Below are positions 1-64,000 of a stretch of 64,000 bases of DNA, piece after piece. Position 1 is the stretch's first letter, and the number at the start of each line of letters is the position of its first letter. Below the pieces are notes generated by a model that saw only the letters and a list, made by a program, of their open reading frames with translations, searched no databases and was not told the DNA's origin. Source of the stretch: Octopus bimaculoides. Its lineage: Eukaryota. The translations under genes were made by a program, and so were the position numbers. The DNA lies in NCBI RefSeq assembly GCF_001194135.2, contig NC_068986.1, positions 44,687,319 through 44,751,318 of the forward strand. Reading direction: 5' to 3'.

Positions 1-610
1 TCATATAATCATAGTATTGTTCCTACAACTGTAACATTTAGCTACAATGTTCTTCCAATAACATCTTTACTTAACTATACTATTTTTTCTAGAACAAATA
101 TGCTTTTTTTCCATAGCACCGATTCAAAAATAATTGTGCCATATAACTATAGTGCTGATCTAATAACAACCATACCTTTTAACTATAGTACTGATTCAAA
201 AATGATGGCAATATTTAAACACAGTACTAATACAACAATTTCCTCTAATGATACACTTTTACTTGGAGCAAATATATCATATTACCATAGTATTGCTCCT
301 GTAACAATCACTCCATTTAACTTTAGTGTTTTTCCAATAGAAACCAGATTAATTAAACTTAGTATTATTCCTACAAGAGCCATGTTATTTAAACAAAGTA
401 CATCATTTCCTCTGTTAGATATTTCATTTGTTCAGAGCTTTTTCACTAAAAAACATGTGTTATATAATCATAGTATGTTTCCTGAAACAACTGTTTTATT
501 TAATCATAGTAAAATATCCATAACAGATTTGTCATTTAATCATAGTATCATTCCTATAACAACAATGTCCATCAATCACAGTATCCCACCTGTTTTCTTT
601 AATTATAATA
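1..610 (+). repeat. Degenerate coding repeat, 36 bp / 12 aa, (F/Y)NHS-x-x-P-x-T-T
   Basis: aat cat/cac agt (NHS) occurs at 466, 502, 538 and 574, exactly 36 bp apart. Another NHS is at 7-15, with NYS/HS variants in between. Confidence 0.6.
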
Positions 611-3600
611 TTATTTCTACTAGTCTGATGTTTAGCCAGTCTTTTGTTATGGGATCAATGAGTCCAATTGTCTTGGTGTCTAAACAATCAATGATACATG
701 TAGATAGCAAGAATATAACAACAGTAGCTTGGATCTCAGATGCAAAGGATTATACAATTCTCTCTAATAGAACTGAATGGAATAATTTGACAGGCATGGC
801 ACAAGTGAAAAGGAGAATGCCTGGTACTCTTGTTTCTCCAGTAAATATATCAACATATATGGTAAGAATATTGCCCAGTTATCTTGAGAGTTCACCAGTA
901 AGTATAATTTTGAGGAAGAATACATCATTTTATCTCAGTAACACAATAACTATTACGAAAGATGAACACAAGTTCACTCATTTCATTTTGAAATATACTA
1001 AAATGACCACAGACACCAGAATAGATGGGCTCTCAACCCAGTCCTTAACTTTCTTTGATGTTTCACATGGTTATATTTCCCCTTACAGCAGACCATTTTT
1101 TAAATCAACAGATGAAAGAAGTCAACATGCATACTCTATTTATACGGATGAAACTAACCCAGTTACAATTTCTCTAATTCAGTTTGCATCAGTTTTAATG
1201 AATACAACAAATGAACTTACTATACATGAAATAGAAACATATAAAACCTTTCCATTTGAGTATTTTCCAATGTTAATAACTCGGGTTAAAGCTATTGTTG
1301 ATGAGAGCAGAACTTCCAGATCTTTAATAGTTGTGGAAAGAACAGAATATCCAACCATGCATCCAACAGTGACATTCAGACATCATATTGAGAGAACAAA
1401 TATTGATAAAGTAGTGAGAATGAGAAAGTTTGTAGACACTTCTTTAATATCCCCAAAATTTACAACAGAGGGAAAGCTGACGTATGATTACAGTTATATT
1501 ACAGTAACATTGCCATTCACTGTTGAAACTGATGAATCAAAAGTTTTCTATTATAAGTATAAAATTGAACCCTGTACTAAAATACATCTGTTGCCAAAAT
1601 CAGATTTATTTATTTCACAAGAGAAGCAAAAACTGAATGCCACATCATCTGTAATTTTCTCTGAATATTTAATCTCTATAACCAATGATTCATTCATAGA
1701 ACACACTTCATTAACAAGACATGATAAAATGTCAACAGATACAATAGCATTGGTAAATAAACAAACTTTACAAGAGGGAACACAAAAATCTCTTACCAGC
1801 TTTGAACTGTTAGATTTTCAAAATTTGAGTTTTCCAAAAGAAATTTATTTACAAATTCCTGTAAAAACTTCCAGATTTACAGATTTCCATTTAATGCAAT
1901 ACACTGTGACACTACCTTTTTATGAAACTACTTCAAATATACCTAAGTTAATTTCCAGTGATGACATCAAGGATTTTACCAAAATTCCAGACATTAAGTT
2001 TTCAAAATATTTTATCTCTGAAATAAATGCTAGTCAACTGATCCAAACTTCATTCTACTCAATAAATGAAACAAAAAAATTATTTCCCCAAAGAACTTTA
2101 TCAAAATATCTTAGCAGCAAGGAAGTTTCACATGTTTATGCTCCTTTTCAATCAGAAGTTACAGTAAAAATGTATATGACAGATTTAGGATCATCTGAAG
2201 TTACAGAAAAAATGTATATTACAGATTTAGAATCATCTGAAGTTACAGAAAAAATTATAACCAAGCCTATATTTTTTTCACACTTTGTGTATACTATTTC
2301 AAATAAGACATATAAGATACAAAAGTCAGGTAATTTAGAGGAAGAAGAGTACACAATTGGTTTCAATGTTTCTCCTAAGTATATTTCTGGGTCACCCATT
2401 ACCAAAAGGTATAGTTTGACTTCAGCAGTCTTCACAAAACGAAAGGAATTTAAATTTGAAGATAGTAAAACCATACATGCAAAAACAATTTCTGTTTTAG
2501 ATTTAAAACAAGAAAATGTATCAAGAGCCAGTACAGTAGTGCAAGAAAAAAGCAAAGCATCAGAGGTTTGGACCAAGTGTTTAGAAAGTATTCCAATGAT
2601 CTTTTATCAAACAACATATACAATAAAGTCTTGCATTTTTAATCATACTGGTACTACTAAAATGAGTGAAATATTTGGAACTTCAACTGTAGAATCAGGC
2701 GATATGTATAAATTAATTGAAACAAAAATTATTCCAGAAACAAGTAAGGAAGCATCAACATATGTTACATTTACAAATTTATCCTATTCTATCTTAACAA
2801 ACTATCTTATTAAATCAAAGTCTTTTACATATGCAAATGCAACTAAAATTACATACAGTTATATAAATTATATTACAATGGAACCAATTTACAAATTGAG
2901 TGAAGAAAAAACAAATGTCTCATGGATAAACATTACAGATCTCCTTATTGAATCAAGAAGAACAATAAAACCAAACATTTCAGGTGAAATTTCTATGTCA
3001 CAAGAGTCAGAAATGGAACATGTCCAAACTCTTCCTTCAGTACTATCTTTAAAACAAATAAAGGAGATATATGTAATATCAACAATTGCTGTAGAAACTG
3101 AAGCATATCTAACAAAAAGTCTACAAATACCTGATTATTTTTTGACACATATTACTCAAACTAAAATAATGCATACAGAAACTGTGTTAGATATGAAAAC
3201 AAAATCTGTTACGTTGAAACCTCTTCTTACTGATAAAACACTCATAAAAGATATTTTCTTAGATTTTGGTCATAAAGACGATTCTCTTGGTTATTCAACA
3301 TTACTTTCTTTTTTCAGCACAGCCTTAACGTTAAATGTTGTAGGAATGAACACATCAATTGAAGAGAGTCCTTTGGACACTCTTGGTATTGGAAGCCTGG
3401 ATAATACCAGAGGCTCTAAGCCAGCTAGTTTTATAATGGAAACAGCAACCCAAATGGTAACAGACCTTGTGGCATACAATTCTACTTTTGTTAAACTGGA
3501 TTTGGGAAAATACACGGTATATGGAAAAAATGTATCACAGATAGCTATCCATTTGTTTAAGGATTATACAGTAAGCCCAGAAATAACAAAAGAAATCATT

Positions 3601-6600
3601 TTTAAAGAAACACCGAGTTGGAATGTTACAAGTCATGATGAAATTAAATACATTCATATTCCTAAATTTCAGTCACTAGCTTCATTGAACACTACAAATT
3701 TAATGGATACCACAACACTTTATAAAACCAAACAGAAAAATGAAACAATAACAGTAGGAAGTAGTCATGAATTAGTATTCCAACAAACATTAATAACATC
3801 AAATATATCAAAACTGCATTCTGTTTATACCAGTGAATCTTATGGAAAGAGAGAAATTCAGAAAACATTGCCAGGTTTTGAAATAATATTTGCAGAAAAT
3901 CAAAGCACAGTAGAAATAATGGAATGTAGAAATACTTCATCATTATATCAATCTGATATCTCAATGCTTTTAACAAAGGATTTTAATATTCAAATGACAA
4001 CAGTGGAACCTTATTTGATAAATACCACAGAAACATTTGAATGGCAACGAAGTACCCATTCCAAGATATTTGTTATCTCTACAAATTTGACAGGTGTACT
4101 AAATAAAACAATAAGCAGCATTACATTTGTTGAGGGAAAAATAGGTACTTCTGCACCTGAAATCAAAACATCCATATTAGGATTCATAACATCTGAAACT
4201 AGTAAACAAAGCTTCACATACTCTCGTACAGCAACTATTTATCCCAAACAAATTGATATTATTGATAATTATGTGACTAACATTAGCACAGAAACTATTT
4301 CTATAATATCAAGAAGTACCTTGAAGATTAAGGAAACATATTCTACTCCAGAGGAAATTAGTATTTTTCCAACAAACACGATATATTCAAGTGAGTTCAT
4401 ATGGGTTCAATTATCAGATACAATTTCAAAAGTTCCTGAAATCATTTCCAGTTTAGAAATTACAACTCCAGTGAAAGAATTTAGCATTTTGATGAGCAGT
4501 AATTTTACATATGTTTCAAGACAAAGGATGTCAAAATCAAAAACTTTTACAATCCCATTTTCTCCATTGAAAGAGGTTTCAAAGAGTCAATTTATTTTTC
4601 CTAAGAAATCTTCAATGAAAATAAAGCATACACCTTTTAAAACAACAGCATTTTCTTTAATGAAACCAAAAAATGTTTCAAAGACATTTGAAATTACCGT
4701 TGGTTCTACTGTTAAGGAAATATTTCAAGACACTACAGATAAATTTCATTTACCAAGTAAAGTTGTTGATAAATTTATTTCTATTCAAAAATATTTCACG
4801 CAATTAACAGAAACTACTACAACTGTTTCTTATATTTTCGATATAACTGAAAAACTATCAATTGGAGTACCACAAGATGCTTCATGGGAAATAAGAAGCG
4901 AGATGACATTTCCATTGCAAACATATAAAGAAATTTCAACAAAATATAGAGAAAAGATGCACATACAATCGATTAAAAGACATCTTCCATCAAAAATACT
5001 TATAACTTTTTCAACAAAGTTTGATTTGAGGTATTTAGACAGCTTAAAAACGTATCCCTATACAATATTCTTTTCTCTCAAACCCCAACTCACTACTGAG
5101 ACACAGTCATTAGAAAGTCAGCCCGGTCTCACCCAGAAGCAGAGAATAGCTACACTTTCACTATTCGGTGTTCTACACACACAAACCAAAAGAAGCAGTG
5201 AGCTGGACGAGCTAAAGAAAGTGTTTGCAATTTCATACAAACCAACTGCTGATATATATTTTTCTACATTGACAACAGATATTAAACTAACTACAGTTAT
5301 AACACACCAGACTTCTATCCTCAACATATATTTTTTATCAAAAGATTTTAAACTGACTACTATTAAGTATACATTCCAGAAATTGCTGTCGACAATTAGA
5401 CATATGACAGATAGCTACACCTCAGCAGCAATACCTATCATAATGACCAGCCCAACTACTAGCACACATTCATCAATAACATTTCCACCAGTAAGAGATA
5501 AATACACAAGTAGACAACCATTCCAAAGTATAGCTTCATCTTTAATGCAAACAGAATTATTGAGCGATGACTTTATGAAATTAAAAACACACAAAGACAT
5601 ATTGACCAAAGAGATAGCTATTACATCTATTGAAGACAGTAGTGGATTAACTAAACAAACAGTTTCGAGTTATTTAATTGATGTATCTTCATTAAGTAGG
5701 TTTCAGAGTTATGCCAGTGAACTGCTGGTTCATACAACAATTGAAACAATTCAAAAATCCTTTGCTAAAGAGGGTTTCACTAAGACACTTACATATGAAA
5801 CATTTTCAAAACCAATTCAAGGTCAATCTGTGGCAGATGGCATACTTATTTTGAGTCAAAGAGTTGATGTATTCCAATCTTTTGATGTAATAATCACTGC
5901 TGAATCAGGTTTAACTTCTATTCCTGAACCACTTCTAATGAATACAACTGCTAAAGAACTTCTATTGTCTTTATTTACAAACAGTTCTGCTCCTTCAGAA
6001 GAAATTTTTGTATCAGTTGACAGTATTGTTCAGTTTAATGAATCTAATCTAATCTATATCATAACAACTAGTAAACTACTTCCAGAAAGTTTTACTAGAT
6101 CATTGTCTTTTCAGCAATATATAAAAGGAACTACTATGATTCTAGAAATGGAGACTGAGAGAAAAATGAAATTTTCAAGAATGGAGATTTTAAGTGACTT
6201 TCTTCTAACTACACCCACCAAAATCAAGAAAATAACACCAAGAATAGTAATTACAGAAAAGCCTGAAACTGCTGTTTCTTTTTTAAATATATCAGATGAA
6301 AAGTATAACTTTACTCTATCTCTAAGTAGTATGTCTTTTGAAAGTCAAACAACATCAAGCTTTGAGGTTGAAAGAACTCAATACAGAAGCTTTGAATTAA
6401 GTTTTGTGACTGGGTCTGTTAAAACAGTGAATAGGAGTGAAATACTCTACAGTAAAAGAATGGCTGGAATAAAATACGCAACTCAAAAGGCATGGTCTGA
6501 TGTTTTAAATGTTTCAACAAAGGTTTCAAAACCAATCAGACCATCAATCTATGGGTTGAAATTCAAAAGTTTATCTACACCAGATGAAAAGGGCAAAGTA

Positions 6601-9600
6601 ATTATTACTCCAACTGATACATTTCAACTACAGTTACTTCATTCTATGACAGATTGGCATCAAACCCAAGAATTTAGTTCAATGTGGATGACGAAAAAGA
6701 AACAAGAATATCTAGAAATCTCAAGAGAAACAACTCATATGTCTGATGAAAAGAGTACTAAATATTCTATTGAAACATTCACATTTTTTACTGTAGCTGA
6801 TGAAACTGATAGCAATGTAATACAGATTACATCAGCTGTGACATCTATAACACAATATAGACCATTAAGTATGACAGTTAAAACAGAATTTTCATTATCT
6901 TCTGTGACCCCTAAAAAAGAAACTACACTTCCAACTATAACACTTCCTACATCTCCAACTATGATCCTCAGATCACAGTTTACAATGACAACTATGACTT
7001 CTGTAGCACAATCTACATCTCCAACCAAGTTTCTTTTCCTGCAGGCCAAAACACAATCAAATATGATTACAATTCTATCAACTCAGTATAAATCACAAAT
7101 AATGACCTATGAAACACAGTCTACATCATCAGTTATGAATTCTACAATAAAAATTGATCCACTGACTATAAGCTCTACAACACTGATTTCCTCAAGTGTA
7201 ACCAACAAAACATATATTACACCACCGTTTATGCTTGCTAAATCACTGTCACTACTACTAAATATGACTCACATAACATCGACTACATCACTAAATATCA
7301 CTTCTTTAATACAGTCAACATTAAGTATCATACCTAAAATTAAGACTCTCCCATTATCCACAGCATATATAATTCAAAGAATATCATCAACTAAAAGATT
7401 AACTATATCTTCAACGATGATTCCCCCCACAGAATTTATATCAGTAATTATAACACCTACAATACAGTCTAAATCTCCACCTATGAATCCTCATATAACA
7501 CAATCAATGTCACCAACTAAGCTTCCTATACTATGGACTAGACCACTAACTAAACAGTTGAAAACACCACAATCTAGTTTCTTTAAAGTACAATTAACAT
7601 CAACAGCCACTACTTTATTAAAGCAAGCTAGATCACAAATTGTGGCCCTTACAAGGCAATCTGCACAGTCTTCTCCAACAATTCCTCTTCTAATATCAAG
7701 AACCATATCATTAGCCATCAAGGAAACATCTGTTTATTTTTCACCTCAGACATTACAGCATTTGATAGAAAGTGATACTGGGGATCAAATATATGACATC
7801 AATGGTCAACAATTACTGACATTACAAGTGACAACTGGTTATTATGATATAGCAATAACCACAGGAATAATATTTCAAGTGTTTAATGAAACATTAAAAA
7901 CTATGTCATGGGGAAAGACATCCAACTGGGTTACCACAACTACTACTAGGGAAGTAATTGATGGCTATGACCCAATGGAAAGTATCATTAGCCTTGTGAT
8001 AACCAGTACCACTTACAAAACAAATGTAACAACAAACACAAGCACTGGTAGCTACTCATATTCTCCTTACAGTGTGCACAGATTTAATAAAACTGTTTCT
8101 AGTTATTTATTCAAAGAAATTTCCACAGACACTGCAAAGGTTACTAAAATACTTAAAATACATAATGATACAGAAACAATGCCTGGAGATTTTAATGAAT
8201 TTCAAATTAATATGTTTATGGCAACATTCACTGTTGGGGCCTTGTTTGATGGGCTAAAAATAAAAGAATTTACAGAATTATTTTCTAAGGAATCTTCTAC
8301 ATTCCTATCATTGCCTGAAGGTTTAATAAATACAACTACTCCTTTTATAGTATTTACATCTTTTGACAGAAGCACAATCAAAGACATGACTGCTGTTAGT
8401 TACCACAGAAAACAATTTTTCATTTCTGAGCATTTGGTAATGGTCACTGATGCAAAAGACTCGCTTATGATTGTAACACAGGTTCCAATATATGACTATT
8501 TTTTAAGCAGTTCTGTAGTCACTGATATTTCTTTGCTTTCACTAACAGAAACAACAAAAAGAATAAGAGATTACATTACAACAACACTGTCAATGACTCA
8601 AATTTCTTCAGAGGTTTACACAATAATCTATGAAGCTAAAGATATTTTGGTGGAAAAAGAGTTGGATAACATGACAAATATAATTGTAATGACTTTTTCA
8701 AACACAAGTACTAAAAGTAAATATCTAACACAACCAGTAATTCCATATGGAAAAGTTGATAACAGAACAAAGATAGTCATAGAATTAAAATCTTCAAATT
8801 ACTTAGAAGGTTCATTATCTTTTCCTTCTATGACTGTTCGTATCGTAGATAAAGACAGTGTATCAACTCCTACTGTGCAATGTACTGTGAGACATACAAG
8901 CACTGAGATACCATCAAGATTGACACATGTTCAAAAACTCTCAGAAATGCTCACTCTTAAAAGGGAAACTCCATTTACCACAGATTTAGATACTAAATCA
9001 TTAGCTGTACCAATAATAAAAATGACTGCATATTTTACAGTTTTTTCAAAGATTCCCACAGATAAACTGTCAGAAAAATATAAGTATACTACCAGAAATG
9101 AATCTAAAATACTGGCAAGTACTTCAACTGAAAAGTCCTCACAAAATACTACTGACTTCAGATATATTTTGTTTCAAGATTTGACTCATACAATTCAATA
9201 TGAAACAAGTGATGATCAAGGTTTTCAAGTAGAATTTGATGAAACTTCCACTAGAAAAAGATATATTTACATGAATAAAACAATTATAGAGGGATATAGT
9301 TATACTGGCTCTGCAGACTCTACCCATTTGATATCATCATATTCTATTGATATATTTCATCCTGTAACTTCTGCTCTCTTAAAGTATGGTACTATACTAT
9401 TTGATCTGTATACAACACAAACTATGGCTGAAACTACTACCAGTATTTTCCAGAGACATACTGTAAATGATTATTCATACACATCTACTAAACCATTTAA
9501 AATCAGTACAATAGATATAACAAGCCAAAAAATATTATACACATACTTTAAAGATTTATCAAAGAGCAGAGATATGTGCTTTTGGGACAGTAAAGATTCT

Positions 9601-12600
9601 AGCTGTGTTGAAGCCCAACTAACTGATCTAAAAACGACAAGTCAGCAAGAAGAGTACCCAAAAATAATTAAAGAAATACTTATATCAAAAAGTGACAGTT
9701 CATATAAAATGTTAACAGAGTCTTCCAGTGTTATTGTAACATTAGATTTCAAAATTATAAGGAAACAAACAAAGGAATTCATGAAATTGTTTAACACAGT
9801 GACTAATCCTATGATAGAGTTCAAAAGTTATTCAGATATACTCCTAACTCAATCAAGTAGAGGTGCAAGTTCAGACAGATATATTAAGCTTATAGAATAT
9901 GTTCATGACAAAACTATAGCAAAGGGATTTGTAACTGAACATGTGCTGAGTGACAGACAAACTGACAGTCAACAATCTTTTCTTTTTACTGATATTCAGT
10001 TTGTGGTTCCCAGTCAGTCGAGCATAGTACCAAGAGACAGCACATTTCTGAGTCAATCTATCAAAATATCAATAGAAACAGCGACTGCCATTTTACCGAT
10101 AAAAACTGCTAGTCTTAGTCTGCCTATGAAAGTAGTTACAGAAGCAGTAATATCAAGTCTGTTTACCAAAAGACCAATAAAAACAGTAATCTCCAGTCTA
10201 TCTATGGAAAAGCCAAAACATATATCTGTTAAATCTTGGAAAGCATTTATGGTGACTGAGACCCAAATATCAACAATGAATGTCACAGGAATTACTCAGA
10301 GAATAGGTATTTCCTCTGATAAAATATTATATGATGACTTTGGTATTTCATATTTTCCAAATATAACTGTTAGTGCTAGATATGCCAGAATGTCTGAGAG
10401 TCCTTTGTTTAGGACAAGTTTCCATCTGTGGTGGAAACGGGCAGAAAAAGTCACAAACTTTGAAAGAATGAAGATTAAGCTTGATTATGAATCAACTTTA
10501 AAAACTAAAATTGGAATGTTGAAGTCAACAGAAATACACACAGATATAGTTTTTGACAAAATACCTAAAATAATATTTAGATATAGCCTGACCACCCCAG
10601 ATATAATTGATGTTACCATACCAATGAAAAATCTTAGTTATTTTGAGATTTCAAATGCTACTACACATGCAATTGCCAGTATATCGCATAGACATCTGAA
10701 AGCAGAAATAAAAGATTATCAGTTAAAATCCTTTACTCTTGTTGATGTTGATTACCAAATGCAAAACACATCTCTATGTACTTTCCAAACGGATTTAGAT
10801 AAGAAAACAGTAACAGATATATTATCACCCTCCAGCCTACACCCCAAACCACTTACAAAAGATGTATTGTGGATGGCTGCAACTCCAGGCTTTAGAGATT
10901 ATATGGAAACTATAATTATAGAATTTGCTTCAAATGTTAGCCTGATTGTGACAACACCAAATGCTACTTTGTATAGGAGTTTAACGATTCACTCTAGTGG
11001 AAAAACTAAGGCTTTGGAAAGGGATATTACTATGCAGGCTGTTTATCTTGGATATAAACTGTCAGGAATAACTACTGTTAGCATCAAACAAACATTATTA
11101 AGTAGTGTCAAGACAATACACTTAAGTTATGATGATTCAGCAATTATGTCAAAAAGATTAATAGAATTAGCTACTAATACAATGACATATGAAATATCAA
11201 AATATGAACAAGGAATACAAACATTAAGTGTTACTAATTACTATAAAGTTCAAGGAGATAGTGTGAGTTTAATATTTGAGAAGGTGGAAATCACAACCTA
11301 TGAAAGTTTGACAACAGAAAAAATAAAAACTATTAGACAAGAAACTAGATTGACTTATTATGATAGTGCTCGTACAGGCATATTTAATGAATTGAAATTA
11401 TTATCAACAAGCAAAGAATTAAGTTCAGAAAGTAAAAAAGAAATGACTATGGAAAGCAAGCAGTTTATCAGGAAAACAGATGATGTTTTACTATATGGTT
11501 ATGTTACAAAATCTGTGAAAACAGAGTCTATCAGTAAAGACATGTTCCTTGATAAAAGATTTTATGAAATAATAAAAGTCTCTACAGTTTCACACTTACC
11601 AACTGATACCAAACAGATGGTAGTTGCAACAGATTATAAAATAAAGAATGAAACAAGTTTTGACTTGAAACTCATCAGTAAAATGGAAGATAAAGATATT
11701 GAAAAATATGTAAAAACTGATAGACGTTTGATACTGCACACTGGCATTATGACACAATCGTTATTTTTACTTCAATATACAAATCTAACATCTGAAAACA
11801 TATTTGATAGTATTATCACAAAAATATATCCAAGAATAACCACAGAGGCAAAAATTATAAAAGACCTAATAACTCCAAGTCAGTATTCTCATTCAATGAT
11901 ATCTGAAAACCTTACAGCAAAAGATGTAATATACAGATTATCTGAAACATCAAAAATAGATTTCAGTCATTTAGATATGAAATATTTTCATATTAACGAC
12001 TCTTCTCTATCCTTTATAATCCCTCACATGACAACAGCATTAAGCTTTGATAAAATATCAAATGTGATGTCTTCATTAGTAATACTAAAGTCAACAATAG
12101 GTACAAGTGTAACAGTGATACCATCTATAACAGAGCCAAAAGCAAGTAAAATGTTTGCTGCTGTATTCATTGATAGCATTACAGAAGATAAATTATTATC
12201 AACTATAGGAACATTAGTTAATTACACAGAGGAATTTATAAGTAAAAGCACAATAGTAACTGATGTTACAGAAACATTTCTAAAAGACGATATTAAGATG
12301 AGTATAAAATATCTGTTACCAGTAAGTACATCAACAAGTCCCTCACACACAGTTTATTTAAGCATTACAGAGTCAACAATAATTCCTGTACATCAGTCAA
12401 GAATTGATTCTACTGAATTCTTTCCAACATCAGGAACACTAGGATATATTTCTACCACCATCAATGTATTTCCAGTGTACCCAATATCTCCTGTTCTTCA
12501 TGTTAATGTAACAACAGCTAGTTTAAAGAGTGACATAATATTAACCTATGACAGTTTGCATACAGCTTCTAGTTTTATTACAGAGAAATATATTGCTCCA

Positions 12601-15600
12601 CTTACTCAGAGAACTGTGCAAACAGATATTACAAAAAAAGGGTCTATAATACAAGTTTTTCAGCGTAAAAAGACTAGTACCTCATTAAATGTAAGTTCTT
12701 TGATTGATATGATAACACATTTCTCTATAACCAAAAAACATCAAGAAACAATGAAAATCTCTAAGGTTCATATAGTAAGCTCATCATATCCAACCCAAAG
12801 AGCATCGAGTTACAAAATAATATCTTCTGTAGCTTCAGTTGCTGAAACTTCTAAAAGAGATGGTACAGCATTATTAGGAAAATTAGTCAAGGAGCTCAAA
12901 CTGGGGGATGTAACAATTGCTGAAGAATACATTCTATTTGGAATTCCTACTGCTCAATCAATTAAAACCTTTGTAGTTAGTAAAATGGAAAGTAAGGTTA
13001 TTAGTGATAATATTACTGAAGTGCAAGATGAAAGTACCACAATTATCTCAAGTGTCTCTGCAGAAATATCACATATTGGTGTTTTTACAAAACATTTTAA
13101 ACTTCAATATTTTTCAAAGCAAATTTTTCAAAATTTTTCCTCAGAAAATAGGACTTATAGTGTATTATTTGCTGGTTTATCAACTACTACACAACATCAA
13201 GATGCATTCAAAATAAATGACACTATGTTGAAAAAGTCAACAATCCAAGATGGTTTTCTACAAATTCAGATACAGACTTTATCAACATCATTTCCAATCC
13301 TTGCTCAATACTCAGAAACAACAAGCTCTGAAATGTTATTAAAAATATTTCCAGAACTATGGTCAACCAAAATTTATCAACCACTAAGCAGTGTTACTGT
13401 AAAAAGTATCCAATCAGCAGACACTATTATGTCAACAGAATTATTTCATGCAATTCAGGAAACTACAGACATAATACGTCATGACAATGTTTCCTATTTA
13501 GATGAATACAATATATCCCAGACCAAGCTTCTACTTCTTAAATCAATGGAAACTTTTAACACAACACTACCATTGATTTTAAAAAAGAAAACACTCAGTA
13601 TGACAACAGTTAAAATCATACCTTTCCAATATTATACAGATGAAATGAAAATAGTCGATATCACAACAATTCAAATGATATTATTTTCCTCATCTCCTGA
13701 TATTTCTACACTCAGAATATTATCTCACTATTATCCAGATAAAGGAAAAGTATTTAATATTACTATGATCCAAACGATACCGTCTAAATATCATCCTTAT
13801 GAAATGATATCTATTGAAAGTGACTATAGTAAACCTATTGTAGTGACTGCTATGAGAAGCATAAACATCTCAAAAAGGGAAATGGTTCAGGAAAGAGATA
13901 TGTTGCAAATCACTAAATTATCTGTTTTACCAATTTTTAGCAAAAGTTTTATAAGACTTACTTCAGTTAAACTTACAGCATCCATCACTACAGAACCACC
14001 AAAACCATTTGTTCTAGGTAGTGTCATAAGCTTGATAATAAATACTGTTATACCACTGACATTTTCAGATTCTGAAACTGAAATGATATATAATATAACT
14101 AGGATTCTAACACCTTTCAATAGAAGCATTTCAGATGAAACTACAGGTGAGGAGTTTATAGACGAGCCAAGTATTACAAAATTTCATCAAGAACCACTGA
14201 GTGTTGTCACCTTAGGTGATAAAAGAGTATCATTTCATTCAACAGCTGAAGAACTTTCAGAGACATCTACATGCATGTCTACTGCAAAGATATTTGCCAA
14301 TCTTTCTCAAGGATCTATTTTACAAACAAAGCAAATCACAAAATTCTTAGGCAAAAAACATGTGACATCAACTAGCATAACAAAGTTTAGAGGGGAAAGA
14401 CCTCGTTATAAAGTATATGACATACAAACAACACTTAGTGTAACAACTATGTCAGCAGCTACAGACTTATTAACAGGATCAGCAAGTTCACTGGATACTG
14501 TTGACATTCTAACTGACTATATAATGGGATCAGCTAAAAGTTTGATATCTCGATTAATATTAACTGAAGCTAGAAGTAGATCAATAGATATAACAAGTAA
14601 ATCATTTGCTATTGACATAATAAATGGATCAATGATTACTGATATAACAACTAGATCCTGGGTTATTGATATAAGAACTGGATTATTAGGTTCTGGAGAT
14701 GTAGCTGGATTAACTGATGCCTCAATCCCTAGAATAATGGTTGATAAGATAACTAGATCACAAACTATGGTTTTAACACCAGGTTTGGTGCTAACTAACC
14801 TAACTAAATTGCAAAATACTACTAACTTAATATCTGAACTGAAAACTACTGACGTATATGGTGCAATTTCTTCTATGATAACTGGATCGAAAGATATTGA
14901 CATGGTAATTAAATTGATAGGAACTGATTATATAACAGTACCACAAGGTACTGGATCGATGTCTCCTGATATAAGTAGCATAGAAACTACTAGGTTTATA
15001 CATGGATCACAATCTGACATAGCTGGTACAATTACAACTGATATGATAATTCCATCAATGGTTATTGATATACTAAACAGATCAGTTACTGATAGACACA
15101 GCATTACAACAATGAGTACATTTACAACAAATTTTACTTTAATTGGATTAGTTTCATCTGAACCAATTACACCTGAAGAGACAATATCTAAAGTTACTGA
15201 TGATATGATGATAGAACTGCTTACTATAGACACAGTATCTGTACCTCCTAGAAGACTTGTAACAGCTAAAGCTGTGACTCAGTTTATCACAGCAGGATCA
15301 GATGTCATTAGTACAATAACAATAAGATCTTTTATAACACAAGTTGCAGTATCAATCAGAAAAGATATGACTGAAAGTGTTGTTACTGATCATACATTGA
15401 TTGAGTCTGATATTAACATTACAGAAATTTATTCACTTGCTGTTGAAGGTGTAGTTACTGACTCAATACTTTCCAAAGAATTGAAAATAAAAGTAGGTTT
15501 ACTACCTGAATTCACTGCTACAAAAGATATTAGAACTCTGGTTCTCTATGATGACATAAGCACAAGATTAATTGCTAAAAGTGACACTAGGAGCATAAAA

Positions 15601-18600
15601 GTCACATCTTTTGTGGGATCCAGGCCTTTTGATTCAGGTGATAAAACATTAGGAAATACAGTTAGTGATACAATAATGAAATCAGTAATAACTGGATCTG
15701 TTCCTTTTGCACATGTCACAAGAGAATCTATTGCATATGATGATAGGGAAATCCTCACTGACTTTAGTGATATATTAATTAGATCCAAAGACTTTCATGA
15801 AGCAACAACAGAATCTATAACAAGGGAACATAATATTTCTCAGAAGGTGATAACAAAGGGAATTGCTGTTGATACCAAAATCATTGAATCTAAAGTCTCA
15901 GATGATACAATAACAATGCAGAGTTTAGTCTTTGATAATATAACAAAGGAATCGACAATATTTTATCAAATGATAAAAGAAGTAAATATTTCTAAAGCTG
16001 TAACAAAGAAATCTATCATCTCTGATGATGTAACAACATATATCTTATCTGATAATGGAACAATGGTAGCTGTCACATCTGACAAGTTAACAGTAAAATC
16101 TAGCCTTCTTGGTAATGTAACCCTGGAATCTACCATTTCTCATAAGGCAACAGTAACTTCCATCCTTATTGATAGTATAACAATGGAATTTACTATTACT
16201 GACGATGTAAGAAAAGCATTCACTATTTTTGATAATTTAACAACATTTATTACTCCTGATTATGTAAGCTTAAGACATATAGCTTTTAACAACATAACAA
16301 TGTATTATATAGGTTCTGAAAATGTAACAATAGAATATAGAGTATCTGATGATGGATTAATAACACTTATTGGAACAAGTGATCATGTAAAACTCATATC
16401 TAAGCATTCTAATGACAGTACAATTAAATCCATTGATTCTGATGGTGTAAAAATGAAGCATATAATTTCTGATGAATTAACAGTTGCACCTTTAGTTTTC
16501 ACTAGGAGAGTAATAGAGACTAGTTCCTCTGGTGATGGAAAAATTGGTTCTATACTCTTTACTGAACTATCTTTGAGACCTGTAGACTCCGACAATGCAA
16601 CTATAGCATCTGTAATATCTGATGAAGCAATAACTGGATTGATTATTCCAGATCACGAAATTTCGAGATCTGACTACACATCAAAGAAAACTCTTCGTAT
16701 TCATGATGTAAAACCAAGGACTCTTGTTTCTGGTAAGGTAAAAGTTAAGACTCAAGTGGTAACTAAAGCCATACACTTTATATCAAAGCAATTTCTTGTT
16801 AGCGATGATATAACAATCAGATCTTTAATCAGTGATTATAGAACAACAAGATATCTACATAGAGACGATACAACAACACAGTTTCTAGTGAGTGATGACA
16901 CCAAAGATGATATTTTAACATCAAGATTTAAAATTATTGCTGATGAAGAACCAGTAACAAAGTCTCAAATTGATCATGATGTCACAAGTTCTATGCTTAG
17001 TGATCATATAATATGGTCTCTAGTGAGTGCCAATATAACAAATTCTCTAATTAAAGTTGAGGTAACAATGAGATCTATATTTGGTAATTATGTAACATGG
17101 AAGTCTAGAGTTGATGAGGATGCAACAAGATTTCTTGCTGAGGATGACAATATAACAATGAGATTGCCTTTTGTCAGTGATGATGAAAAAAAAGCATCTG
17201 TTGACTCAGTTGATGAACATATGGGCTCTACTCTCTTAGCTATTGCAACAGTTGAATTTGCAATCCCCCATGATGCAACAAGGAAAGACACAATTTCTAC
17301 AGAAATACTCTCTGATAATGAAACAATTGAAGAACCTGTATCAGAATATGTAACAATGTCATCCATGTTCACTCAGGATGTAACAGCAATAACCACATTT
17401 TCTGATTATGTAACAATGCAACCTACAATATTTAATGATACGATAATGAATAGTACCATATATGATGATGTTATAACAGGATCCGTAACATCTGACAAAA
17501 CAATGGAACTCATGGTCTTTGAAGAAGTGACATCAAAATATACAGTTTTTGATAATATAACAATTGACTCTAATGCTACATCGAGATCCACAGCTTCTGA
17601 TGATGTAGCAACGATATTTTCACTAAAAGATGATACAGCAATAATATCCACAGTCTCTGGTGATATAGCAGTCAAATCTAAATTTGATGTCAAAACAACA
17701 AAGTACATAGTATCTCGTGACATAAGAGAACAATCCAAAGTCTCTGGTGGTGTAGCAATGAAGTTCATAATTTCTGGTGATGTAACAATGAAATCTACAG
17801 ACCGTGATGATGATGGTGTCACAAAAATATTCACTTTCATTCAGATTGTAACAATGAGAACTATAGTTTCTTTTAAGGCTACAAGGAAATTTCCATTGCC
17901 TCATGGCATAACAAAGAAATCCACTGAATCTATGACAATGAAATTCAAGGTCTCTGATGTAAGGAGTTACACGGTCTCTGATAATGTAACCACTAAATTC
18001 ACACACTCCAATGATACAAAAATTATAAAAACGGGATTGGCAATATTTGATAATATGACATTTAGATCCTCTAGCAGTAGAGCAATACAATTTGTGGATT
18101 CTGAAAATGCTACTACTCATACCACTGTCTCTGATGATCTAACATTTGGGTCTATTTTCTCTGATGAGACTATAAGTGAATCTGTTGTTTTTAGTCATGT
18201 GACAACAGGATATATTTTACCAGAAGATATAACAGATGCAATTGACTGGGATTCTAAAGCAGGAGAATTAATTACTAAGAAAGATGTAGTAACAAAACAA
18301 ACATTCATTGACTTATCAACTGTGACTTTTAATGTTTCAAGTATATTGACTACTATGGGTGATTCAGTCACAACGTTTGTTGTTTTACAAAATTCTACAA
18401 CCATTGCTACTGATGATTATATTACAATACGTATCGCCGTAAATGGCTCATTTGCTGTGGCTACTACTACAGATGACTCAATCACTAAGACTGTTTTAAT
18501 AAATGGTTCTATCATTGAGTCAGTTAACATGTCTGCTTCTATGGAGGATTCAGTCCCCATGCTTGTTGATAAAGATGATTCAGTGAATCAATCAGTAGCT

Positions 18601-21600
18601 ACAAATGCTTCTATATCCATAACAGCTATCACTGATGATAGAGCAGGTCTAATTATTAGAGAACATTCAAAGGTACCATCAAGTGTGGAAGACGATGATA
18701 CAATATCTACAACAGTTCAGACTAGCATTAAAATAATTATGTTAACTACTTATGGTATTGTAACAAGAGCTGCAGTAGTTGATGATCACACATTAAGATC
18801 ACTTGCAACTGATCCCCAATTGACGAGAGTATCTGCAACTGATTATATAAAATCTTCAGTAATTATAGACAAGTTAATCATTGGTTTAATTACTGCTAAC
18901 AAGACACTATATGTGTCAGATGCTACTGAGGAGGTGGTGTATAAGCCAGTGGTTATTGATGTAATGATATCCAAACCGGTTACTACAGGTATGACAATAT
19001 ATAAATTGATTGGTAGTGATGTCATAACATATAGAACAATTCTATCTGATGTAGTGACTCACAAAGCAATTGGTATTGACAATAAAACAACTCAATCACT
19101 CAGTACTCATGTAGTAATGTACCAGCCTTTGACTATTAATGTAACAATATATAGACCAGTTATTCCTTATACTGAATTGAATAAAACAGTTGGCATTGAT
19201 GATAAAGTGGGTGGGTCTCTTACTACTGATCTAATGATATACAAATCACTTGCAGTTGATACTATCATTGCTACAGATGTGGTAACACATAAACAAAATG
19301 GTACTGTTCTCCTAACATATAGACCACTTGCTTTTGATTTTGTGACATACAGACCAGATGTTACAGGGGATACAGTAGATAAACTATTTGCTACCCATGT
19401 GATTACATATAAACTAATTACAACTGATGTTGTAACATACAGACCAGTTGTTACTGGGAAGAAAGTTGATGCGCCACTTGTCACTTACCTGGTAATATAT
19501 AGAATGATTGTTACTGATAAGCCTGTTGCTACTAATAAAACAGTATATAGATCAACTGCCACTAATTTGGTAATACATAAAACTGTTACCACAGAGATGT
19601 TGACGCATATACCAACAGTTGCTGGCGTGAAACTATATAGACTAGAAGCTATTAGTGATGTAATGGTTCCAGCAACTACTACAGGTCATGTAGTGATTGA
19701 GCCAACCACTAGTGGAGATATAGTGGTTCAACCAACAGCTACAAATGTAGTTTTGTATAAACCAGTTGTTATTGTTTCAGTAACATATAAACCAGTAGCG
19801 ACTAGTATTGTAATATATAGACCAATATCTATTGATGTCATGGAATATAAATCAGTTACTTCTGATAAAACTATACATGAACCAGTTGTTATTGGTGAAA
19901 CTGGTGAGGCTGAAGATATGTCAGCTACTACAGATGAAGTCAAACCAAGATCAGTTGCTGCCCTCAAAGCTGTATCAAGTTTGATCAAAGGCAATGAAAC
20001 AATATCTAGATTGCTTACCACAAACAAAAGTGTATCTGAATCAATTTCAAGCACAGAAACACTATCAGGAATAATTGCCACTGATGAAACAGGTACAGAA
20101 TACAAAGCTATAGCAGGTTTGGGTGTCACAGTTAAAGCAACATCAGGATTAGTTGCTACTGATAGAGTAACATCTCATTTAATTGACTCTTTTAGAGCAA
20201 TATCTACTTTAGCTGCAACTGGTAAAACAATAACTGGTTCAACTGGTATGGATAAAGTATCATCTAGATTATTTACCTCTATCGAAGCAATGTCAGTCAC
20301 CACTGAGAAATCAATATATGGACCAGCTGATGAGGCTGAAACAATATCTGTATCAACAACTGACACAGATATAGCAATATATAAATCAGTTGATGATGTT
20401 AAAACTGTATCTGTATCAATGATTGCTACTGATGTAGCAATATCTGACTTGGTTGATTCTGATGAAGCAATAAGTGTAACTGTTATCACAGTCTCCCCTG
20501 ATGAAGCAGTATCTGTATCAACTCACACTGAAACAATATTTGGATCAATTGAGACAATGCCTCATGCAGTTGTTGTCAAAGAAACAGCACTGGTATCAGC
20601 TATAACTATCAAAACAAAAATTGAGCCAATTGCTTCTGATGATGGATTAGTTACCATTGATGAATCAGTATATGGGCCACTTGCTACTAATTTGATTAAA
20701 GATAGACCAGTTGCTACTGATGTTACAATATATAGACCAGCTGTTACTGGTGTTACAATATATAGGCCAAGTACTACCGATGTTACAATCTCTAAACCAG
20801 TTGTTACTGATGTTACAATATATAGACCAGATGTTACAAATGTTACAATCTATAAACCAGCTGATACTTATGTTGCAATCTATAAACCAGTGGCTACAGA
20901 TGTTAAAATCTACAGACCAGCTGCTACTCAAGTTACAATCTATAGACAAACTGCTACTGTTGTAACAACCTATACACCAGCTGCTACTAATGTTACAGCC
21001 TATAGACCAACAGCTAGTGATGTTAGAATCTATAGACCAACAGCTAGTGATGTTAGAATCTATAGACCAGTCTTTTCTGATGTTACAATTTATAGACTAG
21101 ATGCTACTGGTGTTACAACATATGCACCAGTTGCTACTGATGTTATAATCTACAGACCAGCTGTTACTGATGTTACAATCTATAAACCAGCTGCTACGGA
21201 TGTTACCATCTATAGTCTAGCTGATATTGATGCTACAGTCTATAAACCAGATGTTACTGATGTTACAATCTATAAAGCAGAGGCTATTTATGTTACAATG
21301 TATAGCCCAACAGCTAGTGATGTTACAATCTATAGACAAAATACTTCTGATGTTACGGTCTATAGACCATCTACTACTGATGTTACCATCTATAGACTAC
21401 CTACTACTGATGTTACAATATATAGACAAGCTGCTACTTATATTACTGATATTATTATCTACAGACCATTTGTTACTGATGTTTCAATCTACAAACCAGC
21501 AGTTATTGATGTTTCTATCTATAGGCCAGCAACTACTAATGTTACAATCTATAAACCAGCTGCTACTGATGTGGCAATATATAGACCAGCTGCTACTGAT

Positions 21601-24600
21601 GTTATAATCTATAGACCAGCTGCTATGGATGTTACCATCTATAGACCATCTGCTACTGATGTTACAATCTCTAGACCAGCTATTTTTAATGTTACAATCT
21701 ATAAAGCAGATGCTACTGACATTACAATATATATAACAGCAGCTAGTGATATTTCAATCTATAGATCAGATACTACTAGTGTTACTATCTATAGACCTCC
21801 AACTACTGATGTTACAACCTATAAACAAGCTGCTACTAATGTTACTGATATTACAATCTATAAACCCGTAGCTGCTGATGTTTCAATCTATAGATCAGCT
21901 GTTACTGATCTTACAATTTATAGATCTGCTACAACTAATGTTACAATCTATAAACCAGCTGCTACAGATGTTACAATTTATATGCCAGATGCTACTGATG
22001 TTACAATCTATATACCAGCTGCTACTGATGTTACAGTCTATACACTAGCTGATTCTTATGCTACTGATGTTGCAATCTATAGATCAAATGCTACTGATGT
22101 TACAATCTATAAACCAAATGCTACTGATATTACTGATGTTACAATCTATAGACCAGCTGCTACTGATATTACAATCTATAGACCAGCTGCTACTGATGTT
22201 ACAACCCACAGATCAGTTGTTACAGATGTTACAATCTATAGACCAGTGGTTACTTATATGTCAACATTTAGAACAATTGTTAAAGATGAAAAGGAATATG
22301 GACCAGTTATTACTTCTGATGACAAAGTAACACATAGATCTGTTGATGGCACATTATATGGAACAGCTATGTATGAGATCACATATAGATCACTTACATT
22401 TAATGAGACAAAGTCCAGGTCAACTGCCATTGATAAGAAAATATATAAGCCATCATTTGAAACTAATGTTACTGATGATACTGATGAAGACATAAGAACA
22501 TTAATCACTAGTGACTATGTGTTAGAAAGTGGTCAAGTTAAAGATTATCTATCAGTTACTTCTGGAGTAATAATGTTTCATTCAATCACTTCAAAGGATA
22601 CAACATATAGCCCAAATGTTACAGTCAAAGCAAAATATAAAACAGTTATCACTGATGAAACAATACATGGTACAGTTACCACTGAGGAGGCCACATACAA
22701 CCTGGTATTGCCTGGTGCAATTGTTCCTGGTACAATTGTTTCTAGTACAATTGTTTCAAATAAAACAATATCTGGCACAAATGAGACAATATCTGGCACA
22801 GTTGCTAAAGATATGATAATAACTAGCAAAGTTATCGCTGATCAAACTATATCTAGCACAGTTCCTACAGATGAGACAATATCTGGTAAAATGGTTATTA
22901 ATGAGACAATACATAGTACAGTGACTATGGATGAAAGGATAACTGGTTTAGTAACTACAAATAAGATGATATCTGATAAAATTGTCACTAAAGAGACAAT
23001 ACCAGGTACAGTTGTTACTGATGAAATAATAACTGGCATAGTTGCTAGAGATGAGATAATATCTGGGACAGTGGCTACTGATATGATATCTGGGACTGTT
23101 GCTGCAGATGGGATAATACTTGGCACAGATGCCACAGATGAAATAATACCTGGTGCAGTAGCTACAGATGAGATAAAACCTGGCACACCGACTACAGGTG
23201 AGATAATACTTGGAATACCTACTACAGAAGAGATAATAACTAGCATATCTGCTGCAGATGAGACAATACCTGGCATACCTGCAACAGATGAGATAGTACC
23301 TGGCATACATGCTACAGATGAGATATCTGGCACATCTGCTATAGATGGGATAATACTTGTTACATCTGCTACAGATAAGATAATATCTAGTACGCCTGCT
23401 ACAGATGAGATATCTGGCACATCTGCTACAGATGAAATAAAATTTGGTACATCTGCTACAGATGAGATAATACCTGGAATACCTGCTATAGATGAAATAA
23501 TACCTGGGACACTTGCTACAAATGAGATAATATCTGGCACACCTACGAGAGTTAAGATAATATCTAGCACACATGACACAGATGAGACACTACCTGACGT
23601 AGTTGCTATGGATGAGACACTCCCTGCCAAAATTGTTACTAATTACACAGGACGAGACACAGTAGCTACAGATGACATAACATTAGATACAGAGGCTACA
23701 AATGAGACAATACCTTATACACTTGTGGCTGATAAGACAATGCCCATTAAACTTGGTACTGATATGGAAAGCTATGGTACAGTTACTATTCATGAGGCAA
23801 TGTCTGGTGTAGCAACTACAGATGAGATGATATCTAGTTCTGGTGACACAAATGAAACAATACAAAGAACAGTTGCTACTGATGAGACAATATTTCACAC
23901 TGATGTTACTGCTGAGGCAGCAGCTTCTACACTTGCTCCTGATGACACAACGCAAGGCACAGATGCTGCTGATGAAATAATACTTGGCACAGATGCTACA
24001 GATGGTACAACACTTGGAAGTTTTACTACTAATGAAGTAACAGCTGGCACAGTTGCTACTGATGAGAAAATGGCAATATCTAGACTAGCTACAATTCAGG
24101 AAGCAATATGTTATGCAGTTACTACAAATACGATGGCACTTCACACAGATGTTATTTATAAAACAATTCTTGGCACAGCCATTACTGCTTTCACAATATC
24201 TGATTGGCTTGTAGCTACAAATGGAACAATGACTTGTACAGCTGTTACAAATAAAACATTGCCAGGTAGAATTGTTACAGATGAGATAACATCTGGCATA
24301 GTTACTACAGATGAGACAATGCCTAGTACAGTTGCATCAAGTAAGACCAGGCCTGGTACAGTTCTTATGGACGAGATAATACCTGGCATATTTGGTACTG
24401 TTGAGAATCTAACTAGCAGAGTTGTTACTAATCAAACAAGGCACGGTACAGTTGTTACTGATGAAATGCTTCGTGGCACAGCTATGACTAATGTGGCACC
24501 ACCTGGCATAGCCGTTACTAATGAGACACTACCTAGCACAGCTGCAACTGATGTTATGCTAGCTCGTACAGCTGTTACTAATGAGGCACTACCTGACACA

Positions 24601-27600
24601 GTTGTTACTGATGAGATACTACATGGCACAGCTGTCACTAATCAGATGCTCCCTGGCACAGCTGTGACTGATGTAATGCTACCTGGCATAGCTGTCACTA
24701 ATGAGACATTACCTAGTACAGTTGTGACTGATGTGATGCTACCTGGCACAGTTGCTACAGATGAGACACTACCTGGCATAGCTGTGACTGATAAGGCACT
24801 ACCTGGCAAGGCTGTTACTAATGAGACACTACCTAGCACAGCTATAACTAATGTGATGCTACCTGGCACAGTCGTTTCTGATGATACACTACCTGGCACA
24901 GCTGTTATTGATGAGATCCTGCCTGGCATAGTTGTTACTGATGTGATGCTACCTGGCACAGCTGTGTCTGATGTGATGCTACCTGGCACAATTGTTACTA
25001 ATGTGACACTACCTGGTACAGCTGTGACAGAGATACTACCTGGCACAGCTGTTACTGCTGTGATATTACTTGGCATAGCTGTGACTAATGAGACACTACA
25101 TAGCAAGGCTGTTACTAATGAGACACTACCTAGCACAGCTATGACTGATGTGATACTACCTGGAAAAATTGTTACTAATGGGACACTAACTGGTACAGCT
25201 GTGACTGATGAGACACTACCTGGCACAGCTATTACTAATGAGACATTACCTAGCACAGCTGTGACTGATGTGATGCTACCTGGCACAGCTGTTACTGATG
25301 AGACACTACTTGGCACAGCTGTAACTGATAAGACACTACATGGCACAGCTGTTATTAATGAGACACTACCTGGCACAATTATGTCAGAGACACTGTCTGG
25401 CACAGCTGTTACTGATATGATACTACTTGGCACAGCTGTGATTGATGAGACAGCACCTGGCAAGGCTGTTACAAATGAGACACTACCTAGCACAGCTATG
25501 ACTGATGTGATACTACCTGACACAATTGTTACTGATCAGGCACTACCTGGCACAGCTGTAACTAATGAGACACTATCTGGCACAGCTGTGACAGAGACAC
25601 TGCTTGGCACAGCTGTTACTGATGTGATACTACCTGGCACAGCTATGACTGATGAGACACTACCTGGCACAGCTGTAACTAATGAGACACTAGCTGGCAC
25701 AGCTATGACTGACGTGATGCTATCTGGCACAGTTGTTTCTGATGAGACACTACTTAGCACTGCTGTTACTGATGAGATACTGCCTGGCAGAGTTGTTACT
25801 GATGTGATGCTACCTGGCACAGCTATGACTGATCAGACACTACCTGGCACAGCTGTGACTGATGTGATGCTACCTGGCACAGTTGTTACTAATGCAACAC
25901 TACCTCACACAGATGTGACTGATATGAAGCTACGTGGCAGAGCTGTGACTGATGAGACACTAACTGGCATAGCTGTAACTGATCATACACTACTTGGCAC
26001 AGATGTTACTAATGAGACACTACCTGACACAGCTGTGACTGATGTGATGCTACCTGGCACAGCTGTAACTGATGAGACACTACCTAGCATAGTTGTGACT
26101 GATGAGACACTACATGGTATAGCTGTTACTAATGAGACACTACCTGGCACAGCTGTTACTAATGAAACACTACCTGGCACAGCAGTTACAGATGTGATGC
26201 TGCCTGGTACAGCTGTTACTAATGAGACACTACCCGGCACAGTTGCTACTGATGAGACACTACCTGGCACAGCTGTGACTGATGAGTCACTACCTGGTGC
26301 AGCTGTTACTGATGAGACACCACCTGGCACAGCTGTTGCTGATGAGATGCTACCTAGCACAGCCATTATTGATAAGACACTACGTGGCACTGTTGATGAA
26401 ACATTGTCTAGAACAATTAGTATTGACAAATCAGTATCTAGCATATTTGCTACTGATAAGTTATCACCTGACACAGTTGTTACTAATGGAACACTACTTG
26501 ATAAATTTGCTGCTGATGAGTCAATACTTGGTATAATTGTTGGAGCAATGTCTAGTGCTGCAGTTGTTAGTGATGAGACAATATCCCAACCAATTACTAC
26601 TGGCACTACAAATGAAACAGTAGATTGGCCAGTTGCTACTGTTCAGACAGTCTATTGGCTAGTTGACACAACTAAAGTAATGTTAGAATCATTTGCTAAT
26701 GATACAACAATAAATGGAACACTTGCTGTCATTGAAGTCAAATATGGACCATCTACAACTAAAGAAACAATATCCCAATTTGTTACTAGAAAAGAGAAAA
26801 TTCCTGAACCAATTCACTCTGATGGGATAACACAACTGAAACGTTCACTTGCTACAACCGAAACATTCTCTAAATCAATTTCTACTGATGAGGCCGTACT
26901 TGAAACTGTTTCCACTGACATGGTAATATATGAATTAGTTTCTACTGATGAAAAGATTCTTGAATCAGTTTCCACTGAGGCAGCAACACTTGAAACAGTG
27001 TCTACTGATGAGGTAGTACAAGTATCAGCTTCCACTGATGAGGTGATAGACAGATTAGTTTCTACTGGTGTGACAATATATGGATCAACTTCCACTGATA
27101 CAGAAATAAATGTATTAGCTACTGTTACTGCTGATACCGTAGTAAGACTATTTTCTGCTAACTGGACCATAATTAGACCAGTCATCACTGATAATACACA
27201 AGACAGAAATATTACTATTGAAGGAAAGGTAGCTAGACAAACTACTATAGTCAGGATGGTTGTCACAGATGAGACAATAACCAAAACAACTGTCTCTGAC
27301 AGAACAAAATATTATTTAATATCAACATCAGTTACAATCATTGATTTAACACAAAAGTCAGTCGTTAGTTATGATGCAAGACACATTGAATCTGCTTGTG
27401 ATGTAAAATCTCTACGAGTAGATACTTCTGGTATAATGTTATCTGGGCCAACGATAACTGAAAAACAACTAACTGAATCATATGAAGACAGTTACACAAC
27501 AGCTGCACTAGTTGGTGCTTCTGATTATATCAGGAGCACTCTAATTATTACTGATTATGGCTTGTACACTACATCACAAAAAGCCATTCTTGTAATGAAA

Positions 27601-30600
27601 TCTATTAAATATAAATCTGATCAAACTGCTTTATATAAAATGACTGAAACAATTACAAAAACAGGTGTTACTGACATTCAGAAAAGAATACCACAAATCA
27701 TCCATTCCAAACTTTTTTCTGATGATGGTATAAATACAACTGTTATTCAAGATAAAGGAATATCAATAACTACTTATTCAAGTCTTTTAGTACCAGATAG
27801 CTCAAAGCACTTTATTGATATTAAAAGCCTCTCTCAAGCTACTGTCAGAGAAAAATATTTAGTTATGACTGAAATTATGGTAACTGTTACCACTGATAGC
27901 AGCCAACAAAGCTTTTCACTTCCAGTCACTGACATTACAAAACTCTTAACTGATTCCAGTGTAAGTATACCATTTATTGATTATATTTTCTCCAAAAGAG
28001 TTAGTGAAAAGGTTATCAGAAAAGAACTGGGATATACTTTATCTATAGATATATTAGATATAAGTAATATCACTAAAACACAACCAACATTCATAAATAA
28101 AACTGAATTTAAAATTACAGAAATTATATCTGTAGGCTACCAAACTAAAGTAACACCATCACAAAGCAAGGAAATAACAGACTTATTATTTGTAAGTGAT
28201 ATCATAAATGTTGTCACAGACATGATAGCAATGTCAACTAATATTTATAGAAATATATCCCATGAACATTATGCTTCAGATACTGGTGGAATCATGATAT
28301 ACAGTAAAGAAACTTCTTCAAGGACTAGATCTGATATTCAGACTGTAACAGTGTCATTCCTCATCATACCAACATTTCTAGCAAGACAGTCTAAACTTTA
28401 TGAAATCTGGATGTCTAGTAGTTTACCAACTATATCATCTGCAGCTGCAATGAAAATCACAGCTAATGAAACAGAAACGTATACAAAATTACCAAAAATT
28501 AGTAAAACTGTCAAATATTCACAAGTAAAGAATGTTACTGCATATGAAATCAGCATAAAAGTGATAGAACCAACTTCTATTACAATAACAACACAATTTG
28601 ATTGTAAAGTAACAGTAGTCAACATTAGTTTAACTGAATGTGTAAAAGCTTATAAAACTAAAACTTCTACACCATATCTTGTTCACTTACTCCACACAAC
28701 TGAGACAACAATCCAAACTTCAGAAATTACAAATATTAGCACTATAAAGGATCTTTTTATTGAAACCAGAATTCCAACAACCATCCAAACGAATGTAACT
28801 ACATTGATTTTAGAAGTTAAACATTTAACTTCATTTTTGGGAGAAGAACTATCTCATCAGTCACTAACAGACCAATTTGTGACAATGGATTATAAATTGT
28901 TTCAGTTCTGTACAGATATTTTACCCATTGATAACAAGACAATAGATGGGATTATTGAAGCAGCAACTGCCATTTTAACTAAGATTATACTTGTAACAGT
29001 CACACCAAAATCTTTTATTTCAACAGATGTAGTTTCGTCTCACAAACTATTTTATTATTTCACAAATGGAACTCTCATAGTACTAAGTCAAACAAAGACA
29101 GTGAAACCTATCACTACAGCAACTAAATTTGAAGATAGCACAGAGATGATAAAAATAAAATATGATTATTTAAGAGAAAGATCAGTGATTAGTAAAGAAA
29201 CAATGAGTTCAGTTGATAATATAACAGAAATCCACTGGACGGAAGCATACAAATCAGCAATAGCAACTGACACAAAACACAAAGATCTTACAATTCTATA
29301 TATCTTTACATCAACAGAAGAACAATTAATTTCTGTGCAATCTGATAGCATATCAAAACAATTAGTTGGTTTGATACAAAAGACAACGATATTGTATGAT
29401 GGAATTGAAACAATGGTAACTGAAGAATTCATACCTGAGAAAGAAATCTCAGAAGAGGAAAAAAGTCTTATATTCAAACCAACACATGTAATATATGATG
29501 GCAAAATAATTAAAGGAACTATTACACCCATCTTAGAGTATTTAAGAACCAAAGTTCAAGACATGGCTATTCCAGTTATACCACAAGTAACATCTACAGA
29601 TGTTGTAGCAGTTATATTCACACAAGAGTATGTAACTTTTAAAGATGCATTAACTATTGTATCAATAACAGAAAATATATCAGTAGATATAATATATGTT
29701 ACTTTTACTCCAGAATATGCATTGTCTCAAGATATAACATATGTTACATTAGTATCAGATCAAGTAATAATGTCTGATACTTACATACTAGAACATATGT
29801 CACCTAGAGATAAAGTAACTAATATTTCTACACAAAAATCTGTAACAGATAATGGAACATTTGTGGAAGTTATAACTATCTCAAAGGTATCAGATAATAT
29901 AATATTTGGAGATAATGTATCTGTGACACTTACATCAGAATTTTTAACACTTGCAGATACATTAACTATTATTCTTACAACAGAACAGACAACATTTAGA
30001 GATACATCATTTATTATTTCTTTACCAGAACAAGTAATATCCAGTGATATAACAATAGTTAGTTCTATATCAGAACATATAGCATCTGAAAAATTGGCAA
30101 ATGTGAGTTCTAGATTAAAGCGAATAATGTTTGGATACTTGATAACCAATATTTCTGTGTCAGAATATGCAGCACCTGTTACTTCAGTATCAAGACATAT
30201 ATATGCAACATCTGGGTATGCAATCACTACTAGTCCTATATCAGATCATGTAACATTTGGGTATGTAGTAATCACTGTTTCTATACCAGAATATGTTATA
30301 TCTGAAGTTATAACTGTTAAAACTATATCAGATGCTGTAATAACTGAATATGCAATAACTTTCACTTCTCAAACAAAACCTGTAATATCTGAAAATACAA
30401 CAAACGTTGCTGTTCCAGAATATACCCAATCTCCAGATATAATGACTATTATTTCACGTGCTGATAGAGCACTAGGTACCACTAGATTAGAAGTATTAAC
30501 ATCTGAACAACCTGTTGTGGCAGAAGAGGTAACATTTGAATATGTTGAAGCTGCTAGCTCTATTCTGTATGATGTAATGTCAAGGCTGACTGGTTCTTCT

Positions 30601-33600
30601 ATACTTGAATATGTAACATCTAAGGATAAGGCATTTGTTACTGTTTCTGTAACAAAGCATATAATGTCTAGTGATAAAGAAACTGTTACTTATTTACCAC
30701 AATATGCGATATCATCTATAGATGGAAAATTTACTATGTCTATAATAAAACCTGTAAATTATACACAAAAATATACAATATACCACCCTACTGAAGTTCT
30801 TTTAATATCAGAATATATTACAACTAAAGATACAATAACTGTCTCTTCAATACAAAAGAAATTAACATCTGAAGATAGTGCATCAGGCATTTCTATCACA
30901 TCTAAACAGACAGTAAAATCTGTATCTGTTACTTCTATGACAGCACATGTAAGATCTAAGGAGGCTGAAATTCAAAAACCATATGAAGATAAGGTACAAT
31001 ATATTGTACCAGAAATCATAACAGGTGTGGCAACTAGTTCTGTTATAGAAAAAGCTACTCCAACAGCAGTTGAAGAACTTGTAACATCTAAAGTTCATGT
31101 CACTTTTATATGGAGATATAAAGCATCAAAAGATACAAGATTAATTATACCTGAATGGAAAAGAATATTTGCCACTGCTGTAACAACTTACAAAATATCC
31201 ACAGAAACAGAATTCAGTATTTTAGAATCAGGAGAAATATCATCCACAGATGTAACTGTTAAATCATCTGAAGACAGTATGTTTACAAGTCCTGTATTCA
31301 AAACAATTACATTGGTAAAAACAGATGGAGATTTTTCAGGTTCCCAGTTTGAAGATAAAGCTACTTTGGACTCTAGACTGAAATATGTAACATCTAAATA
31401 TATACAAACTATTACTTCTGATTCAAAATATGTAACATTTGAGGATACAGAAAATATTACTTTTCTACTAGAACACACAGCATATAAAGATTCCACAGTT
31501 GTAATATTTAAAATTGTACAAGATGGCACTTCCCAACAAAGGCTTAAAACATCTGGTGATACACATATCATTACTCTCATACCTGAACATATAACAACTG
31601 AATATTCAATAAATTTTACTCACAAACCAGAAAATGTAACATCTAAAGAAATGGAAATAATTATTTCTACACATGATCATGTGACATATAGAGACTTAAA
31701 TGTTACACTTGTAACAAAACATGTGACATCTAAAGATACAATGCATATTGATTTGACAACTGAATATGTAACTACAGAAGATATTATAACAGTCACTTCT
31801 ATACCAGAACACACAGTTGTAACATCAGAAGATGCTGCAAAAGTTACTTTTATATTGGGATTTGTAACATCTAAATATTTGATGGATATTAGTGCTACAG
31901 CAGAGCCTATAATATCTAAACATCCAATAAAATACACTTCTTTGTCAGAACATATAACATATGGAGACAGAACATATGTTACTATTATAACAGAATATGA
32001 CACATCAAGAGATATGCTAACTCTTACTTCTATACCTAAAAATATGACATTTATAGATGCAGTAAAGTTAACAGCTAGTGAATGGATAACTATTACTTCT
32101 TTATCATATCAAATAATATATAAGAATACAGCAACTGTCACATCTATAACTGAATATGTAATATCTAAAAAATATACAATATATGAAGATACAGCAATTA
32201 TTACTTCTGTTAAAGAACTTATATTATCTGGAGATATAATTGCTATGACAACTACAAAACATGTAACAGACGCAAGCATAATACATATTAGTTCATTACT
32301 AGAATCTACTCTAACTGAAGATATGACAACTATCACTTCTACACTAAAACATGAAGTAGCAAGATATACTCTAAAACAGAAACAAGTAAAATATGAAGAT
32401 ACAACAGTTACAGACAAATCAGATCAAATAATATTTGGAGATATGACCATTTTAAAATCTGTGCCTAAACATGTAATTACACAAAAAATGAGAGTTAGAC
32501 ATCTTATCCCAGAAAATATAACATTTCAATATTTCATAAATGTTACTTCTATATCAAAACTTCCAGTAAGTTTTACTTTCGACCCAGAAGATGAAACATC
32601 TGAAGAAAGAACAAATATAACTGCATATGCAACATCTAGGGATAAAGTGAATTTTACTTCTAAACCTGAATATATTATATTTATAGATACAATGAATATA
32701 ACATCTGATAAAGTGATAACTGTTGATTTTATACCAGATCATGTAACACATAAAGATGTTGCTATTATTGCTTCTGCAACTGAAGAGTTCATGAATGTTT
32801 CTGCTGTATTGAAAAATATAACGTCTGAGGATGCAACAACTATCATTTTTATATCAAAGCAAGTGACTTTTAAAGGAGCCATAAATGTTACTCTGAAGCC
32901 AGAATATATCACATCTGAAGATATAGCAACTATTGCTTCAACATTGAAGCATTTAACATCAAGACATATGGTAAAAATGTCTTTTATACTGAAACATGTA
33001 ATATCCGATTACATGGCAAATTTCACTGTTAAACCAGATCATACATTATATAAAGACATGAAGATTATTAGCTCTAAGTATGAATATATCTCAAATGAGT
33101 CTACACCAGACAACATAACTCCTATAACATCTGTAGAGATGATGACTATTACCTGTATACGAGACCAGATATGCAGAGATGTCTCATTTAGCTCATTACG
33201 AGAATATCTAATATCCAGAAATACAACAACTATCTCAGAACAAACAACATTCACAGAAACTACAAAAGAAGCAACAGAAAAAATTTTAGCTATTGTTTCT
33301 GAGCCAGAACATATAACCACTGAAACTTTTATTCAATTATATATGAAAGCTGAGGCTGTTACATTAACAGTGAAACCTATAGTATATATTGATATAGTAA
33401 CAGCTACTTCTATATTGGAACTTGTAACATCTAATGCTACAGAAATGGTTACTTCTGTAGAGAGGTATGTAAGAGCTGAAGACAGAAGAAATGTTACATT
33501 TATAACACAGGTAGTAACAACAAGAGATATCATAACAGCTATCTCTCTTTTAGAACTTGTTGAACCAGAGACCTTGAGAACTCTTGGAGAAAATATAACA

Positions 33601-36600
33601 TCAGAAGACATAATGATTACTTCTATGCCAGAACATGCAAGATCTGAAGGTTTATTAAATGCTACTTCTCTATCAATACACATATTACATAAAGATACTG
33701 TAAATATTATTTCCATGCAAGATCATGTAACATTAGGGGATGCAAAAATTGTTACCACTGCTTTAAAAAGATTAACTTATGGAGACAGATTGAGAGTTCC
33801 TTCTCAAACAGGACATGTAATGTCTGTTGATATAGCAGTTATTAGTTCTATATCACAGCAAGTAACATTAAAGAACATATCAAAAGAAATACAAAAATTG
33901 CAAACATTAATGGACACAAATATAACATCTGTAACATCTAAAGAATTAGTGACAATTATTTCCATTGTTGATCATGTAACGTCTGGGGTTGCAGAAACTA
34001 CTGTACATCCACTAGGACATGACATGTCTGGAGATATAGTAACTGATATTTCTATAGTGGACCATGTAATATCTAAAGATATGGTAACTGTTACTTATAT
34101 GCCAAGCCATATAATGTTTGGAGATACAATAACTATTACTTTTATACCAGACCATATGACATCTGGAGGTTCAATAACTGCTATATCTACACCAGACCAT
34201 GTCATATATGAAGATACACTAACTGTCACGTCTGGAGATAGAGTACTTCTTATATCTATACCATACCATACCACATCTGAAGATACAGTAACTGTTGCAT
34301 CTGTACCAGTTCACATAACAACTGGAGATACAGAAACTGTTACATTTATACCAGATCATATCATATATGGAGATACAATAACTGTTACTTCTGTGCCAGA
34401 CCATATCACATCTGGTGATACAGCAACTGTTACTTCTATACAAGACCATGTGATATTTGCAGATATAGAAACTGTTACTTCTATACCAGACCACATAATC
34501 TCAGGAGATACTGTAACTGTTATATCGATATCAGATCATATCATATCCAAAGATACTGTAACTATTACTTCTATACCAGATCATATCACATCTGGAGATA
34601 CTGTAACTGTTACTTCTATACCAGATCATGTCACATCTGAAGATACAATAACTGTTTCTTTTATACCAGACTATGTTACATCTGGAGATACAGTAACAAT
34701 AATCTCTGTACCAGATCATGTCACTTCTGCAGATACAATAAGTGTTTCTTCTATACTAGATCATGTTAAATCTGGAGATACAGTAACAGTTACTTCTATA
34801 CCAGACCATGTTACATCTGGAGATACAGTAATTGCTACTTCTTTACCAGCCCATATCATATCTGGAGATACAATAATTGTTAAGTCTATATCAGACCAGG
34901 TCACATCAAGAGATACAGTAACTGTTACTCCTATACAAGATCATGTCACATCTGAAGATATAGTAACTGTTACCTCTAATCCTGTTACTTCTATGCTAGA
35001 GACAATATCTGTTACTTCTAGTCTATATCATATAATAGCCAGTGATACCTTACCTGTTATTTCTGTATCTGATCATGTAATATCTGAAGATATAAAAACT
35101 GTTATCTCTACATTGGAATATGTAGTATCTGGAGATATGGTAACTGTTAGTTCTATACTAGAACATATAATAACAAAAGATAAATCTTCCACTTATATAT
35201 TAGAAAATTTAATATCTGAAGATACAACTTATAAATCTGTATCAGCATATATCTCATATGAACGCACAATAACTGTTACCTCAATGCCAGAATATATGAC
35301 ATCGAAAGATGCAGTAAGTATTATATATAGTCCAGGATATGTCACACTTAAAGGAGCAGTGGCTTTTACTTTTGTATCAGAGACTATTAAGTCTATATCA
35401 GATCTTGTAACAGATGATCCTTTAGTCATTGGTGTTTCCAAACTAGACTTTACAATATCACATAAGACTACTACACCAGAACAAAAAGCATCTAAAGATG
35501 CTGTAACTGCTGTATCAGAAGGCTTTATTCCTGAAGCAAGTGTACTTAATATTCTTGTAACTGAAAGAGAAACTTTAGAAGCAAATACATCTATCATACC
35601 AGTAAAGATTACATTATTTGTTGTATCATTGGCAGATCAAAAGACATCTCAATACTTTGTAAATTCGACACCTTTACCTGCTCAAATGACACCAGACAGG
35701 GATATACTTGGCATAAGAGAAAGTTTTCTAGGAGAACCTATAACATTTGGAAGTATCTGGAGAACTTCTAGTATAGATCAAGTGAAATTTAGTGGTGAAT
35801 ATATTAAAACAACTGATAGTTTTGTGGCAGATGTAGCAACTGGAGTTACAATAACTGAAATAACCTATCTTTTTATACATCAAAATGTATCAGTTGAAAG
35901 TGGATATACAAATTTTTCAATTTATAAAATAACAAAGGATCAGCTATCTCAAGAGAAGATATATAACATCAGTGAAGTTATGACATCAGAATCTCTTCTT
36001 CTCAGTGCATTGTCAACGCAAGTATATGTGATGAAACGTTTTAGAGATGACAATATTGTCAGTATAAATACTATGATATTACCTTCTTTGAAATACACCA
36101 GGAGTGATATAGAGATTTTTCAAAAGTTTGTGAATAAAACTTCAAATTACATAACTAAAAGTGATATCCTTACAGTTACAAATGCCTATACACCTACACA
36201 TCTATCCATTAGTACTTGGAATTCAACAGCTTTAGAAATTTATGGATTAAGTAACCACACAGCATTTGACAGAGAAATTTCAAATCAATCTGTTGATGCA
36301 TCTGGCAGATTTTTTTCAGATATGGATCAGAAAACAAATTTCTCAACAAGCCATGATTATTCTGTTGATATATTAGTTAGTGACAGCATACAATTTACAG
36401 CATCTCATAGAAAAAGATCATATATCTCAGTTGATAAGAAGTTAATAATGACAAGCAGTCATCCAATTTCAAAACTGTTGACTATCATTATTGATGAAAA
36501 ACTTTTTACAACTGCCAAGTTATTTATAACAGAACTCACTGAACAACTACAAGTTATAAACACCAGTGTGATGATATCACCTGAGAGTACTGTTACAAAA

Positions 36601-39600
36601 CAAACAATATATGACGAATATATAATGGATTTCAGTAATGTAATTGATGCAACCATTCATTATAGTAAGTCGGAGATATCTCATGACAGTATAATGAGCC
36701 ACTTGTTATTTTTCACTCAGTATAAAAAGACAACAACAAAAAGTATATCAGATTTTATTTCTTTTCATAGTATTCCAGTGGTAATCACAGATTCAGAAAT
36801 TACCCCAGATGTTACTACTTTCAGTGGATATTCTCATTTAGCCACATCTGGTGACAGCATCATGAAATATGTGCCTTACAAGGTATTCATTGAAAAATCC
36901 TCTCCAGAAAGTCAATCTAGTTATTTAAAAAAGAAAACTTCTCAGATTGATGGCTCTTTTATTTCCTTGACAATTCCTGAATCCTCAGAACAGTTTAGCT
37001 ATGGCAACATATCAAAAGAAATATCTCCTTTAGTGCTGCTCAGGGCTATAACAACTGAAGCTGATTTTCTAATTTCATTGAAGGATGAATACTGGAAGTT
37101 TCTAAAAATCACTTCCTTTATTATTTCGACTGTGTCCTCAGATACAGTAACAATCAAACTTTTGACTTATGACTTACCATCTATAACTGGTTCTCAAATG
37201 ATTAACAGAACAAGTACATATGCTTCACTTTTAACAAGTGAAAGTATGCTGGAATTATCATCAACAAATTTATTAACATATATTAAATATCTTCCAGAAG
37301 TTATAGATAACACAACAAAATCACTGGAATCACTTATCCCTGTTTTTCTAAGTAAATTACACAAAGTAAAGCTAGAAACATCTATTTTAGGGATAACTAC
37401 AAGTATATCTCATGTAAGTAAAGAAACATTATCATTTGCAGCTGATTCTCCACCATTATCACTACATGTTAGTTTAATGACAATGTCATCGATCCTGAGT
37501 GATAATATAACAGATAAAGGTACAAAATTATTATTTCCTGATTATACATATTCAACTTCCTTTACAGATATATTTACAACAATAGCAAAAGATAGTCATT
37601 CCATTGATGACTTAAGCAGTATTATACAAATACAAGTAACATTAGACCGTACTGACACAGTATATGTAAAATTTCAGAAGATTATCATCACAACATCTAT
37701 ACAAACAATTCTGGCCCCTGAAATTACAGAAATTGTTACTTCTGTTCAGGATGAACTAACAACTAAAGATAGACTTGCTATTACATCGTCTCTGCAAGAA
37801 CAAGAAATGTTTGCCCAAACAGCAACTGATATTTCAACACAGAAGGAGCATGCAACACCTGAAGATTTAATAAATGTTACTTCTGTACAAGAAAATATAA
37901 TTACTAGCATTAGATCCCCTCTTACAAAAGAACTTAATTTTACTCTTACTTTTACATCACTTGAAGATAAAGAAAATGTTACATATATATCAAAACACGT
38001 AAAATCAGAAGTTGCTTCTATACCAGAACATGTAATATCTGAAGAGACAGTTACAGACACTAAGTACATGATTAATATCACTTCTATACCAAGACATATG
38101 ACATATGTAGACACAGTGAATGTTACATCTATAGCAAAAAATGTAACAGCTGGAATTACAATTGTTTTTCCTAAATCAGATCATGTAGCATCTGTAGATA
38201 AAATAGTTGTTAGTCATATACCAGAACATGTAAGATCCCTTATCACATCGTCGGTTATTGTTACACCAGGTCTTGAAATATCAACAGATTCTTCAAGTGT
38301 AATATCTGGAGAAATCATAACTATTACTTCTGTACCAGAAAACATGACATCTGAAGACAGATCCAGTTTTAGTTCTATACCATTCAAATCTACAGCAAAT
38401 GGTACTTTGTTACAAGATCCTATGACATCTAGGCATAGTATTGTATTAACAAAAGAAGCAACTTTTTTACCTTTCAAACATAAAGACATGGCTAATATTT
38501 CTATGGAAACTCCAGATTTATCAACTAGCACTCATGAAGGACAAATTACCACCATGGAGAGTGTGTCAAAATGGATTTCTTTAAACAGATCTCTGTCAGA
38601 ATTCTCTTTTGAAAATAGATCTTTGCCTTTAGTTATATCCACAAAAATAAATCTTTTAGCTAGTGTCTATAAATATGAAAGAATTCTCAAAAGCGATTCA
38701 ACAGAGATTGTTTATGATCAGGAAACATCATATGTGCCTTATATTATTACTACTTCAAATATTCCAACTAGAACCAAACTTCTTTCTCAAACAGGTTTTG
38801 ATACCAAGAGTGGATATATTAGAGAAGGTCTCAATAAAACAACTGTAAATATTTCAACAGTTGTCAATGGAACTTCCTTAATTTCAACAACAGATGAGTA
38901 TATTATATCTTATCACATAAATGCAAGTTTTGCTCTTCTAAATGGTTCAAGTGAATTGGAGATTTATGTAACAACAGATTATTCCTATTTTAATCATACC
39001 ATGGAATATTCTCCTGTGTATGTGCCATCAACTATATCATTTAATCAGACTGGGGTGTCAAAGTTGGAATTAGATTATTTGTATACAAGGTCCAATCACA
39101 CAACTGATTTATTTACATCTGTAAATTATCGTCATTACAGCAGTTTAACAGAAACATCTTCATATATTCTGATTACTAGTCCTAATCTTACTGCACTGAT
39201 GCAATTCTCTAGCAAACCAACCTCATCACATTATTTACATATTAAATGTATTGGAAAACAGGGATTATTTGATTGCATTCCTCAAACTTATTCACTCTGC
39301 CATGATCCTATGAAAGATATCACAGGAGAAATTTTCTGTGATCTCCAAACAGAATATTCAGATTTCACTGATATCACCACAACAACAAGTATATATTCAA
39401 CATATGACTACACATCTATATTCCATGTATATTATATCACTTCAATGAGAGATCAATTTATATATCCAAGTACAAATTTTTCATATGTTAGCAGCACACC
39501 AACAATCAAGTTTTCTGACTATACTCTAATGATACAATTTGGTCTGTCTTATAATTATGTTGATTCAAGCACAACAAAATTGACTTCAGGGTATATACTT

Positions 39601-42600
39601 ACAGATTATTCATCTTTGAAAGCAATAAAATCATCAAAAGAAGAACAATATACTGATCATAAAATTGCCATGTCAAGAGATACAGTAACTGTTACTACTG
39701 TATCTGACCGTGTAATGTCTACTGATATAATAACTCTTACATCTATGTTAGATCATGTCACATCTGGAGATATATTAGCTGTTACATCTCTACCAGATCA
39801 TATTATATCAGGAGGTAGACTAACTATTAAGTTTATACCAGACCATGTCACATTTGCTGATACAGTAACTGTTACTTCTATACCAGATCGTGTCATATCT
39901 GGTGATACAGTTGTTATGACTTCTATAACAGACCACATCATATCTGGAGATACAATAAGTGTTACTTCTANNNNNNNNNNNNNNNNNNNNNNNNNNNNNN
40001 NNNNNNNNNNNNNNNNNNNNNNNNNNNNNNNNNNNNNNNNNNNNNNNNNNNNNNNNNNNNNNNNNNNNNNNNNNNNNNNNNNNNNNNNNNNNNNNNNNNN
40101 NNNNNNNNNNNNNNNNNNNNNNNNNNNNNNNNNNNNNNNNNNNNNNNNNNNNNNNNNNNNNNNNNNNNNNNNNNNNGCATCCAGAAAAACGGTACATATT
40201 ACATTTATACCAGATTATGTCACATCTGGAGACATAGTAACTGTCATATCTATACCTGATCATGGCATATCTAGAGATATAGTAACTAATACTACATCAG
40301 ACCATGCAATATCTGGAGATACAGTAATTGTTGCATCTGTACCAGATTATGTTTTATATGGTGACATCGTAACTGTTACATTTATAACATACCAACTCAT
40401 ATCTAGAGATATAGTAACTATTACATCTATACCAGATTATGTCTCACATTCAAAGGATTCATTAAAAAATATTAGTTATATTTTATCACATGTTACAAGC
40501 ACAACAAGAAAAATATATCTTGATAGTTCCACAGAATTTCATTCCCATTTCTGTGATAGAATGAAAGATGAATTATATAATGAGACCCTAAGAATTCAAT
40601 GTGATAAAATATCAAGGAAAGATCCTTGTTGCATTGAATCAGGAACTTTAAATTTCACTACCATGATACAAAAAAATTACACTGACATTCCGCTGAAATA
40701 CTCTTACATCACTCAAAAAACTATAAGTGTACTCCCACTCTCCAAACTGAAGTACTTTTTATATAGTAGCAAAATAACAACAGACATATTTTCTGGTTCA
40801 TACTATACAGTTACTAAAATGAGTACATATTTTAACTATCCTACAACTGATTTACTTAACAGAGGAACAAGAGAGCTACCATTTGATTATATTGCTAAAA
40901 ACTATTCACGTATTGATATGATAACAACAGAAACTTTGATAGATCCTTCTAACATAACAACAGAAACTTTGATAGATCCTTCTAACATAACAACAGAAAT
41001 AGTAACACACTATGCTTCAATAAATGAATCAACTAGTATGAGTTTATCTGTTGATAACATTACTGAAAGCATGTTGATTTTTACAACCATAATGAAGGAG
41101 ATATTTTCAACAAATGTTCCAATAAACTGCACATATCTTACAACTATAATAACAAATATATTTTCTACCTATGTTCCCCAAAATCAGTCAGATCATACCA
41201 GTATGATTAAAGAAATAATTATGAGGTACTTTCCTAAAAAGCCTTCAGATTTTATGGATGGAAAATCTTTGAAATATTCTCCAACAACAACATCTGGCAA
41301 ATCACAAAGCACAAAAGATGTAATATCAGACACAGATATTTCATATTATGATATAATGACGAAATCATATGTATATTATTTCCATACTGGAAAGCATATA
41401 ACAACAAGCTATGATGTTGATACAGAAGTATTACTTGTTTATGCATTAACAAGTACTACAAGTCAATTTCATACTAGGCAAAAATTATATACCATTACTA
41501 GTTTATATTTTAGTAATATACCTACAAAGGCACCATACTTTACAGACATAAGATTAGATGCAAAGGAAAAACAGGATATAAAGAAACCAGAGACATATTC
41601 ATATGTCAGTGAAGCATATTCAACAGAAAGAAAGGAATATTATTCATACAGTGAAGTACTATTTACAGACAAACTAGGTACCAGTACAATATGCAGGGAA
41701 GAACTGTATACAGAAAAACCAGATGTCAGTATTATACACAGTGAAGTACTATATCTTGACATTTCAGATGTCAGTGCAGTAGATAGTGAAATATTATCTA
41801 CAGAGACACAAAATATCAGCACTGCACTTAGTGAAGTATTATCTACAGAGAGAGAAAATGTCAGTGCTATACATAGTAAAATACTATCACCAGAGAAGTT
41901 TGATATCAGTAGTATACATACTGTAGTATCAACTACCAAGGGACCAGGACCAGATGTCAGTATTGTACATAGTAAAATATTATCTACAGATGAAACAGAT
42001 ATCAGAAGAGTGCACAGTGATGTGCTATCTATAAAAAGACCTGGTTTTACTACATTAGAAATTGAAGTACTATTCACAGAGAAACCAGATGTCAGTATTG
42101 TTTACAGTGGAATTCTATCAACAATTGTACCAAAAATATATTCACTGGTCAGTGCTATATATAGTAAAGAAATATCTAAAAAGAAATCAGATGTTAGTAC
42201 TGTACAGGTTGAGGTACAATCTACAGAGATGCCAGAAACATATTCACATGTTAGTATTGTACAAAGTGAAGTGCTATCTGTAGATAGATCAGAGGTTAGT
42301 TTTGTATACAGTGATGTCTTCACAACAGATAGACAAGAGGAAAGTACTCTACACACTGATATAATGTCTATAGAGATACCGAAAATACATCCTCATGTCA
42401 GTACATCATATAATGAAGTACTATCAACAGGTAGTATAGATATCATTACTGCACATACAGAAATACAGTCTTCAAAGGTACCCGAGAGACCTTCATATAT
42501 TAGTTCTTTACATACTGAAGTACTGTTTAAAGATATACCAGGAAACTATTCACTCATCAGAACAACATACAGAGAAATATTAACAAGTATGACCCCAAAA

Positions 42601-44642
42601 ATGTATCCAAATGTCAGTATTATATATGGTAGAGAACTGACTACAGTTATGTTAGAAATATTTTCACTTATCAGTTCTATACACAGTGGAGCACTATCTA
42701 CAGAGACACCATACATCACAACTATATATACAGATGTACTATCAACAGAGAAAACAGATGTTAGTATTAAATGTAGTGAAGTGATGTCTACTGTAGCACT
42801 AGATGCCTCAACTGCATGCAGTGATGTACTATCTACAGAAATGTTAAATATGTATTCATATGTCAGTACTAGATTTAATACAATACCCTTTACTGTGGAA
42901 GAAAACATCAGTGGTATACATATTGATATATTATCTACAGCGAGATCAGATCATAGTACTGCACACATTGAAATACTGACAACAGAGACACCAAAGACAT
43001 TTTCACATCTCAGTATGCCAGGCACAAAAATACTAACTACAGAGACACCAGATATCAGTACACCAGACACAAAAATACTAACTACAGAAAGACAAGATTT
43101 CAGTACAACATACACTGAAGTACTAACTACAGAGAGACCAGATATTAAAGTACTAAGTACTGAGAGAATAGATGTTAGTATATCAGACACTGAAGTACTA
43201 ACTATTGAGAGACGAGGTACCGGTACACCAGACACTAAAATATTAATTACAGAGAAACCAGATATCAGGACACAAGATACTGAAGTACTATCTACAGAGA
43301 GACCAGCTGTCAGTACACCAGACATTAAAGTACTAACAACGGAGACATCAGATATCAGCATGGCAGACACTGAAGTACTAACTACAGAGAGACAAGATAT
43401 CAGTACATCATCAGACACTAAAATACTAAGTACAGTAAAATCAGATGAAAGTACACAATATACTGAAGGACTAACTACACAGAGGTCAGTTGTCAGTACA
43501 CCAGACACTAAAATACTTACTACAGAGGCATTGGACATCACTATGCCAGACACTGAAGTACAAACTACAGAAATACCGGATATCAGTATGCCAGACACTG
43601 AAGTACAAACTACAGAAATACCGGATATCAGTATGCCAGATACTGAAGTACAAACTACAGAGGCTTTGGATATTAGTATGCCGGACACTGAAGTACTAAC
43701 TACAGAGGCATCAGATATCAGTACACCAGACACTGAAGTACAAACTAGAGAAATATCAGATATCAGTATACCAGACACTGAAGTACAAACTACAGAAATA
43801 CCGGATATCAGTATGCCAGATACTGAAGTACTAACTACAGAGGCATTGGCTATCAGTATGCCAGGCACTGAAGTACAAACTACAGAGGCATTGGACATCA
43901 CTATGCCAGACACTGAAGTACAAACTAGAGAAATATCAGATATCAGTATACCAGACACTGAAGTACAAACTACAGAAAAACCAGATATCAGTATGCCAGA
44001 CACTGAAGTACTAACTAGAGAAATATCAGATATCAGTATACCAGACACTGAAGTACAAACTACAGAAAAACCAGATATCAGTATGCCAGACACTGAAGTA
44101 CTAACTACAGAGGCATCAGATATCAGTACACCAGACACTGAAGTGCAAACTAGAGAAATATCAGATATCAGTATACCAGACACTGAAGTACAAACTACAG
44201 AAAAACCAGATATCAGTATGCCAGACACTGAAGTACTAACTACAGAGGCATCAGATATCAGTACACCAGACACTGAAGTGCAAACTAGAGAAATATCAGA
44301 TATCAGTTTGCCAGACACAGAAATACCAACTACAGAGACATTGGATATCAGTTCACCAGACACTGAAGTACAAACTACAGAGACATTGGATATCAGTACA
44401 CCAGACACTGAAGTACTAACTACAAAAACATCAGATGTCAGTAGACTAGATACTGAAGTACAACCTACAGAAATACCAGATATCAGAACAGCAGACATTA
44501 AAGTACTAACTACAGAGGCATCAGATATCAGTACACCAGACACTGAAGTACAAACTACAGAAATACCGGATATCAGTATGCCAGATACTGAAGTACTAAC
44601 TACAGAGGCATTGGATATCAGTATGCCAGGCACTGAAGTACA
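1..44642 (+). CDS. Segment 1 of the giant mucin-like ORF (ORF track 100..45261, true limits window edge to gap 2)
   Basis: 13,323 stop-free codons in 1-39970, then in frame across gap 1 to 44642. The track's C-terminal HWISVHQTLKY and stop at 45261 are out-of-frame reading after gap 2. Confidence 0.92.
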
Positions 44643-47600
44643 NNNNNNNNNNNNNNNNNNNNNNNNNNNNNNNNNNNNNNNNNNNNNNNNNNNNNNNNNN
44701 NNNNNNNNNNNNNNNNNNNNNNNNNNNNNNNNNNNNNNNNNNNNNNNNNNNNNNNNNNNNNNNNNNNNNNNNNNNNNNNNNNNNNNNNNNNNNNNNNNNN
44801 NNNNNNNNNNNNNNNNNNNNNNNNNNNNNNNNNNNNNNNNNNNNNNNNNNNNNNNNNNNNNNNNNNNNNNNNNNNNNNNNNNNNNNNNNNNNNNNNNNNN
44901 NNNNNNNNNNNNNNNNNNNNNNNNNNNNNNNNNNNNNNNNNNNNNNNNNNNNNNNNNNNNNNNNNNNNNNNNNNNNNNNNNNNNNNNNNNNNNNNNNNNN
45001 NNNNNNNNNNNNNNNNNNNNNNNNNNNNNNNNNNNNNNNNNNNNNNNNNNNNNNNNNNNNNNNNNNNNNNNNNNNNNNNNNNNNNNNNNNNNNNNNNNNN
45101 NNNNNNNNNNNNNNNNNNNNNNNNNNNNNNNNNNNNNNNNNNNNNNNNNNNNNNNNNNNNNNNNNNNNNNNNNNNNNNNACATTGGATATCAGTTCACCA
45201 GACACTGAAGTACAAACTACAGAGACATTGGATATCAGTACACCAGACACTGAAGTACTAACTACAAAAACATCAGATGTCAGTAGACTAGATACTGAAG
45301 TACAACCTACAGAAATACCAGATATCAGAACAGCAGACATTAAAGTACTAACTACAGAGGCATCAGATATCAGTACACCAGACACTGAAGTACAAACTAC
45401 AGAAATACCGGATATCAGTATGCCAGATACTGAAGTACTAACTACAGAGGCATTGGATATCAGTATGCCAGGCACTGAAGTACAAACTAGAGAAATATCA
45501 GATATCAGTATACCAAACACTGAAGTACAAACTACAGAAATACCAGATATCAGTTTGCCAGACACAGAAATACAAACTACAGAGACATTGGATATAAGTA
45601 CACCAGACACTGAAATACAAACTACAGAGTCACCAGACACTGAAGTACAAACTACAGAGTCACCAGACACTGAAGTACAAACTACAGAGACATTGGATAT
45701 CAGTACACCAGACACTGAAGTACTAACTACAAAAACATCAGATGTCAGTAGACTAGATACTGAAGTACAACCTACAGAAATACCAGATATCAGAACAGCA
45801 GACATTAAAGTACTATCTACAGAGACAGCAGATATCAGTATGCCAGACACAGAAGTGCTAACTACAGACACTAAACTACTAACTACAAAGACACTAGATC
45901 TCAGTACACTAGATACTAAAGTACTAACTACAAAAAGGCCTGATATCAGTACACCAGACACTAAAGTACTAACTACAGTGACATCAGATACCAGTACACC
46001 AGATACTGAAGTTCTAACTACAAGAAGACTAGATATCAGTACATCTGACACTAAGGTAATAAGTACAGAGGCAGCAGATATTAGTATACCTGACACTAAA
46101 GTATTAACTGCAAAGACATCTGTCTCTACACTGGACACTAAAGCACTAACTACAAAGACATTGGATCTCAGTACACCAGATGCCAAAGTATTGACTGCAG
46201 AGAGATTGGGTGTCAGTACAACAGATATTGGAGTGGTAATTACAGGAAGACCAGCTTTCAGTACACCAGACACTAAAATACTAACTACAAAAACATCACA
46301 TATCTGTACAGTAGATGCTAAAGTAATAACTACAGCGAGAGTAGATATCAGTACAGCACAGAGTGAAGTACTATCTAACATAACAGATGTAAGTCCTATA
46401 TTCAGTGAAGTGTTATCTATAGACATATCTACAGAGTCACCAGATGCCAGTACTATGCATGGTGAAGTACAGTCTATAGAGATACTAGGCATTAGTACTG
46501 TACATGGTGAAGTGTTATCTACTGGGAAACGAGATCACTGTACTGAATGCACTGATCTAGTATCAACAGAGAAACCACATATCAGCATTGTACATAGTGA
46601 AGTGTTATCTATAGAAAAACAATATCTAACTACTGTACATAGTACAGTACTATTTACAGATGAATCATATGTGAGTACTATGCACAGTGAAATACTATCT
46701 ACAGAAAGACCAGATTTCAGTGTTGTGCATAGTGAAATACTATCTTCAACATTACCAGATTACCATACTCTACATTTTGAAGTATTATCTACAGAGGTAC
46801 CACATGTCAGTACTGAACATAGTAAAGCAGTATCTACGAAGAAACCAGATGTCAGTACTATACATAGTGAAGTACAGTCTACAGGAGGATCAGATGTAAG
46901 TACTGAACATAGTATAGTACAGTTTACAGAGGGACCAGATGTCAGTACTATACATAGTGAAGTACAGTCTACAGAGGGACCTGATATCAGTACTATACAT
47001 AGTGAAATACAGTCTACAGAGGAACTTGATGTCAGTACTATATATAGTGAAGTACAGTCTACAGAGGGACCTGATATCAGTACTATCCATAGTGAAATAC
47101 AGTCTACAGAGGGACCTGATGTCAGTACTATATATAGTGAAGTACATTCTGCTGAGGAACCTGATGTCAGTACTAAACATAGTGAAGTACAGCCTACAAA
47201 GCGACCAGATGTCAGTATTGTACACAGTGAAATACATTATATAGATGAACCAGATGTCAGTACTATACATAGTGAAATACAGTTTACAGAGCCAGGTGTC
47301 AGTACTATGCATAGTGAAGTGCATTCGACAGACAGACCAGATGTCAGTACTATATGTAGTGAAGTATATTCTACAGAGGGCCCTGATGCCAGTGCTATAC
47401 ATAGTGAATTACAGTCTACAGAGGGATCTGATGTCAGTACTCTACATAGTGATGTACATTCTACAGATGGACCAGATGCCAGTACTGTACATAGTGAAGT
47501 ACATTCTACACATGGACCTGATGACAGTACTATACATAGTGAGGTACAGTCTACAGAGGGATCTGATGTCAGTATTGTACATAGTGATGTACATTCTACA

Positions 47601-50600
47601 GATGGACAAGATGCCAGTACTGTACATAGTGAAGTACAGTTTACAGAAGGATCTAATGTCAGTACTGTACATAGTAAATTACATTATATTGATGACCCAG
47701 ATGCCACTACTATACATAGTGATGTACATTCTACAGATGGACCAAACGCCAGCACTATACATAGTAAAGTACAGTTTACAGAGGGATCTGATATTAGTAC
47801 TGTACATAGTGAAATACTTTCTACAGAGGAACCTGATATCAGTACTATACATAGTGAAGCACAGTCTACAGAGAGACCAGCTATCAGTACTATACATAGT
47901 GAAGTATATTCTATAGATGGACCAGATGTCAAAACAATATACAGTGATGTGATATCTACAAAGAGACCAGATGCTAGTACTGTACATAGTAAAATAAAAT
48001 TTATAGAGACATCAGATATTAGTACTGAACACAGTGAATTAATGTCTCCAGTGACACCAAATGTTAGCACTGTACATAGTGCAGTACAATTTATAGAGAC
48101 ACCAGATGTTAGTACTGTAAGAAGTGAAATTCAATCTATAGAAACACCAGATGTTAGTACTGTACATAGGGAAATACTATCTGCACAAAGATCAGAATCC
48201 CATTCACATGCCATAACACCACACAGTAAATTTTTGTATACAATGACACCAGAAACCTATTCACGTATTAGCATTGAACAAATATCTACAAAGAAACCAG
48301 ATCTTATTATTATACATAGTGAAGTACTGTATACAAAGAGAGCAGATGACAGTACGCTAGAGATTGGAGTACTCTCCACAGAGACCCCAGATGTCAGTAC
48401 TAAATACACAGAAGTGATATCTACTGAGAAACTATATCTAACTACTGTATATAGTGAAATTTTGTCTTCAAAAAGGCCAGATTTCGGTACCATACAAACC
48501 AAAGAATTATCAACAGAGAGACCAGATGTTATTACTGTAGACAGTGAAGTGTTTTTTACACAGCTATCAGATCTCAGTATTCAATATAGCAAATTATTAT
48601 CTACAGAGAAACGAGCAGTCAGTACTATAGACAGTGATGTTCAATCTAGAGGGAGTGCAGCAATATTATCTACAGAGATACTAGAAGATGCTATTCTACA
48701 CAGTGAAGTACTTTCTACAGAGAAGCCAGATGTTAGTATTGCACACAGTGAAGTACCATCTACAGAGAGAATGGATGACAACATTGTATACAGTGAAGTG
48801 ATATCTACAGAGATTCCAAAAATCAGTAGTGAACATATTGAAGTACTAGCTACAGAGATAGGAGATGACAGTGCAATACATACTGATGTGCTATCTACAG
48901 AGATACCAGATATCAGTACTGTACACACCGATATGTTATCTACAGAGAGTTCAGATGCAAGTACTCTACACAGTAAAATACTATTTATAGACAGACCAGA
49001 TCTCAGTACTACACAAACTGAAGAGCTATCATTAGATAGGGAAGATATCAGTACTGAAGTAATATCAGAGATACCAAAAACATATTCACATGTTAGGACT
49101 GAATTCAGTGAAGTAATTCTATCTTCAAAAAAATTTGAAACATATTCACATGTAAGTGCTGTACATAGTGAAGTATTATCTACAGAAAGATCAGGATCCT
49201 ATTCACAAGTCCATACACTAGATAGTGAAACATTATGTACAGTAATAGCAGAAATGTATTCACATAGCCATTCTGCATTTAGTGAAGTACCATCAGCAGA
49301 GAGGCTAGATCTGTATACAATATATATTGAAATACCATCTACGAAGAGACCAGGTATTGTTTCAGAACATGATAAAGTACTCTCTACAGGAAAACCAGTT
49401 GTCATTACAGTAGACCATGAACTAGTATCCATAGAGAGATCAGAAAGTTATTCACACTACAAAACAAATATGTCTACATTTACAATGTCTACAGGAAGTC
49501 AAGAATGGTATCTGCATATTAGTACTGTTGAGAGTGAAATGTTTTCCACAAAGAGACCACTGGAAGGTTATCCACACATCACATATGGTATATTTGAATT
49601 TGTCACGAAAAGACTAGACAAACATCCTCAAATCAGCATGGATGTGAGTGATATAATTTCCACAGAAACATCAGAAAACTATTCACAGATTAGCTCTGTT
49701 GAGAGAGAAGTGCTATTAACAAAGAAACCAGATAATTATTCTGTCAGCAGCATAGAAACCGATGTGTTCTTGGTAGAGCACCCTACAAATTATTCATATG
49801 TTTGTACTGTAGAGAGAGAAGTGTTTTCTACAGAAACATCAAAGCTCTATTCAGATAACAGTACCCTAGAGACATATATACATACTACAGAGAAACTAAA
49901 GCTTGATTTACATGGTAGCACTGCAGTGATACAAGTGTTTACTAAAGATGAATTAGAAAGGTATTCACCTGTCAGTTCTACAGAAAGCAATGTTTTTACT
50001 ACAGGAAGGAAAAAAGATTTACATATCAGTAGTGTAGGCAGTGAAATATTTTCTACAATAAAACCAGAATATTATTCACGTTCTAGTCCATATGGAGTAT
50101 ATGAGATTTCTATAACAAAGTCAGTCAACTATTCCTATATTATTACAGATATCATTGATATTATTTCAACTCAGAGACCAGAAAATTATTCTCGTATTAT
50201 TGAAGCAAAAGATATGTTTCCAGTAAAACCAGAAAATTATTCCTATGTTAGCACGAGTGTTATTTATGTATCCTCCACAGAGAGAAAATCAAATTTTTCA
50301 TACATTTGTACTTTGGAAAGAGCTGTCACTTCCAGAGTAAAAACAGAAAGTCATTCATACATTAGTTTTCAAGACAGAGATGTATTTTCTACAAAAACAT
50401 CAGTAGATTATTCCCATATCAGTACAGGTAAAATTGATATTTTAACTACAGGTAAGCAAGCAAAATCTCCACCAATTGACTCAGTAGAGAGTTATATATT
50501 TACTATGGGAAAATCAAAAGTGGGTTCATATGTTAGTACATATGATACAGATGTGTTTCTTACACAAAAACCAACAAATCATTCACATCTTATTATCTTA

Positions 50601-53600
50601 GAAGGTGATGTGATTTCAACAGCAAAAACAGAAGATTATTTATTTAAGACAGACAACTTTTCTACAGAATATTCACATGTAGTTACTGTAGAAATTGAAG
50701 AATTTTCAACTGAGAAACCAAAGAAATTTTCACATATCAGTGCATATGATATTGGTGGTTTTTCAACAAAAGGACAAATAAAACATTCAGTTGTCAGAAC
50801 AGTTGTCACTGATATGACCTCAACGTACAGAGAATTAAGTCATTCTTTTGGTCCCACTATAGAAAGTGAAGGAAGTTTTACAGACAGATTAGAAACAGAT
50901 CTGGACATAGTACATGAGAGAGATTTGTTTATTACAAAGAAGCCAGAGAATGTCAGTAGTGATTTAATAGAGAAGTTAATATCAAGATCATCAAAATATT
51001 ATTCATATGCCAGAACTGATATTATTACTGTATTTTCTACAATGAGTCCTAAACATTTTTCACATATAATCACTGCAGAGAGAGACATTCTTTCTACAAA
51101 GAAGCAAGAAAATGATTCATATATCAGCAAGAATCTAATAGAGGAATATTCTTCATACAAACCTGAAAACTATTCCTATGCTAGTACTGAAGAGACTGAA
51201 GAAGAGTTTTCTACAAGGAAATCAGAACATTACAGTAATGTAAAAAGTGAGATATTTTCTCTTGACAAAGTGGAACATGAGTCACATATCAGTACAGATA
51301 TTGTATATGAGTCTTCAACATGGAATCCAGAATATTACACCTATATCAGTACAGATCTCATCGGTGTATTTTCCACTCTTACACGAGGAATATTATTGAT
51401 TCTTTATCCCAGTTATCAAACAAGCCATCCATATACTGATGAACCAATATCAATCATACCATCATTTAATGATACACCAAGAAATCATTCATATCCTATA
51501 TTGTCACTTCCTCATTTCCCCCCTGAATCAAGCACAACAATTAAATATATATACCTTTCCAATGTAACGGCTAATATTACAGATGTCAGTTTATCTAAAT
51601 TTAACTTAACCCTTCATTATATCTTAAGTAATTTTTCTCAACAGCTTATTACAGCAGATAAAATTTTTGACTATATTAAAAAGAAATATCCATACATGAA
51701 TACATCTATGATTGACGTATTTTTAACAAATATTTTAACAAACTATTCTCATCTTTTTCAAATGATTTCCAAGATACCATACAGTAGAACAACTCCAAAA
51801 TCTTGGATGCTAAGTAAATCTACTAGTGCAGACTATTTACAACTCAGTAGTATCAAGACTTATATATCTTCAGAAAATGTCTCACTAGACTCATTATATC
51901 CCAGTAATGCATCAGTTGAGGTATCAACAGATTATGCCGATTATATAATGTATCTGCATCATATTGAAATGACTACACATACACCATTTCAACCTGACGA
52001 CGACAGATATATATTTTATAATGCAACACCTATGTATGCATTTATTGACAGCCTTCTAATAACTTCTTCCAGCTTTACCTATGATTACAAACCTCAAAGA
52101 AAGATCCAAACATCAACTGATTATGATTGGCATTTTACTAGTGGAATAAAATCTATACTCTTTACTACAAATATAATGGACACATTTTACATATATGTCA
52201 CAGCACCAAGTATATTTACTACACTGGTAATAAAATATTCATATGCCAATATGACAAGAGAAATAACATTGGATAAAGTTCAGATTAATAAGACAGATAC
52301 AGAGGTTTCCATAAGTTATCTATCAGAATATACAGACCAAAGTGATGAATTGACAACAGTATCAACCAGTTACATTAGCTTAGAAGATTCATATAATGAT
52401 GACATGATGAAAAAAATTAGGGATGATATCCATACAAAATATTTAACAAGGAAACACACAACACAGATGCCACCATATTATATCAGTATAACATATCGTG
52501 GCATAAAATATACACAAGAGCATATCTCCTCAGGTTTTGTTAGCACAATATACTTAGATATGATAGACACAGCACAGATATCAGAGGAAAACATTACTCA
52601 TTATCCAGATATTACAATATCAGAGATACATGCAAGTTATATCAGTACAGAAGATACAGATGGAAATTACACAAGAGAAAAACCACCCAAAACTACAAAT
52701 ATAATATATGGAGATATGAAACATTTAGGGATGGACACATTGTCGGATTATTTTACCATAAAATATTTGACTGGAAAATACTCTACATTTACTATATCAC
52801 CAATTGATAATGATACAAAGTATTCAGATCTACAAAGTACAGAAACAGAGATAATCACAGATTATTACAACATATATTCAGATATGAAAGATCTAGAAAT
52901 AGAAGAGACATCATCAACATATATAAGTACAATTGATCCAAGTTTGAATATATCATCAGTCACAACAAATATAACAATTATGCCATTATTTACAAACTTA
53001 AGTACAATATATATTGATAGGAAAGATATCACAAATATAACAGTGGAATATGTCTACTCAGTACATACAGATATGAAAAATATCACAACAGAAATAACAT
53101 CTGAAGATACTGATACAAAATATTTTGATATGAAAAATATATCAATGATGCCACTGGATGATACCACAATGAGTTTAATGCATACATATGTAACAGATGA
53201 ACCAATAAAAATATCAGAGTATGTCAGTATGAAATATGATGTGGCAGATACAATATCAGAGATATCAGATCACAGTAGTAAAAGATATTCAGAGAGACAT
53301 TTTACAACACTAGAAATGTCATTAGACTCTACCATCCCAATATATTCAGATAAAAAATATGTAACAAGAATATTATCTCTTAATATCAGTACAATATATG
53401 TAGATATAAAACAGACATTAACAAGAATATTATCAGATGATATAAAACCAATATATTCAACTATAAAAGACATGACATCATCAAAACTCATACCCGATGA
53501 CATTAGTGCCATTTATCATGATGTGAAAGATACAAGAAAGATATCAACAAATTATTCTTATATAAAATCTTCTGATACAATATTACAAGCATTTGATTAC

Positions 53601-56600
53601 GACACTTTAAAATATATGACCACCACAATAACAGATACATCCTCTTATGGTATCAGCAAAATATATTCTGATATAAAGAATATAACATCTGTTGTACCAC
53701 CAGATTATAGTACAATACATTCTATTGTGAAACATATAAAAACAGAGATATCAGATGATTACAAAGGTATAAAATATCTGGATATAATAGATATTACAAC
53801 ATTAACAGACTCAGACTATGTAAGTGTTATGCGTGCAGCAACACACTATCAAACACCAGGCATATCTCTCTATTACAATACTAAATATCCACAACTGAAG
53901 GAAATAGCAACTAAAATATCATCAGACTATAAGAAATATTCAGACATAATAGATATTACAACAGAAGTATCTTCAATCTTTATATATACAACAGAAGGTT
54001 TAATGTACACCAGTTCAAAATATTTAGATATAAAAAGGATAACAGAAACCTTATACTCAAAAATCAGTGCTACAGGAACAAAGATACTGTTCTATCAAAT
54101 ATCAACAGTATATCCATTGATTGAAAAGTCAGTAGCAATATTTCATGACACTTCAAGTAAATATCCTGATTTCAGGGACACATCTGTGAATATATCACAT
54201 GATTACATCGTTGCAAGATATCTTTATATGACCAACTCATCAACATCATTATATGATTATACGCCAATAAAATATTCATTTATTAGTGACAAAAAATCAC
54301 CCAAAATTATAGCCAAAACAATAAGCAGTATTCCAATGGATCAACTAATTAACTATACATCTACAATAGATATACATAAGCAATATAACATTTCGAAAAT
54401 ACTACATTATATTACTATAAGTTATTCATATTTTAGTGATATATCCAGCAAAATACCAAGTGATTATGTCACTATAAAGGACTTGGATTTTAAACATACA
54501 AAAGAAGAGTTATCATCAGATTTTCCCATTACAAAATCTTTTCTTTACAGTTACATAACAAACATCTCACTTGAACAATTATCTATTAGATATTCTGATA
54601 TTGAGGACATAAGTTGGAAGACACCATCAGATTCCTTCCCTATGTTGTATTCACATACCAAGAGCCCTAAACATGACATGACAAAACAACATGTTTATAC
54701 CAGCAGTTTAGAAGCTATTTCAACTGATAAAATAATGACAAAATATTTTGACCTGAAGAGAAGGACCACAGATATAGTGTCACAACAAGCAAATATTTCA
54801 GATCTTATTGTTACAACCAGAGAGAGATATTCTTATCCTTTAGCCAGAACATATTTATACTTTATTGGGCCTACAAATGACTCATTTTATAGTGACAGAT
54901 CAAAAGATGTATTTTACTCTAAAATCGACTCATATCAAAATGAAACTAAAACTATACACTGTTCATCATTTATATTATCTACCTCTATGCCAATTAAGGA
55001 TTCATATCATAGTAGTATGACATGGGAGATATCCTCCTCTTATATACCTAATCTCTTTTTATTTACTAGTACTGGAACATCCCAAGAATTAACTTCAAAG
55101 GATTTATATTATAATGATACAAAATATTTAACCTATTTCACACCTATGTTGTATCCATATACCAGTGATGTAACAGCAAAGATATCATCTAGTTATCTCC
55201 CTACAGATTTTCTAACTACAGAATTATTGTACTTAAGTAAAACATATACTTTAAAAGATGCAACTAAAATATATGATACAAAATATATATATATTACAGA
55301 ATTGACAACAATTATATATGCTTATATATCCCCAAAATACATAGATGATATCAACACAACTGAGATAATTTATCATATTCAACCAAAATACTATTATGAA
55401 TCAGTAACAGTATCTCAATTCACACTGACAAATTATTCATATTATAACAAAACAAAATTGGTAATATCCCCCAGTTATATGGCTATAAATGATTCCTATC
55501 TTAGTGACATGTCAACAAAAATACAATATTTTACATATACAAAATTTATATATCATATTGTAACACCAGAGACATTTTATTTTAAAACATCAGTATATTC
55601 ATATCATAAGAAAATGACCACAAGTGATATCTCAATAAATGTGTATGATGCATTAACAAATCCTTTGTACCATAGCGACACAGCCACAGACATAGGAGAT
55701 CATTATATATCTACAAGTGAGATAAGTGAAATAATAGCCAAGAAAACAATTTATTATGTATCTTCAAAACACCTAGACATGAAGCAAAAAACAACAGGAA
55801 TAATATTTTACTACACTTTCAAAAGCTATTTAGATTTAACAACTGAAAAACTTACTGACTATTTACAACATATTACAACTCTACCATTTTCAAAATACCC
55901 TCTGGAAAGTAACACTTCAAAACAAATATACTATGCCTACATCTCTACAAACACTCCATACTTTAGTACTGTTACAATAGTCTTATCTCTTGATAGCACC
56001 TCAGCAAACTATTCTGAATACTCAAGTAAACAAATGAAACAGCCATCTGCGTTGAAGTCCCAATATCCAGCCTTTACTAGTTTTATAAAAGATACTATCT
56101 TCAGTAATGCATCTGAAGATTATACACATTTCAGTGATAAAATGCTAACTACATCATCAGATTACCTTCTAATGTCTGATAAACATGTAAAAATAATACA
56201 TGAAATATCTGATGTAATTAGTAACTATTCTTTTATTAGTAGCACTTTATTTCAAATTATTGCAACTTTCCAATCTAATGATACATTGGAGTCCTTACAT
56301 CATAGCTTTAGAAGTAATACAAGCCATTTATCTTCCCCAGTCAGCATGTTGCATGCAAACATTTCCCAGTTTTATATTTCCCAACAAAAATCAATATTTT
56401 CTGATAACATTTCTACAATCAAAGACTTATTACCAAGCTTTAACTATACAACATATTCTTCTGTTGCTAAATATGTTTTCCTAGATGATAAACAAACAAA
56501 TATGATGCTGTCTTCTTATGTTGATACAAATTACTCACATACTTATCAAATAACAACAGAGATATCTGTGGAATATCAGAGCACAGATTATTCATATTAT

Positions 56601-59600
56601 ACTGGAATGACTGCCAGAATATTGCCTGATAATCTCACCAAAAGTTATTTTCATTATAGTGGATTAATAAAAAAATTTCCTGATTACTCTACAAGTGATT
56701 CCTGGCATACTAAAATAGTTACAACACTATCCATTGATTACTCTCCAACAAAATATTTACAAGCTACTGGAAAAACTACTATATTTCCTAGTTATCTTAC
56801 TACAACTTACTTCCATTATCATAGACCAAAAACAAACCTATCTTCAGGTTATTCTTCTTCAAACTATACAAAATTTCCTACAATACCATCCAATATTATT
56901 ACAGACCTTTCACACCATACTGTATTAAAAACATATATACTACATAATTTCACTAATACAAAGTATTTAATGACTACATATCAATCATTTAATTATATTA
57001 TATTGAACTATTTGACTCATAGAGACATACCTTTATATACAACATCAGATTATACAACAGTAAATTACTTTTACACATCCACACCTATTGCAACTGACTA
57101 TATAAATACAATGCACTCATATGTAAGTGAAACTTCAACACAGTTATTTTATGTCACACTGAATGATTCACAAGTTAGTGGAATGTATTTACACATATTC
57201 CCAGACTATTCCATATTCAACTATTCATATATTAGTAATATGTCAAAAGAAATAACAAGTTATGTTACAAATCAATACTCTCCACACAAGTACTTCTCAA
57301 CAACAGAAGCATTTTTTGATGATATCTTGAGTAATTATTCTAAATATACACAACTGGCTATGTCTACTGCACATCACAGCTTTTATATTGGAACAAATTA
57401 TTCTCAAATTAGTACATTAAGTGATATCATTCTTACAAAACAATCAACTACCTATCTCTACCATATAAACACAACCAGAAATGTATCATTAGACTACATT
57501 CACATATCATATACATACTATCCATTAATAACTACTAACATTAGTTCTTACCTTACACACAAAGTCAGTGAAGTATCTCCTATTAGTCCTTTCCTTCCTG
57601 GCACAATGATAGACAGTTCTTATCATACACCTCTTGCTCCAGAATTAGATGATACAATTTTATTTGAACCACCAACAATATTTCCACATGTTTTATCAAC
57701 AGAGGTATTGTTTAGTTATAGCTTTCCCAACTTGTCTTACTCAAGCAATACAACTATATATGATAATATGTCAATAGAATACTTAAAAATCAAAGAACTA
57801 ACAACATCAAAGATATCCTATCTCTTTTCTCCTACTAAAGAATGGCCAAATAATTATACTTTAGACAAAAAAGACTTTGAAATAGATTTGAGGGCTTCGT
57901 TTGAGTTTAGTTCAGTAACAACAACAGCTCTGAGTAAAATTACATACACTTCTTTATTTGAAGACAAATTAATTGATACTACCGTACTTATAGATAAATT
58001 AACTGACAAGTCATTATATACACATACCCAAAGTGTATTCATAAAGCCATCTACACAAAGCATTTCATCACAAGCATCTCAGATATTATTTACCAGTCTA
58101 ACAAAGGAAATATCCTACATCCATACGTTATTTAACATAACACATGAGAAATATCAAGTTGGATTGACAGAACAAACATATTTTCTTATTTATGCTATTT
58201 TATCAAGAACTACATCAAAAAGTAAACCATTTCTCTTGTTAAATGGAACAGTGACTGATAGCATATTAACTACAACAGATAGTCCAGTATCAAACACATC
58301 TTTAGAAATTATTCTGCCAGCAGATAAGACAACTTTCAATTGGTCAGTTAACGTAACAATTTTACATATGCCAACAAAGCTAACCTCTATTAGTTCTCAA
58401 CAAATTATGCAGACTAAGAAAACAATATCACATTTAATTACAGTTAAAGCACCTTTAAAAGAAACAAGTTTTTTTTATTCACATTACACTCTGCCCAAAC
58501 ATGCTTCCAGTACTGCTATTTTCCATGTAAGTCTAGTAGATATACCATATCAAATATCAACTGAAAATATTATTAGTATTAAGATGACAGATGATTCTTT
58601 AATTGATAGGAGTGGGAAAATCTACTTACTAACAGTAATAATAGAAAAATCAACAGCCATTATTTTACCTGAGATTAAATCTGACAGCAGTGTATTTATA
58701 CAAAATATTTCAACAACTCAACCAGAAATTTATGATATAGACATGGAAAGACAAACTGAAAGCAAGAAACTAACATTAAACAAAACATTAGGTGTAAAAG
58801 CTAGACATGTTCACAATGTGTCAAGTAGTACAAAACCTTGGCAAAAGTTTCTCCCTTTACTAACAACTTTTCAAATGGGACAGAGCAATATTTCTGATTT
58901 GGCAATCAAAACAACCACAGTCTTCTTAGATATGGAACTTAAAAAATACCCTTTCAAAAGTCATATAACATTTACTGGAATTTCAGATTTGGGTGATAGT
59001 TCGTCTGTTACTGAAATATTACAGGCAACTCACTGGGAAACAATAATACATCCTAAAGAATATGTAAATACTTCATTCATTTACAAACCTGATAAGAATT
59101 TCACACAAGAAGTTAGAGCATCAGCTGGCATATACAAGCAAAAGGAAGACGAAGAACTATTTGATAAAACAACCATGCTACTTTTTAAAAAAATTACTCC
59201 TATAATTAGTGTAATTACACAGTCACTGACCAGTTATCAGTATCAATCTATAACACCTATGATTGTAAAGCTGGAAAGAATAGTTACTCCAATATATGCA
59301 ACTGTAACATTGCCACACTCTCAGCCAAAAATATACTTCAGTCCAATATTGGAAACTTCAAGCAAGTTCTATGACAGTTCTATTTTATTTGGTTTCATAA
59401 CTGACAGAATGTCAAAAGGATACATCAGAGCAATGACAAGTACACATGTTGTACTTGTTCGAAGGACAACTGTTCCCTCTATAACAGTGACAAAGGAAAT
59501 TTTTAAAACCTTGAAACTTTATAAAACTTATGACTTTTATACTTCACTCACTTCTGAAACATCATTATCAACAGACCCTGTAGAATTATCCTCCTTCAAG

Positions 59601-62600
59601 ACTTTAAGCTGGATATACCCAGGATATAAAAAAAAATTTTACATCAGCCTTACGCCATTTATTGTAAAAACTACATCAATTATGAAATTATTTAATCAAA
59701 CAGATATATATGACTCTTATCAGTTTGAAAATACATCAGCTTCAACACTCAAATCATATCAATACAAGCATGATTATGATACTGCATCTGGAAAAGCTGT
59801 TAGTTCTGAGCTATATACCCTTCAGACATCAAAAGATATTCATAGAGATGTTTCTATAATATTTACATCAGAAATAAAGTCACCTGACCATATTAAATAT
59901 GATCTACTTTTAACTGAGAAAATACCTTCTCACTTTAGAACAGTTTTATATTTTAATCTGTCATCTTCAAGTGTACAGTCTGAAATTGTCACAAGATCAC
60001 ATCACATGGCTGATATCTCAAAAGATATAGCAATTACAATTTCAAAGGACGAAGATAAAATTTGCACAACAAAATCCATTATTACTTACACAGAAACAAG
60101 AATAGCTACAGTATCAGAATTATTTCAAGTTAAATTTAAAAGAACAGAGAAGGAAGTTACAACTGCAATATCAGAAAAAAATATGACTATAACATATATT
60201 ACACAGACTTCCAAAAATTTCAGTCATCTATATACATCATTAGTTAAGAAAGATCATACAATATTCACTACAAGGTTTACATATTACACAATAACGACTA
60301 TGTTCCCATTATTAACTTCATTATCACATGTCCATATGAATAAATCTGTACTAAACGCCACATTATCCATTCTACATACATCTATATCTCCATGGGATGC
60401 TACAGCATCTATTGAAACTACACATCTCTCAGCACTGAACTTAACATTAACTTTTCTACAAACATCTGTATCCACAATAGCTATGTCAGATACATATACA
60501 CATAGACCAAAGTCTACTCCACAAATGCTAATATCATTTCTAATTTCATATACGTCAACTTATATATCATACCCTTTAAGTGTGCCAAAAATAAGCATAT
60601 ATACATCAATATATGCTTTGAATGTGTCAACATCAGCCACAGATACATCAATATACCTGCCAAGTATATCAACATCAAATATATCAACATTAGGCATACA
60701 CACATCTGTGTACCCATCAACTGTATCAACGTCAGACATACATACATCAATGTACCCATTTAATTTCTCAACATCAGACATACATACATCAATGTACCCA
60801 TCTAATATGTCCACATCAGACATATACATCTCAATGTACCCATCAAATGTATCAGCATCAGACATACCTACATCAATGCCCCCATCTAATTTGTCAACAT
60901 TAGAAATACAAACCTCAATGTACCCATCTAATTTGTCAACATCAGGCATGCATACATCAGTTTACCCATATAATTTCTCAACATCAGACATACATACACC
61001 AGTGCCCCCATCTAATTTGTCAACATCAAGCATACCTACATCAATGTACCCATCCAATTTGTCAACATCAGGCATACATACATCAATGTACCCTTCCAAT
61101 TTGTCAACATCAGAAATACAAACCTCAATGTACCCATCTAATCTGTCAACATCAGGCATGCATACATCAATTTACCCATCTAATTTCTCAATATCAGACA
61201 TACATACATCACTGTACCCATCCAATTTGTCAACATCAGACACACATGCAACAATGTACCCATCTAATTTGTCAGCATCAGGCATGCATACATCAATGTA
61301 CCCTTCCAATTTGTCAACATCAGACATACNNNNNNNNNNTCAATGTACCCTTCCAATTTGTCAACATCAGACATACATACATCAATGTACCCTTCCAATT
61401 TGTCAACATCAGACATACATACATCAATGTACCCTTCCAATTTGTCCATATCAGGCAAACATACATCAACGTACCCTTCCAATTTGTCCACATCAGACAT
61501 ACATATATCAATGTACCCTTCCAATTTGTCCATATCAGGCAAACATACATCAACGTACCCTTCCAATTTGTCAACATCAGATATACATACATCAATGTAC
61601 CCTTCCAATTTGTCCACATCAGACATACATACATCAATGTACCCATCCAATTTGTCAGTATCAGGCATACATACATCAATGTACCCTTCCAATTTGTCCA
61701 CATCAGACATATACATCTCAATGTATCCATCAAATGAATCTATATCTGACATACAGACATTAATATACCCATCTAATTTATCAACATCAGATATACATAC
61801 ATTAGTACATCCATTTAATTTGTCAACATCAGGCATACATACGTCAATGTACCAGTCAACTGTATCAGCATCAGACATACAAATTTCAATGTACCCATCT
61901 AATTTGTCAACATCAGACATATATACCTCAATCTACCCATCAAATGTATCAACATCAGACATACTAACATCAGTGTACCTGTCAAATACAACACACACAG
62001 ACATACATACATCAAAGTACCCATCTAACATGTCAACATTAGAGATACACACAACAATGTACCCATCAAATGTATCAGTCTCAGACATACATACATTAAT
62101 ACATCCATCAAATATATCATTTTCAGAGTTATATAAATCCATGCATCTGATAAATACCTCAACATCACAGATACAAACATCAATGTTCCCATTAAATGTG
62201 TCAACATCAGCCATGCAAATAACAATATACATATCAAATATGTCAATACCAGATATACATACTTTAATGTATTTATTAAGTATGTCAATATCAGAGAAAC
62301 AAACCTCAATGCACCCATTGAGTGTAACAATATCAAGCACAAATACATCAAGGGATTTATTTTATGTATCAACATCATTTACAGATATACCACTGTACCT
62401 GTTGAATGTATCAGCAGGTACACTGATATCAATGCACCTTTGGAATATATCAGGATCAGATAAATTTACATCAATGCACCCATATAATGTGTCAACATCA
62501 TACATACATATATCAGTATATTTACTGAATGTATCAACACCATACACTCATAAATGTATGTACATAGTGAACATATCAACAGACTCATATACTTTGACAT

Positions 62601-64000
62601 CTCACTTTCAGACAACTGTGTCTCCATCGTATGTATCCACCCATTTGTTAGCAACTGTATCTCCTTTGGATACATTAAGCTCCTTTCTGCATATTTTTGT
62701 ATTGCCACTGGACATGTCGACATCCCATTCATATAGCTCAATATCTACATTAAAGATACCAGTATTCCACCCATCTACATCAACATTTCCATTGAGTATA
62801 TCAGTATTCCATCTACAAACATCAAAATCTAAAATAGATATGTTAGTATCCCATCCATACAGTTCAATATCAAAATTGTATATATCAATGTCACATCCAC
62901 GTGCATCAATATCTTCACTACAGATAGCAGTATCTTATCCCAAAATATCAAGACCTCCATTTGATAAATCAATATCTCATCCAGTTATAACAATACTACC
63001 CTTAAGTATACCCAAGCCCCATATGGTATCCAAGCCACAACATTTATTGCCTTCAGTAGATACATCTATATCACATTTGCATACATCACTATCTCCATTG
63101 GAAATATCAGTATCTCCTGCAGAAATAACAATGTCTCTGTCAAATGAATCAGTATTCTTTTCATATACATCAATGGTCCCAATTAAGCTTCCAAAGTTAC
63201 TTTCACATACATCAGAAACCGCTTTAGATATGTCCAAATTTTATACATCTGCATCTCAATTATATTTATCAGAATCTCATTCACACATGTCAGTAGTATT
63301 AATAGATATATCTACATCCTTCCCATACACATCAATGTTTGCATTAGGCATGTCAGAATCTGTATCACCACTAGATATTTTTGTATCCCCACAACATACA
63401 CCAGTAACACTTTCTCATTTATCACTGACTCCATTGGGTATATCTTCTCCCCAAACATTTATGTCTCTATCAGATAAGTCAGTATCTTTGCCCCATACAT
63501 ATGTATCTCCATTTCATCAACCAACACTATATCAGTATACAACAACATCTACAGTGAATATACTGATATCCCTTCTAAGCACTTCAGTAATTCCATTGAA
63601 TATATCAATATCACACACAAATATACCAATGTATCCAACAACTGTACCAGGATCTCTGCCACTTACATCAGAATCTCTTTTGGATACAATGCTGCCCTCA
63701 ATGTCTCCACATGATATATTAGCTTACTTTCTACATACATCAATGTCTCCATATGATATATTAAGTTACTTTCCACACACATCGATGTCTCCACATGATA
63801 AATCAACTTACTTTCGACACACATCAATGTCTCCAGTGGATAAATCAACTTACTTTCCACATACATCAATATCTCCACATGATAAATCAACTTACTTTCC
63901 ACACACATCGATGTCTCCACATGATAAATCAACTTACTTTCGACACACATCAATGTCTCCAGTGGATAAATCAACTTACTTTCCACATACATCAATATCT
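1..64000 (+). CDS. Giant mucin-like Thr/Ser-rich tandem-repeat (glyco)protein, one continuous reading frame, partial at both ends, interrupted only by three assembly gaps
   Basis: Seen: frame 1 is open from base 1 (tca tat aat cat agt = SYNHS, no stop before the ATG at 100) to 44642. Frame 3 is open 45180-61329 and frame 2 is open 61340-64000. The same repeat family is read on both sides of each gap. Inference: one exon of a secreted or surface glycoprotein, based on Thr/Ser richness and abundant N-x-S/T sequons. Orthology is not assignable. Confidence 0.85.
2152..2253 (+). repeat. Local tandem duplication, 42 bp / 14 aa x2.4 (SEVTEKMYITDLES)
   Basis: tc(a/t)gaagttaca at 2152, 2194 and 2236. 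Confidence 0.9.
6900..7720 (+). other. Pro/Thr/Ser-rich low-complexity (PTS-like) tract with recurring QS-x-SPT motifs
   Basis: TTLPTITLPTSPT, QSTSPT, QSKSPP, QSMSPT, QSSPT in the translation. The period is not clearly resolvable. Confidence 0.45.
14430..18300 (+). repeat. Highly degenerate 30 bp / 10 aa coding array, consensus about (V/I)SDD(V/I)T-x-x-S-x
   Basis: For example VFDNITKEST / ISKAVTKKSI / TSDKLTVKSS / LLGNVTLEST / ISHKATVTSI / ITDDVRKAFT show a 10-aa period, with occasional 9-aa units. Confidence 0.7.
18730..20700 (+). repeat. Degenerate 10-aa units, TDVVTYRPVV type grading into ATDEAISVSV type
   Basis: DFVTYRPDVTGDTVDKLFATHVITYKLITTDVVTYRPVVT..., then ATDETGTEY and PDEAVSVST. 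Confidence 0.65.
20707..22260 (+). repeat. Homogeneous 30 bp / 10 aa array PAATDVTIY(R/K), about 52 units
   Basis: Consensus ccagctgctactgatgttacaatctataga, with several 39-bp (13-aa) variant units. Confidence 0.97.
22650..24400 (+). repeat. 30 bp / 10 aa array PGT-x-ATDEII, moderately degenerate
   Basis: PGAVATDEIK / PGIPATDEIV / SGTSATDEIK / PGIPAIDEII, clearest at about 23050-23560. Confidence 0.9.
24400..26400 (+). repeat. Homogeneous 30 bp / 10 aa array PGTAVT(D/N)(ET/VM)L, about 65 units
   Basis: Consensus cctggcacagctgtgactgatgagacacta, with 27-bp (9-aa) variants at 25021, 25378 and about 25585. Confidence 0.97.
26881..27120 (+). repeat. 30 bp / 10 aa array STDE-x-x-LE-x-V, 8 units
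   Basis: tc(t/c) act ga/gg at 26881, 26911, 26941, 26971, 27001, 27031, 27061 and 27091. Confidence 0.9.
29560..35300 (+). repeat. 45 bp / 15 aa array (D/E)HVTSGDTVTVTSIP, block I (degenerate 29.6-34.0 kb, homogeneous core about 34060-34980)
   Basis: Core consensus gaccatgtcacatctggagatacagtaactgttacttctatacca. Degenerate units such as EHVTSKDTM.., EYITSEDIAT.. and KHLTSRHMVK.. lie upstream. Confidence 0.92.
37720..38430 (+). repeat. 15-aa DHVTS family, block II (degenerate)
   Basis: SIPEHVISEETVT, SIPRHMTYVDTVNVTSI, DHVASVDKIVVSHIPEHV, SVPENMTSEDR. Confidence 0.7.
39655..40460 (+). repeat. 15-aa DHVTS family, block III (homogeneous, spans gap 1)
   Basis: DHVTSGDILAVTSLP / DHVTFADTVTVTSIP / DYVTSGDIVTVISIP on both sides of the N run. 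Confidence 0.93.
39971..40176. other. Assembly gap 1 (206 N) inside the 45-bp DHVTS array
   Basis: Run of N. The reading frame is the same on both sides. Repeat register predicts about 14+45n missing bases. Confidence 0.99.
40921..40999 (+). repeat. Exact local duplication, 33 bp / 11 aa x2.4 (ITTETLIDPSN)
   Basis: ataacaacagaaactttgatagatccttctaac twice, then a partial third copy. Confidence 0.95.
41700..43020 (+). repeat. Left flank of the TE-repeat super-array: 15-aa PDVS-x-IHSEVLSTE units mixed with 19-aa P-x-x-YSHVS units
   Basis: PDVSIIHSEVLYLD, PDVSIVHSKILSTDE, MPETYSHVSIVQSEVLSVD, IPGNYSLIRTTYREILTSM. Confidence 0.8.
43021..46320 (+). repeat. Homogeneous 45 bp / 15 aa array PDTEV(Q/L)TTE-x-x-DIS-x (spans gap 2)
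   Basis: Consensus ccagacactgaagtacaaactacagaaataccggatatcagtatg. Two 30-bp units (TESPDTEVQT) occur at about 45620-45680. Confidence 0.97.
44643..45179. other. Assembly gap 2 (537 N) inside the 45-bp PDTEV array
   Basis: Run of N, with an apparent frame change from 1 to 3. The flanks 44338-44642 and 45180-45484 are identical. Confidence 0.99.
45180..61329 (+). CDS. Segment 2 of the giant mucin-like ORF (ORF track 45183..61763)
   Basis: About 5,383 stop-free codons. It begins aca ttg gat atc = TLDI inside the same PDTEV repeat that precedes the gap, so the track's 'M' at 45183 is a TTG Leu codon. Confidence 0.92.
46330..49200 (+). repeat. 45 bp / 15 aa array PDVSTIHSEVQSTEG (homogeneous core about 46840-47950)
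   Basis: Consensus ccagatgtcagtactatacatagtgaagtacagtctacagaggga. Confidence 0.95.
49190..51370 (+). repeat. Degenerate 57 bp / 19 aa array (K/R)PENYS(H/Y)(I/V)STVEREVFST
   Basis: HPTNYSYVCTVEREVFSTE / TSKLYSDNSTLETYIHTTE / KLKLDLHGSTAVIQVFTKD / ELERYSPVSSTESNVFTTG show a 19-aa spacing. Confidence 0.75.
52300..55000 (+). repeat. Degenerate approximately 19-aa Tyr/Asp/Ile array YSD(I/M)K-x-IT-x-EIS-x-DY
   Basis: YSDKKYVTRILSLNISTI / YVDIKQTLTRILSDDIKPI / YSTIKDMTSSKLIPDDISAI / YHDVKD; also YSDIKNIT, YLDIIDIT and YLDIKRIT. Confidence 0.6.
60600..62560 (+). repeat. 42 bp / 14 aa array SMYPSNLSTSDIHT (homogeneous core about 60700-61760, spans gap 3)
   Basis: Consensus tcaatgtacccttccaatttgtcaacatcagacatacataca, read on both sides of the gap. 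Confidence 0.96.
61330..61339. other. Assembly gap 3 (10 N placeholder) inside the 42-bp SMYPSN array
   Basis: Run of 10 N, with an apparent frame change from 3 to 2. Repeat register predicts 5+42n missing bases. Confidence 0.99.
61340..64000 (+). CDS. Segment 3 of the giant mucin-like ORF (absent from the ORF track because it has no stop in the window)
   Basis: Hand translation from 61340: SMYPSNLSTSDIHT... through ...VDKSTYFPHTSIS at 64000, 887 codons with no stop. Confidence 0.88.
63698..64000 (+). repeat. 42 bp / 14 aa array SMSPHDKSTYFPHT, more than 7 units, running off the window end
   Basis: Units start at 63698, 63740, 63782, 63824, 63866, 63908 and 63950. 63782-63874 is identical to 63908-64000. 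Confidence 0.95.

Follow-up and report, generated by a model that had tools for sequence, protein, structure and literature searches.

A single giant reading frame appears to fill the window, by which we mean the whole 64-kb stretch of DNA that was analyzed. We consider it probable that the whole window falls within one giant coding region, probably a single exon, in the methylated genome of a eukaryote (most likely an animal), and that the product would be non-globular, acidic, Ser/Thr-rich, and Cys-poor, with a mass of at least 2.35 MDa. The data indicate that this frame, at least 21,000 codons long, is genuine and under selection.

The window contains 63,247 sequenced bases, the rest being three runs of N (Table 1). 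In every one of the four sequenced segments a single frame, always on the + strand, is free of stops, and each of the other five contains 17 to 1,512 stops (442–1,512 in segment A). Summed over the four segments, the frame comprises 21,081 codons with no stop, against ~1,570 expected from bulk composition or ~820 from codon-position-specific composition (3.9% per codon). An earlier note on this DNA had claimed a single frame of at least 21,000 codons, with all 63,247 sequenced bases in stop-free + strand frames and 39,970 of them contiguous, and these figures were reproduced, 39,970 bp being the longest open run free of gaps. Neither end of the window, base 1 or base 64000, closes the frame. 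Shifts of frame occur only at gaps 2 and 3, and tandem arrays surround each of the three gaps. The note had likewise described a frame that is open at both edges and breaks only at N-gaps within repeats, and its estimate of at least 2.3 MDa agrees with the 2.35 MDa computed here before glycosylation.

Table 1. Gaps, open segments, repeat arrays, and aperiodic tracts of the 64-kb window
Feature	Position	Strand	Details
Gap 1	39971–40176		206 N
Gap 2	44643–45179		537 N
Gap 3	61330–61339		10 N
ORF segment A	1–39970	+	absolute frame 1; 13,323 codons; gap-free; open at window start; 0 stops
ORF segment B	40177–44642	+	absolute frame 1; 1,488 codons; 0 stops
ORF segment C	45180–61329	+	absolute frame 3; 5,383 codons; 0 stops
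ORF segment D	61340–64000	+	absolute frame 2; 887 codons; open at window end; 0 stops
Degenerate 12–14-residue periodic tract (xNHSxxPxTT-like)	1–2400	+	lag 12–14 aa, z up to 6.3; runs off window start
Aperiodic, non-repetitive Ser/Thr-rich tract	2401–13800	+	~3,800 codons; no internal paralogue at E < 1e-5; no significant lag
10-residue repeat superfamily	15600–27000	+	cores 20702–22246 (TDVTIYRPAA), 22777–23617 and 24448–26390 (VTDETLPGTA); period 30 bp; 50, 28, and 65 copies; lag 10 z up to 26.9; BLASTP cluster; fades at both edges
15-residue repeat superfamily (IPDHVTSGDTVTVTS)	28800–35400	+	core 34224–34978 (period 45 bp, 16.8 copies, 0% indels, pN/pS 0.74); lag 15 z up to 20.8
Aperiodic tract ending in 4-Cys cluster (39247–39339)	35401–39600	+	BLASTP and autocorrelation
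Second array of 45-bp PDHVTS family	39677–40443	+	contains gap 1; same peptide unit, same phase on either side
15-residue repeat superfamily (PDTEVQTTExxDIS / HSEVQSTEGPDVSTI)	41377–48780	+	cores 43137–44642, 45186–46377, 46631–48177; contains gap 2; periods 45, 90, and 135 bp; BLASTP cluster of 16 chunks; lag 15/30 z up to 32
Gap 2 flanking duplicate	44338–44642 = 45180–45484 (span 44338–45484)	+	exact, 305 bp, 0 mismatches
Degenerate 19-residue periodic tract (YSHVSTxxxEVFSTEKPEN-like)	48780–52400	+	lag 19 z 5.6–9.5
Aperiodic Tyr/Ser/Thr-rich tract	54000–59500	+	BLASTP and autocorrelation
14-residue repeat superfamily	59580–64000	+	cores 60673–62318 (SMYPSNLSTSDIHT) and 63698–64000 (HTSMSPHDKSTYFP; 126-bp higher-order unit, 93% matches, runs off window end); contains gap 3; pN/pS 0.58–0.75

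Judged by positional base composition alone, with stops unused, the open frame scores best in 99.6% of 2,090 windows of 150 bp. Because these windows show coding periodicity in the open frame, no intron-sized non-coding insert is visible at the resolution of the scan, which is blind to in-frame, stop-free introns shorter than ~100 bp; the earlier description of the region as intron-free holds to this extent. Stop-creating changes make up 4.5% of the possible single-base changes over the whole ORF, and therefore ~28 stops would be expected per 1% of neutral divergence. Their complete absence suggests that purifying selection is still at work. A repeat unit that happens to lack stops does not account for the open frame, because about half of the ORF shows neither an internal paralogue nor periodicity. 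For the tract at 2401–13800 alone, the probability of finding no stop is ~e^-150 at 3.9% stops per codon.

Repeats were mapped with Tandem Repeats Finder for arrays, identity autocorrelation by lag (z) for periodicity, and BLASTP (E < 1e-5) among 107 chunks of 200 aa for internal paralogues. The aperiodic half includes ~21 kb without periodicity in the three tracts listed as aperiodic in Table 1, and the remainder of the frame consists of decaying arrays of 10-, 14-, 15-, and 19-residue units. Arrays with periods of 30, 42, and 45 bp hold 5–65 copies each, all in frame, and periodicity weakens gradually into the flanks of every array. In the arrays that stay in register, pN/pS is 0.58–0.90, a weak residue-level constraint.

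In the encoded chain, Ser and Thr together account for 27% of residues overall (~5,800 residues) and for 17–43% of every 100-aa window, and the longest run without either is 21 residues. Cys, at 0.19%, is five-fold depleted (0.20 of the base-composition expectation), with only two clusters of four, one at the end of the second aperiodic tract and the other at 40552–40632 in segment B; Asn stands at 0.43 of expectation. The polypeptide is acidic, with 4.1% Pro and 34.8% Ile, Leu, Val, Phe, Met, Tyr, and Trp together. Hydrophobicity autocorrelation is negative at lags 1–4, and no convincing transmembrane-like segment was found within the window, apart from one borderline 19-mer.

N-x-S/T sequons hold 425 of the 542 Asn residues (78%), compared with 142 ± 11 in shuffled sequences, which gives up to ~425 sites or roughly one per 50 residues. 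The signal is specific to position: Ser or Thr occupies +2 of Asn in 78.4% of cases, against 12–37% at the remaining positions between −4 and +4 (24.8% at −2). It is also specific to Asn, as the frequency of x-S/T after Asp, His, Gln, Lys, Glu, and Gly stays at 21–31%. The aperiodic half follows the same pattern (253 of 339 Asn in N-x-S/T), and N-P-S/T is absent from the whole ORF. The sequon pattern, the absence of N-P-S/T, and the Cys depletion together provide strong, if indirect, internal evidence that the product would be translated into the eukaryotic secretory pathway. The window, which includes neither gene end, shows no signal peptide, anchor, or terminal domain. Because most Asn residues lie in N-glycosylation motifs, the ORF looks like a real mucin-like giant gene, and composition and sequon pattern together indicate the secreted or surface glycoprotein that the earlier note had proposed. 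Its further description of the protein as mucin-like applies loosely. The Ser/Thr richness and the repeats agree with the label, whereas the low Pro and high hydrophobic content do not; in a classical PTS test (Ser+Thr ≥40% with Pro ≥5% in 100-aa windows, the threshold of PTSPred-type screens), only 1% of 2,070 windows, at 6721–7290 and 60450–61759, reach the threshold.

GC content is 31% and GC3 is 20%. CpG has an observed/expected ratio of 0.14 (0.13–0.19 in all three codon contexts), and CpA and TpG are in excess at 1.38 and 1.37. CpG depletion with TpG/CpA excess suggests a methylated genome, most likely that of an animal, an assignment drawn from dinucleotide statistics only.

Searches of the 21,081 aa against Pfam, NCBIfam, and PDB gave no domain match, in agreement with the earlier statement that no domain is recognizable. 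No homologue, annotated or predicted, was found in protein sets of 5.8 billion and 1.84 billion sequences or in contig scans; a phmmer search with 36001–39600 against the 1.84 billion representatives returned 0 matches, and a homology search with 51402–60398 returned none. AlphaFold2 gave a pLDDT of 28.8 for part of the first aperiodic tract (7801–9000). This low value, the lack of domain matches and of convincing transmembrane segments, the negative hydrophobicity autocorrelation, and the Ser/Thr density in every 100-aa window speak for a non-globular chain. For the 15-residue array at 34201–35100, it gave a regular, all-beta, solenoid-like model of low confidence (pLDDT 54.8, pTM 0.57), for which the best Foldseek matches were beta-helix proteins, all at E ≥ 0.14. 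Given this regular model, parts of the protein may be a folded fibre rather than a disordered brush. Lag-2 hydrophobic alternation is absent in the aperiodic half.

It is possible that the window instead holds several genes or exons, or an assembly chimera, with the gaps hiding stops, frameshifts, introns, or paralogous joins, so that the true unit would be at most the 39,970-bp contig. We regard this as unlikely, although it deserves some weight. The nominal N lengths preserve the frame at gap 1 only, where 206 N keeps frame 1, and the frame runs 1, 3, 2 across gaps 2 and 3; gap sizes are estimates, and the exact 305-bp duplicate reveals assembly trouble at gap 2. Against this reading, the same repeat family in the same phase flanks every gap, gaps 1 and 3 lying in 45- and 42-bp arrays, respectively. 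The 305-bp identity stops exactly at the contig ends, with the next-best overlaps 80–84% identical; both copies begin at codon position 1 of their open frames, and when the overlap is merged, codon position 1 meets codon position 1. At gap 3, the left flank ends in D-I plus a base C and the right begins with S-M-Y-P, and therefore any fill that keeps the repeat register has 5+42n bases and preserves the frame; at gap 1, too, a fill in register is automatically in frame. Composition, codon usage, and sequon density are uniform over all four segments. Every testable property fits a frame that is unbroken across the three gaps, and even the minimal unit of 13,323 codons on one contig is exceptional.

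Other explanations question whether the frame is a living eukaryotic gene at all. Non-coding minisatellite or satellite DNA whose unit happens to be a stop-free multiple of three would inherit an open frame without selection, and about half of the window does lie in arrays of 30-, 42-, and 45-bp period with pN/pS close to 1. We give this idea next to no credence. It is already contradicted by the 56 of 107 chunks without an internal paralogue and the ~21 kb of aperiodic sequence, which is equally stop-free; by array copies that are 20–30% diverged and still carry no stop; and by the position-specific Asn-x-Ser/Thr signal and Cys depletion, which are protein-level features. A relic ORF, coding until very recently and now a silent pseudogene or non-functional expansion, or one never expressed, would account for the near-neutral residue-level constraint and for the empty homology searches. 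With ~28 new stops expected per 1% divergence, however, the absence of stops limits unconstrained drift to well under 0.1% divergence, and the aperiodic tracts, the oldest ones, still carry intact signatures of sequons, Cys, and hydrophobic spacing, which makes such a relic quite improbable. Finally, the ORF could come from a low-GC bacterium, as a contaminant or symbiont scaffold, and encode a giant surface adhesin. Bacterial single ORFs above 60 kb exist, HMW1C-type cytoplasmic N-glycosyltransferases also target N-x-S/T, and the region has low GC and no introns. Yet CpG is deficient and TpG and CpA are correspondingly in excess in every codon context, which is the signature of germ-line cytosine methylation, and repeats of 10–15 residues rich in Ser/Thr are atypical of giant bacterial adhesins. 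Pfam and NCBIfam showed no adhesin domain of the Ig-like, cadherin-like, or beta-helix kind, and searches of 185,579 GTDB species genomes, JGI metagenomes, IMG/VR contigs, and two largely prokaryotic protein sets yielded no relative. A bacterial origin is thus very hard to credit.

If the window does belong to one giant secretory gene, we predict that the chain would enter the endoplasmic reticulum by translocation, be N-glycosylated at up to ~425 sequons, and receive O-glycans on part of its Ser/Thr residues. The result could be a micrometre-long, hydrated glycan brush serving as a component of a surface coat, mucus, egg coat, or adhesive. The sequence shows growth through short tandem arrays of 30, 42, 45, and 57 bp that arise and then decay, with weak selection on exact residue identity and selection on bulk properties: an intact frame, Ser/Thr density, glycosylatable Asn only, no free Cys, and spaced-out hydrophobic residues. 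We put forward only tentatively the stronger proposal of a lineage-restricted animal gene that has escaped annotation and has one coding exon of more than 64 kb, representing a distinct class of giant "N-glycan-saturated" brush protein in which selection maintains these bulk properties alone while the sequence turns over as arrays arise and decay. Were that proposal true, the exon would, to our knowledge, be longer than any other known coding exon of largely non-repetitive sequence, and the polypeptide would rank among the largest in animals. If the frame is simply continuous and expressed, it would be among the largest coding exons and polypeptides on record, the window alone reaching megadalton size with neither end of the frame in sight. 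Such genes are likely missed or fragmented by gene finders and repeat maskers, and the collections searched yielded nothing similar. This one would offer a clean natural example of selection on open frame, glycosylation-site density, and avoidance of unglycosylatable Asn and free Cys over residue identity, and its signature, Asn confined almost entirely to sequons, is simple and testable and could help to uncover further secretory giants hidden in genomes.

Among known systems, fungal Flo/Als adhesins share Thr/Ser/Ile/Val-rich tandem repeats, beta-prone sequences, heavy N- and O-glycosylation, and rapid repeat expansion and contraction. They differ from the ORF in being one to two orders of magnitude smaller and in having N-terminal lectin or Ig-like domains and GPI anchors, and a CpG decay signature of the kind seen here is not typical of yeast genomes; the ORF has no Pfam match to Flocculin or Als. 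Titin and PKZILLA-1 are encoded by many exons. They resemble the ORF in megadalton scale, although they consist of many folded catalytic or Ig/Fn3 domains, whereas the ORF has no recognizable domain and no visible intron. A preprint describes PKZILLA-1 as exceeding titin and every other known protein in size (bioRxiv 10.1101/2024.01.29.577497).

Human mucins offer a precedent for giant exons, and they also correct the scale. The earlier note had put the gap-free part at about twice the largest exon size, a yardstick that no longer holds: in humans, a single repeat-bearing (VNTR) exon of MUC12 can, in its longest alleles, encode 23,080 aa, and for MUC4 the repeat region reaches 27.8 kb in the longest allele (PMC13345508). 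Because MUC12 alleles reach this length, the ORF stands near the top of the known range, not at twice it; the 40-kb gap-free, largely non-repetitive tract is still exceptional. Like MUC12, MUC3, MUC17, and MUC4, the ORF would be a tens-of-kilobase exon of short in-frame tandem repeats, with constrained Ser/Thr content and repeats that degenerate at array edges. It differs in having at least five unrelated arrays (10-, 14-, 15-, and 19-residue) interleaved with ~21 kb of aperiodic sequence, in lacking homologues and the classical PTS composition with few hydrophobic or aromatic residues, and in its Ser+Thr content, which is high throughout yet lies at the bottom of the human mucin range of ~25–52% (PMC13345508). 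Within the window, Pfam shows neither the SEA domain of tethered mucins (MUC1/3/12/13/16/17 type), whose transmembrane helix and cytoplasmic tail are likewise not seen, although all three features may lie downstream of 64000, nor the VWD/C8/TIL assemblies, CysD domains, and C-terminal cystine knot of gel-forming mucins (MUC2/5AC/5B/6/19 type), whose terminal domains could lie beyond the window. Compared with MUC16, the ORF has much lower Pro and seemingly higher Ile, Val, and Tyr. It shows no sequence similarity to MUC16, its GC3 is low, and its gap-free tract by itself has nearly double the length of MUC16 exon 3, which exceeds 21 kb (PMC3467050). Nevertheless, the N-terminal region of MUC16, like the ORF, comprises thousands of largely non-repetitive, Ser/Thr-rich, Cys-poor residues in intron-free coding sequence. 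The MUC16 repeat region is the most degenerate among human mucins, with relaxed residue-level constraint (PMC13345508), which matches the pN/pS of 0.6–0.9 in the ORF.

The giant stop-free frame on the plus strand, hereafter the ORF, accounts for all 63,247 sequenced bases of the window. Three runs of N (gaps 1, 2, and 3, at 39971–40176, 44643–45179, and 61330–61339) separate four sequenced segments, each with exactly one stop-free plus-strand frame; the remaining frames carry 17–1,512 stops each. Summed, the open frames comprise 21,081 codons with no stop, or 2.35 MDa of polypeptide, bearing out the earlier note, which had described an uninterrupted frame of at least 21,000 codons across all sequenced bases, a stop-free stretch of 39,970 contiguous gap-free bases, and at least 2.3 MDa of product. 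At both window edges, base 1 and base 64000, the frame is still open, as had also been claimed, and because each edge lies within a periodic tract, the ORF very probably extends beyond the window in both directions. At minimum, the 39,970-bp contig with its 13,323 codons forms a certain unit. A mollicute or ciliate genetic code was considered and rejected: TGA, TAA, and TAG are all missing from the ORF, and TGG encodes Trp.

Segments of the open frame and periodic tracts within it (window positions)
Feature	Position	Strand	Description
ORF segment	1–39970	+	absolute frame 1, no stop codon
ORF segment	40177–44642	+	absolute frame 1, no stop codon
ORF segment	45180–61329	+	absolute frame 3, no stop codon
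ORF segment	61340–64000	+	absolute frame 2, no stop codon
Degenerate 12–14-residue tract	window start	+	periodic
10-residue units	15.6–27 kb	+	repeat superfamily
15-residue PDHVTS units	28.8–35.4 kb, again 39.7–40.4 kb	+	repeat superfamily
15-residue PDTEVQTTE / HSEVQSTE units	41.4–48.8 kb	+	grade into 19-residue units as far as 52.4 kb
14-residue units	59.6–64 kb	+	repeat superfamily

The predicted product is rich in Thr (14.7%), Ser (12.7%), and Ile (10.4%), followed by Val (7.1%), Leu (6.8%), Asp (6.4%), Lys (5.7%), Glu (5.3%), and Pro (4.1%), with little Trp (0.24%) or Cys (0.19%). It is net acidic (Asp + Glu 11.7% versus Lys + Arg 8.1%), and Ile, Leu, Val, Phe, Met, Tyr, and Trp together make up 35% of its residues. 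Apart from one borderline 19-mer, no transmembrane-like segment was found within the window. Ser + Thr content stays between 17 and 43% per 100-residue window across the whole ORF.

Of 542 Asn residues, 425 (78%) lie in N-glycosylation sequons (N-x-S/T, x not Pro), compared with 142 ± 11 in shuffled sequences, and N-P-S/T does not occur in the ORF at all. Ser or Thr occupies the +2 position from Asn in 78.4% of cases as against 12–37% at the other offsets from −4 to +4 (24.8% at −2), and the same spacing is found for only 21–31% of Asp, His, Gln, Lys, Glu, or Gly residues. Total Asn is 0.43 of the base-composition expectation (Lys, 0.90); with 78% of Asn in sequons, it follows that non-sequon Asn is strongly depleted, about eight-fold below the base-composition prediction. 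The pattern is alike in the half of the ORF that lacks internal repeats (253 of 339 Asn) and is present in each Asn-containing 1,000-residue block; one 488-residue block has no Asn. Stretches that exemplify sequon saturation are 1–2400, 24448–26390, and 60673–62318. Such saturation is well above the level known from ordinary secreted glycoproteins. We know of no DNA-level cause for a pattern that is one-sided, residue-specific, and specific to +2; selection through the eukaryotic oligosaccharyltransferase would yield just such a pattern. No other internal evidence for translation of the ORF into the ER is as strong as this sequon signal taken together with the five-fold depletion of Cys.

Only two clusters of Cys occur in the 21,081 residues, at 39247–39339 (4 Cys in 31 residues) and 40552–40632 (4 Cys in 27 residues), flanking the PDHVTS array in which gap 1 lies. 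The two share no similarity, and neither matches a Pfam domain. Each could form a small disulfide-bonded module or serve as a cross-linking point.

The ORF contains four large repeat superfamilies, and at the array edges periodicity tapers off gradually. An identity-autocorrelation scan detected no significant periodicity at 2.4–13.8, 35.4–39.6, and 54–59.5 kb. In arrays that stay in register, pN/pS is 0.58–0.90, a range that leaves out two 30-bp arrays and 46631–48177, where the fixed-step dN/dS calculation drifted out of register. These features fit an ORF in which arrays arise and then decay, its frame and composition being under strong selection and the identity of individual residues under weak selection. 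At 63698–64000 lies the window's youngest array, whose 126-bp higher-order unit comprises three 42-bp units (93% matches); that this array is cut at the window end indicates a recent expansion there and an ORF that runs past base 64000. Long antisense ORFs also lie within 45-bp arrays on the minus strand, for example those of 560 and 624 residues at 42951–44633 and 44618–46492, the latter passing through an N gap. A repeat unit with few stops on the opposite strand is expected to yield such ORFs, which are no evidence of genes.

In the aperiodic tracts (2401–13800, 35401–39600, and 54000–59500), hydrophobicity autocorrelation is negative at lags 1–4 (z = −9.4 at lag 2), and both hydrophobic residues and Ser/Thr are spaced more evenly than by chance. 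Tests for β-strand alternation and helical periodicity in this half were negative. The even spacing suggests selection against hydrophobic clusters despite the 35% hydrophobic content. AlphaFold2, run without an alignment, gave a pLDDT of 28.8 for 7801–9000. For 34201–35100, in the 15-residue PDHVTSGDTVTVTSI array, it returned a regular, stacked all-β model (pLDDT 54.8, pTM 0.57), to which the closest PDB folds are parallel β-helices, none of them significant (best E-value 0.14). Such a model may hint at a solenoid fibre, or the repeats may have produced it artefactually. We read the product as mainly extended and non-globular; the β model lends weak support to the possibility that some arrays are solenoid-like.

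The earlier note had seen no recognizable domain, and database searches agree. Pfam searches over the 21,081 residues returned only sub-threshold, repeat-driven hits that we regard as noise (Extensin_1 at 54.8 bits against a cut-off of 105, Csa1, DUF1866, and Herpes_TK_C), and neither NCBIfam, Rfam, nor the PDB sequences, queried with three large parts of the ORF, gave a match. Homologues were likewise absent from the protein sets and contig scans: 1–12000, 51402–60398, and 27301–35400 had no match at E ≤ 1e-3 in a 5.8-billion protein set, phmmer with 36001–39600 had none among 1.84 billion representatives, and a scan of JGI metagenomes, GTDB genomes, and IMG/VR contigs with 7801–10800 revealed no relative. 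An exact 26-mer of a Cys cluster had no match in metagenomes, and two side ORFs, looked up as exact sequences, had no record either. A full-text search with six repeat peptides from the ORF found no paper, and a literature search for a giant mucin exon of this kind retrieved only papers on human mucins. The window's own protein is itself missing from the searched collections, which is compatible with an unannotated gene and no proof of one.

We conclude that the window is a real, remarkable giant coding region. Bulk base composition predicts about 1,570 stops in the ORF, and its codon-position-specific composition about 820 (3.9% per codon), versus none observed. Repeats built from a stop-free unit could in principle stay open without being translated, and the ORF does contain large arrays. 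A non-coding satellite is nonetheless scarcely credible: in an all-versus-all BLASTP of 200-residue chunks (E < 1e-5), 56 of 107 have no internal paralogue, and the aperiodic tracts are no less stop-free than the arrays. Stop-creating changes make up 4.5% of all possible single-base changes, so that 1% of unconstrained divergence would be expected to introduce about 28 stops, yet array copies that are 20–30% divergent have none. Because aperiodic tracts and divergent copies are equally open, the frame is kept by selection, or was so until extremely recently. A pseudogene would thus have to be a very recent one, and we consider this improbable.

A somewhat less unlikely alternative, still one that we doubt, is that the gaps hide breaks or that the assembly is chimeric. 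In a scan of 150-bp windows scored on codon-position base frequencies alone, with no use of stop information, 99.6% of 2,090 windows score highest in the ORF frame (the six exceptions are all marginal), and no intron-sized non-coding insert is visible at this resolution, which short in-frame, stop-free introns would escape. Gap 1 lies within a 45-bp PDHVTSGDTVTVTSI array with identical unit and phase on both sides, and its nominal length of 206 N happens to keep frame 1. At gap 2, the 305 bases preceding (44338–44642) match the 305 following (45180–45484) base for base. This identity terminates precisely at both contig ends, and the runner-up overlaps are 80–84% identical, the usual divergence among repeat copies. 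The duplicate probably stems from overlapping contigs that were left unmerged, or from gap closing, in which case the 537-N gap would be spurious; both copies start at codon position 1 in their own open frames, and merging them therefore preserves the frame. Gap 3 is a 10-N placeholder within a 42-bp SMYPSNLSTSDIHT array. Its left flank ends in Asp-Ile plus a base C and its right flank begins Ser-Met-Tyr-Pro, so an in-register fill is 5 + 42n bases, in frame. All three gaps are thus consistent with a continuous frame, although they do not prove it.

As to the type of genome, GC is 31% (GC3 20%), and CpG observed/expected is 0.14 overall and 0.13–0.19 within each of three codon contexts, with CpA at 1.38 and TpG at 1.37. 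Such values mark CpG decay driven by methylation, known from vertebrates and from a small number of invertebrates with heavy methylation, and N gaps of estimated length fit a scaffolded eukaryotic draft assembly. Alongside these features, a bacterial adhesin is a highly improbable reading. Most likely, and with good confidence, the ORF belongs to a methylated animal genome, where it forms a single exon coding for a glycoprotein that is secreted or lies at the surface.

Giant exons are known among human mucins. The largest internal exon in the human reference annotation is MUC16 exon 3, at >21 kb; exons of MUC4, MUC12, MUC17, and MUC5B measure 10–15 kb, and one titin exon is >17 kb (PMC3467050). 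The earlier note had put the gap-free part at about twice the largest exon, a comparison now outdated, since a 2026 pangenome preprint describes MUC12 alleles of up to 23,080 residues from a single repeat-bearing exon, which it names the largest human coding exon (PMC13345508). The same note called the product mucin-like. In composition it departs from the classical Pro/Thr/Ser-rich type, as only 1% of 100-residue windows reach Ser + Thr ≥40% with Pro ≥5%; human mucins have a Ser/Thr content of ∼25–52% (PMC13345508). The ORF is Pro-poor and Ile/Val/Tyr-rich, with Asn nearly saturated in sequons, and it has no SEA, VWD, CysD, or CK domain within its 21,081 residues. The product putatively works like a mucin domain, and we assign it to no mucin family. 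The longest MUC12 alleles are about the same size as the present ORF. Unlike MUC12, however, the ORF carries several unrelated arrays and is half non-repetitive, which places it nearer to the N-terminal region of MUC16.
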